In this document: positions 1-64,000 of the stretch, in pieces
Numbering within the stretch: position 1 is the stretch's first letter
How the letters are laid out: each line of letters begins with the position of its first letter
Assembly (NCBI GenBank): GCA_013138975.1
Contig: WTBR01000065.1
Coordinates: 43,750-107,749 of the forward strand
DNA from: Bacteroidales bacterium
Lineage (GTDB): Bacteria; Bacteroidota; Bacteroidia; Bacteroidales; UBA12077
Reading direction: 5' to 3'
DNA: 64,000 nt
Notes under the pieces: model-generated
What the model was told of the DNA's origin: nothing
Seen by the model: the letters and a program-made list of their open reading frames with translations, nothing else
Databases searched by the model: none
Program-made: the position numbers and the translations under genes

Positions 1-1
1 T

Positions 2-559
2 TTCTTCACTGACATAAAAAGAGAAGGCAAGAAACTTTTCGATACAGGAAAGCATATATTAGAAGAGCCAAAAGAATTGACTCCCCAAAAAAGAAGGGAA
101 ATTGCGGAGGAAGATTTCAAGAATTGGTTTGAACAAGCTATAGATTTTTGGGGTGATTTTAATACTAAATATCAGAAGATAGGCTCTGAATCAATTCGCT
201 ATAGAAAGTGTTCTTTTTTCTTACAACAAACTGTGGAAATGTGTTACACAGCTATTGAAATGGTTTACACACATTACAATCCCTATGAACATAACTTAGA
301 AACGCTAAGAGAACGTACCATTCAGTTTGACAGTAGAATAAAAGATATTTTACCGTATGAAACCGAAGAACAAATAGAATTATTTGATTATTTGAATTTT
401 GCATATATAGGCGGAAGATACCGAAGCAAAAAAGACTTTCCCGTAACAAAAGAACAACTCGATTATTGGAGCAAGGAAGCAAAGAAACTTCTTAACTTGG
501 CAGAAATAATATGTAATGAACGGATTGAATGTTTAAAAGGAATTGAAAATAAAAGCTGA
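2..559 (+). CDS. HEPN domain protein, 5'-truncated by the window edge (probable C-terminal part of an NTase-HEPN fusion or pair)
   Basis: Frame 2 is open from nt 2, with no stop before the tracked TTG at 77, so the ORF enters from the left edge. The leading FFTDIKREGKKLFD resembles the end of a minimal nucleotidyltransferase domain. HEPN-like helices carry YEHNLETL and IGGRYRS motifs. Confidence 0.6.
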   Translation, partial: FFTDIKREGKKLFDTGKHILEEPKELTPQKRREIAEEDFKNWFEQAIDFWGDFNTKYQKIGSESIRYRKCSFFLQQTVEMCYTAIEMVYTHYNPYEHNLETLRERTIQFDSRIKDILPYETEEQIELFDYLNFAYIGGRYRSKKDFPVTKEQLDYWSKEAKKLLNLAEIICNERIECLKGIENKS

Positions 560-624
560 TAATTGAGCTGCTTCCATCTCAATTACTTTCGTAATTAAAA
601 CTTTTTATTTATTGGTTTTTTAAA

Positions 625-763
625 CCCATATGTTGCCCGAAAATATTTTGTAAAATCTATTTTAATTTTCTCCCTACATTCAAACATGCCTTAAAAAGCT
701 TAAAATATCTGAATTTTGATCTAAATTTAGACACTGAAGCAGTTTTTAGACAAACTACCGTTA
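625..763. repeat. Intergenic repeat family K, copy 1 (about 140 bp)
   Basis: By-eye alignment gives roughly 85-90% identity to 3828..3968 in the same orientation. The shared core is cattcaaacatgccttaaaaagcttaaaatatctgaa...gcagtttttagacaaact. Confidence 0.8.
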
Positions 764-906
764 TAAATAAATAGACAAACAAGAATTTTAATTTGTCAGA
801 AAGAGACTTGTAAACTCCTTGTAACAATAATTGAAGATTCCCTAAAGTGTATTAATCGTAATTGCGATTATCCGAAGATTCTCAAATATGTCATTACCTA
901 CTCATC

Positions 907-2826
907 TTATTTTTTATTCTTTTCAGCTTCCTCTTTCAGCTTTTTTATAATTGGAGCAAACTCCTCAATAATAGTTTCTGTGTCCCATCCTAATTCTTTA
1001 TCCTTGGCTTCGTTTTCAATATCTTCAAGCATCATTTTTTCCATATCTTCAATTACCTGACGGCTATGTTTTATAAATATTTTTTGCTCGTGTCGAGAAT
1101 TTACCAATTCCTTTAAGTACTTCTCATCGTGTTTTCTAAATTTTTTAAGCGCCCTTTGAACCTGATTCTTTCGATATCCTATAATACATAAGGCATCAGC
1201 AGCAATGCGCAATCCACCGTCAAAAAATTCTCTATAAACACCAGATATATCTTTCTCAATCATGTCATAATAATCCATCCAGTTTTTTGTTCTGGCAATT
1301 ATTTTTAAGTGAGGAAAATGCTTTTGTGCTACTTCTACAATCTCCATTGTCTTCTCCGGTTCATCAACGGCAATTATCAAAAGTTTTGCGTCCAAGGCAC
1401 CTGCAGCATGCAAAAGATCATGTCTTGAGGCATCACCATAAAATACTTTTAAGCCTAATTTTCTAAGGAGTTCAACATTATTCGGATCCATATCCAGATA
1501 GGTAGCCTGTGTTCCATTGGCTTGCATAAACCGACCAATGGTACTTCCATATCTACCAAAGCCAGCAATAATTACTTCATTTACTTCATCAATTACGTCT
1601 GCTTCTCTTTCTTTAACTTCTTTTGTTCCGAAGTATGGCTGAATCAATTTTTCATTAAGCAACATCAAAAGTGGTGTTAAAGCCATTGAAATCGCCACCG
1701 CAGCGATCATCGGATTCGCAGTTGAGCTTGTCATAACGCCATTCTGAAGTGCATATGAAAATAAAACAAATGCAAATTCACCTCCTTGAGCCAAACCAAA
1801 TGCAAACAGCAAATTATTATCCATTTTCATTCCGAATAAACGACCGATTGAGACAAGAACAATCAACTTTACAAGGATTAATCCAACAACCAACATTGTT
1901 ATTAATCCAGGACTTTCAGTTATTAGTTTAAAATCTATTGAAGCACCAACCGCAATAAAAAACAAACCTAAGAGCAAACCCTTGAATGGTTCAATATCTG
2001 TTTCCAGTTCATGTCGATATTCGCTTTGAGCTAATACAACTCCAGCTAAGAATGTCCCTAATGCAGGGCTTAAGCCAACTTTTGTCATTAAAAGAGTAAT
2101 CCCTATTATCAATAATAAAGCTGCCGCAGTAAATAATTCTCTTAAACGGGTTTGAGCAATTAATCGAAATGCATGACTTATTAAATATCTTCCAGCCAAA
2201 ATGATAGAAACAATGACACCCAAAATAATAATTGTTTGTAAAATAATTGGTAGTCCTTCAATCCAGGTGCTGCTTTCATGTGAATCACTATGTGCGACTT
2301 CTGTAATAGCCAATAATGGTAAGAAAGCTAAAATTGGAATAACTGCAATATCCTGAAATAACAATACTGAAAAAGCATTTTGTCCTCCTACAGATTTGAG
2401 TAATCCTTTTTCATTCAATGTTTGCAAAACAATTGCGGTAGATGATAGAGCCAGAGTTAAACCAAGTGCAAGTGCTGTTTGCCATACAAGTGGACTTACC
2501 AACAATACAATAATAGTTATTATACCAGCAGTTGTAATAACTTGCAATCCTCCTAAACCTAAAATGGGTGCTCTTAATTTCCACAATAATGATGGTTGGA
2601 GTTCTAAACCAACCAAAAATAACATCATAACCACACCAAATTCTGCAAAATGCATCACATCTTGTCCTTCTTCTCCAATAAACCCAAAAACAAAAGGGCC
2701 AATTATTACACCGGCAATTAAATAGCCTAATACAGATCCTAAACCTAACTTTTTAGCAACAGGTACTGCTATTACAGCTGCACTTAAGTATACAAACGCC
2801 TGATAAAAAAAACCTCCTTCATCCAT
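907..2826 (-). CDS. kefC: Glutathione-regulated K+ efflux / CPA2 monovalent cation:H+ antiporter with a C-terminal KTN (TrkA-N) domain
   Basis: 639-aa ORF with a multi-TM Na_H_Exchanger-like N-terminal region (GSVLGYLIAGVIIGP). A Rossmann motif IIAGFGRYGSTIGR follows the membrane part. It sits 1 nt downstream of the KefF/G-like gene. Confidence 0.9.
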   Translation of the reverse strand: MDEGGFFYQAFVYLSAAVIAVPVAKKLGLGSVLGYLIAGVIIGPFVFGFIGEEGQDVMHFAEFGVVMMLFLVGLELQPSLLWKLRAPILGLGGLQVITTAGIITIIVLLVSPLVWQTALALGLTLALSSTAIVLQTLNEKGLLKSVGGQNAFSVLLFQDIAVIPILAFLPLLAITEVAHSDSHESSTWIEGLPIILQTIIILGVIVSIILAGRYLISHAFRLIAQTRLRELFTAAALLLIIGITLLMTKVGLSPALGTFLAGVVLAQSEYRHELETDIEPFKGLLLGLFFIAVGASIDFKLITESPGLITMLVVGLILVKLIVLVSIGRLFGMKMDNNLLFAFGLAQGGEFAFVLFSYALQNGVMTSSTANPMIAAVAISMALTPLLMLLNEKLIQPYFGTKEVKEREADVIDEVNEVIIAGFGRYGSTIGRFMQANGTQATYLDMDPNNVELLRKLGLKVFYGDASRHDLLHAAGALDAKLLIIAVDEPEKTMEIVEVAQKHFPHLKIIARTKNWMDYYDMIEKDISGVYREFFDGGLRIAADALCIIGYRKNQVQRALKKFRKHDEKYLKELVNSRHEQKIFIKHSRQVIEDMEKMMLEDIENEAKDKELGWDTETIIEEFAPIIKKLKEEAEKNKK

Positions 2827-2827
2827 A

Positions 2828-3403
2828 TTACACTTTCTCTTTCATTAGATAATCATTCAGATACTTTAGCTTGCTTGCTTTTTCTTTATCAATTTTTTCA
2901 TCAATAATTTCTTGCAAAATTTTATAATAATCATTTTTGTAGTCAAGTATTCCATCATTTTCAATTGCATGAGTACCATGAACAACGAAAGGTGGTAAAG
3001 GAATCATCTGACACAAAGCTGCCGTTTGATTTAAAGTATGGTTGTTGAAACTCCCTACCTTATATGCCAGCTCAGGACCTCCCGTAGTTATTGCACAAAA
3101 GAACAGCTTCCCTTTTAATGCATTCCCATTGCTCCCATATGCCCAACCATGCTCCAGAACCAAATCCTGCCATTCTTTTATTATGGCAGGTGTACTATAC
3201 CAAAATAAGGGATAATGAAAAATGATACAATCATGTTGTGAGAGTAATTCTTGTTCGTGTTCAACATCAATGTCAAACTCTGGATAATGATCGTATAAAT
3301 CATGAAATGTTACTCCTTTATGATCTGAAAGACCATCTACTAAGACTTTATTCACTCGTGATTTATGAAAAGCGGGGTGTGCAAATAAGATCAGTATTTT
3401 CAT
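2828..3403 (-). CDS. KefF/KefG-type flavodoxin-like NAD(P)H:quinone oxidoreductase (K+ efflux ancillary protein)
   Basis: 191-aa ORF starting MKILILFAHPAFHKSRVNK, with FHYPLFWYSTPAIIKEW typical of the Flavodoxin_2 family. Its stop is 1 nt from the kefC start. Confidence 0.85.
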   Translation of the reverse strand: MKILILFAHPAFHKSRVNKVLVDGLSDHKGVTFHDLYDHYPEFDIDVEHEQELLSQHDCIIFHYPLFWYSTPAIIKEWQDLVLEHGWAYGSNGNALKGKLFFCAITTGGPELAYKVGSFNNHTLNQTAALCQMIPLPPFVVHGTHAIENDGILDYKNDYYKILQEIIDEKIDKEKASKLKYLNDYLMKEKV

Positions 3404-3827
3404 ATAGTATTGATTTTATTTATAGTTCTAAAAATAATTATAACAATAGTTATAACATTTAATCTATTATTATGTTGGCGATGATGTTGTAATTTACAAA
3501 ATATTAAATAAATCTACCCAAGCTTGTAGTAAAATTGAGAAGGTTTGCAGTTAGCGGCCAATTTATAATCGAATAAGCGGCTGACGAGATAATAATCTCG
3601 CCAGTGCACCTTTCACACCCTAATTACTTTCGTAATTATTCTCGTAATTGTATATGCGTGCTTAGCACCTTCCTTTCATTCCAAATATCCCCCGGATATT
3701 TCTCTCTAAGTCACATATACAGCGGTTCGTTAAGTTGTGGAGATCAAATTTTCACGACGATAGGAGTAAATTTGTTTGTAAATGTTGAGTAAAGAAATAT
3801 ACCCTCACATTTTTAGTTCATTTTAAG

Positions 3828-3968
3828 CCCATATGATGCTCAAAAATATTTTGCGAAATCCATGATCTAATTTTCACTCCACATTCAAACATGCCTTAAA
3901 AAGCTTAAAATATCTGAAAATTGATCTAAATTTATACACTAAAGCAGTTTTTAGACAAACTGTCGTTA
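3828..3968. repeat. Intergenic repeat family K, copy 2
   Basis: Direct repeat of 625..763. Together the two copies bracket the kef gene pair. Confidence 0.8.
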
Positions 3969-4207
3969 GGCGCAAGGAGTGAAAAAATAAAGAGAATCAA
4001 TTTGACGACATTTCTAAATAGAAACATTCTTCCAAAACGATAAATAATATTTTAGTTTCCCTACGCACTTTTGCACTAACGTGCAATTAAAAAATGTCCC
4101 TTGAGTATTAAACACTTTTGTTTCGTTTCACTTCACAAAAGCGTTTAATTTTTCCATAATTTAATTGGTAATTATCACTTTGTATTTTTATAAAAGTTAT
4201 TATTATT

Positions 4208-5140
4208 TTAATCCTTTATAAATCTTACTGGCGCAGCAAGAGCAATATTTATCCCTGGGTAAGTTAAATAATAATAATCTTCTCTTACATCAACAAAACA
4301 AATAAGCTCACCTAAACATAAAAATCCTGCCTCACCCCCCCTGAGTGCTTCTTCATCTTTTGGTATATAATAAGCTCCGCTACTAAGGGCATTAAAACCT
4401 GATTTATTTGTCAAAGCTGTCTTAATATCGTTGTCAATTGATATAATACCTTGTTCAATCATTGATTCATATCTTACATAATAATCATCCACCAAATTAC
4501 CTAGAAGTTCGTTCCATTCATTATTGCTTGGTAAGTGCCACCCATCAGGTGCACAATTTACTGCATCTATGCGTTCATAATAACATCCATATGGAGCGTT
4601 ATTTTGTTCATCGATATATTTGTAATAATTTATATTTTCAGGTTCAAATCTAAAATTCTCTGCCATCCATTCTTGATCGCCTACAATTATTGTATTATAT
4701 GTTTTATTATCTCTTGAATCTGTAAAAGAACTATGCTCAATAACAATAGGCTCATCCCAATCCCAAGTTCCAACATGACTTTCATAATATCCAGTACTTG
4801 TTACACCTGTATATGAATATCTAGTCTCACTTGTTAATGTAATTGTTTCTTTACCACCATCAGGATATGTCGTTATTATAGTTTTACAATCATCATATTG
4901 CCACCTATTACCAAAATATTGTGTTTCATTATTCACACCACTGAATGAAAGATCTGAATTATATGTCATATTAAAATATTTTACAGAAGAAGTGCCTTCA
5001 TCTGGGTAGTATTTAATGGTAATATCAAATAAGGATTCTGGTCCAGAACAATTACCTCCATCATCATCTTTCTCACATGAAATGACTATTAAACTTAATG
5101 CTATAACAATAGCGAGGCTAATTTTTGCTTTTATTTTCAT
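4208..5140 (-). CDS. Lipoprotein with a Fibrobacter succinogenes major paralogous (Fib_succ_major) domain
   Basis: Signal peptide plus lipobox (LIVISC). DSRDNKTYNTIIVGDQEWMAENFRF and CAPDGWHLPSNNEWNELL match the TIGR02145-type motifs. Confidence 0.85.
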   Translation of the reverse strand: MKIKAKISLAIVIALSLIVISCEKDDDGGNCSGPESLFDITIKYYPDEGTSSVKYFNMTYNSDLSFSGVNNETQYFGNRWQYDDCKTIITTYPDGGKETITLTSETRYSYTGVTSTGYYESHVGTWDWDEPIVIEHSSFTDSRDNKTYNTIIVGDQEWMAENFRFEPENINYYKYIDEQNNAPYGCYYERIDAVNCAPDGWHLPSNNEWNELLGNLVDDYYVRYESMIEQGIISIDNDIKTALTNKSGFNALSSGAYYIPKDEEALRGGEAGFLCLGELICFVDVREDYYYLTYPGINIALAAPVRFIKD

Positions 5141-5587
5141 AAATAAATTTTAAATGTAATTTTAGATTTCCGAAATATACTCGTTTAGAATTTAAAAAAG
5201 AATACTCAACAGTGAGTATTTACCTATAATGCACTTTGTATTTAATATTAGGAATTATAAATAGAAGCAACATAAATTCTATTCTGTTTTTAATTGACTA
5301 GAGTCAAAATTCACATCGAAACTCATTTAGCATATAGGCATTAATTCATAACAGTTAGATGACTAATCATCCTTTTCCTATCCTATTACAAGCATATTTA
5401 CAATTCTTCAAGAACTTACACACGGTCCAATTGCAAAAAACTTATAATCCCTACCCTATTTTGGCGTTACCGCCAATAATAATTCCAACCATAAACTAAA
5501 ATATTGGTATTTCATGGATACAGTATAACAAACTGACAGGTCAGCACATTAAAACCTCCCAACGCCTAACAGCGGTTCAATAATTAG

Positions 5588-5672
5588 CTAGGTTTTAGTG
5601 GGTTTTTAGTCTTTTTTACTATTTTTAAACTTTATCAACGGGGGATAATGAAACTGGGCAAAATTTCAGCCA
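5588..5672 (+). repeat. Intergenic repeat family R, copy 1
   Basis: The 21-nt core ggataatgaaactgggcaaaa (5643..5663) is present as a perfect reverse complement at 8457..8477. Flanks of about 60 nt are weakly similar. Confidence 0.7.
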
Positions 5673-5795
5673 ATTTTTAACTGCAACCCTTTAGGCACAA
5701 GGGTTTCTAAAAATTAAAAATTACAATCTGACAACATTTTCTAAATTGAATCTTTCTACAAATATGACAAATAAAAACATTAACAGAAACAGAAT

Positions 5796-6836
5796 TTAAT
5801 AGTCTTTTTCTTGATTTTTAACTAGCTCTATTGTTGATAAAAGGCCGCATGCTGCAAAAATATCTTCTCCTCGTGATGACCTAATAGTTGTAAAAACACC
5901 CTTATTGTTTAAAGTTTCTTTAAACTTCAAAAGAGTCTCCTCATCAGATCCCTGTAAAGTTGAATCGGGAATTGGATGAAAACGAATCAGATTAATCCTG
6001 CAACGAACACCATTTAATAATTTTGACAATTCATTAACATGAGACATAGTATCATTAACTCCTTTAAACATTATATATTCAAATGAGACCCTACGTTGCA
6101 GCCCAAAATCAAATTTTTTAATCTCATTAACTACATCTTTTATTGGGTAAACACTTTCAACAGGCATCAAGCTTTTTCGCTCTTCATCAAATGGCGTATG
6201 CATGCTTACTGCCAAATGACAAGTACTATTTTCTAAAAACTTTTTCATTGCAGGAATAATACCAATTGTTGAAACAGTAATTCTTTTAGGACTAAGCGAA
6301 TAACCCCATTCAGATGTTAAAATCTCAATACTTTTCATAACTTCGTCTAAATTGTCAAATGGTTCACCCATACCCATATACACAATGTTTGTTATGTTTT
6401 GCCATTCATCAATTGATCGGTATTGATTAACTATTTCACCAGCTGTTAAATTATTTTGAAATCCTTGACGACCAGTCATACAAAACAGGCAAGCCATTTT
6501 ACAACCCACCTGCGACGAAACACAAACTGTTTTTCTATCCTTGTCAGGTATCATTGCTGTTTCAATATAATTATTGCCCTTTGTCGGGAATAAGTATTTT
6601 TTTGTACCATCAATACTCTTATCAACCTTTAACGATGCTACTAAACCCACCTGAAAATTAGCAGAAAGCAGATCTCTATTTTTTTTTGAGATATTTGTCA
6701 TTTCATCAATAGTAAATATCTCTTTTTTGTACAACCACTCACTTAACTGTTTTGCAGTAAAACTTGGCAGTTTTAATTCGGCACAAATACCTTTTAATTC
6801 AGTTAATGTTTTTCCAAATAGATTTTCTTTGCTCAT
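5796..6836 (-). CDS. rlmN: 23S rRNA/tRNA (adenine-C2)-methyltransferase RlmN (radical SAM)
   Basis: 346-aa ORF with the CxxxCxxC cluster in VSSQVGCKMACLFCMTG, MGMGEPFDN, and a C-terminal GEDIFAACG motif. Confidence 0.95.
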   Translation of the reverse strand: MSKENLFGKTLTELKGICAELKLPSFTAKQLSEWLYKKEIFTIDEMTNISKKNRDLLSANFQVGLVASLKVDKSIDGTKKYLFPTKGNNYIETAMIPDKDRKTVCVSSQVGCKMACLFCMTGRQGFQNNLTAGEIVNQYRSIDEWQNITNIVYMGMGEPFDNLDEVMKSIEILTSEWGYSLSPKRITVSTIGIIPAMKKFLENSTCHLAVSMHTPFDEERKSLMPVESVYPIKDVVNEIKKFDFGLQRRVSFEYIMFKGVNDTMSHVNELSKLLNGVRCRINLIRFHPIPDSTLQGSDEETLLKFKETLNNKGVFTTIRSSRGEDIFAACGLLSTIELVKNQEKDY

Positions 6837-6857
6837 TTTTATATTTTAAATTATAAT

Positions 6858-7499
6858 TTAAAAATATATTTCAGTAATAATATTATTAAAACCTACTCCT
6901 TTTTTTATTAATAGCTTACGTATATCAACCACCATGTCGGTACTGCCACATAGATAGTAATCTATGTTTGTAGGAATATTGTTTAAATCACCAATATATT
7001 TTGTTAGCCTTCCCTCAAAAATATCATCTCCTTTATCTTGCGAACAGCACCTTACATAATTGCTCAATTCTTTAAAAACATTACTAAAATACATATCCGT
7101 TTTTAATCGTCCACCTTGAATTAATTTTAAAGGTTGCTGACCACTTTTAAACATACTATAAAAAGGAGCAATACCAGTTCCAGTTGCTATCCACCATGAT
7201 GGTTTATTATTAAATATAAATTTTCCCTGCACTTTTGTTATCCATATTTTGTCTCCAATATTTGCCGCTGCTAAAGGTGGAGTTAACTCTCCATCATCTT
7301 TAATATTAAAAAGAATAGAAATATTGTGCTCATTATTTCCGCTACAAATGCTATACAGTCGTGGATTCTGCTTTGGTGACATTGTAATTCCAATAATCTG
7401 TCCGGGCTTAAAACTAAATTCACGTTTAATTTCAATAACAAATACCTTATTTGCAATTTGTATTTTATTAACTATTGTAACTTCAGTAAATTTACTCAT
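6858..7499 (-). CDS. Ferredoxin-NADP reductase-like FAD/NAD(P)-binding oxidoreductase
   Basis: Contains RLYSICS (RxYS FAD motif) and WWIATGTGIAPF (NAD(P) motif). The tracked start at 7523 is TTG, so I prefer the ATG at 7499 (MSKFTEV). Confidence 0.8.
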   Translation of the reverse strand: MSKFTEVTIVNKIQIANKVFVIEIKREFSFKPGQIIGITMSPKQNPRLYSICSGNNEHNISILFNIKDDGELTPPLAAANIGDKIWITKVQGKFIFNNKPSWWIATGTGIAPFYSMFKSGQQPLKLIQGGRLKTDMYFSNVFKELSNYVRCCSQDKGDDIFEGRLTKYIGDLNNIPTNIDYYLCGSTDMVVDIRKLLIKKGVGFNNIITEIYF

Positions 7500-7740
7500 A
7501 CAAATAGTTTTGTTATTATACAATTACTAACGAATAAGGTTTAATAAAAAAATAAGCAAGTTGATAAAACTGCCCCCTTTCCATCAGACACATTGGTAAA
7601 TTTTCATTGTCCTTCTCTAAGCCAGATATTTACCAAAGAGTTTAATTAATTTTCTATTATTTTTAGGTAGTAATCCTTTTTTTCCTGTTTTACGTAATAC
7701 AGTCTACGATTTGCTTATGACAAACTTCTGCGCCCCGTAA

Positions 7741-7947
7741 TTATTCGTTTAAATCTTCATTATCAATTACTTGCTCCATCTGATCAAAGTTCCTTATATC
7801 GTTTATCCACCTAGATTCGTCATTAAATGCATTTGAAAAGCCTATCATAAATGCAGCGAAAATTATGAATACCCAACGTCTAGCCCATTTTGACAAGCAT
7901 TTAATTCTATTGAAAAACTGGAAGTTTTTATTTTTTGATTTATCCAT
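7741..7947 (-). CDS. Hypothetical small single-pass membrane protein
   Basis: 68-aa ORF with one hydrophobic helix (WVFIIFAAFMIGF). I recognise no homology. Confidence 0.35.
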   Translation of the reverse strand: MDKSKNKNFQFFNRIKCLSKWARRWVFIIFAAFMIGFSNAFNDESRWINDIRNFDQMEQVIDNEDLNE

Positions 7948-8038
7948 TTTCTTTTGAGTAAAGAATTGTACATTATATTTCTTATTTCATAAACAATTTT
8001 ACTTGAAAGACAGTGTTTTGTAAACAAATCTGTCTCTT

Positions 8039-8401
8039 TTAAGAAATATGATGATTCTCAATGGATTTTCGTGGAATATATGATTTATTAATTATCAAAT
8101 TAATTGGGGTAATCTCAAAAAGCATGTTTGTTTGAGAGATTAATTTAACATTCACTTTTTGATTGTAATATAAAATGTACTCATTTGACCACAGTTTTAT
8201 ATTCAAATTTGTAGTTACGACATCTATGTATTGATTATTATAGAAACATATCGAATCCTGTCCTTTCGGATTGCTTGTACTAAGCCATTCTGTTTCCTTA
8301 TAATATTTTACATTGGGGCAAGAAATAAAAATATTCTCCCCAAGTCCTATTAGACTAATGATTATTATGGAGGAAAGAATAAATTTAAATCGACGTTTCA
8401 A
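8039..8401 (-). CDS. Hypothetical secreted protein or lipoprotein
   Basis: 120-aa ORF with an N-terminal signal-like helix and a possible lipobox (IFISC). Confidence 0.45.
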   Translation of the reverse strand: MKRRFKFILSSIIIISLIGLGENIFISCPNVKYYKETEWLSTSNPKGQDSICFYNNQYIDVVTTNLNIKLWSNEYILYYNQKVNVKLISQTNMLFEITPINLIINKSYIPRKSIENHHIS

Positions 8402-8442
8402 TGAATTTATAATTTAAATTGCACGCAATGTTTCTCGAATAA

Positions 8443-8530
8443 GCTGAGACTGGGATTTTTGCCCAGTTTCATTATCCGTTTATAGAAGTTGAAGATAGAA
8501 CAAAAATTGCGAAACACCAAAAAACCAGGT
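8443..8530 (-). repeat. Intergenic repeat family R, copy 2 (inverted relative to copy 1)
   Basis: Its reverse complement aligns with 5588..5672, with a perfect 21-nt core. Confidence 0.7.
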
Positions 8531-8742
8531 TTTGTTTGACTCTATGCTGTGCATAGTTTTTTATTCTACCTATCCAGTTTTTATTTTTATATACACGCTG
8601 TCCAATTAGAAATTAAAAAAATAAATTTCCACAACAAAGTATGATAAATAGTCCCAATTAATGAATTAAAAGGTTCAAAAGATTAAATTTTAACTAGCTT
8701 TGCAGCCTTATATAAGGATATGCCTAAAACGAAATAATATCG

Positions 8743-9354
8743 ATGAATTTAAAAAAACTAATTCCTGAATTAGTATCTGGACTGAATGATGCAGGATTTG
8801 ATAAGAACCCAAAAAAAATACAGAGTACGAGTATCCCTCAAATTAAATCCGGAGCCGATCTTTTTATTATCTCGCCCGAGGGTTCTGGTAAATCGACCGC
8901 CATTGTAATTGGTATTATTCAGCAGCTAAAAGAGGCATTCGAAGAAGCTCCCCGAGCAATCATTGTTGCCGCTACAAAAGAAAAAGCTTTAGAGATTGAA
9001 GCGCAATTTGAAATTATTGGTAAGCATACCAATTTAAGAACATTCACGGCATTTGATCAGGGTATAATACAATATCAGAAAGATATGATTTACGAAGGAT
9101 TGGATGTACTTATTGGAACACCTAAACGTCTGAACGAACTGGAAAAGATAACCGGGATCCCTCTTTCCAAAATAAAAATGTTTGTGGTTGACGATGCAGA
9201 ATCTTTTACACTCGATAGATATGCCATGATTTACCGGATAGCAGACAGTATCAATAAATCACAATTTATCATGGTAGCAAATTCGTGGAGTAAAAAGTTT
9301 GCGAAATTATCGGAACGAATAATGAAAAATCCGAAAATTATTAAGCCCGAATAA
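8743..9354 (+). CDS. DEAD-box helicase domain-1-only protein with degenerate motifs
   Basis: 203 aa. Motifs are Q-like FDKNPKKIQ, motif I SPEGSGKST, Ib TPKRL and II VVDDAE (in place of DEAD). There is no helicase C-terminal domain before the stop. Confidence 0.75.
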   Translation: MNLKKLIPELVSGLNDAGFDKNPKKIQSTSIPQIKSGADLFIISPEGSGKSTAIVIGIIQQLKEAFEEAPRAIIVAATKEKALEIEAQFEIIGKHTNLRTFTAFDQGIIQYQKDMIYEGLDVLIGTPKRLNELEKITGIPLSKIKMFVVDDAESFTLDRYAMIYRIADSINKSQFIMVANSWSKKFAKLSERIMKNPKIIKPE

Positions 9355-9775
9355 ACCAGGTTTACAATAGAGATTAAATGAAGCTTGAAACCATTGCTTC
9401 TGTCTAATATTCTAACTTGAAATTGAGTACATCCTTATTTTCTTCGCAGGATTCAATAATTATGTACAAGGTACAAATAGAAGTAATATATTCCTTCCAC
9501 TATATACTGTGAATTTACTTTTTTTTAATACGTTTTAATATATATGCTCACAAAAGAGGGAGATTTATACACTTTATCGCTCTGTCGCCATAAAGTTTAA
9601 ATTCTTGCTGATTTTTAATTACTACAGTTTATTATGAGAATCCTACGGATTTTTTTCGCAACAGAATCATAAGCTAAACTGTTGTATGTCATAAAAAATG
9701 GAATAAAACTCAATTTCAATTGTATATATAGCTTCTAAAATCGAGTGAAGATATAAGGTTTTTAAAACGTGAAAA

Positions 9776-10321
9776 CTAAACAACAAAGATAATAAGATAT
9801 TGAATCCCATTTCGAATTTCCTTAAATGCAAGGCTTATCTGGCTTTCTACATTTCGTTTTGTAGTTTCAAGTTCTCGAGCTATTTCGTCGTTCGTCAAGT
9901 CTTGCTGTCTTAGTTGGTATATTTTTTTTCGTTGAGCAGGCATTTTTTCAACAATCATTTCAATTAAAAGAGCTTTTTCTAAAGCAAGGTATTCTTCTTC
10001 CGGGCTGTGCGAAAAACTTAGGTGAGTTTGTGTTTCATCGATTCTCTCTGACCTATATTTTCTTTTCAAAAAGTTAATGGCTTTATTTTTGGCTATGGTG
10101 TACAAATAAGAATCAAACGACTTTTCCGGATTAATAATTTCATGATTTTGCCACAACTCAACAAATATTTCTTCAGCTAATTCTTCTGCATCGGTCATGG
10201 TTTTAACGTAAGCAAAAATGAAAGTTTTGATTTTCATGAAATAAAAAACAAAAACTTTTTCGAAAGCAGGATGACTACCTTTCTGCAATGCAAATAATAT
10301 TGATTTGTCAATTTTTATCAT
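9776..10321 (-). CDS. ECF-type RNA polymerase sigma-70 factor
   Basis: Region 2 (DAEELAEEIFVELW) and region 4 HTH (LTNDEIARELETTKRNVESQIS) are present. The tracked start at 10357 is TTG, so I prefer the ATG at 10321. Confidence 0.85.
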   Translation of the reverse strand: MIKIDKSILFALQKGSHPAFEKVFVFYFMKIKTFIFAYVKTMTDAEELAEEIFVELWQNHEIINPEKSFDSYLYTIAKNKAINFLKRKYRSERIDETQTHLSFSHSPEEEYLALEKALLIEMIVEKMPAQRKKIYQLRQQDLTNDEIARELETTKRNVESQISLAFKEIRNGIQYLIIFVV

Positions 10322-10461
10322 GAAGAGCAAATATATATTTTCCAATTCAGAGAGCAATACTAGAATTGGTTAATAAAACTTAAATGATTTTATATTAAAA
10401 AAAGACAGAATTTTTACTGAGTTTTTGTCGATTCAATTGTATTAACTGTAAATTATAAAAT

Positions 10462-11160
10462 ATGCAAATAAAATATTCATGTATAATTATTGTTGTAGTG
10501 CAACTTTTATCTGTTTTTCAGATTAAGGGACAAGAATCGGAAAAAGATAAAATTTTCATTAATAATTCTATACATAATAAAAATGATACGCAACTACAGC
10601 TGGCTGAACCTTCCTTACATTTTGAGATACCAGAATTATGGGATGGAGATAACAACTTTCATGTAATTCCCTTTGACAAATACGATGCAATGCTCAATTT
10701 AAAGCAAGCGAATAAATATACCAACAGCTTATCCGGAAATTCTTCTTTATTGTTCTTACCGGCGTACCCCGGATTGAGCGATTATAAGAATTTTGGCGGA
10801 ACATTGGGAAATTTCAATATAACCAACAAGCTAACTATAGATTATGGCGCTTTCATTAGTGCCCAATATGGCTTTCTTCTTTCGAGTAAGCAAGTTGTTT
10901 TTGGAGGTAATTTTTTATTGCAATATGCAATTACAAATAAACTACAACTCCAAACCTGGGGACAATATGTAAGCCCGGGTAACAGTTCTGACCCAACTTT
11001 TAATATGCGTACCCTTTTCCCAACAAGCAAATTTGGCACTGGCTTACAATATAATTCAAGTGATAAATCAAAGATTAAAGTGGGGGTTGAACATCAATAC
11101 GATTTAAGTGATAAAACCTGGAAACAGGAATCGGGCGGTAAAGTACTTTTTAAATTTTAA
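10462..11160 (+). CDS. Hypothetical outer-membrane beta-barrel-like protein
   Basis: Signal peptide, alternating Gly/aromatic-rich strands, and a C-terminal ...VLFKF ending in Phe. Confidence 0.55.
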   Translation: MQIKYSCIIIVVVQLLSVFQIKGQESEKDKIFINNSIHNKNDTQLQLAEPSLHFEIPELWDGDNNFHVIPFDKYDAMLNLKQANKYTNSLSGNSSLLFLPAYPGLSDYKNFGGTLGNFNITNKLTIDYGAFISAQYGFLLSSKQVVFGGNFLLQYAITNKLQLQTWGQYVSPGNSSDPTFNMRTLFPTSKFGTGLQYNSSDKSKIKVGVEHQYDLSDKTWKQESGGKVLFKF

Positions 11161-11171
11161 CAATTAGCAAT

Positions 11172-12167
11172 ATGAAATCAGATAAAAAAATTGGAGCAGT
11201 AGAAATGCTTCGGCTTTATTTGCGGAATAGATATTCTCAGGAAACGGAAGAAAAGGTTCAGACCTGGTTAGCAAAAAATCCGAATAGAGAAGAAATTGAA
11301 CAAGTCTCAAAAGAATATTGGGATTCTTTAAAATCCGAAAAGGATAAAACCACTTTTAACGCTTTAAAACGGGTAAATACAAAACTCAATCCGCATGTAG
11401 AAAGAAAGGAAATTGTTTGGTTAAGAACTTTTTCAAAATTTGCTGCTATTTTTATTTTACTTATTGGTTTAAGTGGAGTTTGGTATTACCTATCACATCA
11501 AAAAAATCCGGCTATGATTGAAGTTTTTGCTTTGTACGGAGAAACAAAACAGGTAATTCTTCCCGACCAAACTGAGGTTTGGTTAAATGCAGGCAGTTCT
11601 TTAAAGTATCCATCAGAATTTAATCAGGAAATACGTTCTGTTAGTTTAAAGGGAGAAGCATTTTTCTCGGTAAGAAAAGATAAATCGAAGTCATTTGTTG
11701 TTGAAACAAAAAATTTGATGGTAAAGGTTTTAGGAACAAAATTCAATTTGAAAGCCTACCCGGATGAACATCAAACCATAGCCTCTTTGCAAGAAGGGAA
11801 GATAGAAGTTCAAACAAAAAACAAAGAACACAGGCAGTTAATACCTAATGAGCAGTTAATTTATAATAATCATACTTCAAAACTGAAGCTCGTAGAAATT
11901 AATCCTGATGATATTCCGGATTGGAAAAATGGAAATCTTTTGTTTTCGGAAGTAACACTGGACGAGATATTACAAACACTTACACGAGGCTTCAATATAT
12001 CATTCGATATAGATAAATCCATAGATCTGTCACTTGAATATTATACAATAAAATTTGAACACCATGAAAATCTTGAGCAAATACTTCAGGTTTTAGCTGA
12101 TGTAACCGGGGATTTTTCTTATTACAAAAAAAATGGAAAGATTGTATTGCAAAAAAATATAATATAA
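11172..12167 (+). CDS. FecR-family anti-sigma / transmembrane sensor
   Basis: N-terminal cytoplasmic part, one TM (FAAIFILLIGLSGVWYY), and a FecR domain (DQTEVWLNAGSSLKYP...VLGTKFNLKA). Confidence 0.85.
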   Translation: MKSDKKIGAVEMLRLYLRNRYSQETEEKVQTWLAKNPNREEIEQVSKEYWDSLKSEKDKTTFNALKRVNTKLNPHVERKEIVWLRTFSKFAAIFILLIGLSGVWYYLSHQKNPAMIEVFALYGETKQVILPDQTEVWLNAGSSLKYPSEFNQEIRSVSLKGEAFFSVRKDKSKSFVVETKNLMVKVLGTKFNLKAYPDEHQTIASLQEGKIEVQTKNKEHRQLIPNEQLIYNNHTSKLKLVEINPDDIPDWKNGNLLFSEVTLDEILQTLTRGFNISFDIDKSIDLSLEYYTIKFEHHENLEQILQVLADVTGDFSYYKKNGKIVLQKNII

Positions 12168-12294
12168 ATAAAAAACAATATGCCTATGAAAAAAGAGAAC
12201 CGGTAAAAAATTGCGTTTTCTACCGGTTCATACGAAGATACAAAAATCAACTCTGTGAAAAGTAACTTAGTATCAACAATACAAATATAATAGA

Positions 12295-14895
12295 ATGAAT
12301 TTAAAAAAATCAAGGATTACGGTTCTCATCATTTCAATTTTTCTTTTTCTTTTTTCGTCACAAACGACGGCGCAGGAAAAGCAAATAACGATTCAAAAAG
12401 ATAATATATCATTAAAAAATGCTTTTGCCGAAATTGAAAGGCAAACCAATTATAGTATCGCATATAAAAAATCGGATACAGACGAGAAGCAGAAAATTAA
12501 TTTATCATTAAAAGATGTAAGTTTAGAAAAAGCTTTAGAAAAAATTCTTAAAGACACCGAACTTACATATAAAATCAACGGCTATCATATTATTCTAGTT
12601 CCTAAAAAAGTAAAATCGGAAACAAAAAAATTAATCCTGACTCAATCTATTCGAGGTATAGTTTATGATGTTGAGACGGAACGTCCGGTAGAATTTGCAA
12701 ATGTTTTTCTATTGAATAATCCTTCGATAGGAACAATATCTGACAGTCTTGGACATTTCCTTATACAGGGAGTTCCGCTGGGTTATACGCATATTAAAGT
12801 TTCCTTTGTCGGGTACGAATCCTATATTTATCGCGAAATATTACTTACATCAGCAAGAGATGCTTTTGTTGAAATTCCATTAAAAGAGAGTTGCCAGTCT
12901 ATTGACGAAGTTGTTGTAAGGCCACAAATAAATAAAGAACGTGCAGTAAATCCAATGGCTTTATCCGAAGGACGCATGTTAAGCGTAGAGGAAGCCAATC
13001 GTTTTGCAGGAGCATTTAACGATCCTGCCCGTTTAGTAAGTTCTTTTGCCGGAGTAACCGGAACCGGAGGGATTTCAAGCAATGCGCTTTCTATACGGGG
13101 TAATGCGCCGCAATATACTCAATGGCGTTTAGAAGGCGTAGAAATTCCCAATCCAACACATTTTGCCGACATGATTTCTCTGGGTGGAGGAGTATATTCA
13201 GCGCTAAGCAGCCAAGTGATGGGGAATTCTGATTTTTTTAACGGGGCATTTCCAGCAGAATACAGTAATGCACTTTCCGGAATATTTGATATGCAAATGC
13301 GTAACGGAAATAACCAAAAGCATCAAAATACCATTCAGCTAAGTTTAATTGGGATTGATTTGGCTTCTGAAGGACCATTAAGTAAAAAACACAATAGTTC
13401 TTACATTTTTAATTACCGTTATTCAGTAACAGGTCTGGTTGCCGACGCTAATTTAAAGTACCAGGATCTTTCTTTCAAGCTAAACTTACCAACTAAGAAA
13501 GCCGGTACTTTTTCTATATGGGGACTAGGACTAACTGACAATAATAATGTCGGGCCACTTGACAAAAAAGATTGGGAAACTTATGCCGACAGACAGGATG
13601 TGAAAACAAGCTTGGAAAAAGCCAGTGGCGGGATTACGCATAAGTACAATATTAACAACAAAACCTATATTAAAACTGTGCTTGCAGGAACTTACAATGG
13701 AATTATTCAGGATGTTGGTCAGCTTGATACACTAGCTTCCTACACACAGGTTGTTGATATTAGCAATAAAAACTGGGATATTGTACTAAAATCATATATC
13801 AACAAGAAATTTAGTGTAAAACATGTAAACAGAACAGGGATTACTGTTACCGGAATGATTTATGATTTGGACTACAATGTTACACCCAATTATGGCTTAG
13901 ACATGCCCATGGAGAATGTAGCTAAGGGCACAGGTAATAATTTTCAGGTTTCGGCTTTTTCTCAATCTATTTTTACAATTTCTTCGAAGTTATCGCTTAG
14001 CGCCGGACTAAATGCTCAATATTTTGAATTGAATAGTGACTTTAACCTGGAGCCTCGTTTAAGTATGAAATGGAATTTTAATCCCAAACAATCCCTTTCC
14101 TTAGCCTATGGATTAAATAGCAGACGTGAACGATTGGATTTTTATTACGTGACTGATACAACAACAAATTTGCCCGGTAACAAACATTTGGATTTGGCGA
14201 AAGCACATCTTGTTAATCTGGCTTACGATTGGCATATTTCTGATGTTCTTCATATGAAAGTTGAACCTTACTTTCAATATTTGTTTGATGTACCCGTGGA
14301 ATCGAACACTTCTTTTTCTGTCCTGAATATCGAAGACTATTACCTCGATAAGATTTTAATTAACTCAGGGAAGGGTAGGAATTATGGAATTGATCTTACA
14401 TTTGAGCATTATCTCGAAAAAGGTTCATACTATTTATTTTCCGGGTCTGTTTTCAAATCGGAGTACATGAGTGATGATAAAATCTGGCGAAATACCCGCT
14501 TCGACCGAGGATATAGTTTAAATGGCATATGGGGAAAAGAATGGCTTGTTGGACAGAACAAGAATAATATGTTTGGTCTTAATATCAAGTTAATTTATCA
14601 GGGAGGAGAACGATATACACCTATCGATAAAGAGCTTTCAGAAACTAGCCACGAAATAATACTGGATGACTCAAAAATATTCGGTAAAAAATATGACCCA
14701 TTTATAAATGGCGACCTTACTGTGAGCTATCGGATAAATCGGAAAAAAGTTTCGCACGAAATAGCTTTGAAAGGATTAAACATTGGGCTTTATACAGGAC
14801 AGTCTGGTTATTATTATAATGAAGCAACTAAAGCAATTGTAAAAGGAAATGTGATGGGAGCTTTGTGGGATCTTTGTTATAAGATACGTTTCTAA
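12295..14895 (+). CDS. TonB-dependent receptor with an N-terminal STN signalling domain and a carboxypeptidase-regulatory-like domain
   Basis: STN-like ISLKNAFAEIERQTNYSIAYK, CarbopepD_reg (IRGIVYDVETERPVEFANVFL), plug (IRGNAPQYTQWRLEGVEI), and a terminal aromatic residue (...YKIRF). Confidence 0.9.
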   Translation: MNLKKSRITVLIISIFLFLFSSQTTAQEKQITIQKDNISLKNAFAEIERQTNYSIAYKKSDTDEKQKINLSLKDVSLEKALEKILKDTELTYKINGYHIILVPKKVKSETKKLILTQSIRGIVYDVETERPVEFANVFLLNNPSIGTISDSLGHFLIQGVPLGYTHIKVSFVGYESYIYREILLTSARDAFVEIPLKESCQSIDEVVVRPQINKERAVNPMALSEGRMLSVEEANRFAGAFNDPARLVSSFAGVTGTGGISSNALSIRGNAPQYTQWRLEGVEIPNPTHFADMISLGGGVYSALSSQVMGNSDFFNGAFPAEYSNALSGIFDMQMRNGNNQKHQNTIQLSLIGIDLASEGPLSKKHNSSYIFNYRYSVTGLVADANLKYQDLSFKLNLPTKKAGTFSIWGLGLTDNNNVGPLDKKDWETYADRQDVKTSLEKASGGITHKYNINNKTYIKTVLAGTYNGIIQDVGQLDTLASYTQVVDISNKNWDIVLKSYINKKFSVKHVNRTGITVTGMIYDLDYNVTPNYGLDMPMENVAKGTGNNFQVSAFSQSIFTISSKLSLSAGLNAQYFELNSDFNLEPRLSMKWNFNPKQSLSLAYGLNSRRERLDFYYVTDTTTNLPGNKHLDLAKAHLVNLAYDWHISDVLHMKVEPYFQYLFDVPVESNTSFSVLNIEDYYLDKILINSGKGRNYGIDLTFEHYLEKGSYYLFSGSVFKSEYMSDDKIWRNTRFDRGYSLNGIWGKEWLVGQNKNNMFGLNIKLIYQGGERYTPIDKELSETSHEIILDDSKIFGKKYDPFINGDLTVSYRINRKKVSHEIALKGLNIGLYTGQSGYYYNEATKAIVKGNVMGALWDLCYKIRF

Positions 14896-15275
14896 ATTCC
14901 TATTAAAAATGGGAGATAATATTTAAAGAAACATAACTAAATTTAAAATGAGTTAATAAGCATTAATGTAGACAGCATATTTCTTAGCTGCGATGGCAAG
15001 AAGAAAAGCCTGACTGAGGGTTCGTTTATCCCAGACTTTTTTTGTTTTTTTAGGAGACAATCCCGATAATAAAAATTAACTACGGCTTATAGCTAAAACT
15101 AAAACCAGAATTAAACAAGTTTACTATATTTTTATTATTTTTAAACAATATCATTGATTGATATTGAAACTGCTAATGTGCTGCTAATTTTAACTGCGGG
15201 TCGTTGACGTTCATATTAAAGCTAAACTAATAATAACTTGAACAAAGTTTAATATAAATTCGAAAAAGTAAAATT

Positions 15276-15479
15276 ATGAGTAAAACTAAAATGCTTATTG
15301 ATGAGCTTATTAAAAAGAAAGCAAATGGAAATTCTTTTCAAGAAACAAATGTTAAAATGAAGTTAATGTTTAAAGGGGTTATGCCTGATAAAATAACGGA
15401 TGAATCACCCGATTCAGAAGAAATAATAGCAAAAATTTATGATGTTGCAAAAGATTTTAATATAACCTTAAATAACTAA
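15276..15479 (+). CDS. Hypothetical small protein
   Basis: 67-aa ORF ending 4 nt before the FIST gene start. I recognise no family. Confidence 0.4.
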   Translation: MSKTKMLIDELIKKKANGNSFQETNVKMKLMFKGVMPDKITDESPDSEEIIAKIYDVAKDFNITLNN

Positions 15480-15483
15480 TATA

Positions 15484-16593
15484 ATGAAAGTTAAAATAGC
15501 TTATTCACAAAAAACAGATATAAACAATATTATTACTGAGTTAAAAGAACAAATTGGATCATTTGAATCAAAATTCATACAATTTTATGCTTCATCAAGT
15601 ATAGATTCTGAAAAAATTAGCGAACAAATGTATAAGGCATTTGATAATGTACCTGTAATTGGATGTACTACTTCCGGAGAAATAATATCAGGAAAAATGC
15701 TTGATAATTCCATTGTAATGATGGCAATGGGTTCCGAAATTGTTGACGATTGCAAAATTGAAATACTTACTGATATTAAAAATGGCTCATCATTAGTTGA
15801 TAAGGCATTTGATTCTTTCGGAACTTATTTTGGTACTAATACATCAAATTTAGATTCTGAAAAGTACGTTGGTTTAGTACTTATTGATGGGTTAAGTGGT
15901 ATGGAAGAGAAAATAAATGAAAGAATTGGAGATTTAACTAATGTAACATTTATAGGGGGCTCTGCCGGTGATGACCTTAAATTTGAACAAACATATTTAT
16001 ACGCCAACGGAAAATCATATACCAATGCCGCTATATTAGCTTTAATAAAATGCAATACTGCATTTGATATCCTTAAAACGCAGAGTTTTAAAAGTACCAA
16101 TAAGAAGGTTATAGTTACAAAGGCGGATGAGGCATCAAGAACAATTATTGAATTCAATGGAAAACCTGCTGTGGAAGAATACGCATCGATTGTAGGCGTT
16201 GATAAAGATGCTGTTGCTTCAGCCTTTTCCAAAAATCCTTTAGGTTTGGTTTTCGGAGATGATTTTTTCGTTCGCAGTCCTCAAAAAACGGATGGAGATA
16301 ATATTGTATTTTTTTGCTCAATTAAAGAAGGTATGGAACTGGATGTTCTTGAATCAGGAAATATCGTTGAAGATACTCAGTTAGATCTCCAGGCAAAAAT
16401 TAAAAGTTTTGGTTCTGCTTCAGCAATCCTAAATTTTAATTGTATTCTACGTACACTTGAATTAAAAGAAAAGAATCAAACTGATGCATATGCACAGTTA
16501 TTTAAAGATATACCTACAGTAGGTTTTTCTACTTATGGTGAGAGCTATATTGGTCATATTAACCAAACTGCAGCTATGCTAATATTTAAGTAG
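15484..16593 (+). CDS. FIST (FIST_N + FIST_C) sensory domain protein
   Basis: 369 aa with PVIGCTTSGEI, FIGGSAGDD and GFSTYGE motifs typical of FIST N and C domains. There is no output domain. Confidence 0.8.
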   Translation: MKVKIAYSQKTDINNIITELKEQIGSFESKFIQFYASSSIDSEKISEQMYKAFDNVPVIGCTTSGEIISGKMLDNSIVMMAMGSEIVDDCKIEILTDIKNGSSLVDKAFDSFGTYFGTNTSNLDSEKYVGLVLIDGLSGMEEKINERIGDLTNVTFIGGSAGDDLKFEQTYLYANGKSYTNAAILALIKCNTAFDILKTQSFKSTNKKVIVTKADEASRTIIEFNGKPAVEEYASIVGVDKDAVASAFSKNPLGLVFGDDFFVRSPQKTDGDNIVFFCSIKEGMELDVLESGNIVEDTQLDLQAKIKSFGSASAILNFNCILRTLELKEKNQTDAYAQLFKDIPTVGFSTYGESYIGHINQTAAMLIFK

Positions 16594-16602
16594 AGAATAA
16601 TT

Positions 16603-16639
16603 GAAATAGAGTAACTATAATAATGAGTTACTCTATTTC
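16603..16639 (+). terminator. Hairpin immediately after the FIST gene (terminator-like)
   Basis: Perfect 13-bp stem gaaatagagtaac / gttactctatttc with an 11-nt loop, 10 nt after the stop at 16593. No clear U-tract follows. Confidence 0.5.
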
Positions 16640-16959
16640 ACTAAATCTAAACACTAAAGTGTTAAATTTAAAATTCCCTTCATTTGAGATTCTATTTTAA
16701 TTCGTGAAATTGAATTGATATCTCAATATTTTTTATCTTGATACTTGTGTCTTTAAATCCATTTTTAAGAGTGAAAAGTTTTGAGTTAGAAATTTCCAAA
16801 ATCAAAGTAATCCAAATATTTCTTAGGTGCGTGGTGTTTGTTAAGGGAGATAGTTTACAAAGTTATTTGTAAGTTTCGGCTATTTACATTTAACAAATTT
16901 TATTACCTTGCCTGCCCTTCGGTTTCTGAATCCGAAGCATTATTAAACAATAAAATTAA

Positions 16960-17676
16960 ATGAAAAAAGCAATAATAATAGGTGCAACATCAGGAATTGG
17001 AAAAAAACTAGCTGAATTATTAGTTGATAATGGCTATAAGCTTGGAATAACTGGAAGACGATCTGAATTACTTTCAAAACTAAAAGCAAAGAACCCCGAA
17101 TTAATTATTTCTAAATCATTTGACATAACTGACTTAGAAACAAGCATTAAAAGCTTAAACGAATTGGAAAAAGAACTTGGTGGACTTGATTTGCTTGTAT
17201 TAAGTTCAGGAACCGGAGATTTAAACCAATCACTTGACTTTGAAATTGAAAAACGAACAATTAATACTAATGTTTTAGGCTTTACAAACATTGCAGACTG
17301 GACTTATAAATATTTCGAAAATCAAAAATACGGACATTTTGTTACTATTACTTCAGTTGGAGGCTTAAGAGGTAGTCGAATTGCACCTGCATATAATGCA
17401 AGCAAATCTTATCAAATGAATTATTTGGAAGGATTAAGACAAAAAGCTTCTAAACTTAAAGATCCAATAATTATAACAGATATTCGACCAGGACTTGTAA
17501 ATACCGAAATGGCAAAAGGAGAAGGTTTATTTTGGGTAATGCCTGTGGATAAAATATGCAGACAAATTTTTAAAACAATAAAAAAGAAAAAGAAAGTTGT
17601 TTATGTTTCAAAACGTTGGGGATTTATAGCACGACTAATAAAATTACTACCAAGATTTATTTATGACAAAATGTAA
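16960..17676 (+). CDS. Short-chain dehydrogenase/reductase (SDR) family oxidoreductase
   Basis: Has the GATSGIGKKLA cofactor motif and the YNASKSY catalytic Tyr-x3-Lys motif. Confidence 0.9.
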   Translation: MKKAIIIGATSGIGKKLAELLVDNGYKLGITGRRSELLSKLKAKNPELIISKSFDITDLETSIKSLNELEKELGGLDLLVLSSGTGDLNQSLDFEIEKRTINTNVLGFTNIADWTYKYFENQKYGHFVTITSVGGLRGSRIAPAYNASKSYQMNYLEGLRQKASKLKDPIIITDIRPGLVNTEMAKGEGLFWVMPVDKICRQIFKTIKKKKKVVYVSKRWGFIARLIKLLPRFIYDKM

Positions 17677-17798
17677 TTAAGACGCATAGTGCTGTAAGCT
17701 TTCCATTTTTAGGATAAGTTGATATGCTTTACCAAAATAAAATTACTTTTGCCGTTCTTATTATAATGTGTAAATAAAATTAATTAATCGAAAATAAT

Positions 17799-18368
17799 AT
17801 GAAAATAATATTTAGTAATTTGCTAGTTATCATAATATTGGTTTTATTTTCATGCACTAATTCGAACGTTAAAATATCTACTGAAGACAATTTTAAAATT
17901 GTTGAGTTACCAGATGGTTCCACTGCATATTTAAATAATAACAGCTCCATTAAATATAATAAATACTTTGATGAAAGAATTATAGAACAGAAGGGAGAAG
18001 TATTCTTTGAAGTAACAAAAGGAACAGCACCTTTTATTGTCAAAACTGAGGTAGGAGAAATACAAGTACTCGGGACAAAATTTAATGTAAAATCAAGTAA
18101 TAAAGAACTTGATGTCGAAGTCGAAGAAGGAATAATAGAATTAAAAATAAATAAGTTCATAAAAGAAATTAAAAAAGGGCAAAAAGCATTTTTTAAAAGG
18201 AATCAAAATAGTATTCAGATTAGTAATGCTGAACTTAAACACAAAAAATGGTTAAATAGCTTAGATAAAGAACTAAAAGAATTAGGTAAAACGATCCTTA
18301 AAGATTCCAAAAAGATTAGGAAAGATGTGAAAAAAGAACTTAAAAAGTTTAAGAAAAAACTCAATTAA
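17799..18368 (+). CDS. FecR-domain lipoprotein with a Lys-rich C-terminal tail
   Basis: Lipobox (LFSC), a FecR-like core (DGSTAYLNNNSSIKY...VLGTKFNVKS), and the tail KKIRKDVKKELKKFKKKLN. Confidence 0.7.
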   Translation: MKIIFSNLLVIIILVLFSCTNSNVKISTEDNFKIVELPDGSTAYLNNNSSIKYNKYFDERIIEQKGEVFFEVTKGTAPFIVKTEVGEIQVLGTKFNVKSSNKELDVEVEEGIIELKINKFIKEIKKGQKAFFKRNQNSIQISNAELKHKKWLNSLDKELKELGKTILKDSKKIRKDVKKELKKFKKKLN

Positions 18369-18420
18369 TTTTATTCTTAAATAATAATATTTTATGTCAG
18401 AATAGAATCTGACTCCCTTT

Positions 18421-18604
18421 AACACCAATTAAACACCAAAATAACCGATATAATTCGTTTCTTTTTCATTTATATTTCTTCAAAAAATAAACCCTTAGCT
18501 ATACTTCGACAAAGCTCAACACGGGTGGCTATGTTTGGATTTTTTGAATCGTCTAAGCAAAAAATAATTCAAATTATTTATAAATCATTTTGAAATTTAA
18601 TTGA
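18421..18604 (+). repeat. Intergenic repeat rep1, copy 1
   Basis: Aligns with 62441..62599 in the same orientation. Shared blocks are aaacaccaaaataa..atataattcgtttctttttca.ttatatttcttcaaaaaa and tttttgaatc.tctaagcaaaaaataattcaaattatttata...cattttgaaatttaattg. Confidence 0.8.
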
Positions 18605-18864
18605 TATAAATACTAATTATTTACTCATCTTTTTCAGGCTTATCTTTTCAAGCATTTAAATTAACTCTCAAAACATTTTTAACCTTAAAAGATTCAGTTT
18701 TTATTTATTTTCATAAAAGATTGTGCGACAGTTGTTATTAATAAAATAGAATTAGATGTTATACAACAGTAGTTAAATTATATACAATAAGTGCTCTCTG
18801 AATAGTCATTTTTTAACAATCTTATTTATATTTGCGCCAATGTTTCACAAAACCGCAGTAAAAG

Positions 18865-20034
18865 ATGAACAAAAATATTAGTAAATACTTCTCAGTCGCT
18901 ATTCTATTAATTTATATTGGATTATTTTATATTTTATATCCAATTATTGGAAACACTTTTATAATTTTTTCAATAATACCTGTATTGTGTTTTTTATGGG
19001 CTTTCAATCTTAAATATGGATTATCCTTACAATTAGTTTTAATCATTCACAGATTTGTAGCCTTTAAAATTTTAGGAGAGGACATTCAAGTTTTATTTTC
19101 ACTTGCTTCAATAATTGGCACTTCTTTAAATATCATATTGTTATTTAAAACAAACTATTTGAAAAATTTGATTCAAAGAACTAAAAAGATAGAGGAAACA
19201 TTAATATTACAAAATAAAGAACTGCAAATCACGAAAGCAAAAGCTGAAGAAAGCGACCGATTAAAAACATCATTTCTAGCTAATATGAGTCATGAAATAC
19301 GAACTCCGATGAATTCAATTCTAGGCTTTTCGCGATTATTAAAAGTAAAAGATTTATCACAAGAAGAAAAAGATACTTACTGCGATTTAATTGAAACGAG
19401 TGGAAATCATCTTGTGAAATTGATAGATGGAATAATTGATATTTCAAAAATTGAATCAAATAAACTACCTATTATTGAAAACGAGTGTAACCTAAAGAAT
19501 TTATTATCCGATTTAAATCTTCTTTTTCAATCATCCGAAGAAATAAAAAATAACGCCCAAGTTAAATTATCGATTTGTAATAATTTGTCAAATGATGATA
19601 ATATTATAATTACAGACGAATTACGATTACGTCAAATATTAACGAATCTAATTGAGAATGCGGTTAAGTTTACACACTCGGGTTCAATAATAGTGGAAAA
19701 CTCAATTAAAAACAGCAAGGAGTTACTATTTACAATAAAAGACACAGGAATTGGTATTTCCGATAACACATTACCTATAATTTTCAATCACTTTCGTCAA
19801 GGTGAGGAAACCATTTCAAGGGAATATGGAGGAACAGGTCTTGGACTTGCAATTTCAAAAGCCTGTGTAAATCTTTTAGGTGGTGAAATCGGGGTTAGAT
19901 CAGAACTCAGAAAAGGTTCTACATTTTATTTTACAATTCCTTATAAACCCCTTATAAAGAGAAAAATTAAAAATAAGAATAAAAAAAATCTGCAATTAGA
20001 AAATATATTAGTTAAAGAAGAAGCCATGTGCTAA
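18865..20034 (+). CDS. Membrane-bound sensor histidine kinase (HisKA + HATPase_c) with no adjacent response regulator
   Basis: About 4 N-terminal TM helices, a coiled linker, the H-box SHEIRTPMNSILGF, N-box LTNLIENAVKF and G-box GGTGLGLAIS. Confidence 0.9.
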   Translation: MNKNISKYFSVAILLIYIGLFYILYPIIGNTFIIFSIIPVLCFLWAFNLKYGLSLQLVLIIHRFVAFKILGEDIQVLFSLASIIGTSLNIILLFKTNYLKNLIQRTKKIEETLILQNKELQITKAKAEESDRLKTSFLANMSHEIRTPMNSILGFSRLLKVKDLSQEEKDTYCDLIETSGNHLVKLIDGIIDISKIESNKLPIIENECNLKNLLSDLNLLFQSSEEIKNNAQVKLSICNNLSNDDNIIITDELRLRQILTNLIENAVKFTHSGSIIVENSIKNSKELLFTIKDTGIGISDNTLPIIFNHFRQGEETISREYGGTGLGLAISKACVNLLGGEIGVRSELRKGSTFYFTIPYKPLIKRKIKNKNKKNLQLENILVKEEAMC

Positions 20035-20268
20035 GCCCTTAATTCTACTTTACGACTTTAATGTTTATTTGACTAAGTCCGTCATTCTCGCCTACCTAAG
20101 CACATTATTCGGCGAGCAGGTATGGCGAATTATAAAAGTATAGAACATTGGACTCAAAACATATCAAGTTATATAGAGAGAAAACTCTGAAAAAACAAGG
20201 TGAAGAATTTAGGAAAAAGTATAATTTTAAGAAGATTATGGGCTAAAGTCCAACCTTAATTAGTTTTT

Positions 20269-20422
20269 GCAAGAAAACTCCAAATTACTCACAATCACTT
20301 TCAATTTTCAAAGGTGTTCGTGAGCTTCGCTAAGTTCTGCGTTATTCTTTTTTTGAAAACTTCGAAAGCTTTGTCTTTGAAGCCTTCTTGACAAAGACAG
20401 TAAAAAAGAGTAGTTTTCTTGC
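20269..20422 (+). mobile_element. MITE-like structured repeat rep2, copy 1 (154 bp, 10-bp terminal inverted repeats)
   Basis: TIRs are gcaagaaaac (20269..20278) and gttttcttgc (20413..20422). Internal hairpins are ctcac..gtgag and tctttga..caaagac. It is homologous to 62635..62862. Confidence 0.5.
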
Positions 20423-20699
20423 TGACACTAATTAGCGTATAATACTACGGCATAAATGCCGTAGTTAGTTAGAATTTTTTATACTTAAAATGTCAAAAAA
20501 AGCACTAAAATATTTGTTTAACCAAATGGCTTTACCTTTAGGCGGAGTAAGAAAGTAACAAAATGAATGAGCTTTAGCCCAACAAATTATAATAAAAAAT
20601 AAAATTAATAACTCTGTCCTTCCTAACTGCCTTTGGTATGTCAGACAAGATAAAGCATACGAATTAAATTATGAAGTTATTAATATCTTCTTCAAAGTT

Positions 20700-21716
20700 T
20701 TAAAATTTTGCTTGTAAACGCAGGTCTTCAATAAAATCAGATTTTATCCAGTATATATCCGAAAATCCATTCTGAGGTGAGTTATGCAAATCGAAAAAGT
20801 TATCAGAAGTAAACTCAGTAATAGATAAATTATTTTCGGGAATCTTAGCCGACATATAAAATAAGTATTTTCCATCTGGAGATAATGAAGCAGACCACTC
20901 CTGACCATTTGCACTATTAATTTGATCACCCATATTTATCGGATCACTCCAATTATCATTTTCATCTCTAAACACAATATAATAATCTGTTTTACCATAA
21001 GAATCGGCTAATCCAAAAGTCGGTATTATAATAAAACTTTCTTCGGGTGAAATAAAAGCATTAAACCTAGCACGCCCACCATTAACTTTTTCATTCATTT
21101 TTTCCGGCGTGGTATATTTTCCATCAACCAATTTCGATCGATAAATAAATTCTGATTTTAACTCAGAATCAAAATGATTATAATACATTGTTCCGTCTAA
21201 TGTTAAAGTAGGGAAAAATTCATTCTGATCGGTATTTACGGGCTCACCTAAATTGTAAGGTTCAGTCCAATTGCTATTTGCATCTTTATCTGAAACCCAA
21301 ATATCATATGAAGATTTTTCATCACCGGATATAGGTCTGTTAGATACAAAAAAAAGTTTTTGCCCATCATGCGTAATAAAGGGTTCCGTGTTTTGATATC
21401 TTACATCTTTACAAAAAGTAAAAATTTCTGGTTTTGTCCAAATTCCATTTATTTCCCGTGTATGAAAAATAGTGAAATAATCGGTATTGCCAATTTTTCG
21501 ATTAAAGAATAGTTCCTTTCCATCGGGACTTATAGCAATATCTCTATCAGCCATTCCCGATGATATAATTCCCGGTGCAAACAGTTCGGCAGAATCACTC
21601 GGCAGTGTTTGACCAAGGTAATCTCCTTTTAATACAGGAAACTTACTTTCATTTGTTTGTTGATTTGTACAAGCCGCAATAAGGATTATTGCTAAATAGA
21701 TAAGTTTTTTCATCAT
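20700..21716 (-). CDS. TolB-like beta-propeller (PD40/WD40-like repeat) lipoprotein
   Basis: Lipobox (LIAACT) and repeated ISPDGKELFF / ITHDGQKLFFVSNR / LSPDGKYLFYMS PD40 motifs. Confidence 0.8.
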   Translation of the reverse strand: MMKKLIYLAIILIAACTNQQTNESKFPVLKGDYLGQTLPSDSAELFAPGIISSGMADRDIAISPDGKELFFNRKIGNTDYFTIFHTREINGIWTKPEIFTFCKDVRYQNTEPFITHDGQKLFFVSNRPISGDEKSSYDIWVSDKDANSNWTEPYNLGEPVNTDQNEFFPTLTLDGTMYYNHFDSELKSEFIYRSKLVDGKYTTPEKMNEKVNGGRARFNAFISPEESFIIIPTFGLADSYGKTDYYIVFRDENDNWSDPINMGDQINSANGQEWSASLSPDGKYLFYMSAKIPENNLSITEFTSDNFFDLHNSPQNGFSDIYWIKSDFIEDLRLQAKF

Positions 21717-21786
21717 TGTAAAGGTTTATTTAACTTATAAGATTACAATAAACTGATTTACCCTGTTTTTTGCAAACAAAATCAGT

Positions 21787-21885
21787 GAAACTATAATTTC
21801 AGGAACGTTAGTGAACTAAAAGTATCTAATTGAACTGATCCTGAGCGGACTCAGCTGAGCTTGTCGAAGTTAAGTCGAAGGATCT
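21787..21885 (-). repeat. REP-like repeat family D, copy 1 (inverted orientation)
   Basis: Its reverse complement aligns with 29769..29888. Shared blocks are gttcactaNcgttcctNaaatNatagt and tcgacaagc..ctcag..gtccgctc.ggatc. Confidence 0.7.
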
Positions 21886-22096
21886 CATGAATCATCTCAC
21901 CCCTCAAAGCGAAATTAAAAATATTTTTTTGATACCCTGTCAGCTTACAACGAGTAGTTCATATTACAAACTACCAAAAATACAAAACTAGTTTCTTGAT
22001 TAATAAAAAACGCATCAGGATGTTGGCCCAATGCGTAACTATAATAAAACTGAAGAAATTTGAAACATGGAATTTGAAACCTAAACTTTAATATGT

Positions 22097-22642
22097 TTAC
22101 CTTTTATTTTCAATCCAATTTACAATTTGATCATCCATCGGATTTGTTTTTGAAAAAGCAACATCAACAAGCTTTCCATTTTCATCAATCATATATTTCT
22201 GAAAATTCCATTTTACTTTTGAATCCATTTTACCATTCATTTCCTTTTTGGTTAGCCACTCATACAAAGGATGTATATCGTTTCCTTTTACTGATATTTT
22301 CGACATCATCGGAAATGTTACACTATAATTTGAAGTGCAAAATTGCTTTATCTCAGCTTCTGAGCCCGGTTCTTGCTTCATGAAATTATTTGCTGGAAAA
22401 CCAATAACAACAAAGCCTCTAGAGCTGTATTTATCGTATAATTTTTGCAAATCTTCATACTGGGGTGTAAATCCACACTTCGAAGCTGTATTTACAACTA
22501 ATACTTTTTTTCCCTTTAGTGATGACAAATCAAAATCATCACCATCAATATTTTTCACTTTAAAATCGTAAAAGGATTTTGCCTGAGCCATTAATGCTAT
22601 TGAGATAAACATTAATACAGACATTGCTAATATTTTTTTCAT
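22097..22642 (-). CDS. Glutathione peroxidase (secreted/periplasmic)
   Basis: Signal peptide, then VVNTASKCGFTPQY (active-site Cys), GFPANNFMKQEPG and WNFQKYMID motifs. Confidence 0.92.
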   Translation of the reverse strand: MKKILAMSVLMFISIALMAQAKSFYDFKVKNIDGDDFDLSSLKGKKVLVVNTASKCGFTPQYEDLQKLYDKYSSRGFVVIGFPANNFMKQEPGSEAEIKQFCTSNYSVTFPMMSKISVKGNDIHPLYEWLTKKEMNGKMDSKVKWNFQKYMIDENGKLVDVAFSKTNPMDDQIVNWIENKR

Positions 22643-22711
22643 AACATTTACTTTTGTGTTAATAATTTAATTTATAATTAAACACATGGCAAGTAAATAT
22701 GTTCAGGTGAA

Positions 22712-23371
22712 TTAATTTCTATTATCGTGGAAAAAATAAGTAATAGATAAATTCCAAACCTGATTTTGGGAAATTATAAAAATAGTTTCTTCGGTAGTAT
22801 CAAATAAATCTGTAAAAGTCATTTGATATCTTACGCCAACCTGAAATTGTCCAATTCCAGTATTCAGAATTACACCCACTTCACCTAAACCACTATAATC
22901 AAAATGGTTTTCTACTTCTTTTTCATAGTATTCGCGACGATACAACTCGTTATTTACTTCTACACTTTCATTTTCCGATAAAAAATAAGCAAACGATGTT
23001 CCTAAATTTACGTACACTTTCATTTTTGGTCGCTTCCCCATAACAATCTGAGTAATAAAAGGTAATTCTATATAATTTAATTTTCTATTATATGAATTGC
23101 TTATTGTATCCAAATCTTCTGTCCAACCTTTTTGAGAATAATTTAATTCTATCTGCAATGCAAAATTATTTTCGTTTTGATATTTAAAAACTAAACCACC
23201 AGTATACCCTAATGTTAAACCTTGCGCAATTCCTGGGTTAAATCCTACAGTTGAATAATTAATACCTTGTTTTAAACCTAGCGAATATGAAGGTATAAAC
23301 TTATCTGTTTGAGCAGATATGTTTTGAACAACTAATAAAGTCAGTATCGATATTATAATAAAATGTCTCAA
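22712..23371 (-). CDS. Outer-membrane beta-barrel (porin/PorT-type) protein
   Basis: Signal peptide, alternating beta-strand pattern, 219 aa, typical of OMP_b-brl family proteins. Confidence 0.7.
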   Translation of the reverse strand: MRHFIIISILTLLVVQNISAQTDKFIPSYSLGLKQGINYSTVGFNPGIAQGLTLGYTGGLVFKYQNENNFALQIELNYSQKGWTEDLDTISNSYNRKLNYIELPFITQIVMGKRPKMKVYVNLGTSFAYFLSENESVEVNNELYRREYYEKEVENHFDYSGLGEVGVILNTGIGQFQVGVRYQMTFTDLFDTTEETIFIISQNQVWNLSITYFFHDNRN

Positions 23372-23874
23372 AATTTTATAATTTGATTTTTAGATTAGCA
23401 AATATAATTAATAGTTAATTTATACAAAGCATAAAATTATATTATAGTTTACAATTAAATATACTCCTTAGGTTTTACATAATAATGTAGTCGTACTATT
23501 TTAACTAATTTATTGGGATTTTATGATTTCTACCTACTTAATAAGGTGTAAAATGGATATTAGTTATTATGGCTATTTAATTAAATTTATTACTTTAGTT
23601 CCTTTAATACACTTAATTTCTTTTTTGTTGAATTTCATACAAAATATGCTCTACAAATTGGTATTATAAGTTTAACTTGAACAAATACTACTTGCACTAT
23701 ATAAACATCTAGATATTTGGATTACTAAATTATTATTCATCAACACTTTAGTATATAAAGTTTTATCAAAATGTTTTGAAAGCATATAATAAAAAACACA
23801 TGAAATTAATTGCTAATAGGCAATAAAAATTTATCTTAGTCCGAATTTAATTAAAAACTATTAAACAAAAAAAC

Positions 23875-24627
23875 ATGGATTCTAATCAAAATGATTATCA
23901 CATTAGTTTTTTTAAACCTACTACTGCTCTAGCTAAATGGAATAGAAATTTAGCTATAAAATTGATTTTAATTTGGGCTGTTGCAGTTTTCGGTTTTCAA
24001 TTTCTATTGCGATTAATTGAAAAACCAACCCCAGAAAATGCATATGTAAAATATGAACAGGTTTGGGAAAACATTTCAACGGAAAATGCTAGCATAGAAG
24101 AGATGCAAACATTTGCACACACTTCGCTTTCTGTATTAGGCAAATTAATTATTAAGCCTGATCAAAAAGTTTCATTAAGTAATGCTTTAAGTTGGGTTAC
24201 ATATCAATTAGCTGACTCGTTACAAAAGGAAAGTTTATTTAATCAGACTAAAGATCTTGAAAAAATAAGATCAGAAATAACATCTATTTCTGACCCTGTA
24301 TATCTAGAAGCTAAAAATGCTCTTTCTAATTTAGCGAATTCTATTTTAGGATTACAAAAAACAGATCCTAGAAGGTTAATTGTTGCATTAAGTTTAGTAT
24401 CAAACGATATGGAAGTATTTAAAGCTGAAAATAAAGCTCTAGTGCCAACAATAATGTCTACTTACTTAATTCACAATCAGTCAATTCTAACTGATACTAA
24501 ATTTTTAGGATTTCCTTTTCATTACTTCTATACAGCAGTATTCTTATTAATACTCTTTGTATTCTTATGCTGGTTATACTGCTATCGTGTAGATAAGAAG
24601 AACGTTGAGTTAGACATCGAAGAGTAA
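23875..24627 (+). CDS. DUF4212-like membrane protein with a large insertion between its two TM helices
   Basis: The N-terminal KWNRNLAIKLILIWAVAVFGFQFLL and C-terminal FLGFPFHYFYTAVFLLILFVFLCWLYCYRVDK resemble the two conserved halves of DUF4212. It lies directly upstream of an SSS transporter. Confidence 0.65.
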   Translation: MDSNQNDYHISFFKPTTALAKWNRNLAIKLILIWAVAVFGFQFLLRLIEKPTPENAYVKYEQVWENISTENASIEEMQTFAHTSLSVLGKLIIKPDQKVSLSNALSWVTYQLADSLQKESLFNQTKDLEKIRSEITSISDPVYLEAKNALSNLANSILGLQKTDPRRLIVALSLVSNDMEVFKAENKALVPTIMSTYLIHNQSILTDTKFLGFPFHYFYTAVFLLILFVFLCWLYCYRVDKKNVELDIEE

Positions 24628-24653
24628 TTCGTTACATTCAAAATTTAATAAAT

Positions 24654-26324
24654 ATGAAAAAGTTTTTATTACCTATAATATTACTACTTATGCCTTCCTT
24701 TTTGTTTGCTGCTGGTGCATCAACACAATTAGAAGGTGGATTTAAATTAGGGCCTGCTATTATATTAATTACCATATTATGTGTATTTGTATTAGTAGGA
24801 ATTATTTTTAGAGCAAAAGATACTACCGATTTTTATGCTGCCGGTCGTAGCATATCAAGAGTTGGATCAGGAATGGCTATCGCATCTAACTGGATGAGTG
24901 CAGCTTCATTTTTAGGTATGGCCGCTATTATGTATGGCTCTGGTTATCATGGATTAGCATACGTTGTTGGATGGACAGGCGGATATGTATTACTTTTAAT
25001 ACTTATGGCCGGTCAAATTCGTAAATATGGAAAATATACAGCTGCCGATTTTATTGGTGATCGTTATTATTCAAAAGGATTAAGAGCAACTGGAGCAATT
25101 ATTGCAATTTTAATTTCAATATCATATTGCGTTGGTCAATTTGGAGGAATCGGATTAATGTTTAAATGGATTCTTGGAATAGACTATGCAATTGCAGTAA
25201 TTATTGGAGGTTCTGTTGTTTTAGTTTACACCTTAATATCTGGTATGTTAGGTGTTACTAAAAATATGCAAATACAATATGTTATAATTATTATATCATT
25301 CCTTATTCCATTATTTATATTAACATTTAAATTTGATTATTTCTGGTTGTTACCTCAAATTGGTTACGGTTCAGTTGTATCTGATATTGTTTCCGGAATA
25401 CCTATTGCTGAAACTACTCAAATGTTTAATGCGTTGGGTCATGAATATGCTATGGTTCCTGCTCCTGAATTTGCTATGCCTTGGGATTCTGCAACCGGAC
25501 AAACATTCTTTCAATGGATGGCAATTGCATTTTCATTAATGGTTGGTACTGCAGGTTTACCTCACGTTATTCAACGATTTTATGTTGTACCTAAAGCTCG
25601 TGATGCTCGTTGGTCTGTAGTTTGGGGTTTATTCTTTATATGTATCCTTTATTGGAGTGCACCTGTTTATTCTGCATTCGGTAAAATATTATCAGCAAAT
25701 CCAGAAGTTGGAAAACTATCAAAAGACGCTATTGTAGTTTATACTGCACAGTTAGGTGGTATTAATCCATTAATTGTTGGATTATTAGCAGCAGGTGGTG
25801 TGTCAGCAGCATTTTCAACCGTTTCCGGCTTGTTAGTTGCAGGAGCATCAGCTTTCTCTCACGATTTATATGTTAAAGTATTGTATCCTGAAGCTTCTCC
25901 AAAAAAGCAATTACTTATGGCTAGAGTTGGAACTGTAGTAATGGCTATTATTGTTACTGCTATCGCCTTATTAAAATTAGGACTTATTGCTCAATTAGTT
26001 GCTGTTGCTTTTTCATTAGCAGGTTGTACAATTTTCCCATTATTCTTATTAGGAATATGGTGGAGTGGTTCTAATAAACAAGGTGCAATTGCTGGTTTAA
26101 TTGCAGGGGGTTTAGTTTCTCTTATAGCAATAACATATTTTGTTGCCGGAGTAAAAGGTGTTGATTTACCTGCTTCTGCATTTGTAGCTAAATGGCTTGG
26201 TGCTTGGTTCTTTGCATGGATTGGTGCTCCACTTGCTATTTTGGTAAATATAGTAGTTTCATTAATTACACCTGAAACACCTATTGAAATACGTAAGTTT
26301 TTAGTTCAAAATGTACACTCCTAA
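24654..26324 (+). CDS. Sodium:solute symporter family transporter (VC_2705 / ActP-like)
   Basis: 556 aa and about 13 TM helices. FYAAGRSISRVGSGMAIASNWMSAASFLG resembles the acetate-symporter signature region. Confidence 0.9.
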   Translation: MKKFLLPIILLLMPSFLFAAGASTQLEGGFKLGPAIILITILCVFVLVGIIFRAKDTTDFYAAGRSISRVGSGMAIASNWMSAASFLGMAAIMYGSGYHGLAYVVGWTGGYVLLLILMAGQIRKYGKYTAADFIGDRYYSKGLRATGAIIAILISISYCVGQFGGIGLMFKWILGIDYAIAVIIGGSVVLVYTLISGMLGVTKNMQIQYVIIIISFLIPLFILTFKFDYFWLLPQIGYGSVVSDIVSGIPIAETTQMFNALGHEYAMVPAPEFAMPWDSATGQTFFQWMAIAFSLMVGTAGLPHVIQRFYVVPKARDARWSVVWGLFFICILYWSAPVYSAFGKILSANPEVGKLSKDAIVVYTAQLGGINPLIVGLLAAGGVSAAFSTVSGLLVAGASAFSHDLYVKVLYPEASPKKQLLMARVGTVVMAIIVTAIALLKLGLIAQLVAVAFSLAGCTIFPLFLLGIWWSGSNKQGAIAGLIAGGLVSLIAITYFVAGVKGVDLPASAFVAKWLGAWFFAWIGAPLAILVNIVVSLITPETPIEIRKFLVQNVHS

Positions 26325-27100
26325 TGAGTATATCAATTAATAAAAAGACAAGAGCATTCATCCTTGGGATGACTGCTCTTTCTTTTATCGTTATAACGTT
26401 CTCATATTTTTATTATAAAAATATTAATTCGTCGAAAGACCCTAGAGTAACCAGCGCACGCGAACTATACGAAAAGTATAATAATTATGCGGCACAAAAT
26501 GATTTTGTAAATGTATTTGCTTTACTCGATTCCGTTGAATACATATATAATAATGCAAACCATTTTGCAGAATCGTTCGAGGTAGGTGTACTTTATAATA
26601 ATAGATCAGCCGCTTATCTTACAATGGCTCTATATGAAAATGCACCTGAAGCCTATATGCTATTATCAAAGGATTCTCTTTTGCAATTAGCTCAAGAATC
26701 TGTTCTTAAAAGTATTTCTATTTACGAAAACTGGTTAGAAATATATAGTGAGAAAAATTCTGATCAAATAATTAACATTCTTGATAATGACTATTTTATA
26801 GGATTAGAAAAATATTCCAAAAAAGAAATTAGTCGTTTTGTAAAAAATCGAGTAAAAGAAATTGAAACTGCCCAATACGAAACAGAAAGAAGATTATCGG
26901 TTGCTTACACTAATTTAGGAATTATATACAGGCACAAAGAACAATATGAACAAACGATTGAGAGTTATCAGAAAGCAATTGAATTTTGGGATCAAAATCT
27001 TACTGCAGAAAATAATTTGAATATTTTATTGGGCAAACCCTTGAAAAAAAGAAATTTAATTCAGAAATTATTCCCCCCTAAGCGTAAAGAAGATAAATAA
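26324..27100 (+). CDS. Membrane-anchored TPR-like protein
   Basis: One TM helix (AFILGMTALSFIVITFSYFYY) and a TPR-like AYTNLGIIYRHKEQYEQTIESYQKAIEF. Its start overlaps the upstream stop (TAATG). Confidence 0.6.
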   Translation: MSISINKKTRAFILGMTALSFIVITFSYFYYKNINSSKDPRVTSARELYEKYNNYAAQNDFVNVFALLDSVEYIYNNANHFAESFEVGVLYNNRSAAYLTMALYENAPEAYMLLSKDSLLQLAQESVLKSISIYENWLEIYSEKNSDQIINILDNDYFIGLEKYSKKEISRFVKNRVKEIETAQYETERRLSVAYTNLGIIYRHKEQYEQTIESYQKAIEFWDQNLTAENNLNILLGKPLKKRNLIQKLFPPKRKEDK

Positions 27101-27108
27101 GTTAAATA

Positions 27109-29622
27109 ATGCATTTAACGCCTAAAGATATTCGTAGATTTTTATCAGGAATCGTTTTTCCTTCGATACTTGCTGTTACCTTATTTATTATTTCAATCTA
27201 TATATTTATTATTCCTGTTTTTGAAAACAATATAATGGATAAAAAACGGGAAATGATAAGCGAACTGGTAAATACTGCATGGAGTCTTATCGAAGATTAT
27301 GATCAGGATTATAAAGATAGCCTCATTTCACTTGAAGAAGCTCAGCAACTGGCAATTCATAAAATAGAGAAGATGCGCTATGGTAACGAAAGTAAAGATT
27401 ACTTTTGGATTACCGATTTGTTTCCTCGAATGATAATGCATCCTTATCGTAAGGAATTAAATGGTACTGAGTTAACAAATTATTTTGATCAGGAGGGGAA
27501 AGCTTTATTTGTTGTTGCTGTTGATACGGTGAAAAATAACAATGAAGGTTTTATTGATTATGTATGGCAATGGAAAGATGACTCAAGTCGTATAGTACCT
27601 AAACTTTCTTTTGTAAAAATATATCCGGATTGGGATTGGATAATTGGAACGGGAATTTACCTTGAAGATGTTAAAGAAGAAATATCGGCTCTTGAAAAAC
27701 GATTATTTAAAATAGCTTTTATAGTTATAGGCATAGTTAGTATAATAATTCTTTTTATTGTTAAGCAAAGTCTTGATATTGAAAGAAAAAGACGAGATAT
27801 AGAAAATAAATTAAAAGCCTCGCGAAGAAAATATCAATCGCTGGTAGAGGCATCAGTTGACGGAACCTTACTTGTAATAGATGATCAAATCGTATTTTCA
27901 AATGCGAAATTTAATAATATGCTGGGGAGCTCGGCTAGTTACGTGCTTTCATTAAATTTTGATTCTATTTTCGATGTTAGATGGAATGATGTTAAATCAA
28001 AAATCAAGAAATCAAAACAATCTGAGTCTATTGATACTCAACTTAAAATACTAAATAAACCACACAAAGATGTTGTTATAACTATTTCAATGGTTTATTT
28101 TGGAAAACAAGAAGGTTTTATAATTATTGTTAAAGATATTACAAATGTTAAACTCGTTGAAAAGGAAACGGAACAACTTTCGAATGAAATTCAGACTTCG
28201 CTCTTATTAATGAATCAATCTATTAAGTATTTTGTAAAAGATTTAGTTAAATGTGATATTGATACTTCTATTTATGATGTTGCATTAATTATGACCAAAA
28301 AAAATCAGAATGTAGTTTTTATCACACAAAACAATAGTATTATAGGTATTGTAACAGATAGTGATTTAAGATCTAGAGTTATAGCAAAAAACATTAGTTC
28401 TTCGGGCACAATTGCTCAAATTATGACAGCTCCTGTTATAAATGTACAAGACAATATATTATTATATGAAGCTGTATTAATTTTTAACAAACAAAATATC
28501 ACTCATTTAGCTGTAAAGAACAACAAATCTGAGATAATTGGAGTACTAAGCAACAATGATGTCCACGCTATGCAGAGAAACTCGATAAGTTATCTTGTAA
28601 GAGAAGTAGAAATTGCTGTAAGCGTTGAATATATTCAGGAAATTACGAACAAGCTTCCTATATTAATAAACGCTTTAATTGATAGTGGTGCACGTACCCA
28701 AAATATAACCCGAATTATAACTTCATTAACAGATGCAATTACTGATAGACTTATTACTTTAGCTATTGAATCCCTTGGCCCTCCTCCGTGTAAATTTGCA
28801 TTTATAGCCGTAGGAAGCGAAGGCAGAATGGAACAAACCCTAGCTACGGATCAAGATAATGCCATAATTTTTGAAAATGTAGATAAAGAAAATCATTTAG
28901 TTTATAAAAGATATTTTCTTGAGTTAGGAAATAAAGTTACTAAAGCTCTTGATCAACTTGGATTTAAATATTGCATGGGTGAAGTTATGGCTAATAACCC
29001 TAAATGGGTTTTATCTTTAGATGAGTGGAAAAATCAATATAAAACATGGATAAATAATAGTGACCCAAAAAGTATATTGGAGGCCGGTATCTTTTTTGAT
29101 TTTAGATGTATTTATTGTGAAAAAGAATTAACTGACGATCTTCAGGATTTTATTTTTCAAGCCATTGAAAACAAAGCTGTATTTTTTCATCATATGGCAA
29201 TTCCAATTTTAAAATATAAGTCTGCTGTTAATTTATTTGGGAATATTGTTAGTAATTCAAAAAAAGATGATCAAAATACGCTTGACATTAAAAAGATTAT
29301 ATTACCAATTACCAGTTTCATCCGTTTATATTCCTTAAAAAATAATATTACAGAAACAAACTCTTTACTTCGATTAGAGAAATTATATTCTTTGAATCAG
29401 ATAAATAAAAACTTATACAACGAAATTAATGTATCGTATAATTATCTTATGCTTCTACGATTCAAATCACAAACCAATGAACTATTAAAAAAACGTAATC
29501 CTGATAATTTAATTGATATTGAAGAATTAACCGATATAGAAAAAACAACCATAAAGAAAATTATTTCTGACATTTCAAATCTTCAAGCTCAATTAAACTT
29601 CGACTTTAAAGGAAATCTTTAA
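27109..29622 (+). CDS. Multidomain sensor: Cache - TM - PAS - 2x CBS - DUF294 putative nucleotidyltransferase + DUF294_C
   Basis: Cache-like YFWITDLFPRMIMHPY..LNG, a PAS-like block after the second TM, a CBS pair (IIGIVTDSDLRSRV / IIGVLSNNDV), and the DUF294 NTase motif FIAVGSEGRMEQTLATDQDNAIIF. Confidence 0.85.
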   Translation: MHLTPKDIRRFLSGIVFPSILAVTLFIISIYIFIIPVFENNIMDKKREMISELVNTAWSLIEDYDQDYKDSLISLEEAQQLAIHKIEKMRYGNESKDYFWITDLFPRMIMHPYRKELNGTELTNYFDQEGKALFVVAVDTVKNNNEGFIDYVWQWKDDSSRIVPKLSFVKIYPDWDWIIGTGIYLEDVKEEISALEKRLFKIAFIVIGIVSIIILFIVKQSLDIERKRRDIENKLKASRRKYQSLVEASVDGTLLVIDDQIVFSNAKFNNMLGSSASYVLSLNFDSIFDVRWNDVKSKIKKSKQSESIDTQLKILNKPHKDVVITISMVYFGKQEGFIIIVKDITNVKLVEKETEQLSNEIQTSLLLMNQSIKYFVKDLVKCDIDTSIYDVALIMTKKNQNVVFITQNNSIIGIVTDSDLRSRVIAKNISSSGTIAQIMTAPVINVQDNILLYEAVLIFNKQNITHLAVKNNKSEIIGVLSNNDVHAMQRNSISYLVREVEIAVSVEYIQEITNKLPILINALIDSGARTQNITRIITSLTDAITDRLITLAIESLGPPPCKFAFIAVGSEGRMEQTLATDQDNAIIFENVDKENHLVYKRYFLELGNKVTKALDQLGFKYCMGEVMANNPKWVLSLDEWKNQYKTWINNSDPKSILEAGIFFDFRCIYCEKELTDDLQDFIFQAIENKAVFFHHMAIPILKYKSAVNLFGNIVSNSKKDDQNTLDIKKIILPITSFIRLYSLKNNITETNSLLRLEKLYSLNQINKNLYNEINVSYNYLMLLRFKSQTNELLKKRNPDNLIDIEELTDIEKTTIKKIISDISNLQAQLNFDFKGNL

Positions 29623-29768
29623 TTCCACCTACTAGTTTTCTTAAATTGTAATATTTTTAAAATGAACTACTCCGCCGCAAGCATACGGGGTATGAGCTGA
29701 GGAATTTTTCTTCAATCGCCCCAAGAGATGGGGAACTTCTCTCATGAGCAAAGCGAATAATAAGACAC

Positions 29769-29972
29769 AATAGATCCCTCGACTGCATTTCGACAAGCCT
29801 GACTGCCGTCAGGAAGGCTCAGTGGAGTCCGCTCGGGATCTGTTCGACTATATGATTTCAGTTCACTATCGTTCCTAAAATCATAGTCATAGTTCCAATA
29901 GATCCCTCGACTAAACTCGGGATCAGTTCGACTATATAATTTTAGTTCACTATCGTTCCTAAAATCATAGTC
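29769..29972 (+). repeat. REP-like repeat family D, two tandem copies (29769..29888 and 29897..29972)
   Basis: Both units start aatagatccctcgact and end gttcactatcgttcctaaaatcatagtc. Unit 2 lacks an internal segment of about 46 bp that contains tcgacaagcctgac...ggctcag. Confidence 0.8.
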
Positions 29973-30049
29973 TCACTGATTTAAACATTTTGTTTACTCT
30001 ACTGTTATACTAACTAAACGTTTAATAAAAATAAAGAAATCAAAATCTT

Positions 30050-30613
30050 ATGAAAAAAATTAAAATTTTATTAGCTGTTCTGCTGATAAGTTTTACAGCA
30101 GTAGCACAAGAATTTTCGGTTAATACATCAAAATCGGAATTAAAGTGGACAGGTAAAAAAGTAACAGGAGAACATTGGGGTTTTATTAAATTAAAGGATG
30201 GATCAATTACTCTTAAAAATGATAAAACTCTTGCAGGAGTTTTTCATATCGATATGAATAGTATAGATAACAAAGATTTAGAAGATCCTGAATATAATGG
30301 GAAATTAGTTGGTCATCTTAAATCAGATGATTTTTTTGGTGTTGCAAAATTTTCGATTGCTACTTTAAAAATCACAAAAAGTACACCTTTAAAGAATAAT
30401 ACAACAGATGTTACAGGAGACTTAACAATTAAAGGTATTACTCATCCGGTTACATTTAAAGCAATGAAATCAGAAACGGGTTACACTGCATCTATAAAAA
30501 TTGACAGAACAAAATATGATATTCGTTATGGTTCAGGGAAATTCTTCGATAGTCTTGGCGATAATATGATTTACGATGAATTTGTTTTAGATATAAATCT
30601 GTTTTTAGAATAA
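30050..30613 (+). CDS. YceI-family (polyisoprenoid-binding) periplasmic protein
   Basis: Signal peptide, ELKWTGKKVTGEHWG, and the GHLKSDDFF motif typical of the YceI-like domain. Confidence 0.88.
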   Translation: MKKIKILLAVLLISFTAVAQEFSVNTSKSELKWTGKKVTGEHWGFIKLKDGSITLKNDKTLAGVFHIDMNSIDNKDLEDPEYNGKLVGHLKSDDFFGVAKFSIATLKITKSTPLKNNTTDVTGDLTIKGITHPVTFKAMKSETGYTASIKIDRTKYDIRYGSGKFFDSLGDNMIYDEFVLDINLFLE

Positions 30614-30660
30614 ATACTTTTTAACAGGGTATACAATAAGGTAATATTAAAGCAAAAACA

Positions 30661-30721
30661 CTTCGATAAGCTCAGGATGACAAGCTAATAACAGCGAATT
30701 GTCATACTGAGCTTGTCGAAG
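30661..30721. terminator. Long inverted repeat between convergent genes (bidirectional terminator-like, REP-type sequence)
   Basis: cttcgataagctcaggatgacaa (30661..30683) pairs with ttgtcatactgagcttgtcgaag (30699..30721) as a near-perfect 23-nt inverted repeat. It lies between the yceI-like stop (30613) and the convergent stop (30758). Confidence 0.5.
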
Positions 30722-30757
30722 TATTGAAGGACTCTTTATTTAAAAAAAATAAATGAT

Positions 30758-31711
30758 TTATATTAAATCCAGATCTAACCTATCTCCTATTGCAAATATA
30801 AAATTACCTGTTGCAAAATCAACTAAAATTTGTCCATCACAACTTGGAGTAAATTCATAAAAAACATGACCAAAAACTATATCTGCATCATTTGTTGAAG
30901 ATTCCACTTCTATATCCTGCATAAATACATATCCACTCGTTGGATTTTTTAAACAATCATATGAATAATTTACCCCTATCATAGCCATTTGCAAAACGCC
31001 TGCTGATGATTCCGTATCGTAGTCTTCAACTTTAATAGCCTGTTGACCACCGGATAATATCATTTGTTCTGTTAAAATGTCATCGTAATTATCAAACGTA
31101 CCTTGGTGATATATCTCTATAATCCATGCATTTTGCGTTATTGCAATATTAACTTCACTCTTATCAGTTATGGGTTTATTATTTATTTTAAGTTCTTCTT
31201 CATCTATTTCGTCAGATGTTAAATCATCAAGATCAATCCCTAAATTAATGTCCATGGATGCATAAACTGCAGTAATTTTATTATTGTCAAAAGTTACCGG
31301 GAATGCCACAACATTTTCAAGTTTAAAGGTACCTGCACTAAAGTTCCAATCAGTAAAAAATACTGAAACCAGTGCGGTATTTACTTCTGTTTGAATATAA
31401 GCAATTATCATTTGACCATATGTATCACCTTTAAATTTATATGGGTAATCGGTATTTATATCAACTAATAAAATTTTTGAACTTTTTCCAATTCCTCTTT
31501 TAACATTGGGTATGGTAATTCCCTTTATATCCATAACAACTAATGAAGCGGCATATCCTATCGGAACTACTGTTTTTATAGTTTGCGTAACGGGACTTAC
31601 GGGAGGATCTTGAAACCAATCTTCTAAAGGATTATTAAATTCCTTATTTCTACAAGAGAAATTGATTATTAATAGCAGAATTAAAATATATCTTAAAGTT
31701 TTCATAATCAA
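30758..31711 (-). CDS. Hypothetical lipoprotein
   Basis: 317-aa ORF with a signal peptide and lipobox (IINFSC). I recognise no family. Confidence 0.65.
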   Translation of the reverse strand: MIMKTLRYILILLLIINFSCRNKEFNNPLEDWFQDPPVSPVTQTIKTVVPIGYAASLVVMDIKGITIPNVKRGIGKSSKILLVDINTDYPYKFKGDTYGQMIIAYIQTEVNTALVSVFFTDWNFSAGTFKLENVVAFPVTFDNNKITAVYASMDINLGIDLDDLTSDEIDEEELKINNKPITDKSEVNIAITQNAWIIEIYHQGTFDNYDDILTEQMILSGGQQAIKVEDYDTESSAGVLQMAMIGVNYSYDCLKNPTSGYVFMQDIEVESSTNDADIVFGHVFYEFTPSCDGQILVDFATGNFIFAIGDRLDLDLI

Positions 31712-32189
31712 TTAGTATACATAAATCATTCCAAATAAGTTACATTGTATTATAAAGTATATACAAATATTGCTACCCAATGGAAAACACTTCCTGCTAT
31801 TATTAACAAATGCTATAATAAATGGTTGTACTTTATCTTTTTTATTTTATAAAATAATACCAACTAAACTTGCCATAAGCCATTAAAGTTGTATACAACA
31901 ATAAAAGTCCCATTTCGAAATTACTTTCGGAATAGGACTTTTTATATTATAAATTATAATCTAATTTATTGTTTGTGTTATATCATTTGAGATAAAAGCA
32001 GTTTAGTAATGGGAATTATGATACTGTGCTTATTAAAAACAAGTTAACACATACGATTATCTTCTTACATTCTAGACAAGTGGAGCAGCTCCACACCAAA
32101 CACACACTTTAAATAACGATTTCAACATTCTGCTCAATCTAATTTGCCCTATGATTAATTTTCATTCGAGCTTTTACTGGATTGATAAG

Positions 32190-32552
32190 TTATTTATCAC
32201 TTTGCGCCATCATTTCTTTATAATCTTCATCGCTTACAGATTCCAGATACCCTTTACCTTCACAAGTTGTTAAATCAACTTCAGCAATACATTTAACTTT
32301 ATCATAGTTCAATGTTAAGCCTCCTACCAAATGTACTTTTCCTTTGGCATTTTCAAAATCGGCTTCTTCAAAATTGCAAAATCTTCGATCTAGTTGTATT
32401 CCTATTTCTGTTCCCGTATTTTTATACATAACATGAACATAATCTCTATCTATACACTCTTTTAATGCTGCTGCTGTTTTTTCTGGACGAGCACATTCTA
32501 CGTCTTGTTCTTTTGTTAATCTTATTACTAATTCGTTAAGTTCTTTTTCCAT
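32190..32552 (-). CDS. Hypothetical acidic cytoplasmic protein
   Basis: 120-aa ORF, 25 nt downstream of the 93-aa ORF on the same strand. I recognise no family. Confidence 0.55.
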   Translation of the reverse strand: MEKELNELVIRLTKEQDVECARPEKTAAALKECIDRDYVHVMYKNTGTEIGIQLDRRFCNFEEADFENAKGKVHLVGGLTLNYDKVKCIAEVDLTTCEGKGYLESVSDEDYKEMMAQSDK

Positions 32553-32577
32553 TACTCCAAGTTTTTTTTATTTCTAA

Positions 32578-32859
32578 TTATAGTTCAAATCCTTTATTAA
32601 ATTCTACTCTCCAAACTAACTGAGATAACTTTTTTTCTTCATTTAATCTGTATTGCAACATTTTATGAGATTCAAGTTCTTTCCAAATTTCTTCCAATTT
32701 AGAATCATCTGTTGGTGTTAAAAAGAATATTGCAGCGGTAAGTCTTGTTAATATATTTTCATAAGGTAATTCCCATTCTGAAATTAGTCCTTTTTCTTTT
32801 AATTCTTCTAAATGTTTTTTTACTGCTTTAATTTCAGGAACATTTCCTATTTGTACCAT
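32578..32859 (-). CDS. Hypothetical small protein
   Basis: 93-aa ORF, the first gene of a two-gene unit. I recognise no family. Confidence 0.5.
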   Translation of the reverse strand: MVQIGNVPEIKAVKKHLEELKEKGLISEWELPYENILTRLTAAIFFLTPTDDSKLEEIWKELESHKMLQYRLNEEKKLSQLVWRVEFNKGFEL

Positions 32860-33211
32860 AATATTTAATTTTTGAGATTGCTATTTAAATTATTATTATA
32901 AAGTGTAATACTATTTTTATTCGAATTTTAATGAAATAATCAACATCTTATTTATATGCTTTTATCATAGTCGCACAAATTATTTAAGAATTCAAATGGA
33001 TTCTAAATCTAAACACCTTTTATTAACAAAGCCTAATTATAAAGAATTTCATTTATATTCTTTAATTAACATTATAAATTATTACCAAATAAAACAAACT
33101 AGATAAAGAAAATTAAATGAACAAAAGATTCCGAATTTCTATCAAATCAAATTAGAAGTAATTATAGAATTCTTCAGCCCCTGTTCATTTAGTTAAGTCT
33201 AAATGCGCATT

Positions 33212-35590
33212 TTATTCATATTTGAGAGCTTCAACCGGGTTAGAATTTGCACTTTTTAAGGTATTCTTTAGCACAGTTAATAGAACTATTAGCATAGAAA
33301 GGACAAACGATAAGAGAAGGGTTTTTAAACTCAAATCCTCTTTATAAACAAAATTCGATTGCCACTTATCAAGAAAATATAAAACAATTGGCCAACTGAT
33401 AATATTGGCTAATAGAGTTAAAATTCCATATTTTCTTAGAAATAATAATACGATTTTATATGATGTAGCTCCATTAACTTTTCTAATTCCAATTTCTTTT
33501 TTCTTTTTAGAAATTGAAAAAAGAGATTGCCCGTACAAGCCAATTGCTGCCAAAAGAATTGATATTATGCAGAAAAAAAGAATTATTCGATTTATGTTAT
33601 CCTCTTTATAAAAAGAGGAACTAATTTTATCTTGTACTTCTAAAATTTCAAACTGATGATCCGGGAAATATTCATTCCATGTGTTTGTGGCAAATTCTTT
33701 CGCTTTTGCTTCTCCATTTTTAGTTGTTTTTAGAATAAAATGGTTAGAATTTCTTGGTTTATGAAGCCTAATATGCAATGGATTCTTATTATGCAATAAG
33801 GAAAAAGAATAAAAGTCTTCTACCACCCCTACAATTTTATGATCGTTAATTTTCTCCTCAAGTGGATTTTGATAATTCAGTAATTGGGCTGCTTTTAAAT
33901 TTATTATACACGACTGTGAATCACTAGCTAATCGATTGTCTAGATATCGACCTTCTACAAGTTTAATATCCATTAGTTTTAGATAGTTCCCATCGGTGTG
34001 AATTAGGTCTAAAATAATTCTTGTTTCAGGATCATCTTTAACAGGTATAGAACTAATACCTTTCCAATCTGTCGGTGGCAGTCGAAAACCTGAAACAACG
34101 TCGGTTATTTCAGGAGATTCTAATAAATTAAATTTTAAATTCATTAATTGACTTGCTGTTAATTTTCCGTCTAAATCTGTAACATGCAATCTGTTTTCTG
34201 TTTCGAAACCCGGATCTTTCTTTTTTAAAAACGAAATTTGGCTATAAATACTAAATGTACCTGCAATTAAAACGGTGAAAATTATAATTTGAAAAACGGT
34301 TAAGGAATATTGGAATAGATTTTTCCCTTTGCCCAAATTTGCGTTGCCATTTAGAAGTTTGATTGGAGATTTCCGTGCCAAGAAGAAACTAATATACCCT
34401 GATGATATAATGCTAATAATTATTGTCACAATTAGAAAAGTTCCTAATTGCATCCAATTTCCAAATAGATCAATTTCAATTTGAGTACTAAATAACATAT
34501 TTATTTTATTAATACTAAGTTTAATCAGAAGTAAAGCAATAATAAATGCGATAAAACTTGTAAAAAACGATTCAATAAATTGCTGTCTCCTTATTGATTT
34601 TGTATGACTCCCTATGGTCTTTTTCAGTCCAATCTCTTTTAATCGAGATTCAGAACTTGCCATAGATAAAATGATATAGTTTATCGAAACAATAAAAAGG
34701 ATAAGAATCCCTATTCCTAGAAATAAAAACAAATATGTTGTGTTACCACGTTCAGGGTCATTCATCAAACCTTTTGAATTAAAATGAATATCCAATAAGG
34801 GTTGAAAATAAAAATGTCTTTCCTCTTTTGGAAAAGATTCATTTTCTTCGGATTTATTCCAATTTTGAGTGAATAAATCTATTCGATTAGATTCGTTTAA
34901 TGTAAAATATGTTTCAAAGTAATTCATGCGCCAATCAGATCTAATTGCACTAAAATAACTTCTTCTAGACAAATGCTTTATGATAAAATCATTACTTAAA
35001 AGCATATCAAAAGTAATAGAAGATTCTTTTGGAAAATCATCAACAATAGCATTAATTTGAAATGAATAAATTTCATCATCTATTTGAATATCAATAAGAT
35101 TTCCAATAGGATTTTCTCCATTAAAATACTTTTCATACATGCTTTTTGTTAACACAATTGAGTTCATATTAGTTAAACAATTGTTTGTATTTCCATATAA
35201 AGTATTTGTAGTAAAAACATCAAAGAAACTATTTGAAGTAAACATTGGTTGAGATACTCTTACAAATTCATTATTAACTTTTATGTGAGCATCATAGGGG
35301 TATAATAACTGAGTAACAGCTTCTACTTCAGGAAAGTTATTGCTTAACTGAGTTCCTAAAATATTGGGGGTGTTTGGACCATTAGTTTTATACTTTTTAT
35401 AATGATTTAATACTCGATAGGTTCTATCCTTTTTCTTGTGGAATTTATCATAACTCGTTTGATCGATCAAATAAGAAAGAATAATAAACGTACAGGCAAA
35501 ACCAATAGAAAGACCTATAAGATTAATAAAAAACATGGTTTTGTTTTTCATCAATAATCGTATTGATGAAACGAAATAATGCTTAATCAT
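33212..35590 (-). CDS. FtsX/MacB-type ABC transporter permease (two FtsX modules, MacB-like periplasmic domains)
   Basis: 792 aa with an N-terminal TM, a large extracytoplasmic domain and a 3-TM block, duplicated. The C-terminal end NPVEALKYE is typical of Bacteroidota FtsX-like permeases. No ATPase gene is adjacent. Confidence 0.88.
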   Translation of the reverse strand: MIKHYFVSSIRLLMKNKTMFFINLIGLSIGFACTFIILSYLIDQTSYDKFHKKKDRTYRVLNHYKKYKTNGPNTPNILGTQLSNNFPEVEAVTQLLYPYDAHIKVNNEFVRVSQPMFTSNSFFDVFTTNTLYGNTNNCLTNMNSIVLTKSMYEKYFNGENPIGNLIDIQIDDEIYSFQINAIVDDFPKESSITFDMLLSNDFIIKHLSRRSYFSAIRSDWRMNYFETYFTLNESNRIDLFTQNWNKSEENESFPKEERHFYFQPLLDIHFNSKGLMNDPERGNTTYLFLFLGIGILILFIVSINYIILSMASSESRLKEIGLKKTIGSHTKSIRRQQFIESFFTSFIAFIIALLLIKLSINKINMLFSTQIEIDLFGNWMQLGTFLIVTIIISIISSGYISFFLARKSPIKLLNGNANLGKGKNLFQYSLTVFQIIIFTVLIAGTFSIYSQISFLKKKDPGFETENRLHVTDLDGKLTASQLMNLKFNLLESPEITDVVSGFRLPPTDWKGISSIPVKDDPETRIILDLIHTDGNYLKLMDIKLVEGRYLDNRLASDSQSCIINLKAAQLLNYQNPLEEKINDHKIVGVVEDFYSFSLLHNKNPLHIRLHKPRNSNHFILKTTKNGEAKAKEFATNTWNEYFPDHQFEILEVQDKISSSFYKEDNINRIILFFCIISILLAAIGLYGQSLFSISKKKKEIGIRKVNGATSYKIVLLFLRKYGILTLLANIISWPIVLYFLDKWQSNFVYKEDLSLKTLLLSFVLSMLIVLLTVLKNTLKSANSNPVEALKYE

Positions 35591-35764
35591 ATTTAGATTT
35601 TTTTGTTATTAATAATATTTATACTGTCTATTTAATGCTACATTCTTAAAGAATGTTATCTTGTCACTACTAATTGCATTTATAAAAAAATTATGAAATT
35701 CATTATTGCTTAATAAAAAACTTTTCAATAAAGACTTGTTAATCAGCTAAATTAATTTTGCCAT

Positions 35765-36496
35765 TTACAAAAGTTCAAAATTAAAAATTGAACTATAATC
35801 TTCAAAAGAGTATTTTGGATGTAATTGTCCAAAATAATCCAGATCAAATGGGGTTTCAATAAATCCTAACCACTTTTGCAAAATCTCATTTTGGCCTAAC
35901 CTATCTCCAAGAAAGCTTTCCTCAACCTTTGTAAATGGTATATATAATTCTGCAATTTGATTGAATGAAAAATTTCGCTTTACAGCCTTTTTATATAACT
36001 TTCCTAATTTAGAATATCTATCCTTACAAATAATTTGTATTGCTGTTTCAGGAAAACCATGAAATTTACTAAATGGAGCTATCCATCCTTTTGTTGAATC
36101 TTTGATATATTCAGCCATTTTATGACTCATAATATAAAAGTCCGATTCTATATGAATAATCTTATCATAATCATATAATTGTGCTATTTTATATGAAAAT
36201 GTGAAACTCCTCCACCAACCTTGATAATCATTCCACGTTGGTCTTCCTAAATTATTTTTGAAATGTACCAGATTTATTTTTTTATTGATAGATTCAGGCA
36301 TATTCTCCGGATCTAATATATCCATTTCATATCCGAAATCAGTATCCGGGCTTCCATCATCAATTAGAAACAGATGCTCTGAATTAAAATATTTCATTCT
36401 TTCCAAATAGAATTCTACCCATCTTCGATACCTTTCCTTATTGTTACTATCACTGTTATTATTAATATAACTTGTACAAAATATCAATGTTTTCAT
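35765..36496 (-). CDS. Hypothetical protein, possible GT-A-fold (nucleotide-sugar) transferase
   Basis: HLFLIDDGSPDTDF resembles the GT2 DDGS motif, and HIESDF is a possible DxD-like site. There is an alternative upstream ATG at 36544. The functional call is weak. Confidence 0.6.
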   Translation of the reverse strand: MKTLIFCTSYINNNSDSNNKERYRRWVEFYLERMKYFNSEHLFLIDDGSPDTDFGYEMDILDPENMPESINKKINLVHFKNNLGRPTWNDYQGWWRSFTFSYKIAQLYDYDKIIHIESDFYIMSHKMAEYIKDSTKGWIAPFSKFHGFPETAIQIICKDRYSKLGKLYKKAVKRNFSFNQIAELYIPFTKVEESFLGDRLGQNEILQKWLGFIETPFDLDYFGQLHPKYSFEDYSSIFNFELL

Positions 36497-36653
36497 ATGT
36501 TTAAGTTTTTTGTAATATATAAAATAGTTATTAAACAGAACCATATTTGGGTTGTATTCTGGTAAGAATTGTTTATTTTTTATATGTTATAATGAAACAT
36601 CACTTTGCTTTAGGCTTCTTTTTTCAAAGCTTATTGTACTATTAAAAACCTGA

Positions 36654-39600
36654 TCACTTTTTCTTTAATATATCGCTAATAATTTTCACATTAGTTTCTA
36701 TATGAACAGGAAATAGCATTTCGAAATGCGATCCATTACCCGGATAAAGAGAAAAATGATTATTGGTATATTCTTTCATGCTTTGCACCTTTCCCAATGT
36801 TTCTTTTCTATTTTCTTCATGCCATTGTGAGTGTATAAAATGGATATTTGCATTAATAATTTCAAATTTAGTAATGTTTCTTAAAAAGGAATTATATCCA
36901 ACTATCTTCCTACGTACTTGATCCATTAAGGAATCCAAATTTATTTTCTTCATTTGTTCGTATGTTGAATCAATAAAAAAATCCAAGCTTTTTTCAATCT
37001 CTTCTTCTTTTAAACTTTGCATTTTTTCTAAATCCTTTTCGTTCCATAAGCCATCAATCAAGATTACATCAGAAACGACCTTACCTCTTTGTTCTAGTTC
37101 TTTAGCAACTAGTGAAACTAATTTACATCCAGCTGAATAACCCATTAATCTGTAAGAACTTTGATTATCTATCTCCAATATTTTATTAGCATAGTAATTG
37201 ACTAAATCAATATTCTCAACATAATTGAATGAATGAAAACAATATTCAGGTATTAATCTAGCTACTTCAGCAAAGCAAAGTCCATATCCTATCATTGGAG
37301 GGAAACAAAAGATATTCTCTTTGTTTTTGTCATTATATATCTCATAATCAATTGAAACAAACTTATTTGCCATAATATCTTTTGCAATGGCTTGTATATT
37401 TGATGCCTTGTAAATATGCATTAAAGGTAGAGATATGCCAAATTCAGTTTTAATGGCTGAAACTACGTTTAAAACCTTTAAAGAATGGCCTCCAAGTTCA
37501 AAAAAATCAGCCAAAACACTTATTTCAGTTATTGGAATATTTAAAATTCGAGACCAGATAGCTACAACTTTTTCTTCTGTTTCACTAGCTGGACCAACAT
37601 AATTGTGGTCGGCTTTTACTTGAGGTAATGGTAAGGCTTTATAATTTACTTTCCCATTAGCTGTCAGAGGCAAGCTTTCTATCTCTACAATACAGGATGG
37701 CACCATATATTCAGGTAACAAATCTGTCAAATAACTTCTAAAATCGTTCTCATATTCTTTTTGTCCTAATACAACATAAGCACATAGATATCTATCGTCC
37801 CCTTCTCCTCTGACTATTATTATACATTCTTTTACATTTTCATATTTTAATAAAACATTTTCTATTTCGCCAAGCTCTATCCTAAAACCACGAATTTTCA
37901 CCTGATTATCATGACGTCCAAGTAATTCTATGCACTCTCCTTTTACTTCCTTTCCTATATCTCCTGTTTTATAAACTAAATCATCTGGATTCTCACTAAA
38001 CGGATTTTGTATAAAACTCATTTTTTCATTCCCATTCACATCATAATACCCTAATGTTTTATATGGAGTTCGTATATAAATCTCTCCAGAGATGCCTGTG
38101 GGACATATATTTTGATTCTTATCTAATACTATAAATCTTGAACCTTTTATTGGTTTTATTGGTATATATTGTCTTGAGATATCTTCAATTTTTATTCTGT
38201 ATGATGATTTTGCCAATGTTGTTTCTGTGGGGCCATAGATGTTGACTAGCTGAATCCTTTCTTCAAAAATTTCATACCATTTTTTTAATTCAAAAGGTAT
38301 AATTTTTTCACCTGCTAATAATATATATTTTAATCCATTGATCCGCCCACTATTCAGTTCAACTTTATTCATTTGTCTAAATACACTTGGAACACAATGC
38401 ATTAAAGTTACATCACTTTTCTCTATCCAATCTATGAGCTTTTCTCCATTAAGCTGTATTCCTTCATTCGGTATACATATAGATCCACCTGCAACTAAAG
38501 GGGCAAAAATATCTCTTAAAAAAACATCGAACCCCGGATTTGTAAGTTGACTGAAGTTGTATGTATGGCATATTGAAAATTCAGATATTTCCCATTTAAT
38601 AAAATGTGCCAAACTATTATTTTTACCTAATATGGCCTTTGGCACACCGGTACTTCCCGATGTGTAATAAATATATAATGGGTCAGATGGTAAATACTCC
38701 AACTTTATTCCGCTCTTCCAATTCGTATTATATATTTCATTATTTAAATTAATAAATTGTGTATCTGTTAAGTTGTTTTGATTTTGTTGAAAGACCCGAT
38801 CCATTCCTTCCCCAACTATTATCCAATTGAGTTGTACTTGCTCAACCATACTCAATATTCTATTAACTGGAAAATTAGCATCAAGTGGAACAAATACGCA
38901 ACGAGCATGAATTATACCCAAAATAATGCTTATTACCTCTACTCTATCATTGGAATAAACCCCAATCAAACTTCCTTCTTTTATCCCCAAATTTGATATA
39001 TGCATTGCTATTGCCGTATATCTATTTTGAAGCTCTTTATAACTTATTTCTCCATTTTCATCTTTAATTGCTATTTTATCTTGGTTATTTCTAAAACTTC
39101 TCCTAATAATTTCTTGAATAGTTAATTCTTCAATTTCCGGATCTGTTATTATTTCATTGAATTTTTCTATTTTTATTTTTCTATCTTCTATTGATAGCAA
39201 ACTTATTGTGGATATCTTTTTTTGTTGATTTAATGCTACCTGATCAGTTAATATCTTAAAATAATCAATAAATTTGCTTATTGTTTCTTTATTAAATAGT
39301 TTCTTTCTATATTCAAATATCAGCACAATATTGCTTCTATGCTCCCATCCTCTTAAATACAAATCAAACTTTACATTCCCCTCTGAATAAATATTCTTTG
39401 TATCTTCAATTTCTTGATTTTTGCTAAAATCAATATGATTAAGCAAATTAAACATTACATCAATTAACGGATTTCTACTTAAATCTCGCCCGATCGATAT
39501 ATTCTCAACTAATTCCTCAAATTGATATTCTTGATTCTCAAAAGCATCTAAAACGTTTTGCCTTAATCTTGCAACAAACTCTTTTATGGTATTATCTTCT

Positions 39601-42600
39601 TTAACTTCATTCCGAATAGCGAGGGTATTTAAGAAAAGACCAACTATATTTTCCAAATCTGAATGTTTACGATCTACTATCGGGCTTCCTACAATTATAT
39701 CATTTTGCCCACTCAACTTTGAAAGAAGTAAGGTGAAAATTGATAATACTGACATATATAGGGTTATATCATTTTCTTTTGCAAAAGCCCTTATATTCTC
39801 AGTTTCTTCTTTACTTAAAACAAAACGTATACTTGCCCCTTCGTATTCCTGAATGGCAGGGCGAGGATAATCTGCAGGTAGATCCAAGATTGGTATTTCA
39901 CCTGAATACTTATCCAACCAATATGACTCCTGTCCTTTTATTCTCTCTTGCTGTTCAGGGCTGTTCTGCCATTCACTAAAGTCTTTGTAATGCAATTGTA
40001 AAGGTTCTAAATCTCTTCCTTCTAGAAGTTTATAAAAATCCTTTTCTAATATTTCATGAGATTTACCATCACTAATGATATGATGCATATCGATCATTAA
40101 CAAACTTCCTCCTCCTTTTACATTTACTTTGGATACTCGTAAAAGGGGGGCTTTACTTAAATCAAAGGCTTGTATGAATTGATGCCGCTTTTGCTGTACT
40201 TCTTCTTTTGTAATGGTATATTCTTCAACGGTAAATTCTACTTCTTCGTGGATGCGCTGAACTGGCTCTTCTCCTTCTATCTCAAAGCTTGTGCGGAAGC
40301 TTTCATGCCGTTTTATTAGTTGACGGAATGCTTCTTCTATTTTTTCTTTATCTGCTTCTGTTCCCAGTGAAATTATATAAGGCATATTATATGCTGTTGA
40401 TTCCAATTCCAACTCTTGCAATAAATACATGCGTTTCTGTGCCGGAGATAATGGGTAATTTGATTGTTCCTGCGCTTTTGGTATAGATACAAACTTTTTC
40501 TTTGTACTTCTTTCTATATGACTTGCCTGTGATTTTATTGTTGAATGTAAAAATACATCTCGTAAGGGAAATTCAACTCCTATTTCTTTATGTATCTTAC
40601 TTGTTAATACAGTAGCTTTTAAGGAATGACCTCCTATGGAGAAAAACTTAGTATTTACACTTATATCTTTCTTATCAATATTTAATACATCTGACCATAT
40701 TTTAACCAACTTTTCTTCCGTTTCATTGGATGGTGCAACATAATCATCACCTGCTTTTATTTCCGGTGATGGCAGAACTTTACGATTTACCTTTCCATTT
40801 ACATTTAGGGGTAAACTTTCTAATTCTACAAAATAAGAAGGAATCATATAATCGGGAAGTTGTGCTGATATATAAGATCTTAACTCTTCATGATTGAGTT
40901 CTTCTTTACAAACTATATATGCGCATAGGCACTTTTCATTGTTTTTTTCAATAGCCAGAACTACACTCTCTTTTATGTTTTCATGTTTTAATAAAGTACT
41001 CTCTATCTCGCCTAATTCGATCCTAAAACCACGGATCTTTACCTGATGATCAATTCTTCCTAAAAACTCGATATTACCATCGGGTAACCAACGAGCTAAA
41101 TCGCCTGTGCGATATAAACGCTCTCCTTCTTTGAAAGGATGCTCGATAAATTTTTCTTCTGTTAATTCTGGATTATTTAAATAAGCTATTGCTAGTCCTT
41201 CTCCACTAACACACAATTCGCCAGACACTCCAATTGGTTGAAGCTGGTTGTATATATCTAAAATATAAACTTGACTATTTTCTATTGGCTTACCAATTGG
41301 AATATTATTTTCCAGTTTTTGAACCTCAAATCTAGTAGTTACTACTGTATTTTCCGTCGGTCCATAATTATTATATAACTTATATTCTCTTTTAGTAAAA
41401 CTATTTAACTTATCACCTCCTGTCAATAAAAGTCGCAACGAATTATTTTCATACTCTATAAAATTTTCACAAAACTGTGTCGGTAAAAAACTAATTGTTA
41501 TGTCTTGCTTATGAAAATATTCGTTTAAACTTTGTGAATCAATTTTTATATTTTCATCTATCACATATAACGATGCCCCAACGATTAATCCAGGAAAAAG
41601 TTCCCAGACTGAAGCGTCAAATCCGAAACCGGCATACTTACTTATACGATCTTTTGAATTAATCTTATAAAATTCATTATGTCCAAAACATAAATTCACT
41701 AATGATCTGTTTTCAACTAATGTTCCTTTAGGCAAACCTGTTGATCCTGATGTATAAATAATATACGCAGCATAAGATGGTTGAACTAATTCTCCAAGAT
41801 CACTTGAAGCTAGTGAATTCATATCATTTGTATAAACATTATTTATACAAATATTTTTATGACTTAAAAATTCTTTTGTAGTGTCTCCAGTGAAAATTGT
41901 TTCTATACAACTATCCTGCAATATAAATTGAATTCGAGAATCGGGTAAAGAATTATCTATTGGGAGGTAAGTTTTTCCTGATTTTAATATTCCGAAAATA
42001 CCAATATACAGCTCTATTGAAGGTTCATATAATATACCAATAATTTCAGATTCATACCCATTCAAGTCAATCAGATATCGAGCAAATTGATTGGATCTTT
42101 CATTTAATTCTTTATATGTCAGTAACTGATTTCCATAAACCAATGCTATATTATCGGGAGTTTTCTCTACCTGCTCCTCAAATAACTGATCAATGGTCTT
42201 ATCTTTTGGATATTCTGCTTTTGTATTATTAAACTCATACAATAACTGATGTTTCTCCTCTTCTGACAGAATATCTATTTCAGAAATCTTAATCTCTGGC
42301 TTTTTTACTAATTGATCTACTATCTGTTTAAAAAATACTATAAATCTATCTATTGTCTCTTCTTTAAATAATCTTGTACTATATTCTAAATTTAAAAATA
42401 TATTATTATCAAATTCAATTGCTGTTAAATTTAAATCGAATTTTGATGTTCCCTTCTTATGACTACTATCAATATCTTCATTTATTGTCCCATTATTCTC
42501 AGTTTGATTCAACAAATTAAACGTTACATCAAAGATCGGGTTCCGGCTTGTATCTCTTCTTACACCTAGCTTGTCAACCAAATCTTCAAACTGGAAATCC

Positions 42601-43751
42601 TGATTTTCAAACGACTCTAATGTTGTTTGCTTTAATCTTGATATAAACTCTTTTATCGTTTCATCTCCTCTTACTTCATTCCTTATTGCAAGGGTATTCA
42701 CAAACATTCCGACTATATTCTCCAAATCAGGGTAATTACGTCCTGCTATTGGACAACCTAATACTATATCTTCTTGTCCGCTTAATTTGGAAAGCAGAAT
42801 TGTATACACTGTCAATATACCCATGTAAAGGGTGAGACCATTTTCTTTTACCAGTGACATTAAACTTTTTGTTTCATTTTTACTTAAAACAAAGCTTACT
42901 GTTGCCCCTTCGTAACTTTGTATATGTGGACGAGAATAATCTAAAGGTAAATTTACAACAGGAATTTCATCTGAAAATTTTTTTAACCAATAGTCCTCTT
43001 GTTTTTTAACATTCTCTTGTTGCTCCAAACTATTCTGCCATTCACTATAATCCTTATATTGTAAGCTTAAATGTGATAATTCTTTTCCTAAATAGAGAGA
43101 TTGGAATTCTTGTTCTAAAATATCAAGTGAAACTCCATCACTAATTATATGGTGCATATCTATAATTAAAAAACTTCTCTCTTCTTTTCCTTCCACTATA
43201 GCTGCCCGCAAAAGTGGAGCTTTTGATAAATTGAATGCTTGTATGAATTTATTTCGTGCAGATTTCATATTAGTTTTCTCAATTGAGAATTCTTCAATCT
43301 TAAATTCTACTTTTTCATGGACACATTGAACAGGGACTTCATCTCGAACTTCAAAACTCGTACGAAAGCTTTCATGACGTGCAATCAATTGGTGAAATAC
43401 TTCTTCAATTTTATTCTTATTTATATCATTTCCTAGTTTAATTGTATGCGAGATATTGTAACTTATTGAATCTAAATCCATCTGTTGCAATACATATTGC
43501 CTTTTCTGTGCAGATGATAATGGATAGTAATCTTTTTTTAATGCTGGTTTTAATAAGGTATATGAATCATAAACCCCTTCTGAAGATCTTTTTAAGAAAT
43601 CTATAATATCTAACTTTAATCTTTTTATATCATTAACTATATCTGGGGTAAGAACATTTTTCGGTGCTGCAATTTTAAGATCTTCATTTTTTAATTTAAT
43701 AGTTACACCTAAGTCTTTAATTCTAAATATAAAGTCCTGAATATTTTTCAT
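36654..43751 (-). CDS. NRPS, 2365 aa: docking-C-A(Leu-like)-T-C-A(unknown)-T-TE
   Basis: HHIISDG at aa 199-205 and 1223-1229. A cores are YTSGSTGLPKG and YTSGSTGVPKA. Carrier motifs are GGHSL at aa 1040-1044 and 2087-2091. The TE has GYSAG (aa 2204-2208) and a GSHFEM His. The start overlaps the PKS stop (ATGA). Confidence 0.97.
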   Translation of the reverse strand: MKNIQDFIFRIKDLGVTIKLKNEDLKIAAPKNVLTPDIVNDIKRLKLDIIDFLKRSSEGVYDSYTLLKPALKKDYYPLSSAQKRQYVLQQMDLDSISYNISHTIKLGNDINKNKIEEVFHQLIARHESFRTSFEVRDEVPVQCVHEKVEFKIEEFSIEKTNMKSARNKFIQAFNLSKAPLLRAAIVEGKEERSFLIIDMHHIISDGVSLDILEQEFQSLYLGKELSHLSLQYKDYSEWQNSLEQQENVKKQEDYWLKKFSDEIPVVNLPLDYSRPHIQSYEGATVSFVLSKNETKSLMSLVKENGLTLYMGILTVYTILLSKLSGQEDIVLGCPIAGRNYPDLENIVGMFVNTLAIRNEVRGDETIKEFISRLKQTTLESFENQDFQFEDLVDKLGVRRDTSRNPIFDVTFNLLNQTENNGTINEDIDSSHKKGTSKFDLNLTAIEFDNNIFLNLEYSTRLFKEETIDRFIVFFKQIVDQLVKKPEIKISEIDILSEEEKHQLLYEFNNTKAEYPKDKTIDQLFEEQVEKTPDNIALVYGNQLLTYKELNERSNQFARYLIDLNGYESEIIGILYEPSIELYIGIFGILKSGKTYLPIDNSLPDSRIQFILQDSCIETIFTGDTTKEFLSHKNICINNVYTNDMNSLASSDLGELVQPSYAAYIIYTSGSTGLPKGTLVENRSLVNLCFGHNEFYKINSKDRISKYAGFGFDASVWELFPGLIVGASLYVIDENIKIDSQSLNEYFHKQDITISFLPTQFCENFIEYENNSLRLLLTGGDKLNSFTKREYKLYNNYGPTENTVVTTRFEVQKLENNIPIGKPIENSQVYILDIYNQLQPIGVSGELCVSGEGLAIAYLNNPELTEEKFIEHPFKEGERLYRTGDLARWLPDGNIEFLGRIDHQVKIRGFRIELGEIESTLLKHENIKESVVLAIEKNNEKCLCAYIVCKEELNHEELRSYISAQLPDYMIPSYFVELESLPLNVNGKVNRKVLPSPEIKAGDDYVAPSNETEEKLVKIWSDVLNIDKKDISVNTKFFSIGGHSLKATVLTSKIHKEIGVEFPLRDVFLHSTIKSQASHIERSTKKKFVSIPKAQEQSNYPLSPAQKRMYLLQELELESTAYNMPYIISLGTEADKEKIEEAFRQLIKRHESFRTSFEIEGEEPVQRIHEEVEFTVEEYTITKEEVQQKRHQFIQAFDLSKAPLLRVSKVNVKGGGSLLMIDMHHIISDGKSHEILEKDFYKLLEGRDLEPLQLHYKDFSEWQNSPEQQERIKGQESYWLDKYSGEIPILDLPADYPRPAIQEYEGASIRFVLSKEETENIRAFAKENDITLYMSVLSIFTLLLSKLSGQNDIIVGSPIVDRKHSDLENIVGLFLNTLAIRNEVKEDNTIKEFVARLRQNVLDAFENQEYQFEELVENISIGRDLSRNPLIDVMFNLLNHIDFSKNQEIEDTKNIYSEGNVKFDLYLRGWEHRSNIVLIFEYRKKLFNKETISKFIDYFKILTDQVALNQQKKISTISLLSIEDRKIKIEKFNEIITDPEIEELTIQEIIRRSFRNNQDKIAIKDENGEISYKELQNRYTAIAMHISNLGIKEGSLIGVYSNDRVEVISIILGIIHARCVFVPLDANFPVNRILSMVEQVQLNWIIVGEGMDRVFQQNQNNLTDTQFINLNNEIYNTNWKSGIKLEYLPSDPLYIYYTSGSTGVPKAILGKNNSLAHFIKWEISEFSICHTYNFSQLTNPGFDVFLRDIFAPLVAGGSICIPNEGIQLNGEKLIDWIEKSDVTLMHCVPSVFRQMNKVELNSGRINGLKYILLAGEKIIPFELKKWYEIFEERIQLVNIYGPTETTLAKSSYRIKIEDISRQYIPIKPIKGSRFIVLDKNQNICPTGISGEIYIRTPYKTLGYYDVNGNEKMSFIQNPFSENPDDLVYKTGDIGKEVKGECIELLGRHDNQVKIRGFRIELGEIENVLLKYENVKECIIIVRGEGDDRYLCAYVVLGQKEYENDFRSYLTDLLPEYMVPSCIVEIESLPLTANGKVNYKALPLPQVKADHNYVGPASETEEKVVAIWSRILNIPITEISVLADFFELGGHSLKVLNVVSAIKTEFGISLPLMHIYKASNIQAIAKDIMANKFVSIDYEIYNDKNKENIFCFPPMIGYGLCFAEVARLIPEYCFHSFNYVENIDLVNYYANKILEIDNQSSYRLMGYSAGCKLVSLVAKELEQRGKVVSDVILIDGLWNEKDLEKMQSLKEEEIEKSLDFFIDSTYEQMKKINLDSLMDQVRRKIVGYNSFLRNITKFEIINANIHFIHSQWHEENRKETLGKVQSMKEYTNNHFSLYPGNGSHFEMLFPVHIETNVKIISDILKKK
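36672..37325 (-). other. Thioesterase (chain-release) domain of the 2365-aa NRPS
   Basis: aa ~2143-2360: IFCFPPMIGYG, GYSAG nucleophile elbow, ILIDG, C-terminal GNGSHFEM. Confidence 0.85.
43587..43751 (-). other. TubC-N-like N-terminal docking domain (2365-aa NRPS)
   Basis: IFRIKDLGVTIKLKNEDLKIAAPKNVLTPDIVNDIKRLKLDIIDFL fits the pattern L..L...GV.L..E...L....P...L...L...I...K..L..FL. Confidence 0.65.
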
Positions 43752-46700
43752 ATTATAATCTCTTCCATGTTATTATTTAAATACTCAACTAATAATGCTA
43801 TAGTAGGTCTTTTAAAAATCTCTTTAACCCCTATTCTTACACCAAATTCTTTATGTAGTATACTAAATAATCTCATTGCTTTAAGAGAATTGCCTCCTAA
43901 TTCAAAGAAATCGTCCATTATTCCTATCTTTTCATATCGAAAGAACATATTCCATATCTCAGTTATTTTTACCTCCATTTCAGTCTTAGGTTCAACAAAT
44001 TCATTACTTAACTCAGGACGGGAATATAATTGAATTTCTGATTCTGATTCTGATTTAAGTTCCGTATTCTCTTTGGTCAAATTAACAACCCATTTTTCTA
44101 ATCTATCATTTAAGTCCGATATTGACTGAACCACATATCCAAGACCACACTCTTTGAGTGACAATATATTTTCTATCAATTTAGTTCCTTCAGCAGTTAG
44201 TACATACTTTTCACTTAATTCGTTTGCATCCTTTTTATCCCTGCTACTAAACCATCCATCCAAATCAACATTTATCCAAGGAATACTTCCATTTCGCAAA
44301 TCATTATTTATTACTCCATTCATATATATATTGGAACACGCATAAGCACCAAAACCTAAACCACCCAAAATAGATGATACAGACGATGTAACAAAGCAAA
44401 AATCGATACTATGCTTTTTTATAATTTGCCGTAAAGCCATTAATCCATAAAGTTTTGGATTGAAATGCTCTTTATTTATTTCTTCTGTTAATTTAGTTAC
44501 AGGAACAAAATAGTTTGAGTTTATCACTCCTGCAAAATGAAAAACTCCATTTATAAAGCCAAACTCTTTTTTACTTTCATTAAATACAAACTCTAGTTTT
44601 TTCTTATCACTAACATTTAGATTGTAAGTTCTTACAGTTCCTCCTTCTAATTCTATTTCTTTAATTACTAATATCTTTTTACTTATGCTATCATCAAGGC
44701 CTTTTTCATTTATCCAATTATCCCATTCATTTCTAGAAGGAAATTGACTTCTTCCTAATAATATTACTTTTGCTTTGTATACTTTACCTAAATATTCTGC
44801 AATATCAAGACCAATACCTCCAAGTCCACCAGTTATTATATAAACCCCTCCAGTTTTTAGCAAATTACTTTTTTCCTTAATTTCGATATTTATAGATCTA
44901 TAACTTTCTGCCAATCTTTTCCCATACCTGTATGCAATTACTCTCTCTTTACTTTTGGTAAATATTTCATTTATTATATTGCTTAATTGTAATTTTTCTT
45001 TAAAGCATGGATACTCAACATCTATAATTTTAGTGTCAATACCTGGTATCTCTTGACCAATTACTTTTAATAAGGTACCAATCATTCCTCTTTCTGGGCA
45101 AAGAGTTTCCTCATCGTTAATATTACATGCTCCACTTGTCACACTTACTATTTGAGAATTCTGACTTAAAAAATCTAACAATTCTTTAACGATATTTATA
45201 ATTGTCCTATAACCTTTGTCAATTTCAATATCATGAATATTATTCTCATCCTTGTTACCCGATATTTCCCCAAAATTCCAAAAATGTAATACTTTATTAA
45301 AAGACGTATCTTTTTGTATAAATTCATTTTTTAAACAAATCAAATCATCTATACAATTAGCTTTTATGCTATACTTATTTTTATCAAGAATTTCATAATT
45401 TAAGTCAAGCCAAACCTCTGTAATTTCATGATTATTTTCTTTGAGATTTTTTATTACATCTTTACACAATTTACTTGCATTACAAAAAATCAGTAACTTT
45501 TCACTTATAATAACATTTTTGTCTTTTTTAAGAAGTACAGCTTGTTCCCAAGAAGGTGCGTAAAACCATTCAGACATTCTTCGCCTTTCTTTAGGCGCAT
45601 ATTCGCTATTTTGAAGCTTTTGACTTATTAACTTTTCGATATTTACTTTTGATTCAAACTTGTGTTTATCAAACTCATAGCTTGGCAAAGAAACTTTATG
45701 TCTAATTTCTCCCGCATAATATTTCACCCAATCTATTTCAACCCCGTTCAGCCATAATTCACCAATTTGATTCGCAAAATATTCGTTATCATCTATTAAT
45801 TCTTTTTTATGTTTTATGAGATTTATTGCACTATCACTGTTTCGAACCTTTTCGTTAAGTTCGACAAATGAAACTAAACCTTTATCCGAACCAAGTTGTA
45901 CAAACACTGTATCTCCTTTCTTAAGAAGATTACTTATTCCTTTTGAGAATTTAATTGTCTCTCTTAAATGTCTACTCCAATATCTATCACTTGTAGCTTC
46001 CTCATTTTTTATCCAGTCACCACTTAAACCAGATATGTATGGAATTTTTGGTTCATTCAGTTTCATTTGAGATATTCTCTGTCTGAATTTTTCCATAATA
46101 GGAATCATCATATTTGAGTGTCCTGCTCTTGGAACTTTAAGCATTAGTGTATCAAATCCATCCTTTGTGACAACTTGTTCAAATTCTTCAATATCTTTTA
46201 CTTTACCAGACACAATACATAAATCTTGTCCATTAATTGCGGCTAACGAAATATCGCTATATTTAGATATATATTCATAAATTTTCTCTTCAGTCATATT
46301 TACAGACATCATTAAGCCTGGATCAACACTTTCCATCAGCTCACTTCTAAGTGCAACTACTTCAAGAGCATCTTCAAGACTAAATACTCCAGATAAACAA
46401 GCTACTCCTATTTCTCCAAAACTATGACCAATCATATAATCTGGCTTTATACCAATATTAATTAATAGCTTTGCTAAGCTATACTCAAATACGAATTTTA
46501 TAGGTTGTGTATATAATACCTGATTTATTTTACTTTCATTTTGACTTTTAGAATCATCTGCGGCAAATAAAATCTCTCGTATATCAAATCCCAATCTTTT
46601 TTTTATTATCTCGCTGCACTTATCAATACTTTCTTTAAAGCAAGATTCTTTTTCATACAATCCTCTCCCCATATTTACATACTGAGATCCTTGACCTGAG

Positions 46701-48274
46701 AACATAAACACAACATTTTTATTGGTATTTTTAGTAAGCTTGCTTTTTATTTTTAATTTATTATCAATATTTTCTATACCTTCTTTGATATCACTACAAA
46801 CAAACATTTTTCTATGAAAAAAATGTTTTCTACCTATTTGCAATGTATAAGCAATATCTGCAAAGTTAATGTCGGAATTCTTTACCAGATATTCTTTTAA
46901 GTTCTGAATGTTATTTTCTAAAGCTGTTTTTGTTTTTCCTGAGATTAATAAAATTTTACAATCTCTACTTATTATCGAAGACTTTATTTGTGGAGGCTCT
47001 TCTAATATTGCATGAGCATTTGTACCTCCAACTCCTAATGATGTTACTCCAGCTCTTAAAGGATACTTATCGTTTTTCCATTCTTTAGTTTCAGTATTAA
47101 CATAAAACGGACTATTATCAATATCAATTTTGGGATTAGGATTCTTAAAATGTAAACTTGGGACTAGTGTTTTATTATTTAAACACAATACCGTTTTTAT
47201 AAATCCAATTACACCCGCGGCTGCATCAAGATGCCCAGCATTACTTTTTACAGAACCTATTGCACAAGAATTTCGAATATCTAAATTGAATGCTGATTTT
47301 AATCCTTCAACTTCAACAGGATCACCTAAACTTGTAGCGGTGCCATGACATTCTACATAGCTAATACTTTCGAAATCTACTTCAGCCATTTGCATTGCAG
47401 TTCGTATTACTTCAGCTTGTCCTTCAATACTTGGAGCAGTAAACCCTACTTTTCTATTACCATCATTATTTATTGCAGTTCCTTTTACTATAGCATAAAT
47501 GTTGTCACCATCATCAAGAGCGTCTTGTAATCTTTTTAATACTACAATACCAATCCCATTTCCTATAACTGTACCACCAGCTTTTTCATCGAAAGATCGA
47601 TTATGTCCATCGGGAGAGTTTATCATTCCTTTCTTATAAGTATATCCCATTTTTTCAGGGTTGAAAGTTACCCCCCCAGCTAATGCAATATCACATTGAC
47701 CTGACAAGATTCCTAAGCAAGCCGAATTTATAGCAACCAATGAGGTTGAACATGCTGTATATATGGTTACGGCCGGCCCTCTAAGATTTAATTTATAAGC
47801 TATTCTTGTAGCTAGATTATCTTTATCAATTACCTGAGAATTTTCCCAAGTATATTGACCTTTTATATAATTAGATGCTTCCCAATTAAATTTCCCCGAA
47901 GCCCCAGCAAATACTCCAATAGATCCTTTAAATGTATCAGGTATACAACCAGCATCCTCTAATGCCTTCCATGCATGTTCATGAAAAAGACGCAATTGAG
48001 GATCCATAACTTCGACCTCGTTAGGAGCATAACCAAAGAAATTTGAGTCAAAGCATTCACTATCATGTAGATAACCTATAGCTTTAATATAATTAGGATT
48101 TTTTATTTCATTCTCACTGATTCCTGCTTCCAATAATTCATTATCATTAAAGAAAGTAATCAACTCTTTTCCTTTTTTCAAATTATTCCAAAAAGTCTCA
48201 ATATCCTTAGATTGTGGGAATTTTCCAGACATTCCTATTACTGCTATTTCCAAACCATTATAATTCTCTTCCAT
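43748..48274 (-). CDS. Type I PKS module, 1508 aa: KS-AT-KR-carrier
   Basis: KS has TACSTS (Cys175, nt 47750..47752), ECHGTATSLGDP and SNAGHLD. AT has FSGQGSQ, GHSFGE (Ser618, nt 46421..46423) and RAGHS. KR has YIITGGLGGIGLDIA and ..GAYACSN. The carrier has FFELGGNSLKA (Ser1463). Confidence 0.97.
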   Translation of the reverse strand: MEENYNGLEIAVIGMSGKFPQSKDIETFWNNLKKGKELITFFNDNELLEAGISENEIKNPNYIKAIGYLHDSECFDSNFFGYAPNEVEVMDPQLRLFHEHAWKALEDAGCIPDTFKGSIGVFAGASGKFNWEASNYIKGQYTWENSQVIDKDNLATRIAYKLNLRGPAVTIYTACSTSLVAINSACLGILSGQCDIALAGGVTFNPEKMGYTYKKGMINSPDGHNRSFDEKAGGTVIGNGIGIVVLKRLQDALDDGDNIYAIVKGTAINNDGNRKVGFTAPSIEGQAEVIRTAMQMAEVDFESISYVECHGTATSLGDPVEVEGLKSAFNLDIRNSCAIGSVKSNAGHLDAAAGVIGFIKTVLCLNNKTLVPSLHFKNPNPKIDIDNSPFYVNTETKEWKNDKYPLRAGVTSLGVGGTNAHAILEEPPQIKSSIISRDCKILLISGKTKTALENNIQNLKEYLVKNSDINFADIAYTLQIGRKHFFHRKMFVCSDIKEGIENIDNKLKIKSKLTKNTNKNVVFMFSGQGSQYVNMGRGLYEKESCFKESIDKCSEIIKKRLGFDIREILFAADDSKSQNESKINQVLYTQPIKFVFEYSLAKLLINIGIKPDYMIGHSFGEIGVACLSGVFSLEDALEVVALRSELMESVDPGLMMSVNMTEEKIYEYISKYSDISLAAINGQDLCIVSGKVKDIEEFEQVVTKDGFDTLMLKVPRAGHSNMMIPIMEKFRQRISQMKLNEPKIPYISGLSGDWIKNEEATSDRYWSRHLRETIKFSKGISNLLKKGDTVFVQLGSDKGLVSFVELNEKVRNSDSAINLIKHKKELIDDNEYFANQIGELWLNGVEIDWVKYYAGEIRHKVSLPSYEFDKHKFESKVNIEKLISQKLQNSEYAPKERRRMSEWFYAPSWEQAVLLKKDKNVIISEKLLIFCNASKLCKDVIKNLKENNHEITEVWLDLNYEILDKNKYSIKANCIDDLICLKNEFIQKDTSFNKVLHFWNFGEISGNKDENNIHDIEIDKGYRTIINIVKELLDFLSQNSQIVSVTSGACNINDEETLCPERGMIGTLLKVIGQEIPGIDTKIIDVEYPCFKEKLQLSNIINEIFTKSKERVIAYRYGKRLAESYRSINIEIKEKSNLLKTGGVYIITGGLGGIGLDIAEYLGKVYKAKVILLGRSQFPSRNEWDNWINEKGLDDSISKKILVIKEIELEGGTVRTYNLNVSDKKKLEFVFNESKKEFGFINGVFHFAGVINSNYFVPVTKLTEEINKEHFNPKLYGLMALRQIIKKHSIDFCFVTSSVSSILGGLGFGAYACSNIYMNGVINNDLRNGSIPWINVDLDGWFSSRDKKDANELSEKYVLTAEGTKLIENILSLKECGLGYVVQSISDLNDRLEKWVVNLTKENTELKSESESEIQLYSRPELSNEFVEPKTEMEVKITEIWNMFFRYEKIGIMDDFFELGGNSLKAMRLFSILHKEFGVRIGVKEIFKRPTIALLVEYLNNNMEEIII

Positions 48275-48276
48275 GA

Positions 48277-51200
48277 TTAACGTCTTGTTTTTTTTAATAA
48301 AATTTTCATTGATTCCTTACCTTTATTGATTTCTTCAGTTCTATTATTTTTAGAAACATCAAAATCACTAACACCTTCAATGTAATTAGCTAATTTTCTA
48401 ATAGATGTATTTCTAAATAAGTCCATAATATTTAATTTATAACCTGTTGAATTTGTTATCTTCTGAACTACTTTTATCATAAACAATGAATGACCACCTA
48501 GCTCAAAGAAATTAGCGTCAATTCCTATTTTTTCTTTTTCAATTCCTAAAACTTCAGACCAAACTTCCACAAACTTCTCTTCGATTTTATTTGTTGGTGC
48601 CTCATAATCGTCTCCCACTTTTACTTCTGGCCAGGGTAAATCTTTCTTATCTACTTTTCCATTTCCAGTTAATGGAATAGATTCTAACTCTACAAAATAA
48701 GCAGGTATCATGTAAGCAGGAAGTTCTCTAAATAGGTAATCTTTAATCTGATCAGTATTTAGTTTCTTATTATATAATACTATATATGAACATATTGATT
48801 TTTCTCCTTCCTTATCAAGTGCAATAGTCACACATTCTTTTATATCAGGATGTTTTAATAAGCAATTTTCAATTTCCTTAAGTTCAACTCTATATCCACG
48901 AATTTTTATTTGTTCATCTATTCTATCAATAAATTCCAAATTTCCATCGCATAGAAATTTTGCAAGATCTCCTGTTTTATATAATTTTTTCTCATTTAAT
49001 ATCGAATTTTCAACAAATTTCTCATCGGTTAAATCTTGATTACCAATATATCCCCTTGCAAGACTATCTCCTCCAATATATAATTCGCCACATACACCTT
49101 TTGGAACGGGATTACAATCTTCATCTAAAAGATAAATTCGAGAATTAGCCGCTGGGATTCCAATTGGAACTGCCTTATTCAAACTTTCTGATTTCTTATA
49201 TTGATAAGTCATACAACCAACAGTTGCTTCAGTTGGGCCGTATTCATTAAAAATCTCTATTTTGCCTCTGTATTTATCTAAAATTTCATTAGCCAATTTG
49301 GTTTCCAATTGTTCTCCACCAACAATAAATCTTTTAACATTAGACACATCCGAAGGAATTATACTCGAATCATCCCTGATTAGTTTTAAATGTGATGGGG
49401 TTAATTTTATTACTCCTGACTTATTATCATTCAATACCTTATTTAATAAAATCTCATTAGGTATATCGGAATATACAACAACTGCATTCCCGGATATCAA
49501 TGGGGTAAAGATTGAAGTTACAGTTAAATCAAAGGAAACGGATGTATAAAAAGGGAAATTTACTGTTTCATTTCCAACATAAACTTTTTTAGCCCACCAG
49601 ATATAATTTACAAGACTTCTATTTTCTATCATTACTCCCTTAGGCTTGCCCGTTGTACCAGAAGTATATATAATATAAGCTAAACATCCTGAATCATAAT
49701 TTATATTAATATTATTTTGGTCTTCATTAAGATTCCAAATTTCTTCAATTTTAATTATTTTCTCAATATCGATATTTAAAAATAATTGCTCTCTGTCATA
49801 ATCAGAAATATTCGAATCTAAAACGACCAATTTAGAATTACTATTCTCAATAATATATTTTTTTCTTTCTAATGGAAGATTTAAATCTATTGGAAGATAA
49901 GCTCCTCCGGCTTTTAAAACAGCTAATAAAGTAATTATCGTTTTTTCTGAACGCGAAATTAAAATTGCAACTACATCATTTGAACCTATTCCTTTCTGAA
50001 TAAACTGAACAGCTAAGGAATTAACCTTTTTCATTAAATCCTGGTAATTCATACTCTCTTCACCAAAAATTAATGCTTTAGCCAGTGGTGTTATGGAAGC
50101 TTGATTTTCTATTAATTCAATAATAGTTTTATCTTTTGGATAGCTTTCTACTGTTTTATTAAAATCAATTAGGGTTTCCTGCTTTTCTTGTTTTACTAAA
50201 ATATCAAATTCAGAAATCTTAATATCAGAATTTGCACATAACTGCTTAACTATTGATTTAAAATAGATTATAAATCTATCAATGGTCTCAGATTTAAAAA
50301 GTTTGGTACAATATTCCAAGTTCATCAACAATTGATCTCCAAAATCAAAGGCTGTCAAATTCAGGTCAAATTTTGATGTGCCTGTAAAATGTTCATTTGT
50401 AATGCTTTTTAATTCCCCTGCAAATTCATCATGATTCAATAAATTAAACATTACATCAAAAAGAGGATTTCGGCTTATATCACGCTCTAGAGATAATTTA
50501 TCAATCAAATCCTCGAATTGACATTCCTGATTATCAAAAGCTTCTAATGCATTATTTTTTACATTGATAATAAAATCAGACAATCGCTCATTCTTTTTTA
50601 ATTCATTTCTTAAAGCCAGTGTATTTACAAACATTCCAATTATTCCCTCCAAGTCTGAATGGCGTCTTGAAGCTACAGGAGTACCAATGATTATATCTTT
50701 ACTTCCACTTAATTTTGACAGCATAATATTGAATACTGCCAACAAAACCATAAAAAGTGTTGCATCATTTTCTTTTGCAATACTTTTTATAGCTGAAGTT
50801 TCTTTTTGAGTCAAAACATAATATACGGATGCTCCACTATGACTTTGCAATGAGGGTCTGTTATAATCATATGGTAATTCCAGTTTAGGTATTTCACCAG
50901 AATATTTTTCAACCCAAAAACTCTCTTGCGCTTTTATATTTTCTTTTTGGGTTTCGCTATTTTGCCATTCTGAAAAATCTTTATATTGTAATGGAATTGA
51001 TGGTAACTCAATTCCTTGTGACAATTGACTAAACTCTTTTTTTAGTATAACATGAGAAACTCCATCACTTATTATATGGTGCATATCATATAAAAGAAAA
51101 TTTCTACCTCCTTCAGTCTCAAACATTTCAACTCTAAGTAAAGGAGCTTTAGATAAATCAAATACTTTTACAAATCCCTTTCTTGCATTTCCAATTTCTT

Positions 51201-54200
51201 CATCTTTTATTTTAGTAAGCTTCACGTTAAACTTAACCTGATCATGTATCTTTTGAACTGGTTGTTCATCTATTATTTCAAAACTAGTTCTGAAACTTTC
51301 ATGACGTTCTATAAGCCTATCTATAACTTGAGTTATTTTTTCCTTATTTATTTCTTGCGATAACTCAATAACACCCGGTAAATTATAAGCAATACTATCT
51401 TTGTTTAATTGTTGAAGAAAATATATCCTTTTTTGAGCTGAAGATAAGTTATAATATGATTTCTCAGGAGCTTTTGAAATAGTTAAGAAACTTTCCTTAG
51501 ACGAAGATTGTATCCTATCTGATAATTTTTTTATTGTTTGATATTGGAATACTTCAATTAATCTTAATTTTACTTCAAATTTTTTATGAATTTTCGATAT
51601 TAATAAAGTCGCTCTTAAAGAGTGTCCTCCTAAAGTAAAGAAGTTATCTTCTATTCCAATTTGATTTGCATCAATGTTTAGTATTTCTGACCAAATTTCC
51701 GTTAAGCATTTTTCAAGCTCATTTGTTGGAGGAGCATAGTCTTCTCCCGCTTCAATTTTTGGAACTGGTAATGCCTTTCTATTTATTTTTCCATTTGGTG
51801 TTAGCGGAATAAAATCCAATTCTATGAAAAATAAAGGGATCATATAGTCAGGTAGAGTTTTTGACAGGTGATCTCTAATTGACTTTATAAGTTCTTGTTT
51901 TCTTAAACCAGCAACAAAATAAGCACAAATAAATTTTTCTCCCTTATCATCTTCGCGATCTATAACAACTACTTGTTTTACTTGTTTTAGTTCAAGAATA
52001 CAGTTTTCAATTTCATTAAGTTCGATTCTAAAACCTCTAATTTTAACTTGATGATCTATACGTCTTAGAAATTCAATATTTCCACTTTTATGGTGTCGTA
52101 CCATATCACCGGTTTTAAATATTTTTGAATCAGACAACTTATTTTCTACAAATTTCTCATGAGTAAGTTCCGGCTGGTTTAAATATCCTCTTGACAAACC
52201 ATCACCTGAAACACATAATTCCCCGGATATGCCCATTGGAACAGGGGTTCCTTGATCATCTAAAATAAAAGTTTTTAGATTAGATAATGGTTTCCCAATA
52301 AACATTGGTAAACCGTTATTTACATAAATCTTATTACTGCTACTATTTTCTTTTAATAATAACTCTTTTATTTTTTCGAGTTCTATGGTTGAATTGTTTT
52401 CATCAAAAAGTTCATTTGCTATTTCCATTTGATTTTCCAGAACCCTAAATATATCCTGATATGTTGTTAATGGATTCGACAAAACTACTCTAAGTACTAC
52501 AACATCTATTTCTTTTGCGTATTTTGTATGGGTAAGTGTTGTTTTTGAAACAAAAGTTTCACCTTTGTAAAATTGATGATTTTGTAATTTTAAATTTACT
52601 TCATTAATTTCATTCTGATATTTATTTAAATCATTTTTATTAGCAATCATATCCCTGAATTTTTCAGGAATATATCGATAACAAACAATGTTTAACTGAG
52701 GTTTCATAATGAGTTCAAAGCAATCCAAAGTTTCTATTAGCTTAGATAAAAATACAGATGAATTAATTCCTTGCTCAATTAAGGATGCATATCCCTTTTT
52801 TCCAATAAGATGAAGAGAAGCATGCAAACTCATAGAAATTGCTGATCTTGAACCTTCAATTGTAAATCGCCCTGTATCAAATGAATTATTAGTAGCTTGA
52901 TAATTAGCAGTAACAGAACCGTACTGCAATAATTTCGGGTCTTTAAATAAACAAACACTTATGCCTTGTGGCAAATAAAGTTGTTTATGACCACAGAATG
53001 TAATTGAATCTGAAAGCTCTATACCATTTAATCTGTTGGCAAATTTCTCTGAAAACATAGTTGCTCCACCCCAAGCGGCATCCACATGAAAATGGATATT
53101 AAACTCTTTGGCAAGCTCTCCCATTTCCACTAATGGATCTATTTCTCCTGTTTCTGTTGTACCTGCTATTGCAACTATTGCAATAATTAACTTCTTACTT
53201 TTATTGCATTCAATAATAATAGATCTAAGGTTATCAATATCTAACTTCCCATCTTTATTGTAATCAGCATAAATAATATTATCGGTTCCCATTCCAAGAA
53301 TCGACGCTGATTTCTTTATGGAATAATGCATTAACCTTGATCCAATAATTACCATATCATCATAGCCATGTTTCTCTAATGCTTTATAAATACTGTGTTG
53401 CATTACAGTATTATTTTCATCTAATGCAAGCAATTTTTTATTTCTTGCTGCAAGCATTGCGGAAATGTTGGATGTAGTACCCCCGGTTGAAACTATTCCC
53501 AAGTTTGTATTAACTGTTTGTATATATTCAGAATAAAATTCATCATTAAATGAATAAAATAAACGATGAAGTATAGCAAGTGCCTCCCTTTCAACAAATG
53601 TTAAGGATTTTGAAGTTTCTATTTTTACCAAATTTTGATTTAGTTGGGAAATCAGTTTACTAAAATCATTTACAAAATCGGGTAATGCAGAGGTCATATG
53701 ACCTATATTCTGTGGCGCTGCTGAATTAATAACAAATGGTAATATGTCTTTATAAAGGATCTTGTTATATTCATCTAAGGATATTGGATAATCTGGGGCT
53801 GTACTTTTCTTAAACCTATTTGCTATTGAATCCAAACTAACATTTGGCATTGTAATAGCTCCAGGTTTTAAAATATCTATGGCTGGATTTATATGAATAT
53901 TCTTAAAATATTTATGAACATCCTCAATATAAAACCTTGTTACTTCGTGATATGTTGCATCTGCACTAACTTCAGATGAACCATAAACATTTATTAGTTT
54001 TGAATTTGTAAATTCTTTATAAAACTCTTCTGCTAAATCTAAATTTAAAGCTTCGCCACTACAAAATACATATTTTAAACTTTTTAAGATCTCCCTATTC
54101 TGCTTTATTGAAATAATTGTCTTTAAGAAAGAAGGAACTAATACAGTTCTAGTAATCTTATATTTATCTAATAAATCGATAAATATTTCGATGTCTTTTG

Positions 54201-57200
54201 TGTTTTCTTCGGAGAATATATAGAGTGGATCTTTATTAAGTAGTGATGAAAATATTTCTGCCACATGATCAACAAAACTTACTGACGTTTTTTGACAAGA
54301 TCTTTCTCCATCTCCAATTGGATAAGTATTCCACAACCAGTATAGCCTGTTGATAATACCTTTACTTTTCCCCATCACTCCTTTTGGGTTACCTGTAGAT
54401 CCTGATGTATAAATTATATATGTTATGTCATCCGGTAATATTTTAATTTTTAAATTATTTACTGTTTCCTTTTTTATCTCTTTGTCATGATTCTCTGGAC
54501 AAATCACATTAGCTTTTATATTAGAAAACAGCGATTTATAAATATCCTTGGTTATTAATATTTCTGCATTGCTTTCTTTTAGCATAAAATTTAACCGATC
54601 GGATGGGTAGTTCGGATCTAAAGGAATATAAATGCCTCCGGTTTTAATAATTGCTAACATTCCAACGATCATGTCAATGGAACGTTTTTCGCAAATTGCT
54701 ATTAATGTTTGAGGTTTTACACCATTTCTAACCAAATAACCGGCCATTTGATTTGCCCTTTTGTTCAACTCAAAATTTGTAATTTGATTATCGCCTTCAA
54801 TTAAAGCAATTCGGTCTCCATTTATCTTTACTTGTTCTTCAAATAATTGTTTTATACTTTTTTCTACTGGATACTCCATTTTAGTATCATTAAAATCAAA
54901 TAGTATTTTCTTTCTTTCATCTAATGATAATAGATCAATTTCCAATATCTTATTGCTCTTTTTAGATGATAACTGCTGAACTATTTGTCTAAAGTATCTT
55001 ATGTATTGCTCTATTGTTTGAGGTTTAAATAATTTTGTGCAATACTCAAACCCTAATAGAATTTGATCACCATAATCAAATGCTGTTAGGGTAAGATCAA
55101 ATTTCGAAATACCATTTTTATGGTTAAATTCTTCGTAATCTAACGCTGAAAGGTCTCCTGAAAACTCTTTCATATTAAACATATTGAACATTACATCAAA
55201 TACCGGATTACGACTTGTATCTCTTTCTACAGATAACTTCTCAACTAAATCTTCGAATTGATATTCCTGATTATCAAAAGATAATAAAGTATTCTGCTTA
55301 ACCTCTTGCAGGAACTCCTTAACGGTTTTAAAAGATGAAGGATAATTTCTTAATGGCAAAGTATTAATGAACATACCTACAATTCCTTCTAAATCCGAAT
55401 GAAGACGAGAAGCTATAGGAGTGCCAATAACAATATCATCCTGACCACTTAATTTTGATAATAAAATATTATATATAGATAAAAGAGCCATAAAAAGGGT
55501 GGAATCACCTTCCTTTGCAATGCTTCTAACCATTTTTGTCTCCTCTTTACTCAATACAAATGATGCAAATGCTCCCTTTGTACTTTGAATTGGAGGTCTT
55601 GAATAGTCAGTTGGTAAATTTAAAATAGGGAGTTCATCTGAAAATTGATTAATCCAAAAATGTTCTTTTTCTTTTATACTATTTTGCTGATCTTCACTAT
55701 TTTGCCATTCACAGAAATCTTTGTATTGTAAAGTCAAAGGTTCAAGTTCTTCTCCTTCCATTAATTTCAAGAAATCTTGTTTTAGTATTTCGTTTGATGT
55801 TCCATCACTTATTATATGATGAAGATCAAACATTAAAACGGGATTACTATTTTCTATATTTACAATCTCAACTCTTAATAATGGTGCTTTACCCAGATCA
55901 AAAGGGCGCACAAAGCTTTCTCTTTGTGCTTGCAATTCAGACTCCACAATTGTACTCTCTTGTATTTCAAAAAATACATCTTTTTGTATTTGTTGGATAG
56001 GCACGTCATTTATTATCATAAAACATGTTTGAAAGCTTTCATGTCTTAGCACCAAGGTTTTAAATGCTGTCGCTACTTCCTCTTTCTTAAAATTCTGATT
56101 TAAATTAATAATTCCCGGCATATTATAAGAGATACTTTCGGGGTTCAACAACTGCAAAAAATACATTGATTTTTGTGCAGATGATAAATTATAGTATTCT
56201 TTTATTTTTGCTTTAGGAATTGAATTAAATTCCTTTTTATTACTAGTTTGAACCCTTTTTGCTTGATCTTTAATTGTTGAAAGCAAAAACATATCTCTCA
56301 AAATAAACTCAACTCCGAATTCCTTATGTATTTTCCCTGCTAAAATAGAAGCTTTAAGCGAATGCCCTCCAATATTAAAGAAGTTTGCGTTTATACTTAT
56401 TTCTGATGAAGAGATGTTTAAAACCTTAGCCCAAATAGTTGTTAATTTTTTTTCAATATCATTTGAGGGAGCAATATATTGATCGCCAGCGTTTATTTTT
56501 GGTATAGGTAATTTCTTTCTATCTATCTTCCCATTTGCTGTTAGTGGTATTGCATCTACATTTATAAAAAAAGAAGGTATCATATATTCGGGCAAGTGAA
56601 ACATTAAAGTTTCTTTTATTGACTCTATTATTTCATTCTCTCCATTTATAACAAGGTATGCACACAGGTATTTCTCTTTATTAGTATCTTCTCTTACAAT
56701 AACTACGCATTCTTTTACTTCATTATTTTTTAATATACTGTTTTCAATTTCTCCAATTTCAATCCTATATCCCCTAATTTTAACTTGATTATCAATTCTT
56801 CCGATAAACTCTAACTCCCCATTGGATAACCATCGAGCCAAATCACCTGTTTTGTATAAAGTCTCTCCCTCTATAAACGGGTCGCTTATAAATTTCTCAT
56901 GAGTTAGTTGATCATTTGCAAAATAGCCTTTCCCAACTCCATCTCCGGATATACACAGTTCGCCTGCAATACCTATAGCTTGCATTTTATTATCTTCATT
57001 TAAAATATAGATATTTGTGTTTCCAATCGGTTTTCCAATATTCAAAACATCTTTATTATCTAATTTTTTTATAGCTGACCAAATTGTTGTTTCAGTTGGC
57101 CCATACATATTATATAATAATCCAGGGAAAAACTCTTTAACTGTTTGATATAAACCAAAAGGAAATTCTTCTCCTCCAACTAAAAGTTTACCAATCTTTG

Positions 57201-59502
57201 CTAAATCTTTTCTTCCTTCTGCTTCTTCAATAATTAATTTTAACCTCGAAGGTGTTAGTTGTAATATATTTACTTTATGTTTTTCAATTAATTTAGAAAT
57301 TAATCTCGGTTCTGTTTGTTCTTCATTATTCCCTAGCACCATTTTAGCACCACTTAACAATGGTACAAACAGTTCCAGTCCAAAAATATCGAAAGCGACT
57401 GTGGTTAATGATAGTAATGTGTCAGTTTGTTTTGTTTGTATTAGTTCGAACATTGAAAATACAAAATTCACAACATTCTGATTATCTATCATTACCCCTT
57501 TTGGTTCTCCTGTTGATCCTGACGTGTATATTACATATGCAAGGTTTTCTTTGTTAGTTTTTATGGATTCAAATACTGTTTCTTCAAAATTTATATCCTT
57601 TAAAATATCAATTTGTGTTGCTTTAATATTTTCACTTCTTTTATTATTTACTAACACATATTCTATTTCACTTTTCTCAATAATTAACTGGTTTCTTTCT
57701 TCAGGATATAAAGGATCCATTGGTAAATATGCTGCTCCGGCTTTCAAGATTCCCAATATCCCTATTATCATTTCAATACTTCTATCGATCATTAAACCAA
57801 TCAATTGTCCTGACTCCACTCCTCTTTTAGTCAACTCTATAGCTACACTATTTGATAGTTCATCTAACTCCAAAAATGTTTTACTTTCATTATTAAAAAT
57901 TAATGCTGTTGCTACCGGAAGTTTTATTACATTTTCTTTAAAAAGCTGAATTATGGTTTTATCCTTAGGGTAGTTGGTTTTAGTTTTATTAAACTCAAAT
58001 AAAATATGGTTTTTTTCTTCCTTCGTGATAATTGATAAATCTGAAAGTTTTCTATCAAAATCACCATTTAAGTTTTGTACAATAATTTTAAAATATGCAA
58101 TAAATCTTTCTATAGTTTTAGGGCTAAACAATTTTGTACAATACTCAAAGTTCAATAATATCTGATCTCCACAATCTACGGCTATAAGATGTAAATCTAA
58201 TTTGGCTACATGTTCTGTATGTATAAATTCTCTTTCCAACTTAGATAAATCTTCTTTATGATCGCTTATATTATTTAAATTAAATGAAACATCAAATATT
58301 GGATTTCTGCTTGTATCTCTGTAATGGATTACTTTCTCTACTAAATCTTCAAATTGGAAGTCTTGATTTTCAAATGCTTGTAATGCTGCAGATTTAACTT
58401 CATCAAAGAATTCTAATAATGTTTTTTCCTTATTAGGAAAACTCCTGAATGGCAAGGTATTTATAAATACACCAACAATCTCATCTAAATCAGAATGTCT
58501 CCTACCTGCAAGCGGTACTCCGACAATGATATCATTTTGCCCACTTATTTTTGACAGTAATATTTTAAACGCCGACAATAGCGCCATAAATAAAGTAACA
58601 TCATACTTTGAGACTATTTTTCTCAAAATATTCGTTTCATCAACAGTTAAAGCAATCTTTACAGAAGCTCCTTCTGTTGATTGATACACCGAACGTGGAT
58701 AATCAGTTGGTAAATCAAGAATTGGTAATTCATCTGAGAATCTATTTACCCAATATTTCTTTTGACTTTTTATATTATCTTGTTGTTCTTTACTATTTTG
58801 CCATTCTGAAAAATCTTTGTATTGTAATTTTAATGGTATTAGTTCTTTCCCTTTTATTAAATCAAAAAAATCATGTGTTAATATCTTAAAAGAAGTTCCA
58901 TCGCTAATAATGTGGTGCATATCAAGCATTAAAACAGACTCATCTTCCTTTCTAACCAACTGAACTCTAAACAAGGGTGCCTCACTAAAAATGAATGGCT
59001 TAACAAATTGCTTCAATACAATTTCTAAATCATTTTCAGCAATTTCTTTTTCATGTATTTTAAATGTAACTTTTTCATGTACTTGTTGCACCGGGTGATC
59101 ATCAATAATTTTAAAGCTTGTACGAAAATTTTCATGTCGGTCAATCAGTTTTTCGAAAGCATCCCTTAATCTGTCGATATCCTCATTTCTTGATAAAGGA
59201 ATCAAATGTTGCACATTATATACCATACTTTCCGGATTCATCTGTTGAAGGAGAAACATTCGTTTCTGGGCGGATGATAATGGATAATATTCTTTATAAT
59301 CTGCTTTTGTTATTGTTATAAACTTATCTTTATTATCAATTCCTGATAAGTATTTTAATAGTTCGCTCTTATTCTGTTTAATTTCCTCAATAATATCTTT
59401 TGGAATTTTTCCTTGGGATGATTGAATTTTGAGCTTATTATTATCTACTATTACCTTAATATTTAGTTTATAAAGTTTTGACAATAAATCTTTTATTTTC
59501 AT
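48277..59502 (-). CDS. NRPS, 3741 aa: docking-C-A(Gly-like)-T-C-A(interrupted by a PLP decarboxylase domain; beta-Ala-like code)-T-C-A(Asn-like)-T
   Basis: Three HHIISDG C domains (aa 196-202, 1228-1234, 2808-2814). Three A domains with cores at aa ~659-668, 1698-1708 and 3279-3288. Three GGHSL carriers (Ser1048, 2628, 3672). It is a single uninterrupted ORF. Confidence 0.97.
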   Translation of the reverse strand: MKIKDLLSKLYKLNIKVIVDNNKLKIQSSQGKIPKDIIEEIKQNKSELLKYLSGIDNKDKFITITKADYKEYYPLSSAQKRMFLLQQMNPESMVYNVQHLIPLSRNEDIDRLRDAFEKLIDRHENFRTSFKIIDDHPVQQVHEKVTFKIHEKEIAENDLEIVLKQFVKPFIFSEAPLFRVQLVRKEDESVLMLDMHHIISDGTSFKILTHDFFDLIKGKELIPLKLQYKDFSEWQNSKEQQDNIKSQKKYWVNRFSDELPILDLPTDYPRSVYQSTEGASVKIALTVDETNILRKIVSKYDVTLFMALLSAFKILLSKISGQNDIIVGVPLAGRRHSDLDEIVGVFINTLPFRSFPNKEKTLLEFFDEVKSAALQAFENQDFQFEDLVEKVIHYRDTSRNPIFDVSFNLNNISDHKEDLSKLEREFIHTEHVAKLDLHLIAVDCGDQILLNFEYCTKLFSPKTIERFIAYFKIIVQNLNGDFDRKLSDLSIITKEEKNHILFEFNKTKTNYPKDKTIIQLFKENVIKLPVATALIFNNESKTFLELDELSNSVAIELTKRGVESGQLIGLMIDRSIEMIIGILGILKAGAAYLPMDPLYPEERNQLIIEKSEIEYVLVNNKRSENIKATQIDILKDINFEETVFESIKTNKENLAYVIYTSGSTGEPKGVMIDNQNVVNFVFSMFELIQTKQTDTLLSLTTVAFDIFGLELFVPLLSGAKMVLGNNEEQTEPRLISKLIEKHKVNILQLTPSRLKLIIEEAEGRKDLAKIGKLLVGGEEFPFGLYQTVKEFFPGLLYNMYGPTETTIWSAIKKLDNKDVLNIGKPIGNTNIYILNEDNKMQAIGIAGELCISGDGVGKGYFANDQLTHEKFISDPFIEGETLYKTGDLARWLSNGELEFIGRIDNQVKIRGYRIEIGEIENSILKNNEVKECVVIVREDTNKEKYLCAYLVINGENEIIESIKETLMFHLPEYMIPSFFINVDAIPLTANGKIDRKKLPIPKINAGDQYIAPSNDIEKKLTTIWAKVLNISSSEISINANFFNIGGHSLKASILAGKIHKEFGVEFILRDMFLLSTIKDQAKRVQTSNKKEFNSIPKAKIKEYYNLSSAQKSMYFLQLLNPESISYNMPGIINLNQNFKKEEVATAFKTLVLRHESFQTCFMIINDVPIQQIQKDVFFEIQESTIVESELQAQRESFVRPFDLGKAPLLRVEIVNIENSNPVLMFDLHHIISDGTSNEILKQDFLKLMEGEELEPLTLQYKDFCEWQNSEDQQNSIKEKEHFWINQFSDELPILNLPTDYSRPPIQSTKGAFASFVLSKEETKMVRSIAKEGDSTLFMALLSIYNILLSKLSGQDDIVIGTPIASRLHSDLEGIVGMFINTLPLRNYPSSFKTVKEFLQEVKQNTLLSFDNQEYQFEDLVEKLSVERDTSRNPVFDVMFNMFNMKEFSGDLSALDYEEFNHKNGISKFDLTLTAFDYGDQILLGFEYCTKLFKPQTIEQYIRYFRQIVQQLSSKKSNKILEIDLLSLDERKKILFDFNDTKMEYPVEKSIKQLFEEQVKINGDRIALIEGDNQITNFELNKRANQMAGYLVRNGVKPQTLIAICEKRSIDMIVGMLAIIKTGGIYIPLDPNYPSDRLNFMLKESNAEILITKDIYKSLFSNIKANVICPENHDKEIKKETVNNLKIKILPDDITYIIYTSGSTGNPKGVMGKSKGIINRLYWLWNTYPIGDGERSCQKTSVSFVDHVAEIFSSLLNKDPLYIFSEENTKDIEIFIDLLDKYKITRTVLVPSFLKTIISIKQNREILKSLKYVFCSGEALNLDLAEEFYKEFTNSKLINVYGSSEVSADATYHEVTRFYIEDVHKYFKNIHINPAIDILKPGAITMPNVSLDSIANRFKKSTAPDYPISLDEYNKILYKDILPFVINSAAPQNIGHMTSALPDFVNDFSKLISQLNQNLVKIETSKSLTFVEREALAILHRLFYSFNDEFYSEYIQTVNTNLGIVSTGGTTSNISAMLAARNKKLLALDENNTVMQHSIYKALEKHGYDDMVIIGSRLMHYSIKKSASILGMGTDNIIYADYNKDGKLDIDNLRSIIIECNKSKKLIIAIVAIAGTTETGEIDPLVEMGELAKEFNIHFHVDAAWGGATMFSEKFANRLNGIELSDSITFCGHKQLYLPQGISVCLFKDPKLLQYGSVTANYQATNNSFDTGRFTIEGSRSAISMSLHASLHLIGKKGYASLIEQGINSSVFLSKLIETLDCFELIMKPQLNIVCYRYIPEKFRDMIANKNDLNKYQNEINEVNLKLQNHQFYKGETFVSKTTLTHTKYAKEIDVVVLRVVLSNPLTTYQDIFRVLENQMEIANELFDENNSTIELEKIKELLLKENSSSNKIYVNNGLPMFIGKPLSNLKTFILDDQGTPVPMGISGELCVSGDGLSRGYLNQPELTHEKFVENKLSDSKIFKTGDMVRHHKSGNIEFLRRIDHQVKIRGFRIELNEIENCILELKQVKQVVVIDREDDKGEKFICAYFVAGLRKQELIKSIRDHLSKTLPDYMIPLFFIELDFIPLTPNGKINRKALPVPKIEAGEDYAPPTNELEKCLTEIWSEILNIDANQIGIEDNFFTLGGHSLRATLLISKIHKKFEVKLRLIEVFQYQTIKKLSDRIQSSSKESFLTISKAPEKSYYNLSSAQKRIYFLQQLNKDSIAYNLPGVIELSQEINKEKITQVIDRLIERHESFRTSFEIIDEQPVQKIHDQVKFNVKLTKIKDEEIGNARKGFVKVFDLSKAPLLRVEMFETEGGRNFLLYDMHHIISDGVSHVILKKEFSQLSQGIELPSIPLQYKDFSEWQNSETQKENIKAQESFWVEKYSGEIPKLELPYDYNRPSLQSHSGASVYYVLTQKETSAIKSIAKENDATLFMVLLAVFNIMLSKLSGSKDIIIGTPVASRRHSDLEGIIGMFVNTLALRNELKKNERLSDFIINVKNNALEAFDNQECQFEDLIDKLSLERDISRNPLFDVMFNLLNHDEFAGELKSITNEHFTGTSKFDLNLTAFDFGDQLLMNLEYCTKLFKSETIDRFIIYFKSIVKQLCANSDIKISEFDILVKQEKQETLIDFNKTVESYPKDKTIIELIENQASITPLAKALIFGEESMNYQDLMKKVNSLAVQFIQKGIGSNDVVAILISRSEKTIITLLAVLKAGGAYLPIDLNLPLERKKYIIENSNSKLVVLDSNISDYDREQLFLNIDIEKIIKIEEIWNLNEDQNNININYDSGCLAYIIYTSGTTGKPKGVMIENRSLVNYIWWAKKVYVGNETVNFPFYTSVSFDLTVTSIFTPLISGNAVVVYSDIPNEILLNKVLNDNKSGVIKLTPSHLKLIRDDSSIIPSDVSNVKRFIVGGEQLETKLANEILDKYRGKIEIFNEYGPTEATVGCMTYQYKKSESLNKAVPIGIPAANSRIYLLDEDCNPVPKGVCGELYIGGDSLARGYIGNQDLTDEKFVENSILNEKKLYKTGDLAKFLCDGNLEFIDRIDEQIKIRGYRVELKEIENCLLKHPDIKECVTIALDKEGEKSICSYIVLYNKKLNTDQIKDYLFRELPAYMIPAYFVELESIPLTGNGKVDKKDLPWPEVKVGDDYEAPTNKIEEKFVEVWSEVLGIEKEKIGIDANFFELGGHSLFMIKVVQKITNSTGYKLNIMDLFRNTSIRKLANYIEGVSDFDVSKNNRTEEINKGKESMKILLKKTRR
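52309..53940 (-). other. Group II PLP-dependent amino-acid decarboxylase-like domain nested in the second A domain (aa ~1855-2398)
   Basis: Motifs are STGGTTSNISAMLAARN (aa 2005-2021), HVDAAWGG (nt 53065..53088) and SITFCGHK (Lys2173 codon at nt 52984..52986). It is flanked by A5 (NVYGSSE, nt ~53971..53991) and by IGKP / A6 GELCVSGD (nt 52201..52224). Confidence 0.8.
59338..59502 (-). other. TubC-N-like N-terminal docking domain (3741-aa NRPS)
   Basis: IKDLLSKLYKLNIKVIVDNNKLKIQSSQGKIPKDIIEEIKQNKSELLKYL shows the same pattern as the N-terminus of the 2365-aa NRPS. Confidence 0.65.
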
Positions 59503-59798
59503 AATGATTTCTTATGATAAGATGATAAAGAATATATTATTTAATATCCGCAAGTATATTTTCATTCATTTAGATATTAAGTAATTAGCCGTACCTCGAT
59601 TAACTACTATAGATGACATGAAACTATAACCAACTTGCTGATTATTAATAAATCCGTGCCACGCTTTGCGGATTTAAGATATTAATTTAAATATTTATTT
59701 TATATTGAATTCCCTATGCTAAACAGAGTTAATCAATATGAAATTTGATGATACAGTGTTTTTAAGAATAGAGGAAACTTACTTCAACAATAGTCTAT

Positions 59799-62396
59799 TT
59801 ACACTTCTACTTCTTCTGATATATTCTCCATTTCCACTCCTTGAAAAATTAGCATCGCATATTCTAAAATTGTTGGTGCCTCAAAAACTTTAACTAAAGG
59901 AATATTTACATCAAATTCTTTATGAACTTTAGCTGTTAAAATTGTTGCTTTTAGGGAATGTCCTCCAAGATCAAAGAAATTTGCATTGGTACTTAATTTC
60001 TCTTGAGGTATTTTAAATAAATCAGACCATATCTTAACGAGTTTCTCTTCTGTTTTATTTGCCGGAGCAATGTATTCTTCCTGAACTTTCATTTCAGGTG
60101 TCGGAAGAGCTGTTTTGTTTATTTTTCCATTACTATTTAATGGCAGACTGTCTAACTCAACAAAATAAGACGGAATCATATAGTCAGGTAATGAATTTTT
60201 TAAATAAGCTTGTAACTCTGCTTGATTAAATTGTTCTTTACCCTCAAGGTATGCGCATAAGTACTTATCATCGTTTTCCTCCCTAACTATAACTACACAA
60301 TTCTCAACATTCCTATTTTTATTGATTGCATTTTCTATTTCTCCAAGCTCAATTCTAAAACCTCGAATTTTTACTTGATCATCAATCCTACCTATAAACT
60401 CCATATTACTATTAGGAAGCCAACGAGCAAGATCGCCTGTACGATATAATTTTTCTCCCTCAATAAACGGATGTGCGATAAATTTTTCATTGGTTAATTG
60501 CTCCTTGTTCAGATAAGCTTTCGCTAAACCTACACCAGAAACACATAACTCTCCCGGGATACCAATAGGCTTTAGCTGTTCACTATATTTATCCAATATA
60601 TAAACCTGCATATTATTAATAGGCAATCCTATAGGCACATTCGTTTCTTTATTATTATCATATTTATAAATCATACAACCTACTGTTGCTTCGGTTGGGC
60701 CATACTCATTATAAATTATAACTTCAGGATTCTTCTCTGTTATATTTCGACATAAATTAGAGTCCAATAATTCACCACCAACAATAAATTTATTAATACT
60801 GGTTGTTTTGTTTTTTTCTAAAAGCTGACTAAATACACGTAAATGTGATGGCGTAGCCTTTATTATGTTTACTTGGTCTCTTAGAACCATATCCTCAAGT
60901 ATTTCCAGAACATCTCCTTCAGGGTAAATTATTATTTTATTACCAGATAATAATGGTAAATAAATTGATGAAATGGTTAAATCAAAACTCATACTGGTAT
61001 ACAATGGCATACTAACTTCTTGTGAGTCTATATAATGATGTATTCCCCATTGTACATAATTAACTAAACTGGAATGAGCTATAACAACTCCTTTTGGTAT
61101 ACCTGTTGAACCTGATGTATAAATGATATATGCAGGATCATTCGATGAATACTTTATTTCTATGTTTTCACATGATCCTGAATATATATTAGGATCACTC
61201 ATGTCAAGCAGATTGTTCGATGGAATCCCTTGAAGGTTATTCGTGTTTTGAGTAATCAATTCAGAATGCGAAAGCAAAATTGACAATTCACTATCTTCAA
61301 TCAAATATTGTTTTCTGGAATTCGGGTAGTTTTTATCTATAGGCACATAAACACCTCCAACCTTTAATGTCGCTAAAATTGCAATAATTGAATCAATTGA
61401 TCGATTCAACATTATACCTATTCTCGAACCTACTTCTGCACCCTTACTTTGTAATAAATGGGCTAACTGATTCGATTTATTGTTTAAGTCTCTGTAATTT
61501 AATCGTTGTCCTTGAAATTCCAATGCAATATTGTCAGGAGATTTTTCAACCTGTGCTTCGAACAAATCAATTATCGTCTTATTATCTGAATAATTTGCCT
61601 TTGTTTCATTATTTTTTTGCAATTGAGCATATTTATCTTCATCATTGATAAGATCAATCTCTGCTAAAGGCTTATCTATATTTTCATAAAAAGATTCAAG
61701 AACCTTAGAATAAAAATTAAATAATTTTACTATCGTTTCATCTTTATAGAAATTAGAATTATATTTTATTTTGCATGATAATGAATCATTATTTACTGAA
61801 AATGAAAATAGTAAGTTAAATTTTATGTTGCTTAAATAATCCTCTGTTTGTAAGTTTTCTAATATTATTCCTATATCAAAAAACGGATAAAAATCATCTT
61901 TCTCATATGGTATCTTAAGCTTCTTTATTATATGTTCAAGAGGATAATTTTGATTTTTATTCGCTTCGATAATAATATCTTTTGTTTTTAATAATAACTC
62001 TTTAACACTTTGCTTTTCATCTACATTATTACGTAATACAAGAATTGTATTAATGAAATTTGCCCCACTTGTCTGCTTATATATAGATGTTCCTATTGAA
62101 ATGTCATTTTCAAAAGAATGCTTACGGATTAAAATAAACAATGCTGTTTTTAAAATAAATTGCAATTTTAAATCAGATCCTTTGCTTAACTTATTTATGC
62201 TTGAAAATATTTCATTTCCTATTTCAAATTCCAAATACTTGTATTCTGTTGTTTTGGTTTTAACATCAGGAAAATCACTTGGAAAATTACTTTTTTTGAA
62301 ATCTTCACCTAGTATTTTTAACCAATACTGCATTTCTTCTTGTTCTTTTTGAACTAATATTGTTGTTTTATCTGCATTCAATTTCTCGTCTTTCAT
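59799..62396 (-). CDS. NRPS module, 865 aa: (C-terminal-lobe-only C-like region)-A(Asn/Asp-like)-T
   Basis: The N-terminal ~250 aa align only with the post-HHxxxDG half of C domains (QYWLKILGEDF..FPSDFP ~ YWLKKFSDEIP..LPLDYSRP). A cores are YTSGSTGIPKG, NEYGPTE, YRTGDLARW and NGKINK. The carrier is FFDLGGHSLKA, followed by the acidic tail ENISEEVEV. Confidence 0.95.
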   Translation of the reverse strand: MKDEKLNADKTTILVQKEQEEMQYWLKILGEDFKKSNFPSDFPDVKTKTTEYKYLEFEIGNEIFSSINKLSKGSDLKLQFILKTALFILIRKHSFENDISIGTSIYKQTSGANFINTILVLRNNVDEKQSVKELLLKTKDIIIEANKNQNYPLEHIIKKLKIPYEKDDFYPFFDIGIILENLQTEDYLSNIKFNLLFSFSVNNDSLSCKIKYNSNFYKDETIVKLFNFYSKVLESFYENIDKPLAEIDLINDEDKYAQLQKNNETKANYSDNKTIIDLFEAQVEKSPDNIALEFQGQRLNYRDLNNKSNQLAHLLQSKGAEVGSRIGIMLNRSIDSIIAILATLKVGGVYVPIDKNYPNSRKQYLIEDSELSILLSHSELITQNTNNLQGIPSNNLLDMSDPNIYSGSCENIEIKYSSNDPAYIIYTSGSTGIPKGVVIAHSSLVNYVQWGIHHYIDSQEVSMPLYTSMSFDLTISSIYLPLLSGNKIIIYPEGDVLEILEDMVLRDQVNIIKATPSHLRVFSQLLEKNKTTSINKFIVGGELLDSNLCRNITEKNPEVIIYNEYGPTEATVGCMIYKYDNNKETNVPIGLPINNMQVYILDKYSEQLKPIGIPGELCVSGVGLAKAYLNKEQLTNEKFIAHPFIEGEKLYRTGDLARWLPNSNMEFIGRIDDQVKIRGFRIELGEIENAINKNRNVENCVVIVREENDDKYLCAYLEGKEQFNQAELQAYLKNSLPDYMIPSYFVELDSLPLNSNGKINKTALPTPEMKVQEEYIAPANKTEEKLVKIWSDLFKIPQEKLSTNANFFDLGGHSLKATILTAKVHKEFDVNIPLVKVFEAPTILEYAMLIFQGVEMENISEEVEV

Positions 62397-62440
62397 AATT
62401 AGATCATAATTTTTTAATAAATAATTTCTAGAGTTTTATT

Positions 62441-62599
62441 AATACCAACTAAACACCAAAATAAGCTATATAATTCGTTTCTTTTTCACTTATATTTCTT
62501 CAAAAAAGAAAATCGTAACTACTGCTATGCTAGTATTTTTTGAATCATCTAAGCAAAAAATAATTCAAATTATTTATAGCTCATTTTGAAATTTAATTG
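62441..62599 (+). repeat. Intergenic repeat rep1, copy 2 (inside the NRPS gene spacer)
   Basis: Aligns with 18421..18604 in the same orientation. Confidence 0.8.
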
Positions 62600-62634
62600 G
62601 CATAACTCTTAATATTTTCACCTATATAGTGTTT

Positions 62635-62862
62635 GCAAGAAAACGCCAAATTACTCACGAGTTTAATAATTATAAAATTGTGTTCGTGAGCTTCGCAAGG
62701 TTCTTCGTTACTCTCGTTTTGAAACCAGTTACTTCGACAGGCTCAGCACATAGCATTCACAAAAGTGAACTCCTTGGTTTTCAAAATCTCGAATTCCGAT
62801 AACTATCGGAACGTCTTTGACGCTTTCTTATCAAAGACTATAATAATATGTAGTTTTCTTGC
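62635..62862 (+). mobile_element. MITE-like structured repeat rep2, copy 2 (228 bp, carries an extra REP-like insert)
   Basis: TIRs are gcaagaaaac (62635..62644) and gttttcttgc (62853..62862). It has the same internal hairpins as 20269..20422, plus about 74 extra bp containing cttcgacaggctcagcac. Confidence 0.5.
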
Positions 62863-62884
62863 AGGCTCTATATAGTTTGGTTTC

Positions 62885-64000
62885 TTAAAATTCAAAATCA
62901 ACATCCTGTTGATCAAAAGGGGAACTAACTTCTGTCATTCTACTCATTAAATTAATATCATTTATCTTAACTGCATTACTATTTACAATTTGTTTAAAAT
63001 ATAATATAAATTGTTCTATTGTTTCAGGTTTAAATAATTTTGTACTATATACAAAACTTAACATTAATTGATCTCCATAATCAACAGTAGATAAGGTTAA
63101 ATCAAATTTGGAAGTTCCAGCATTATGAATCAAACATTGATTGTTAAAGTTTGATAAATCACCACTATATTCGTCCTGATTTAAAACATTAAACACAACA
63201 TTAAATATTGGATTATGACTAATGTTACGTTCTACAGATACTTGCTCTACTAAATCCTCAAACTGATAATCTTGATGCTCAAATGCTTCAAGGGTATTTT
63301 GTTTTAATTTACGTAAATACTCTTTTAAAGTATCGCTTCCTTTTACTTCATTCCGCATTACCAAAGTATTTATAAATAGTCCTACTATATTCTCCAAATC
63401 AACATGACTTCGACCTGCTATAGGTGTTCCTACAATTACATCCTCTTGACCTGTCAATTTGGAAAGGAGTATTGTGAAAACAGATAAAACTGACATGTAA
63501 AGAGTTAATTCATTTTCTTTTGTCAGTAATTTTATAATTTTTGTTTCTTCTTTACTTAATGTAAAACTAACAATGGCACCATCAAAGCTTTTCTTATCAG
63601 GACGAGTATAATCTGTAGGTAACTCTAATGCAGGAATTTCACCTTTAAATCTATTGATCCAATATTGTTCTTGTTTTTTTACTTTAACCTTCTGTTCTTC
63701 ACTGTCCTGCCATTCACTAAAGTCTTTATATTGCAACTCTAAGGGAGGTAAATCTTCACCTAAATACAGTTTCTGGAATTCTTGTTTTAAAATTACGCGT
63801 GAGACTCCATCACTTATAATATGATGCATATCTACCATTAACAAACTATCTTTTCCTTTGATTTCAACTATGGCTACTCGTAAAAGAGGTGCTTGAGTTA
63901 AATCAAAAACTTGTGTGAATTTGTTAAGGGTAGTTTGTTTTTCTGTTTCTTCAATCTTAAAGTTTTCAACTTTAAAATCTACATGATCATGTATGATCTG
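62885..64000 (-). CDS. NRPS, 5'-partial (continues beyond the right window edge); the visible part is a complete C domain followed directly by a stop
   Basis: The reading frame is open from 64000. The tracked TTG at 63844 is internal (..APLLRVAIVEIKGKDSLLMVDMHHIISDG..). The C domain is highly similar to the other C domains here and ends ..KINDINLMSRMTEVSSPFDQQDVDFEF*. Confidence 0.93.
   Translation of the reverse strand, partial: QIIHDHVDFKVENFKIEETEKQTTLNKFTQVFDLTQAPLLRVAIVEIKGKDSLLMVDMHHIISDGVSRVILKQEFQKLYLGEDLPPLELQYKDFSEWQDSEEQKVKVKKQEQYWINRFKGEIPALELPTDYTRPDKKSFDGAIVSFTLSKEETKIIKLLTKENELTLYMSVLSVFTILLSKLTGQEDVIVGTPIAGRSHVDLENIVGLFINTLVMRNEVKGSDTLKEYLRKLKQNTLEAFEHQDYQFEDLVEQVSVERNISHNPIFNVVFNVLNQDEYSGDLSNFNNQCLIHNAGTSKFDLTLSTVDYGDQLMLSFVYSTKLFKPETIEQFILYFKQIVNSNAVKINDINLMSRMTEVSSPFDQQDVDFEF

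Follow-up and report, generated by a model that had tools for sequence, protein, structure and literature searches.

A probable hybrid NRPS-PKS assembly line from a Bacteroidales bacterium, with a decarboxylase domain embedded in an adenylation domain

The jamaicamide pathway incorporates beta-alanine. The A domain of JamL, from this pathway, contains an embedded Pyridoxal_deC domain, the function of which was described as unclarified in 2013 (PMC3870968), and in the xenoamicin cluster, XabD, a stand-alone aspartate decarboxylase, supplies the NRPS (PMC12668312). The loading module of ThdA (thermoactinoamide) consists of a truncated, probably inactive C domain followed by A and T domains (PMC7253712), an arrangement that we denote half-C-A-T, and TubC-type beta-hairpin docking (SLiM-betaHD) has been described in NRPS and PKS-NRPS hybrids (PMC9113145). 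In this work, we analysed 64,000 nt of DNA (the window) from an uncultured, Salinivirgaceae-like Bacteroidales bacterium, an assignment consistent with the 85% identity between the RlmN of the window and that of a Salinivirgaceae MAG. To judge from its sequence, the region considered here probably encodes one collinear hybrid NRPS/cis-AT PKS assembly line, of an ordinary kind, which is real, apparently intact and uncharacterised. The best homologues of the cluster are 50-64% identical, and no close characterised cluster was found by homologue searches combined with the literature, an indirect comparison; the literature search returned nothing for this lineage.

Layout of the gene cluster

All cluster genes are on the minus strand, and the ORF calls match exactly those of a previous sequence-only reading, along with the 2-nt gap at 48275-48276 and the 4-nt ATGA start/stop overlap at 43748-43751 (Table 1); the 1508-aa gene is translationally coupled on both sides. 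Domains were called with Pfam (E-values down to 0), families were also scored with NCBIfam, and specificity codes were re-derived from an alignment of the A domains anchored on core motifs. The hybrid NRPS-PKS nature of the cluster was reproduced by ORF, Pfam and motif analysis, all six ten-residue Stachelhaus codes proved identical to those extracted by eye, and the automated calls agree with the manual domain order, including KS-AT-KR-T and the terminal TE. The absence of E, MT and Cy domains was likewise reproduced, with no E, dual E/C, Cy or MT signature found in the cluster proteins by Pfam and motif inspection, as was that of PPTase, MbtH and type II TE genes among the window ORFs of at least 150 aa and the small ORFs beside the cluster. 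All carrier-domain serines are present, the 3741-aa and 2365-aa proteins each begin with a TubC_N (PF18563) docking domain, and short acidic tails terminate the 865-aa and 1508-aa proteins.

Table 1. Features of the cluster, in order from the window edge
Feature	Coordinates	Strand	Description	Basis
Edge gene, 3' end	62885..64000 (called ORF 62885-63844)	-	NRPS, 371 codons + stop; full elongation-type C domain	HHIISDG
MITE-like insertion B	62622..62867	.	246 nt including one copy of the 8-bp target duplication CTATATAG	
MITE-like insertion A	62438..62603	.	166 nt; imperfect terminal inverted repeats ATGCCAATTAA / ATACCAACTAA	
865-aa protein	59799..62396	-	half-C-A-T	Pfam, motifs, code
half-C (aa 1-265)	61602-62396	-	without HHxxxDG	Pfam Condensation, model positions 190-452 only
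A	60123-61562	-	DLSKIGEVGK, Asn/Asp-like	AMP-binding, code alignment
T	59856-60047	-		PP-binding
3741-aa protein	48277..59502	-	trimodular NRPS, TubC_N-C-A-T-C-A-T-C-A-T; A1 DILQLGMIWK (Gly), A2 VDAVFSVADK (beta-Ala-type), A3 DLTKIGEVGK (Asn)	Pfam, motifs, codes
TubC_N	59344-59496	-	docking domain	Pfam
decarboxylase insert (aa 1855-2399)	52306..53940	-	group II PLP-dependent decarboxylase, 545 aa	Pfam, NCBIfam, alignment
1508-aa protein	43748..48274	-	PKS module, KS-AT-KR-T	Pfam, active-site residues
KS	47147-48250	-		Pfam
AT	45875-46711	-		Pfam
KR	44288-44848	-		Pfam
T	43778-43972	-		Pfam
2365-aa protein	36654..43751	-	bimodular NRPS, TubC_N-C-A-T-C-A-T-TE; A1 DAWFLGNVVK (Leu), A2 DVRHLAILAK (no assigned residue, X)	Pfam, motifs, codes
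TE	36702-37316	-	terminal TE	Pfam; GYSAG
259-aa protein	35765..36544	-	uncharacterised family	AF2 model + Foldseek
792-aa protein	33212..35590	-	duplicated FtsX/MacB-type ABC permease	Pfam MacB_PCD + 2x FtsX

The architecture of the PKS module is borne out by its active-site residues, namely, C175/H310/H347 of the KS, S618, GHSFG and R643 of the AT, GGLGGIG and Y1311 of the KR, and S1462 of the T domain; Pfam also identifies CurL-like and RhiE-like linker domains. One C2-type extension with a beta-hydroxyl had been proposed for this module. The hydroxyl part stands, but the C2 part is less firm: a malonyl extender is likely but not secure because the AT specificity motif at positions 716-719 reads RAGH, which is neither HAFH nor YASH. 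Given this motif and the INS found at the 'LDD' position of the KR, we leave both extender and stereochemistry unassigned.

Downstream of the megasynthases, the 259-aa protein probably comprises 243 aa, with the start at the second Met (36496), near which all 313 homologues, none of them annotated, begin. Its description as 'GT-A-like' holds at the fold level only: there is no sequence match in Pfam, NCBIfam or PDB, and the top PDB matches of the AF2 model (pLDDT 96) in Foldseek are all GT-A enzymes (TM 0.41-0.54, E down to 5.5e-6), which points to a distant GT-A glycosyltransferase-like fold. A 59%-identical homologue adjoins a 4600-aa NRPS, and a tailoring role is possible. The 792-aa protein is an FtsX/MacB-type permease, as previously read, with NCBIfam matches to the ADOP-family duplicated permeases (163 bits) and DarB-like proteins (89 bits) that are both far below the cut-offs; no ABC ATPase gene is adjacent, and the protein is a possible exporter and putative cluster member.

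The junction between the edge gene and the 865-aa protein

The window cuts the line upstream, so that the start of the chain lies beyond position 64000. What had been counted as a 319-aa gene, the fifth megasynthase, does appear to belong to the same line but is only the window-cut C-terminal part of a frame that is open from 64000 down to the stop at 62885-62887. Its C domain (Pfam Condensation, 273 bits) shares 48-56% identity with the other five in the cluster, and the protein, whose tail reads SSPFDQQDVDFEF up to the stop codon, ends within the C-A linker. The final residues, DVDFEF, follow the (D/E)FxF pattern conserved at the end of other proteins whose last domain is C; more generally, an FxF/I/L end is found in 45 of 87 proteins with a C-terminal C domain and in 9 of 177 others. 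The 865-aa protein, in turn, starts with a half-C domain that is absent from the earlier domain description and, with no HHxxxDG motif, is predicted to be catalytically dead. Among the 150 best matches to this protein in 1.84 billion representative proteins, 75-81 share the half-C-A-T start, and 86 carry a C domain at the C-terminus.

These features could be accommodated by two separate assembly lines, with the 865-aa protein as a true loading module that, like ThdA, carries a truncated C domain before the A domain (PMC7253712), and the edge gene as part of a neighbouring NRPS. The line that starts from the 865-aa protein would then make a six-residue-plus-one-ketide product, and the product of the edge NRPS would be freed by the terminal C domain of that NRPS, for instance, through condensation with a free amine. 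We consider this scenario unlikely, although the 488 nt that separate the two genes and the lack of a TubC_N domain on the 865-aa protein in Pfam searches would fit it. At three other loci (L005, L006 and L009), the half-C-A-T protein is preceded by one whose last domain is a full C with the (D/E)FxF tail, and the precomputed Pfam lists, the only source for two further loci, place a 666-aa Condensation-only protein (L008) and a 605-aa PP-binding and Condensation protein (L011) in the same position; at some loci the paired genes are spaced by 10-12 nt. The C domain of the edge gene also looks like an ordinary paralogue of the elongation C domains of the cluster. The long spacer itself has a local explanation. 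In L002, a relative that is 95% identical, only about 80 nt separate the end of the edge-gene homologue (DVDFDF) from the 865-aa gene; in the window, two MITE-like insertions, both missing from the relative, account for the additional length. Insertion B has terminal inverted repeats TGCAAGAAAAC and a second copy at ~20261-20430 flanked by TAATTAG, and insertion A has a second copy, 92-95% identical, at ~18419-18603; the two may uncouple transcription of the edge gene and the 865-aa gene. Thus, the recurrence of the junction in many NRPSs, including unrelated loci, together with the 95%-identical relative, supports a native split module and the assignment of the edge gene to the same line, as the sequence-only reading had it. 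At its other end, the 865-aa protein has the acidic tail ENISEEVEV, the probable docking partner of the TubC_N domain that opens the 3741-aa protein.

A decarboxylase inside an A domain

The modules and codes previously described for the 3741-aa protein hold, but a group II PLP-dependent decarboxylase within its second A domain had been missed. Alignment against the five other A domains of the cluster shows that the 545-aa insert lies between A5 and A6, where it replaces a 7-10-aa loop after A5. The PLP lysine (K2173; 52984-52986) and the aspartate in HVDAAWGG are in place, and Pfam Pyridoxal_deC is matched with E 5.6e-49. The best family is TIGR03799 (PanP, aspartate 1-decarboxylase), matched across positions 43-522 of the 522-position model with 496 bits, a score that is under the NCBIfam equivalog cut-off of 606 bits. 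More than 100 proteins carry the same C-A(PF00282)-T fusion, always with a (V/I)DAxFSxADK code; relatives are annotated by JGI as 'putative pyridoxal-dependent aspartate 1-decarboxylase', and most of the closest full-length ones, at 48-50% identity, are single-module C-A(decarboxylase)-T proteins of cyanobacteria. The second A domain lacks Asp235, and (V/I)D... codes without D235 are typical of beta-amino-acid activation. The tentative beta-alanine call for this module is strengthened by the PanP-like insert and by the conservation of the code across the fusion proteins, which together support production of beta-alanine in situ from aspartate.

The embedded domain might instead supply a different amine-bearing acid (for example, GABA made from Glu or a diamine made from 2,4-diaminobutyrate) or be a structural relic. 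The sub-cut-off PanP score leaves room for this, as do the nearest solved structures, which are of DABA/Glu-type decarboxylases (126-169 bits), and the literature search found no biochemical study of an A-domain/decarboxylase fusion. Nevertheless, we view such an outcome as improbable: the next-best decarboxylase family scores 147 bits, about 350 below PanP, which is matched over the whole model, the PLP Lys and Asp are kept in 109 of 111 aligned sequences, the fused A domain always has the D235-less code, and JamL has the same fusion (PMC3870968).

That the cluster is a decaying or silent, non-functional remnant, as the two MITE-like insertions, the lack of PPTase, MbtH and TEII genes within 64 kb and the half-C domain might suggest, is very improbable, given about 27 kb of uninterrupted ORFs with every catalytic motif intact, the intergenic location of both insertions, the conservation of the half-C domain and of the C-terminal tail as native features, the 95%-identical copy in other samples, and the fact that PPTase genes often lie at another site in the genome.

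Predicted assembly and comparison with known systems

With a single assembly line as the preferred reading, the chain would start on the protein beyond the window edge, and the C domain that ends this protein would act in trans on the Asn/Asp-like residue loaded by the 865-aa protein, the half-C domain serving as a non-catalytic scaffold. After handover by docking between the acidic tail and the TubC_N beta-hairpin, the 3741-aa protein would add Gly, beta-Ala and Asn in turn. The beta-Ala module would be self-sufficient, with the PanP-type insert in a surface loop of the A domain converting L-aspartate into beta-alanine, and the host A domain (VDAVFSVADK, without Asp235) adenylating and loading it. 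The PKS module would then add one unit, probably malonyl-derived, to the Asn-terminated chain and reduce it, yielding a statine-like gamma-amino-beta-hydroxy acid; the 2365-aa protein would add Leu and residue X, after which its TE would free the finished chain, either by hydrolysis or through cyclisation. Possible roles for the last two genes are decoration of the product by the GT-A-fold protein and export by the FtsX permease. The order proposed earlier, Asn-like - Gly - beta-Ala - Asn - [ketide, beta-OH] - Leu - X - TE, preceded by an upstream part, survived all tests run.

The likeness to JamL, the beta-alanine module of the jamaicamide PKS/NRPS of Moorea/Lyngbya, compared here by its published description, lies in the group II PLP decarboxylase inside an A domain. 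In the present case, however, the module occupies the central position of a trimodular Bacteroidales NRPS, preceded by a Gly module rather than a PKS and followed by an Asn module. The chemistry predicted for the insert, conversion of L-Asp to beta-Ala, is that of PanP and XabD, but PanP is stand-alone and XabD is a separate protein, whereas the insert is fused into the A domain and scores under the PanP equivalog cut-off. With ThdA, the 865-aa protein shares an N-terminal half-C domain without the catalytic motif directly before A-T. The ThdA module initiates the chain, whereas here, as at five or more other loci, a full C domain closes the protein before it, and such a domain with the (D/E)FxF tail before half-C-A-T suggests a split elongation module, unlike ThdA. 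The TubC_N domains of the 3741-aa and 2365-aa proteins, with acidic tails on their upstream partners, represent standard use of SLiM-betaHD docking, a class to which the junction of the edge gene and the 865-aa protein does not belong. Finally, the nearest solved structures to the KS-AT didomain are those of cis-AT KS-ATs, CurL among them (526 bits). Compared with CurL-like cis-AT modules at NRPS-to-PKS interfaces, the AT motif is RAGH rather than HAFH, and the module follows an Asn-loaded T domain, which would give the statine-like unit.

Gene order and domain composition of the cluster

Judged from its domains and their motifs, the locus is a modular assembly line of the hybrid NRPS/cis-AT type I PKS kind, and the sequence-only reading of it is essentially correct. 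The ORF table reproduces every gene coordinate proposed for the cluster, from which the 2-nt spacer (48275-48276) and the 4-nt ATGA overlap (43748-43751) both follow. Likewise, the Pfam calls, with E-values down to 0 for the cluster architectures, agree with the proposed domain order of the megasynthases, namely, the KS-AT-KR-T module, the C-A-T modules, and the terminal TE. Combining Pfam with motif reading, we counted 6 A domains, 6 full C domains (one of them in the edge gene, the NRPS gene cut by the window end), and 7 carrier domains, all with their motifs; the HHxxxDG, the A3-A10 motifs, and the carrier serines of the C-A-T modules are intact. The claim that E, MT, and Cy domains are missing is borne out by the same two approaches, which detected in the cluster proteins neither the second HH motif of dual E/C domains nor the DxxxxD of Cy domains, an MT motif, or an extra Condensation-family stretch, and no PPTase, MbtH, or type II TE is encoded among the other ORFs of the window. 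The GC content is ~29-31% over the cluster and ~26-35% in the rest of the window; being similar inside and outside, it gives no sign of recent transfer.

Genes, domains, and repeat elements located in the window, with the specificity codes of the A domains
Feature	Coordinates	Strand	Content	Source
HEPN-domain ORF at the window start	77-559
RlmN	5796-6836
203-aa ORF	8743-9354		N-terminal DEAD-box helicase domain only
Bacteroidota-typical genes	9776-14895		ECF sigma factor, FecR anti-sigma, STN/CarboxypepD_reg TonB-dependent receptor
FecR-only ORF	17799-18368		189 aa
Element A, second copy	~18419-18603
Histidine-kinase gene	18865-20034
Element B, second copy	~20261-20430
Operon	23875-29622		DUF4212, sodium:solute symporter, TPR protein, 837-aa Cache-PAS-CBS-DUF294 nucleotidyltransferase
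Two ORFs	32190-32859		120 aa, 93 aa
792-aa protein	33212-35590	-	MacB_PCD + 2x FtsX	ORF table, Pfam
259-aa protein (g259)	35765-36544	-		ORF table
2365-aa protein	36654-43751	-	TubC_N-C-A-T-C-A-T-TE; A1 DAWFLGNVVK, A2 DVRHLAILAK	ORF table, Pfam
Last A domain (2365-aa protein)	37650-39074
1508-aa protein	43748-48274	-	KS-AT-KR-T	ORF table, Pfam
AT domain (1508-aa protein)	45875-46711
3741-aa protein	48277-59502	-	TubC_N-C-A-T-C-A-T-C-A-T; A1 DILQLGMIWK, A2 VDAVFSVADK, A3 DLTKIGEVGK	ORF table, Pfam
Insertion in A2 (3741-aa protein)	52306-53940			Alignment with other A domains
865-aa protein (g865)	59799-62396	-	Partial C-A-T; DLSKIGEVGK	ORF table, Pfam
Element A	62438-62603
Element B	62622-62867
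Edge-gene ORF	62885-63844	-		ORF table

The Stachelhaus positions were taken from an alignment of the 6 A domains anchored on FDxS, (T)P(S), GGE, NxYGPTE, and GK, and all 6 codes derived in this way are identical to those previously read by eye. Going by published code tables, g865 presumably activates an Asn-like residue, the 3741-aa protein Gly, a beta-Ala-like residue, and Asn, and the 2365-aa protein Leu, its second code being unmatched. This last A domain is divergent, with motif A3 ending in PKA rather than PKG and an odd A6 region (RTPYKTLGY), and its code is basic at positions 239 and 278. Because of these divergent motifs and basic residues, the substrate of the last A domain could be acidic or otherwise unusual.

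The accessory protein g259 had been described as GT-A-like. The fold part of this description stands: with the AlphaFold (AF2) model (pLDDT 96.3, pTM 0.93) as a Foldseek query against the PDB, all 50 top matches listed are of the GT-A type (probability 0.99-1.0, TM 0.38-0.54, ~10% identity), GT6 enzymes, GfsA, and ArnC being the top ones, with modest TM-scores (0.41-0.54). Membership in a glycosyltransferase sequence family, however, does not: g259 has neither a canonical DxD nor a place in a curated GT family, and sequence searches of Pfam, NCBIfam, and PDB gave no match even at E = 10. Its own family consists of 313 unannotated proteins of ~240 aa, all of which begin, in the alignment, at the second Met of g259 (36496; MKTLIFCTSY...), probably the real start, which would yield a protein of 243 aa and a spacer of ~157 nt to the TE gene. 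The residues D47 (IDDGS) and E117-S118-D119 are invariant and could stand in for the DxD. A homologue with 59% identity adjoins a 4600-aa NRPS and carbamoyltransferases, a setting that might hint at a tailoring role for g259.

The 792-aa protein, with its duplicated architecture, is the FtsX/MacB-type permease it was taken for; its matches to the NCBIfam ADOP and DarB-like families are under their cut-offs, no ORF for an ABC ATPase lies between 29600 and 36700, and the permease is tied to the cluster by position only. Downstream of it are two small same-strand ORFs without a convincing family, the longer one having a weak, probably spurious CBF_beta match, and a lipoprotein and unrelated plus-strand genes also lie downstream of the cluster. 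In the remainder of the window, the DUF4212-symporter operon resembles an acetate/solute uptake system together with its sensor and bears no relation to the cluster, and the 203-aa helicase ORF may be a truncated gene.

As for the source lineage, RlmN shares 85% identity with its counterpart in a Salinivirgaceae MAG and 72-80% with the counterparts in several further MAGs (Salinivirgaceae, Bacteroidales, and Marinilabiliales), and the ECF-sigma, FecR, and TonB-receptor genes in the window are consistent with Bacteroidota. Near-identical unannotated Logan fragments aside, the best homologues reach 50% identity in the module containing A2 (the second A domain of the 3741-aa protein), 64% in the edge C domain, and 59% in g259, and no best homologue of the core genes is named as a known synthetase. 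A protein identical to g865 is present only on a 2.8-kb Logan contig and a 96% relative only on contigs of 2.7-3.6 kb; a scan of g865 against genome and metagenome contigs gave no match, the homology search with the edge fragment reached 64% identity at best, and the literature searched contains no report of natural products from Salinivirgaceae-like Bacteroidales. The cluster is a probable orphan.

The junction between the edge gene and g865

The fifth megasynthase gene is not the whole '319-aa gene' it had been thought to be: the frame ending at 62885-62887 stays open up to 64000, and what the window shows is, therefore, the 3' end of a longer NRPS gene. The visible part encodes an elongation-type C domain that is complete and shares 48-56% identity with the cluster's five others, with HHIISDG located 312 aa from the end of the protein; the gene stops within the C-A linker, with the tail ...SSPFDQQDVDFEF, ending DVDFEF. 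In turn, the C domain at the start of g865 is present only as its C-terminal half (hereafter C*), which covers just positions 190-452 of the Pfam model and lacks HHxxxDG, and is followed by A-T; near its N-terminus g865 carries EEMQYWLKILGEDF, where relatives starting with a half-C share (D/E)YW(L/I)xKLSG.

This arrangement recurs among relatives. We compared the first 275 residues of g865 with 1.84 billion representative proteins using phmmer; among the 150 best hits, 75-81 start like g865 (half-C, A3 at ~430, T at ~810, first full C at ~1000) and 86 have a C-terminal C domain. The motif YWxxxLxG near the N-terminus is found in 59 of 75 C*-starting relatives. The megasynthase upstream of the C*-A-T protein ends in a full C domain, identified by Pfam or by HHIISDG, at three comparison loci (L005, L006, and L009), and for two more, L008 and L011, precomputed Pfam lists, the sole source for these two, give as neighbours a Condensation-only protein of 666 aa and a PP-binding + Condensation protein of 605 aa. 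Upstream proteins ending in C carry a (D/E)FxF-type tail in L005, L006, L008, L009, and L010, the tails seen on C-ending proteins being LDFDF*, QNFDF*, ITFEF*, GDFSF*, VDFGF*, GDFDF*, and VEFDF*, and an FxF/I/L terminus is present in 45 of 87 C-ending proteins vs 9 of 177 others. The spacer between C-ending and C*-starting genes measures 10-12 nt in L006, L008, and L011; in the Logan contig L002, which encodes a 95%-identical relative of g865, the edge-gene homologue ends ...DQQDVDFDF* ~80 nt upstream of the g865 homologue. More generally, NRPSs of uncultured Bacteroidota, of the Aminicenantes type, and of other origin frequently have C / C*-A-T junctions, often with B12-radical-SAM genes lying between their NRPS genes, and the window offers one clean example. 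Given that relatives share the half-C start, the C end, and the tail, and that in L002 the edge-gene homologue lies ~80 nt upstream, the junction is native; most simply, it would represent a module divided between its C and A domains, a reading that supports placing the edge gene in the same assembly line.

Alternatively, the edge gene and g865 could belong to two separate lines, with the C*-A-T of g865 acting as a true loading module. There is a precedent in ThdA, where a truncated C* precedes the A-T of a genuine loading module (PMC7253712), the same order of domains as in g865; the module of ThdA loads, however, whereas that of g865 is read here as part of a split one, and with full C domains ending the upstream proteins of its relatives, we regard a separate loading module as improbable. 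The third reading, a deletion scar left by mobile elements, was suspected at first on account of the 488-nt gap, which consists of repeats that recur at 18.4 and 20.3 kb, and is rejected: the gap holds no NRPS remnants, both the half-C start and the DFxF* end are native and conserved, the junction is also present in L002, with an ~80-nt spacer, and the repeats prove to be two separate MITE-like insertions, located between genes and bordered by TIRs and TSDs.

Of these insertions, element B has terminal inverted repeats matching at 11/11 positions, TGCAAGAAAAC, and an 8-bp duplication, CTATATAG; its second copy is flanked by TAATTAG, and target duplications of 7-8 bp occur at both copies. Element A has imperfect inverted ends. 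Both look like MITEs, are inserted relative to L002 within the 488-nt gap, and, being intergenic, leave the coding sequence untouched, although they may affect co-transcription of the edge gene and g865. A promoter/terminator scan of the gap scored no better than shuffles, and no Rfam family matched anywhere in the window. The second copies of the two elements flank the histidine-kinase gene, and the short FecR-only ORF immediately precedes that of element A. Short Logan contigs of relatives end near the edge gene/g865 junction, although elements A and B are missing from L002 and L003, so that they need not be the cause of these ends. In L005, L009, L010, and L011, which are unrelated clusters, genes for B12-binding radical-SAM proteins lie between consecutive NRPS genes, at junctions where one protein ends in C and the next starts with a half-C; the window has none.

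We thus retain the split module as the preferred reading. The type, a full C with a (D/E)FxF* tail followed by C*-A-T, is defined here by recurrence and corresponds to no named family. The vestigial half-C, the acceptor-side subdomain, might be the site at which the upstream C domain, or the tail of the latter, docks. Our search for an earlier description of a C/A split junction gave only the note on the C* of ThdA and a review of docking domains, and the latter does not include a C/A class among the NRPS junctions it gives (PMC9113145). That the full C with its tail and the dead half-C-A-T make up a class of inter-subunit interface not described before in NRPSs is a tentative proposal, which we consider rather doubtful.

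The decarboxylase in A2, the PKS module, and chain release

Within A2 of the 3741-aa protein, Pfam detects a Pyridoxal_deC domain (aa 1917-2277) that had been overlooked in the sequence-only reading. Alignment with the other A domains delimits an insertion of 545 aa (aa 1855-2399) that begins ~10 residues past core motif A5 and finishes ahead of A6, at a point where the remaining five A domains have a loop of 7-10 residues; the A motifs flank the insert (A3 at aa 1699, A5 at ~1838, then A6, A7 at 2462, and A10 at 2566). The best NCBIfam family is PanP, a PLP-dependent aspartate 1-decarboxylase (TIGR03799; 496 bits, model positions 43-522 of 522), with a score below the equivalog cut-off of 606 bits, and the runner-up is DABA decarboxylase at 147 bits; the PDB holds no close solved structure, the best match scoring 169 bits. 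The catalytic PLP lysine, K2173 (CGHK), and the pyridine-binding Asp of HVDAAWGG are both retained.

A search of 5.8 billion proteins yielded >100 with the C-A(PF00282)-T layout of the A2 module; cyanobacteria, Bacteroidota, Thiotrichales, and Desulfobulbales are among their sources, and identity does not exceed 50%. Across 111 aligned sequences, the code (V/I)DAxFSxADK is almost invariant, and the PLP Lys and Asp are both kept in 109. The A2 pocket has lost Asp235 and has an Asp at 236, as in the beta-amino-acid type, and we take VDAVFSVADK to specify beta-Ala, going by published codes. In view of the near-invariant code and the retention of the PLP residues across relatives, the decarboxylase and the D235-less pocket are a strictly coupled pair. 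In our reading, the decarboxylase would make beta-alanine from L-aspartate beside the pocket that activates it.

The PKS module had been predicted to add a C2 unit with a beta-hydroxyl. The catalytic equipment is in place, including C175, H310, and H347 of the KS, GHSFG (S618) and R643 of the in-cis AT, GGLGGIG and Y1311 of the KR, and the ACP serine S1462, but the extender and stereochemical parts of the prediction are weakened by the AT specificity motif, RAGH (aa 716-719), and by INS at the 'LDD' position of the KR. RAGH is neither HAFH, the malonyl motif, nor YASH, the methylmalonyl motif; the YTQP and GHSFG motifs upstream of it look malonyl-like. The solved relatives of the AT include that of ZmaA (4qbu; 335 bits), which we take to use hydroxymalonyl-ACP. 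With RAGH and this relative, the extender unit is uncertain; the module probably adds one reduced C2 unit. The TE placed at the end of the 2365-aa protein is confirmed by Pfam (Thioesterase, aa 2146-2350) and has GYSAG, with the Asp of VILIDG and the His of GNGSHF as candidate catalytic residues.

Proposed assembly and comparison with known systems

From the domain order, motifs, codes, and conservation observed here, we infer the substrates, trans condensation, extender unit, release mode, and tailoring. The edge protein would use its terminal C domain to condense the upstream chain onto an Asn/Asp-type residue held by g865, and docking of a tail to TubC_N would hand the chain from g865 to the 3741-aa protein, which would add Gly, beta-Ala made from Asp in situ, and Asn. 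KS-AT-KR-T would then add probably one reduced C2 unit, resulting, together with the preceding Asn, in a statine-like gamma-amino-beta-hydroxy acid, after which the chain would dock to the 2365-aa protein, receive Leu and X, and be freed by the TE.

The locus adds an intact, sizeable NRPS-PKS line to the Salinivirgaceae-like Bacteroidales, a lineage known here only from MAGs, and its predicted product would combine beta-alanine with a statine-like residue. Motifs of these two kinds are linked to protease inhibitors, a speculative connection for this cluster. The cluster offers compact and clearly bounded test cases for two little-studied aspects of NRPS enzymology: A2, an A domain equipped with a decarboxylase that would make its substrate, and C / C*-A-T, a naturally split module of relevance for NRPS engineering at the C-A linker. 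We rank the locus as a good genome-mining lead, and not higher.

The cluster belongs to a well-known kind, and neither of its two rarer features, the JamL-type beta-Ala module and the C / C*-A-T split, is unique to this locus: both occur in many other uncharacterised NRPSs. Nor is the decarboxylase-interrupted A domain a new architecture, that of JamL having reportedly been known since 2004. Our literature search for biochemistry on such A domains gave no experimental study, only a bioinformatic survey of 2013, which describes the Pyridoxal_deC of JamL (jamaicamide) as 'embedded within the adenylation domain' and its function as 'not so far clarified' (PMC3870968). Going by this description, the likeness of JamL to A2 is one of architecture, a PF00282 domain within one A domain. 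By contrast, XabD, which provides beta-Ala to the xenoamicin NRPS, is a stand-alone aspartate decarboxylase (PMC12668312), whereas the decarboxylase of A2 is built into the A domain itself.

What the first reader, a model, noticed from the sequence alone, without database searches (positions are those of the whole stretch)
52309..53940. PLP-dependent (group II) decarboxylase domain nested inside an NRPS adenylation domain, between core motifs A5 and A6
In the 3741-aa NRPS (48277..59502, minus strand) the second A domain starts normally. Its A3 core YTSGSTGNPKG is aa 1698-1708 (nt 54379..54411) and its A5 core NVYGSSE is aa 1838-1844.

The next A-domain landmarks resume only about 550 aa later: FIGKP at aa 2401-2405 and the A6 core GELCVSGDGLSRGY at aa 2427-2440, followed by FKTGD, RIDHQVKIRGFRIEL and NGKINRK. 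The other five A domains in this window have only about 15-25 aa between these same landmarks.

The inserted ~540 aa carry three hallmark motifs of fold-type I group II amino-acid decarboxylases (the GAD/CSAD/DABA-decarboxylase type):
- STGGTTSNISAMLAARN (aa 2005-2021)
- HVDAAWGG (aa 2139-2146, nt 53065..53088)
- S-I-T-F-C-G-H-K, which fits the S-x-x5-K pyridoxal-phosphate attachment signature (Lys2173, nt 52984..52986)

The ORF is continuous, with no stop or frameshift, so this is a true nested domain and it looks catalytically competent.

The interrupted A domains I know of carry methyltransferase, ketoreductase, oxidase or monooxygenase inserts, mostly between A8/A9 or A2/A3. I am not aware of a described decarboxylase insert or of an A5/A6 insertion site.
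Basis: partly seen in the sequence, partly recalled or inferred. Interest (0 to 1): 0.95.

Follow-up and report, generated by a model that had tools for sequence, protein, structure and literature searches.

The report
Aspartate-type decarboxylase nested in NRPS adenylation domain
One amino-acid-activating domain of a large peptide-assembly enzyme has a complete vitamin-B6-dependent decarboxylase spliced into a surface loop, most likely so that it makes its own beta-alanine building block from aspartate; the feature is real and widespread, but the same arrangement was already noted in the jamaicamide enzyme JamL, so it is a new example rather than a new kind.

Summary
ORF 48277..59502 (-) is continuous (3741 aa) and identical to GenBank NOQ25906.1 from a Bacteroidales MAG. 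In module 2, 557 aa separate motif A5 from 'IGKP'; the other A domains have 17-21 aa. The insert (aa 1855-2400) is a complete group II PLP decarboxylase: PF00282 at E 2e-50, far above aminotransferase or desulfurase models. Its best named match is PanP, the PLP-dependent aspartate 1-decarboxylase (496 bits, below the 606 cut-off). An AlphaFold model (pLDDT 89) shows both folds intact.

The host A domain has the code VDAVFSVADK. Its nearest uninterrupted relatives carry VDWV[IV]SLADK, which I recall as the beta-alanine code. The most likely function is Asp to beta-Ala inside the module, followed by adenylation and loading.

The novelty claim fails. A 2013 survey (PMC3870968) lists JamL of the jamaicamide pathway as 'A-Pyridoxal_deC-A-CP', citing the 2004 cluster paper. 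I also found the same insertion in 16 species-representative genomes across five phyla and in 9 protein-cluster representatives.

Open points:
- No biochemistry was found in the searchable literature.
- The insert belongs to an NRPS-associated sister subfamily of PanP.
- Free versus carrier-tethered decarboxylation is undecided.

It is a new member of a known but uncharacterised kind.

The parts
48277..59502 (-). NRPS gene, 3741 aa: TubC_N docking domain, then C-A-T, C-A(DC)-T, C-A-T
   Evidence: Identical to NOQ25906.1.
53938..54870 (-). N-terminal part of the module-2 A domain (aa 1545-1855; motifs A1-A5 plus the strand VSADATYHEV)
   Evidence: Motifs. Pfam and NCBIfam split hits. In the AF2 model, strands run up to model residue 310.
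54256..54276 (-). A4 motif FVDHVAE (aa 1743-1749). The acidic residue is shifted to PheA position 236, and His occupies position 237.
53758..53937 (-). Linker 1 (aa 1856-1915). Variable in sequence and length among homologues. It includes the start of the N-terminal helical segment of the decarboxylase.
   Evidence: 14-40% identity among homologues. Model pLDDT is 62-64 around model residues 320-340.
52408..53757 (-). PLP-dependent group II decarboxylase core (aa 1916-2365), PanP-like, 'CSF' subtype
   Evidence: PF00282 E 2.3e-50. TIGR03799 496 bits. Foldseek match to 4rj0/4rit with TMt 0.83. Subfamily split.
52984..52986 (-). Codon of Lys2173, the predicted PLP Schiff-base lysine (motif FCGHKQ)
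   Evidence: Invariant in nested and standalone relatives. Aligned to the PLP-lysine motif of GAD65 and the Sphaerobacter decarboxylase.
52303..52407 (-). Linker 2 (aa 2366-2400), poorly conserved and predicted to be disordered
   Evidence: 0-28% identity among homologues. pLDDT below 50 at model residues 846-852.
51733..52302 (-). C-terminal part of the module-2 A domain (aa 2401-2590; FIGKP and motifs A6-A10)
51511..51705 (-). Module-2 thiolation (carrier) domain, aa 2600-2664
   Evidence: PF00550 best stretch at aa 2600-2664.
43748..48274 (-). Downstream PKS module (KS-AT-KR-ACP) of the same assembly line
36654..43751 (-). Terminal NRPS (TubC_N, C-A-T-C-A-T-TE)
59799..62396 (-). Upstream NRPS subunit (partial C, then A and T; Asn-like code DLSKIGEVGK)

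Best explanation
Module 2 of this hybrid NRPS-PKS carries a 'self-supplying' A domain. A complete PanP-like, PLP-dependent group II decarboxylase of about 546 aa is spliced into the surface loop between the strand after motif A5 and the 'PIGKP' turn before A6.

Proposed sequence of events:
1. The insert removes the alpha-carboxylate of free L-aspartate, using Lys2173 as the PLP Schiff base and Tyr2201 as the loop proton donor. The product is beta-alanine.
2. The host A domain has a beta-amino-acid-type pocket (VDAVFSVADK). It adenylates that beta-alanine and loads it on the module's T domain.
3. The C domain adds it to the chain. From the other A-domain codes, the local order would be ...Gly-like, beta-Ala, Asn-like, then one ketide.

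Because fold-type I PLP enzymes build their active sites across a dimer interface, the insert probably dimerises the synthetase at this module.

Shown here: the architecture, the folds, the catalytic residues, the type of pocket, and recurrence in other genomes. Inferred: Asp as the substrate, action on the free amino acid, and dimerisation.
For: **The insert is a complete decarboxylase.**
- PF00282 at E 2e-50.
- TIGR03799 PanP at 496 bits, covering profile positions 43-522 of 522. The next family, DABA decarboxylase, scores only 148 bits.
- 79 of 82 columns that are near-invariant in both nested domains and Vibrio/Marinobacter/Shewanella PanPs carry the same residue.
- V. fischeri PanP is an experimentally supported aspartate decarboxylase (PMC10102598).

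**Both folds are intact.**
- AF2 model: pLDDT 89.2, pTM 0.77.
- The A domain superposes on uninterrupted A domains across the insert (4d4i, TMt 0.91).
- The insert superposes on the Sphaerobacter decarboxylase (TMt 0.83).

**The host A domain looks like a beta-Ala domain.**
- Its code is VDAVFSVADK.
- Its closest uninterrupted relatives, at about 45% identity, mostly carry VDWV[IV]SLADK. I recall this as the canonical beta-Ala code.
- Nested homologues P0323 and P0357 keep xxWVISIADK.
- None of the ten code positions is basic, so nothing there would hold an extra carboxylate.
- The host is a canonical modular A domain, not VinN-type.

**Comparative evidence.**
- The decarboxylase is conserved (36-60% identity) while the linkers are not (0-40%), which implies selection on the insert.
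- P0359 and L011 each carry an additional uninterrupted FVDH-type A domain next to the nested one. This fits a diffusible product.
- No other beta-Ala supply gene is present in the window.

**Precedent.** JamL has the same layout. From my own recollection, not checked here, jamaicamide contains a beta-Ala unit that was labelled by fed beta-alanine.
Against: - The insert is not a PanP equivalog. Its score is below NCBIfam's cut-off (496 versus 606).
- All nested domains carry Cys/Ser/Phe at three columns where every named PanP has Asp/Gly/Arg.
- Standalone members of this 'CSF' subtype occur in contexts that suggest other substrates. One sits next to a Lys/Orn N-monooxygenase and acetyltransferases. 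Another sits next to an NRPS without a VD-type pocket.
- I could not anchor the assignment of VDWV[IV]SLADK to beta-alanine in any paper held by the tools.
- The window's code differs from that consensus at positions 239, 299 and 322.
- Nested hosts carry a lineage-specific His at position 237 whose role is unknown.
- Proven precedents exist for decarboxylating Asp only after it is tethered to a carrier.
- No biochemical data on any nested decarboxylase were found.
Confidence: 0.6

Rival explanations
1. On-line (thiotemplated) decarboxylation. The host A domain activates L-aspartate at its side-chain carboxylate and loads it on the T domain. The nested decarboxylase then removes the free alpha-carboxylate from Asp-S-T in cis, giving beta-alanyl-S-T. 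This would be a fused, convergent version of the VinN/VinL/VinO, AfcQ/AfcK/AfcP or CtaD/CtaE/CtaF logic.
For: - Experimentally proven precedents in which Asp or 3-MeAsp must be carrier-bound before PLP decarboxylation, and free Asp is not a substrate: closthioamide (PMC7183216), AFC-BC11 (PMC12186527) and vicenistatin (PMC11284099).
- From my own knowledge, the other known A-domain inserts (methyltransferase, ketoreductase, oxidase) act on T-tethered substrates.
- Nested hosts share a lineage-specific His at pocket-shell position 237.
- Most have lost Trp239.
- Nested decarboxylases replace a PanP-invariant Arg by Phe. This would be compatible with a masked distal carboxylate.
Against: - The host A domain is not VinN-like. 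VinN-type enzymes are absent from the 60 best solved-structure matches, while canonical NRPS A domains score 345-380 bits.
- Its ten-residue code is that of the uninterrupted VDWV[IV]SLADK clade and contains no basic residue.
- P0323 and P0357 keep Trp239.
- CtaF belongs to a different PLP family, Orn/DAP/Arg. I know of no group II decarboxylase shown to act on a carrier-bound substrate.
- Phe2311 aligns with a Met in a C-terminal-domain helix of GAD65, not with a known substrate contact.
Confidence: 0.2
2. The nested decarboxylase works on another dicarboxylic amino acid, such as 3-methylaspartate, 3-hydroxyaspartate or glutamate. The module would then incorporate a substituted beta-amino acid or a gamma-amino acid rather than beta-alanine.
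For: - The insert is in the 'CSF' sister subfamily, not in PanP proper.
- Standalone CSF members sit in varied contexts.
- The window's code has Ala239, Phe299 and Val322 instead of Trp, Ile/Val and Leu, so the pocket shape differs.
- Position 239 varies among nested hosts (Ala, Val or Trp).
Against: - No glutamate mutase, hydroxylase or other precursor-tailoring gene lies in the window.
- The overall code pattern V-D-x-V-x-S-x-A-D-K is kept.
- Of the families tested, PanP is by far the closest (496 versus 148 bits).
- The only product-linked homologue, JamL, goes with a plain beta-Ala unit (my own recollection).
Confidence: 0.1
3. The insert no longer catalyses anything. It serves as a structural or dimerisation element, and the A domain takes beta-alanine from the cellular pool.
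For: No activity has been shown for any nested decarboxylase. [quoted passage not shown] Eroded, fragmented copies of such genes exist in cyanobacteria.
Against: - The PLP lysine, the pyridine-N Asp, the stacking His, the loop Tyr and about 79 PanP-family invariant positions are all retained in every nested homologue across five phyla.
- The decarboxylase is often more conserved than the host A domain.
Confidence: 0.05

Closest known systems
JamL of the jamaicamide pathway (Lyngbya/Moorena; UniProt Q6E7J8; Edwards et al. 2004; surveyed in PMC3870968)
   Same: A Pyridoxal_deC (PF00282) domain lies inside an NRPS A domain and is followed by a carrier domain ('A-PLP4-A-CP'). It is part of a hybrid PKS/NRPS line. 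Cyanobacterial homologues of the window's domain share the same junctions.
   Different: - JamL is a PKS-NRPS fusion (KS-AT-ER-KR-CP-C-A(DC)-CP). Here the module sits inside a three-module NRPS from a Bacteroidales MAG, and the PKS follows one module later.
- I could not obtain the JamL sequence, so identity, exact insertion point and the His237/'CSF' signatures were not compared.
PanP, PLP-dependent aspartate 1-decarboxylase (TIGR03799; V. fischeri PanP)
   Same: The fold and nearly the full length are shared (profile positions 43-522 of 522), as are the catalytic residues. 79 of 82 jointly invariant columns are identical. Identity to Vibrio, Marinobacter and Shewanella PanPs is 38-42%.
   Different: - PanP is a standalone primary-metabolism enzyme for pantothenate synthesis.
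- The insert scores below the curated cut-off.
- The insert belongs to a sister subtype with Cys/Ser/Phe instead of Asp/Gly/Arg at three coupled positions.
- The insert lacks the first ~42 residues of the profile.
Interrupted A domains with methyltransferase, ketoreductase or oxidase inserts (e.g. TioS, ColG, PchF, CesA/B)
   Same: One catalytic domain is spliced into an A domain that keeps all of its core motifs, giving a bifunctional unit.
   Different: This insert lies between A5 and A6 in the A-core. It probably acts before adenylation, and it belongs to an obligately dimeric fold.
Thiotemplated Asp-to-beta-Ala systems: VinN/VinL/VinO, AfcQ/AfcK/AfcP, CtaD/CtaE/CtaF
   Same: An activating enzyme, a carrier and a PLP decarboxylase together deliver a beta-alanine-type unit made from aspartate.
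   Different: - Those are separate proteins.
- The activating enzyme is VinN-type or an ATP-grasp enzyme.
- CtaF belongs to the Orn/DAP/Arg decarboxylase family.
- Decarboxylation there is proven to occur on the carrier.
- Here the A domain is a canonical NRPS type with a beta-Ala-like pocket, and the decarboxylase is group II.
In-trans precursor decarboxylases of NRPS pathways (e.g. the bacillamide decarboxylase; the standalone 'CSF' relative P0026 next to an NRPS)
   Same: A PLP decarboxylase is dedicated to preparing an NRPS substrate.
   Different: These are encoded as separate genes. The substrate and the way the product is used (for example as an amine for chain release) differ or are unknown.

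Membership tests
Interrupted (nested) adenylation domain | One continuous reading frame, with A-domain core motifs on both sides of a foreign domain | tested here: met
   A3, A4 and A5 lie upstream; A6, A7, A8 and A10 lie downstream. There is no stop codon. Pfam reports split PF00501 hits.
Interrupted (nested) adenylation domain | The host A domain still forms a complete A fold, and the insert forms its own complete fold | tested here: met
   AF2 pLDDT 89.2. Foldseek: 4d4i TMt 0.91 across the insert, 4rj0 TMt 0.83 for the insert.
Interrupted (nested) adenylation domain | Both activities demonstrated | not testable with these tools
   This requires enzyme assays.
JamL-type A-(Pyridoxal_deC)-A-CP module | PF00282 lies between the two parts of PF00501 and is followed by PF00550 | tested here: met
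   compared with the layout given in PMC3870968.
JamL-type A-(Pyridoxal_deC)-A-CP module | Sequence homology and the same insertion point as JamL itself | not tested
   The JamL sequence was not retrievable. No Moorena locus appeared in the genome scan. Single-A-domain proteins fell below the top 150 of the census.
JamL-type A-(Pyridoxal_deC)-A-CP module | The module installs beta-alanine in the product | not testable with these tools
   The product of this cluster is unknown.
Group II PLP-dependent decarboxylase (PF00282) | Score above Pfam's gathering threshold and better than for other fold-type I families | tested here: met
   172 bits against a cut-off of 27. Aminotran_5 scores 35 bits and Beta_elim_lyase 29 bits.
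Group II PLP-dependent decarboxylase (PF00282) | PLP lysine, pyridine-N aspartate, stacking histidine and catalytic loop tyrosine | tested here: met
   K2173, D2141, H2059 and Y2201 are invariant. K2173 and D2141 align with the corresponding GAD65 motifs. Y2201 aligns with Tyr333 of the Sphaerobacter enzyme, the residue mutated in 4rj0/4riz.
PanP equivalog (NCBIfam TIGR03799) | Score at or above the curated cut-off of 606.1 bits | tested here: not met
   496.2 bits.
PanP equivalog (NCBIfam TIGR03799) | Residues invariant in named PanPs | tested here: inconclusive
   79 of 82 are shared. The Asp/Gly/Arg triad is replaced by Cys2170/Ser2182/Phe2311 in all nested domains.
Beta-alanine-activating NRPS A domain | Specificity code of the V-D-x-V-x-S-x-x-D-K type, with the acidic residue at position 236 rather than 235 | tested here: inconclusive
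   The code is VDAVFSVADK. The nearest relatives have VDWV[IV]SLADK. The link from that code to beta-Ala rests on my memory; no paper anchor was found.
VinN/VinO-type thiotemplated aspartate decarboxylation | VinN-type standalone adenylating enzyme | tested here: not met
   The host is a canonical in-line NRPS A domain. VinN-type structures are not among the 60 best PDB matches.
VinN/VinO-type thiotemplated aspartate decarboxylation | Decarboxylation occurs on the carrier-bound aspartyl thioester | not testable with these tools
   This requires mass spectrometry of the loaded T domain.

The most novel reading that the evidence does not exclude
The nested group II decarboxylase acts in cis on aspartate that the host A domain has thioesterified through its side-chain carboxylate to the module's own T domain. 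This would be the first fold-type I decarboxylase shown to work on a carrier-bound substrate. It would also be a one-polypeptide, convergent counterpart of the VinN/VinL/VinO logic. The lineage-specific His237 of the host and the Arg-to-Phe change of the insert would be its adaptations.
Probability: 0.2. Interest if true: 0.7.

Novelty: new member of a known kind. Interest (0 to 1): 0.4.

Why it matters
This is a built-in precursor supply: the module carries the enzyme that makes the non-proteinogenic building block it activates. That matters in four ways.

1. **Product prediction.** Such modules should be read as 'beta-Ala made from Asp'. Current annotation calls the protein only an 'amino acid adenylation domain-containing protein'.
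2. **Engineering.** It offers a portable beta-alanine module that does not depend on the host's pool.
3. **NRPS architecture.** An obligately dimeric fold sits inside an enzyme class usually regarded as monomeric, at an insertion site (A5/A6) different from those of the well-studied inserts.
4. **Scope.** The arrangement is more widespread than the two database entries known in 2013. I found 16 species genomes in Cyanobacteria, Bacteroidota, Fibrobacterota and Alpha-, Beta- and Gammaproteobacteria. They share markers (His237 in the host, Cys/Ser/Phe in the insert) that suggest a single origin followed by transfer between phyla.

In the literature I could search, no one has shown what the insert does, or whether it acts on free or tethered aspartate.

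Tried and rejected
**Alternative identities for the insert.**
- Another fold-type I family (aminotransferase class V, beta-eliminating lyase, cysteine desulfurase). Rejected: these score 25-40 bits against 172 (Pfam) and 496 (PanP).
- Assembly misjoin or frameshift. Rejected.

**Misleading 'standalone' relatives.** P0001, P0002 and P0006 looked like the closest free-living relatives. P0006 proved to be a fragment of an eroded, multiply interrupted NRPS gene. They are not free enzymes.

**Failed or weak analyses.**
- Alignment A1, made for structure prediction, put the N-halves of uninterrupted A domains onto the decarboxylase. I discarded it and rebuilt it with split halves (A2).
- The census with the whole didomain was dominated by giant multi-A-domain NRPSs, because scores add up. 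Only hits whose single stretch spans the whole query were usable.
- The neighbour-joining tree of decarboxylase domains did not give a clean nested clade. P0310, P0323 and P0357 sit on a long branch. I therefore do not claim monophyly from the tree; the shared signatures are the better argument.

**Literature searches that found nothing.**
- An anchor for the beta-Ala specificity code.
- The original jamaicamide paper and the 2015 review of interrupted A domains, neither of which is held.

**Arguments I considered and dropped.**
- Arg2338, the GAD 'FFRMVISNP' arginine, as evidence for a free distal carboxylate. The alignment is confirmed. However, from my own knowledge this Arg is also conserved in family members whose substrates lack a distal carboxylate, so I rejected it as diagnostic.
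- L023 as a nested case. It is a PanP-type gene placed after a T domain, not a nested domain.
Full report
**1. The observation**

The minus-strand ORF 48277..59502 is continuous and encodes 3741 aa. Pfam finds three C, three T and three A domains, but four AMP-binding stretches, plus PF00282 (Pyridoxal_deC) at aa 1917-2277.

The distance from A5 to the 'IGxP' turn is 557 aa in the second A domain. It is 17-21 aa in four other A domains of the window.

The protein is identical to GenBank NOQ25906.1, a 'MAG: Bacteroidales bacterium' entry on a 129,944-bp contig. There it is annotated only as 'amino acid adenylation domain-containing protein'. G+C content is flat at about 0.30 across the region. 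Together with the recurrence described in section 5, this excludes a frameshift or misjoin.

**2. What the insert is**

Scanned alone, the insert (aa 1845-2400) gives these scores:

| Model | Score |
|---|---|
| PF00282 | E 2.3e-50 (172 bits) |
| Aminotran_5 | 35 bits |
| Beta_elim_lyase | 29 bits |
| TIGR03799, PLP-dependent aspartate 1-decarboxylase PanP | 496 bits, profile positions 43-522 of 522 |
| DABA decarboxylase | 148 bits |
| MfnA | 126 bits |
| GAD | 44 bits |

The PanP score is below the curated cut-off of 606 bits.

PanP of Vibrio fischeri is cited as an aspartate decarboxylase (Pan et al. 2017) in PMC10102598. In that paper a distant homologue complemented an E. coli panD mutant.

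No PanP structure has been solved. The closest solved chains are 8zpi, the Sphaerobacter decarboxylase (4rj0/4rit) and GAD65/67. HMMER alignments to these place four residues on their counterparts:
- Lys2173 on the PLP lysine.
- Asp2141 on the HVDAAWGG aspartate.
- Tyr2201 on the loop tyrosine. This is Tyr333 of the Sphaerobacter enzyme, the residue mutated in 4rj0/4riz.
- Arg2338 on the arginine of the GAD 'FFRMVISNP' motif.

These residues and about 75 others are invariant in nested homologues and in standalone PanPs alike.

**3. Structure**

I built an alignment from nested homologues, PanP-like proteins and uninterrupted A domains split at the insertion point (A2). A first alignment had to be discarded.

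With A2, AlphaFold2 gave mean pLDDT 89.2 and pTM 0.77 for aa 1545-2590.
- A-core strands run to model residue 310 (aa 1854, 'VSADATYHEV').
- The insert begins with a helix at model residue 315.
- The A-core resumes at model residue 857 (aa 2401, 'FIGKP').
- Only part of linker 1 (pLDDT 62-64) and linker 2 (residues 846-852, below 50) are uncertain.

Foldseek superposes the split A domain on uninterrupted A domains across the insert (4d4i/4d56, TM normalised by target 0.91, about 1018 alignment columns). It superposes the insert on the Sphaerobacter decarboxylase (TMt 0.83).

The insert is therefore a complete domain that emerges from a loop and leaves the A fold whole. Unlike the statement in PMC3870968, which was based on the Coxiella protein, this insert keeps the N-terminal helical segment of the decarboxylase. 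Only about 42 profile residues are missing.

**4. The host A domain**

I aligned the window's A domains to the GrsA-PheA core. The PheA sequence was recalled from memory, and it reproduces the published code DAWTIAAICK.

| A domain | Code |
|---|---|
| Host (module 2) | VDAVFSVADK |
| Others in the window | DILQLGMIWK, DLTKIGEVGK, DLSKIGEVGK, DAWSLGNVVK |

By my recollection the first three of the other codes are Gly-like and Asn-like.

A search with the A domain after excising the insert found uninterrupted A domains at 40-47% identity. Most of them carry VDWVVSLADK (21), VDWVISLADK (13) or close variants. I recall this as the canonical beta-alanine code, with the amine-binding Asp shifted from position 235 to 236. 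I could not confirm that in the papers held by the tools.

The host is a canonical modular NRPS A domain. ApnA, TycA, McyA and PheA score 345-380 bits, and VinN-type enzymes are not among the 60 best solved matches.

**5. Recurrence**

- **Word-indexed protein search.** The insert retrieved ten fragments that combine PF00282 with PF00501. They are labelled Marivirga, Maribacter, Bacteroidota, Parabeggiatoa, Alphaproteobacteria and others, and they share the same junctions.
- **Closest 'standalone' hits.** These are pieces of eroded NRPS genes in cyanobacteria.
- **Exhaustive search of 1.84 billion cluster representatives.** Nine full-length proteins have one alignment stretch spanning A-N, the decarboxylase and A-C. 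They include the window's own protein, Cyanothece sp. BG0011 WP_107666519.1 and an Alteromonadaceae MAG protein.
- **Shared architecture.** All nine have the order A3, A4 (FVDH), A5, decarboxylase, A6-A10, T, with a homologous insertion point. Identity to the window is 36-60% for the decarboxylase, 36-52% for the A halves and 0-40% for the linkers.
- **Scan of one genome per GTDB species.** Sixteen loci cover the whole query: Acaryochloris, Richelia, Hyella patelloides, Scytonema, a cyanobacterial MAG, two Fibrobacterota MAGs, Chryseosolibacter histidini, Chitinophaga, Pedobacter, Parabeggiatoa, Massilia, Phenylobacterium, and Pseudoalteromonadaceae, Cellvibrionaceae and gammaproteobacterial MAGs.
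- **Other loci from that scan.** These are standalone PanP genes of Vibrio, Marinobacter, Shewanella and others. They match only the decarboxylase part, at 38-42% identity.

**6. Prior art**

PMC3870968 (Milano et al. 2013) surveyed fold-type I PLP domains in NRPS and PKS proteins. Under Pyridoxal_deC it lists Q6E7J8, Lyngbya majuscula, with the layout 'KS-AT-ADH-KR-CP-C-HxxPF-A-PLP4-A-CP'. [quoted passage not shown] 2004.

The 2004 paper and the 2015 review of interrupted A domains are not held by the tools. Full-text searches for later functional work found nothing. I could not obtain the JamL sequence for a direct comparison.

**7. New details**

*(a) A two-way split in the PanP-like family.* The family divides at three coupled columns.
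- Every NCBI-named PanP, and the Vibrio-type proteins, have Asp/Gly/Arg.
- Every nested domain has Cys2170/Ser2182/Phe2311. So do some standalone proteins that sit next to NRPS or siderophore-type genes.
- The insert is thus a sister subfamily of PanP, not the equivalog. Its substrate cannot simply be copied from PanP.

*(b) A marker in the host A domain.* Thirteen of 14 nested hosts have His at PheA position 237 (FVDH[VI]xE). In uninterrupted relatives, 91% have Ser there.

*(c) Co-occurring uninterrupted domains.* P0359 and the Chryseosolibacter locus L011 each contain an additional uninterrupted FVDH-type A domain beside the nested one.

The shared site and the shared signatures suggest one origin and later spread between phyla. 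My distance tree is not clean enough to prove it.

**8. Mechanism**

The final residue is most likely beta-alanine made from aspartate. Two routes are possible.

*Route 1 (preferred, about 0.6).* The insert decarboxylates free Asp, and the A domain activates the beta-Ala. Supporting points:
- The pocket is that of the uninterrupted beta-Ala-type clade. Two nested homologues keep xxWVISIADK.
- None of the ten code residues is basic, so none could hold a second carboxylate.
- The A domain is canonical, not VinN-type.
- From my own knowledge, group II decarboxylases act on free amino acids.
- A diffusible product explains the extra uninterrupted sibling domains.

*Route 2 (about 0.2).* The A domain loads Asp through its side-chain carboxylate, and the insert decarboxylates Asp-S-T. 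Supporting points:
- Solid precedents exist with separate proteins: CtaD/CtaE/CtaF, where free Asp is not a substrate; AfcQ/AfcK/AfcP; and VinN/VinL/VinO.
- It would give a role to His237 and to the Arg-to-Phe change.
- Against this, Phe2311 aligns with a helix residue of GAD65 that is not a known substrate contact.

*Smaller possibilities.* The substrate could be a different dicarboxylic amino acid (about 0.1). The domain could be inactive and purely structural (about 0.05). The second is disfavoured by the strict conservation of the catalytic residues.

**9. Context**

The assembly line reads as follows:
- An upstream subunit with a partial C domain, then A and T.
- The three-module NRPS.
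- A KS-AT-KR-ACP PKS.
- A C-A-T-C-A-T-TE NRPS.
- A MacB/FtsX-type permease.

No panD, panP, glutamate mutase or other PLP enzyme lies in the window.

**10. Verdict**

The feature is real and correctly recognised as a nested, apparently competent PLP decarboxylase between A5 and A6. It is not a new kind. It is a new member, from Bacteroidales, of the JamL-type 'A-decarboxylase-A' module. That module type is widespread but biochemically uncharacterised.

Interest is moderate (0.4). The open question worth an experiment is whether decarboxylation precedes or follows loading.

Noticed in passing
window 62885..64000 and 59799..62396 (-): An ORF that runs off the window end finishes at 62888 right after a C domain, with no A or T domain following it. 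The next ORF (865 aa) begins with only the C-terminal half of a C domain (profile positions 190-452), followed by A and T. This could be a split module, a frameshift or a pseudogenised junction at the head of the assembly line.
   Followed up: partly
L001 10001-12493; L003 9241-10914 (cyanobacterial contigs): An orthologous cyanobacterial NRPS/PKS cluster is broken into many short ORFs: the A-N half, the decarboxylase, AMP-binding_C, and KS, AT and KR pieces. It appears to be an eroded copy of a nested A(DC) assembly line. The database lists its decarboxylase piece as a standalone enzyme.
   Followed up: partly
P0359 aa 1782-2130 and 2857-3757; L011: Two proteins or loci carry both an uninterrupted and an interrupted A domain of the FVDH type. 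This suggests either duplication with loss or gain of the insert, or one decarboxylase serving two modules.
   Followed up: partly
L005 10001-11587 (P0018); L086 10001-11614 (P0026): Standalone members of the same 'CSF' decarboxylase subtype occur in two different settings. One sits beside a Lys/Orn N-monooxygenase and two acetyltransferases, which is a siderophore-like context. The other sits directly after an NRPS whose A domain reads FVATIWQ, with no Asp at position 235 or 236. The subtype may cover several substrates.
   Followed up: partly
L023 (Pyrinomonadaceae MAG): A PanP-type decarboxylase (DGHKQ lysine motif) follows directly after the A8-A10-T motifs of an NRPS. It is adjacent or fused C-terminally, not nested. 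This may be an independent way of coupling aspartate decarboxylation to an NRPS.
   Followed up: no
window 48277..59502 and 36654..43751 (-), N-termini: Both NRPS subunits start with a TubC_N-type docking domain (PF18563). This indicates ordered docking between subunits in this Bacteroidales cluster.
   Followed up: no
window 4208..5140 (-); L010, L019: A protein with the Fibrobacter succinogenes major domain lies in the window. Two of the nested homologues come from Fibrobacterota MAGs, at about 49% identity. The MAG itself is labelled Bacteroidales. Its taxonomic placement was not examined.
   Followed up: no
window 32190..32552 (-): A 120-aa ORF next to the cluster gives a weak hit to the eukaryotic CBF_beta family (30 bits, E 5e-7). 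This is probably spurious, but it was not explained.
   Followed up: no

Follow-up and report, generated by a model that had tools for sequence, protein, structure and literature searches.

A PanP-like decarboxylase nested in the adenylation domain of a predicted beta-alanine module in a nonribosomal peptide synthetase

Nonribosomal peptide synthetase (NRPS) and polyketide synthase (PKS) genes lie side by side on the 64,000 nt stretch of DNA analyzed here, which we refer to as "the window" (Table 1). The largest NRPS protein has a TubC_N docking domain followed by three modules, C-A-T, C-A(decarboxylase)-T, and C-A-T. Pfam detects TubC_N, three C domains, three adenylation (A) domains, and three carrier (T) domains; since the second A domain is split, there are four AMP-binding stretches. 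An exact match to the 3741-aa protein occurs only on a Logan contig of SRR10375099. The carrier domain of module 2 (T2), with its serine motif GGHSL at aa 2625–2629 (motif search), is the predicted acceptor of an activated beta-amino acid.

Table 1. Positions in the window of the NRPS gene, its neighbors, and the features of module 2
Feature	Position	Strand	Details or basis
NRPS gene	48277..59502	minus	3741 aa; ORF list and translation, Pfam
Upstream NRPS gene (partial C-like domain, A, T)	59799..62396	minus	code DLSKIGEVGK, canonical D235
Downstream PKS module KS-AT-KR-ACP, same cluster	43748..48274	minus	domain search
Terminal NRPS C-A-T-C-A-T-TE	36654..43751	minus	codes DAWFLGNVVK and DVRHLAILA-; D235 in both
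Module-2 A domain, N-terminal part, aa 1545–1849	53956..54870	minus	A3 YTSGSTGNPKG (aa 1698), A4 FVD, A5 NVYGSSE (aa 1838)
V1744-D1745 codons	54268..54273	minus	amine-binding Asp at Stachelhaus position 236, not 235
Nested insert, aa 1850–2395 (546 aa): N-linker, PanP-like PLP decarboxylase, C-linker	52318..53955	minus	PF00282, TIGR03799, homologues, PDB relatives
PanP-homologous core, aa 1883–2361	52420..53856	minus	H2059, D2141, H2172-K2173, Y2201, R2338
PLP lysine K2173 codon	52984-52986	minus	
R2338 codon	52489-52491	minus	
Module-2 A domain, C-terminal part, aa 2396–2580	51763..52317	minus	A6 GELCVSGDGLSRGY (aa 2427), A9 LPDYMIP (aa 2550), A10 NGK (aa 2570) with K2572
T2 carrier domain, aa 2600–2664	51511..51705	minus	best Pfam PP-binding stretch; motif search

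The split A domain of module 2 spans window positions 51763–54870 (aa 1545–2580 of the NRPS). Motifs A3, A5, A6, A9, and A10 occur in order, together with the A10 catalytic Lys, as in NRPS A domains of the ANL superfamily (PF00501/PF13193), and Pfam and PDB matches to an A domain are found on either side of the insert. The motif search places the insertion site between A5 and A6, in the loop just past the strand that bears pocket positions 330/331, and nine of the ten specificity positions sit in the N-terminal part. In an AF2 model, that part has pLDDT values of 80–97, and a confident A core and a confident decarboxylase core are connected via two low-confidence linkers. The decarboxylase would fold on its own, tethered to the A domain by two flexible linkers.

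The initial annotation read the specificity code of this domain as VDAVFSVADK, and a MAFFT alignment of all A domains of the cluster to GrsA-PheA recovers exactly the same residues (V1744, D1745, A1748, V1787, F1813, S1815, V1839, A1847, D1848, and K2572). The GrsA sequence used yields the published DAWTIAAIC at positions 235–331. The alignment also bears out the shift of the anchoring Asp from position 235 to position 236, with "SFVDHVAEIF" aligned to "SFDASVWEMF" of GrsA without any gap. An independent phmmer alignment to module 2 of LgrA ("iFdisvaeiF") is likewise gapless, and the shift is no alignment artefact. It is specific to module 2, since each of the five remaining A domains in the cluster has D235. 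The code matches VDWVISLADK, which we take to be the Ebony code, at 7 of 10 positions by the earlier count. Published codes with a similar pattern are those of CrpD-A1 (GDAVFSLADK), KasE-A1 (LDGTISLADK), SurC-A1 (LDTTVSLADK), and CdeI-A1 (LDTTVSLGDK), from the Kasichelin supplement, Fig. S44 (PMC12305651). All four have D at position 2, S at position 6, and D at position 9, and module 2 has the corresponding Asp 236, Ser 301, and Asp 331, together with Lys 517. The closest of them, CrpD-A1, is identical to module 2 at 8 of 10 positions; this domain, from the cryptophycin pathway, selects 3-amino-2-methylpropionate (PMC12305651) rather than beta-alanine itself, which counts against beta-alanine. 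The comparison as a whole supports the earlier description of the code as beta-alanine-like: it belongs to the beta-alanine/beta-aminoisobutyrate class, and selection of beta-alanine is predicted.

Assignment of the insert to the group II decarboxylases, also part of the initial annotation, holds, and the type can be specified as PanP-like. Pfam places PF00282 (Pyridoxal_deC) at aa 1917–2277, and the insert matches positions 43–522 of the 522 in the TIGR03799 (PanP) profile with 496.3 bits, making PanP the best profile by about 350 bits. The score is below the curated equivalog cutoff of 606.1, and identity to PanP is 41–46%, with named relatives at 44–46%. The DABA decarboxylase profile scores 148 bits versus 496 for PanP, and GAD models reach only 44 bits; PDB relatives are 8zpi, 4rj0, and GAD65/67. 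The features of a group II, fold-type-I PLP decarboxylase are all present, i.e., an H-K pair with the PLP lysine, a stacking His, an Asp for the pyridine nitrogen, and the Tyr of the catalytic loop. Nested, allied stand-alone, and canonical PanP sequences share K2173, D2141, H2059, Y2201, and R2338 without exception. In GAD67, an Arg binds the distal carboxylate (PMC3870968). R2338 is presumably the counterpart of this Arg in GAD65/67, and the fact that it is conserved points to a substrate whose second carboxylate is free.

The insert belongs to a sub-clade, sister to canonical PanP, in which residues invariant in canonical PanP are replaced (D2170C, G2182S, and R2311F, and mostly also R2204 and R2320), meaning that identity of substrate with PanP is not guaranteed. 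C2170, S2182, and F2311, which set the clade apart, are the same in nested and free-standing members, and no active-site change appears to accompany nesting. The split within the decarboxylase tree is weakly supported, with bootstraps of 32 and 58 of 100. One free-standing clade member adjoins genes for a Lys/Orn N-monooxygenase and acetyltransferases, a context that resembles a diamine siderophore locus and counts against Asp. Family affinity and the host code together lead us to infer that the insert has L-aspartate alpha-decarboxylase activity.

The nested C-A(DC)-T module is found in Cyanobacteria, Bacteroidota, Proteobacteria, and Fibrobacteraceae. In 20 genome loci, large NRPS ORFs carry the nested domain at one common site, with the C-A(DC)-T layout present in all four of the loci tested for it. 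The shifted Asp occurs in 17 of the 18 readable loci, where the code follows the pattern VD[AVW][VTL][FIT]S[LIV][AG]DK, and is conserved as F[VI]DH. A protein search gave a similar picture: D236 was present in 35 of 36 nested hosts versus 13 of 164 other A domains, and the pattern [VI]DA[VL]F[ST][IL]AD holds for 33 of 34 additional nested proteins. Cyanobacterial nested hosts match the CrpD-A1 code at 9 of 10 positions. Insert and code therefore co-occur across phyla, which ties the two halves together. The same type of code is also found in uninterrupted relatives with no decarboxylase (VDWVVSLADK, VDWVISLGDK, or VDAVISLADK). Two siblings, P0148 and P0149, are of the same host type and have a loop of ~25 aa where the decarboxylase would be; P0149 has no gene for a decarboxylase within 17.7 kb. 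These uninterrupted siblings support the view that the substrate of the A domain is a free beta-amino acid.

A decarboxylase nested in this way is already known from JamL, where the design was first seen, and the module described here is a further case. JamL, of the jamaicamide PKS/NRPS of Lyngbya majuscula (UniProt Q6E7J8), is given as C-HxxPF-A-PLP4-A-CP, with Pyridoxal_deC in the A domain and a function described as not yet clarified (PMC3870968, Table 2). By domain listing, the two proteins share a PF00282 domain that interrupts an A domain and precedes a carrier. JamL is, however, a cyanobacterial PKS-NRPS hybrid protein, whereas the present module lies within a tri-modular NRPS from a probable Bacteroidota genome. 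JamL was not among the best 120 matches to a cyanobacterial nested query and, by name, is absent from the homologues of the insert. Jamaicamide contains a beta-alanine-derived unit that corresponds to the JamL module; Edwards et al. reportedly found, in 2004, that labelled beta-alanine is incorporated.

Other relatives share one half of the design or the other. Free-standing PanP has five conserved residues in common with the insert (PLP lysine, pyridine-nitrogen Asp, stacking His, loop Tyr, and C-terminal Arg) but is not nested and has D, G, and R at the three sub-clade positions. CrpD-A1, KasE, SurC, and CdeI share the code pattern xD..xS..DK with module 2, but their A domains are uninterrupted; such beta-amino-acid A domains are fed by separate enzymes, e.g., CrpG, a pyruvoyl-type methylaspartate decarboxylase, and KirD of the kirromycin pathway. 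Other interrupted A domains (with a methyltransferase, ketoreductase, oxidase, or monooxygenase) resemble module 2 in having an auxiliary catalytic domain in a loop of an intact A domain. They differ in the site, which is a5–a6 here, the known inserts lying at a2–a3, a4–a5, or a8–a9.

We consider it likely, from code class, PanP affinity, and the co-occurrence of the two, that module 2 supplies itself with beta-alanine; the make-and-load scheme put forward in the initial annotation thus finds support, all of it computational. The nested fold-type-I PLP decarboxylase would convert free L-aspartate to beta-alanine, the host A domain would adenylate the product and load it onto T2, and C2 would join the upstream chain to the beta-alanine on T2. 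D236 instead of D235 would suit an amino group that is one carbon further from the carboxylate. Asp is the probable substrate, and decarboxylation would come first, with loading second; unlike the inserts of other interrupted A domains, this one most likely acts ahead of activation. Nested methyltransferases, ketoreductases, and oxidases act on carrier-bound intermediates, and this analogy favors on-line chemistry and counts against the free-substrate order.

The best-surviving alternative, which we nevertheless regard as unlikely, is that decarboxylation takes place on T2. The A domain would activate the beta-carboxylate of L-Asp to give beta-aspartyl-S-T2, and the PLP domain would remove the alpha-carboxylate to give beta-alanyl-S-T2. 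Covalent nesting beside T2 is the usual placement for domains with carrier-bound substrates. Moreover, Asp held by its beta-carboxylate would place its amino group where that of beta-alanine would be, which could make the D236 pocket geometrically compatible. There is also a direct experimental precedent: in the closthioamide (CtaD/CtaE/CtaF) and butirosin systems, Asp or Glu is attached through its side-chain carboxylate and decarboxylated while tethered, and CtaF refuses free Asp (PMC7183216). The initial annotation was consequently too strong in calling the decarboxylation of a thioester-bound residue implausible, and chemistry alone does not settle the order of events. Like the scheme favored here, CtaD/CtaE/CtaF and BtrI/J/K turn Asp into carrier-bound beta-alanine (or Glu into GABA) by means of a PLP decarboxylase that is reserved for the assembly line. 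However, CtaF and BtrK are of the Orn/DAP/Arg decarboxylase family, act on the tethered substrate only, and work with ATP-grasp loaders and a stand-alone carrier as separate proteins (family description, PMC7183216), whereas the insert has a different fold, that of a PanP-like PF00282 domain, and loading falls to an A domain. On-line decarboxylation is further opposed by the host code, which is essentially that of the uninterrupted A domains and CrpD-A1, with no extra basic residue for a second carboxylate; by the sibling A domains, which function without any decarboxylase; and by the signature residues, which are identical in nested and free-standing decarboxylases, with R2338 kept.

We give still less credence to the same logic with a different substrate, i.e., 3-methylaspartate to 3-amino-2-methylpropionate, glutamate to GABA, or 3-hydroxyaspartate to isoserine. 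The substrate of CrpD-A1, the sub-cutoff PanP score, and the loss of several canonical invariants, arginines included, are in its favor, and the group II decarboxylases of the superfamily include GAD, CSAD, and GADL1. Against it, the annotated ORFs of the window include no gene for a glutamate mutase, methylaspartase, or hydroxylase, GAD-family models score far below PanP, and uninterrupted relatives carry VDWV[VI]SL[AG]DK, which we take to be a beta-alanine code. It is very improbable that the nested domain is an idle relic or a structural or dimerisation element, with beta-alanine drawn from the cell pool: uninterrupted siblings do share the code, and decay does occur in the family (one nested relative, L014, lacks both pocket aspartates, and another, P0003/P0005, is disrupted after the decarboxylase), but 94 of 154 columns conserved in canonical PanP are retained in at least 90% of nested sequences, and every PLP and catalytic residue is unchanged in all 21 nested sequences compared, which come from several phyla, indicating purifying selection on catalysis.

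Under the favored reading of module 2 as a self-supplying beta-alanine module, the decarboxylase may dimerise like its free relatives, in which case two synthetase chains would be paired at module 2. There is a small chance that the decarboxylase acts on the assembly line itself, either by decarboxylating beta-aspartyl-S-T2 or as an obligate dimer that pairs two chains and hands beta-alanine to the A pocket, a direct hand-off suggested by an insertion point only a few residues past positions 330/331. If true, on-line action would be without precedent for a canonical NRPS module as well as for a fold-type-I decarboxylase.

The NRPS opens with an N-terminal TubC-type docking domain, followed by three C, three A and three T domains identified with Pfam. 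Its second A domain is split by a Pyridoxal_deC domain (PF00282, aa 1917–2277), so that the AMP-binding matches fall into four separate stretches. The gene is a member of a hybrid NRPS-PKS cluster, all of whose genes lie on the minus strand. The cluster goes on past the right window edge, where the last gene contributes the end of a C domain, and the neighboring A-T gene begins with a C-like domain of which just the C-terminal half is present (Pfam profile positions 190–452). The window has a G+C content of ~30%, and among its genes is one for a TonB-type receptor that bears STN and CarboxypepD_reg domains. Closest to the split module, by protein search and genome scan, are sequences from Aquimarina, Maribacter and Marivirga, the top match of the genome scan being from Aquimarina (57% identity). 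Low G+C, the receptor and these relatives together point to a probable Bacteroidota source. An identical protein turned up only on a Logan contig, from run SRR10375099.

Features of the cluster and of the split A domain, in window positions
Feature	Positions	Strand	Basis
Gene with C domain at its end, extending past the window edge	62885 to beyond 64000	minus	
(Partial C)-A-T gene	59799–62396	minus	Pfam
NRPS gene, 3741 aa	48277–59502	minus	ORF translation and Pfam
Split second A domain, exactly aa 1545–2580 of the NRPS	51763–54870		
Insert, aa 1850–2395, between A5 (NVYGSSE) and A6 (GELCVSGDGLSRGY)	52318–53955	minus	
KS-AT-KR-ACP PKS	43748–48274	minus	Pfam
C-A-T-C-A-T-TE NRPS	36654–43751	minus	Pfam
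MacB/FtsX-type exporter	33212–35590	minus	Pfam

The insert takes the place of a short loop in GrsA, directly after the strand that bears pocket positions 330/331. Against NCBIfam models, it scores 496 bits (E 9e-149; profile positions 43–522 of 522) for TIGR03799, the PLP-dependent aspartate 1-decarboxylase PanP, versus 148 bits for L-2,4-diaminobutyrate (DABA) decarboxylase, 126 bits for MfnA and 44 bits for GAD. Because its score was tested against the curated PanP equivalog cutoff of 606 bits and falls below it, we class the insert as PanP-like rather than as a certified PanP equivalog. Its best protein-database matches share 55–58% identity, and AMP-binding domains are present as well in 9 of the top 120; identity drops to 44–46% for the many entries that carry the name PanP, most of them from Nostocales. 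The nearest solved structures are 8zpi, the Sphaerobacter decarboxylase 4rj0/4rit, GAD65/67, DesA and GADL1. The stacking His2059, Asp2141, His2172-Lys2173, the loop Tyr2201 and Arg2338 (in LRVVLSNP) do not vary among the nested and free PanP-like sequences. We take Arg2338 to be the counterpart of the GAD65/67 arginine in FFRMVISNP. That residue would be the arginine described as binding the distal carboxylate (PMC3870968). With the PanP model far ahead of those for DABA decarboxylase and GAD, and the catalytic landmarks intact, the initial annotation's proposal of a group II decarboxylase of the GAD/CSAD/PanP type is supported, with PanP the closest family. A DABA, Lys or Orn decarboxylase is rejected on the lower DABA score and because the product would offer the A domain no carboxylate.

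Every A domain in the cluster was aligned with GrsA-PheA. Since the GrsA sequence used reproduces the published DAWTIAAIC at 235–331, it is reliable for nine of the ten code positions; the tenth is the NGK-motif Lys. For the second A domain, the code is VDAVFSVADK (V1744, D1745, A1748, V1787, F1813, S1815, V1839, A1847, D1848 and K2572), identical to the ten residues first named, with the amine-binding Asp at 236 instead of 235. This shift is real: SFVDHVAEIF and GrsA SFDASVWEMF are of equal length between conserved residues, and an independent phmmer alignment pairs FVDHVAEIF with FDISVAEIF of LgrA module 2 without a gap. Neither alignment has a gap between the conserved Phe positions, which rules out misalignment as its source. 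The cluster's other five A domains all have Asp at 235 (DLSKIGEVGK, DILQLGMIWK, DLTKIGEVGK, DAWFLGNVVK and DVRHLAILA-). Uninterrupted relatives of the host A domain have the codes VDWVVSLADK, VDWVISLGDK and VDAVISLADK, a pattern that we presume to be of the beta-alanine type. Literature searches for contiguous beta-alanine codes gave no match, including for VDWVISLADK, the example that the initial annotation gave for the Ebony/exochelin type. In the kasichelin paper, the codes of A domains that select beta-alanine or 3-amino-2-methylpropionate are GDAVFSLADK (CrpD-A1, cryptophycin), LDGTISLADK (KasE-A1), LDTTVSLADK (SurC-A1, surugamide) and LDTTVSLGDK (CdeI-A1, cadaside), all with Asp second, Ser sixth and Asp ninth (PMC12305651, Supplementary Figure S44). 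The CrpD-A1 code equals that of the window at 8 of 10 positions. This match and the D..S..D pattern common to the four published codes support the description of the host code as beta-alanine-like; by code, the closest published match, CrpD-A1, is a selector of 3-amino-2-methylpropionate.

How would decarboxylation and loading be ordered? We lean toward a sequence in which the nested domain would decarboxylate free Asp before loading, yielding beta-alanine, and the host A domain would then activate beta-alanine for the module-2 carrier, T2. Alpha-decarboxylation of a thioester-bound residue was initially dismissed as implausible. This holds only if the alpha-carboxylate itself forms the thioester; it does not hold for Asp or Glu tethered through the side chain, on which CtaF and the butirosin pathway act (PMC7183216). 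In closthioamide biosynthesis, Asp is loaded on CtaE via its side-chain carboxylate and decarboxylated there by CtaF, for which free Asp is not a substrate; butirosin biosynthesis uses the same tethered decarboxylation on Glu (PMC7183216). Because of these two precedents, decarboxylation by the nested domain of a residue already on the carrier is a real rival, although we think it unlikely. Decarboxylation of the free amino acid is favoured in that the precedents involve a different decarboxylase fold and ATP-grasp loaders, and in that the host code is that of uninterrupted A domains for beta-amino acids and lacks an additional basic residue to hold a second carboxylate. Labelled beta-alanine is reportedly incorporated into jamaicamide; if so, a JamL-type A domain accepts free beta-alanine.

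Two A-T-C-A-T synthetases, P0148 and P0149, which share 65% identity with the host over the A part, also bear against decarboxylation on the carrier. Their second A domains retain FVDHV and YGSSEVAADVT, with the codes VDVVISLADK and VDAVISLADK (locus L086, 1655–7684), and have a ~25-residue loop where their relatives bear the 550-aa decarboxylase; this loop is either ancestral or the result of a clean deletion. No decarboxylase gene was found within 17.7 kb of P0149. From the loop and this negative search, an A domain of the host type would appear to work on a substrate from the pool.

When aligned nested inserts were used to search species-representative genomes, 20 loci emerged where the match spans both junctions inside a large NRPS ORF. 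These loci are in Cyanobacteria (Coleofasciculus, Acaryochloris, Scytonema, Richelia, Plectonema and Hyella), Bacteroidota (Bacteroidales, Aquimarina, Maribacter, Chryseosolibacter and Chitinophaga), Proteobacteria (Jeongeupia, Motilimonas, Parabeggiatoa and Wenzhouxiangellaceae) and Fibrobacteraceae. All four of the 20 tested for architecture are C-A-T modules with the decarboxylase inside the A domain. The pattern VD[AVW][VTL][FIT]S[LIV][AG]DK, with the FVDH motif and the A5 variant YGS[ST]E, is present in 17 of 18 hosts with a readable N-half. The exception, L014 (MAG Gammaproteobacteria bacterium jk18x34bins.42, locus 6001–7767 and upstream), has, alone among the nested hosts, the pocket VGVTFSIAGK; Gly stands in place of both pocket Asp residues (236 and 331) and FVDH is changed to VVGH, and the locus could be either a decaying copy or one with a changed substrate. 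Another 34 nested proteins came from a repeat protein search, and 33 of them read [VI]DA[VL]F[ST][IL]AD. Asp at 236 was found in 35/36 nested hosts versus 13/164 other A domains (Fisher p ~5e-27) in a sample of 200 A domains that is biased, since likeness to the host was the basis of retrieval. Of the 13, 12 are same-type relatives without an interruption, and the last is P0146, a nested protein that is truncated. Judged from these sequences, the nested, JamL-style module recurs across four or more phyla, in tight coupling with a single specificity code.

Database names mask the NRPS nature of ~1700-aa synthetases with this architecture (P0121–P0145 and others): NCBI PGAP calls them “aminotransferase class V-fold PLP-dependent enzyme” and JGI “putative pyridoxal-dependent aspartate 1-decarboxylase.” In P0003 and P0005 (Coleofasciculaceae, contigs of ~380 kb), the nested gene is seemingly disrupted just past the decarboxylase; one common, unrelated tail (...RLPTHKYIFWTNMAIFYRRVLRGSYM) ends both gene calls, and the A domain is missing its C-terminal portion. 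P0010, a cyanobacterial nested relative of 914 aa, would have an A domain interrupted twice, with an insert resembling a c-di-GMP receptor; P0209, a Microcoleus NRPS without the decarboxylase, also has a PilZ match. P0004 (870 aa, JGI metagenome) has a degenerate A-domain N-half, with no A3 motif and the pocket LDIHFT-FI, fused to a well-conserved decarboxylase directly after which it ends; it may be a decarboxylase that retains a vestigial A-domain stub.

In a neighbor-joining tree rooted with 8zpi and 4rj0 (100 bootstraps), all PanP-like sequences separate from the outgroup in 100/100 replicates. Within them, canonical PanP (Vibrio, Shewanella, Pseudoalteromonas and Nostoc) is weakly split (58/100 and 32/100) from a group of nested and some free-standing members. 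Nested and free-standing members do not form clean clades, and signature residues are more informative. The nested and allied free-standing group lacks several canonical invariants, among them Arg2311 and, in most cases, Arg2204 and Arg2320. At the residues that distinguish it from canonical PanP (C2170, S2182 and F2311), nested members do not differ from free-standing ones, and all retain Arg2338. Nesting came without remodelling of the active site, another point against action on a carrier-bound residue.

Free-standing clade members P0025 (Clostridium felsineum) and P0013 are within NRPS clusters. In C. felsineum (L082, 3716–9614), the free-standing member is directly downstream of a C-A-T-C NRPS whose A domain has an unusual pocket, VAWEVTADD, with Asp absent at 235 and 236 and present at 330/331; this differing code rules out the pair as a simple trans version of the module. 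P0017 (L083, 6659–10257) is flanked by genes for a Lys/Orn N-monooxygenase and an acetyltransferase, with TauD and a MetRS-like/cupin gene nearby, a context that looks like hydroxamate or diamine-siderophore chemistry and hints that aspartate is not the substrate of every clade member. For the nested domain, aspartate would be the likeliest substrate, judging by the closest family with characterised members and by the code of the host. No methylaspartate-forming gene was found among the window's ORFs, and on this scope a methylaspartate supply route was rejected.

An AlphaFold2 model of aa 1545–2580, built from a 30-sequence alignment, has a mean pLDDT of 72.9 and a pTM of 0.54, at which inter-domain geometry is unreliable and too uncertain for active-site distances. 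The A core (pLDDT 80–97) and most of the decarboxylase core are of high confidence; pLDDT is <50 in the two linkers (model residues 297–344 and 840–864) and, within the decarboxylase, in the N-terminal helices and the catalytic loop. The model fits a separately folded decarboxylase on flexible tethers. In free relatives, the N-terminal segment and active site are complete only in the dimer. By analogy with group II decarboxylases, the synthetase might dimerise through this domain.

Dedicated decarboxylases supply beta-alanine-type units in trans in the cryptophycin (CrpG) and kirromycin (KirD) pathways. A decarboxylase within an A domain has already been described in JamL (jamaicamide; Q6E7J8 / AAS98783), so the novelty of the design here is modest. 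A 2013 survey of assembly-line PLP domains gives JamL as KS-AT-ADH-KR-CP-C-HxxPF-A-PLP4-A-CP and, citing Edwards et al. 2004, states that the function of its Pyridoxal_deC domain had not been clarified; the Pyridoxal_deC domain of a Coxiella NRPS is C-terminal, not nested (PMC3870968). By its published domain layout, JamL resembles the module studied here in having Pyridoxal_deC within an A domain. JamL was absent by name among the matches listed in both protein searches and is not mentioned in the jam transcription paper; literature searches pairing PanP with NRPS and Asp235 with beta-alanine gave nothing useful. The “decarboxylase domain” of the thiamyxin and heteromeric-enzyme papers refers to unrelated enzymes.

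Several independent computational lines support the overall interpretation of a nested module that would make and load its own substrate. For this orphan hybrid NRPS-PKS cluster, the predicted residue call is beta-alanine after glycine. The value of the analysis lies in this prediction and in the nested module being widespread and tightly tied to one code. Should the module prove self-supplying, NRPS engineering could use it as a portable beta-alanine part.
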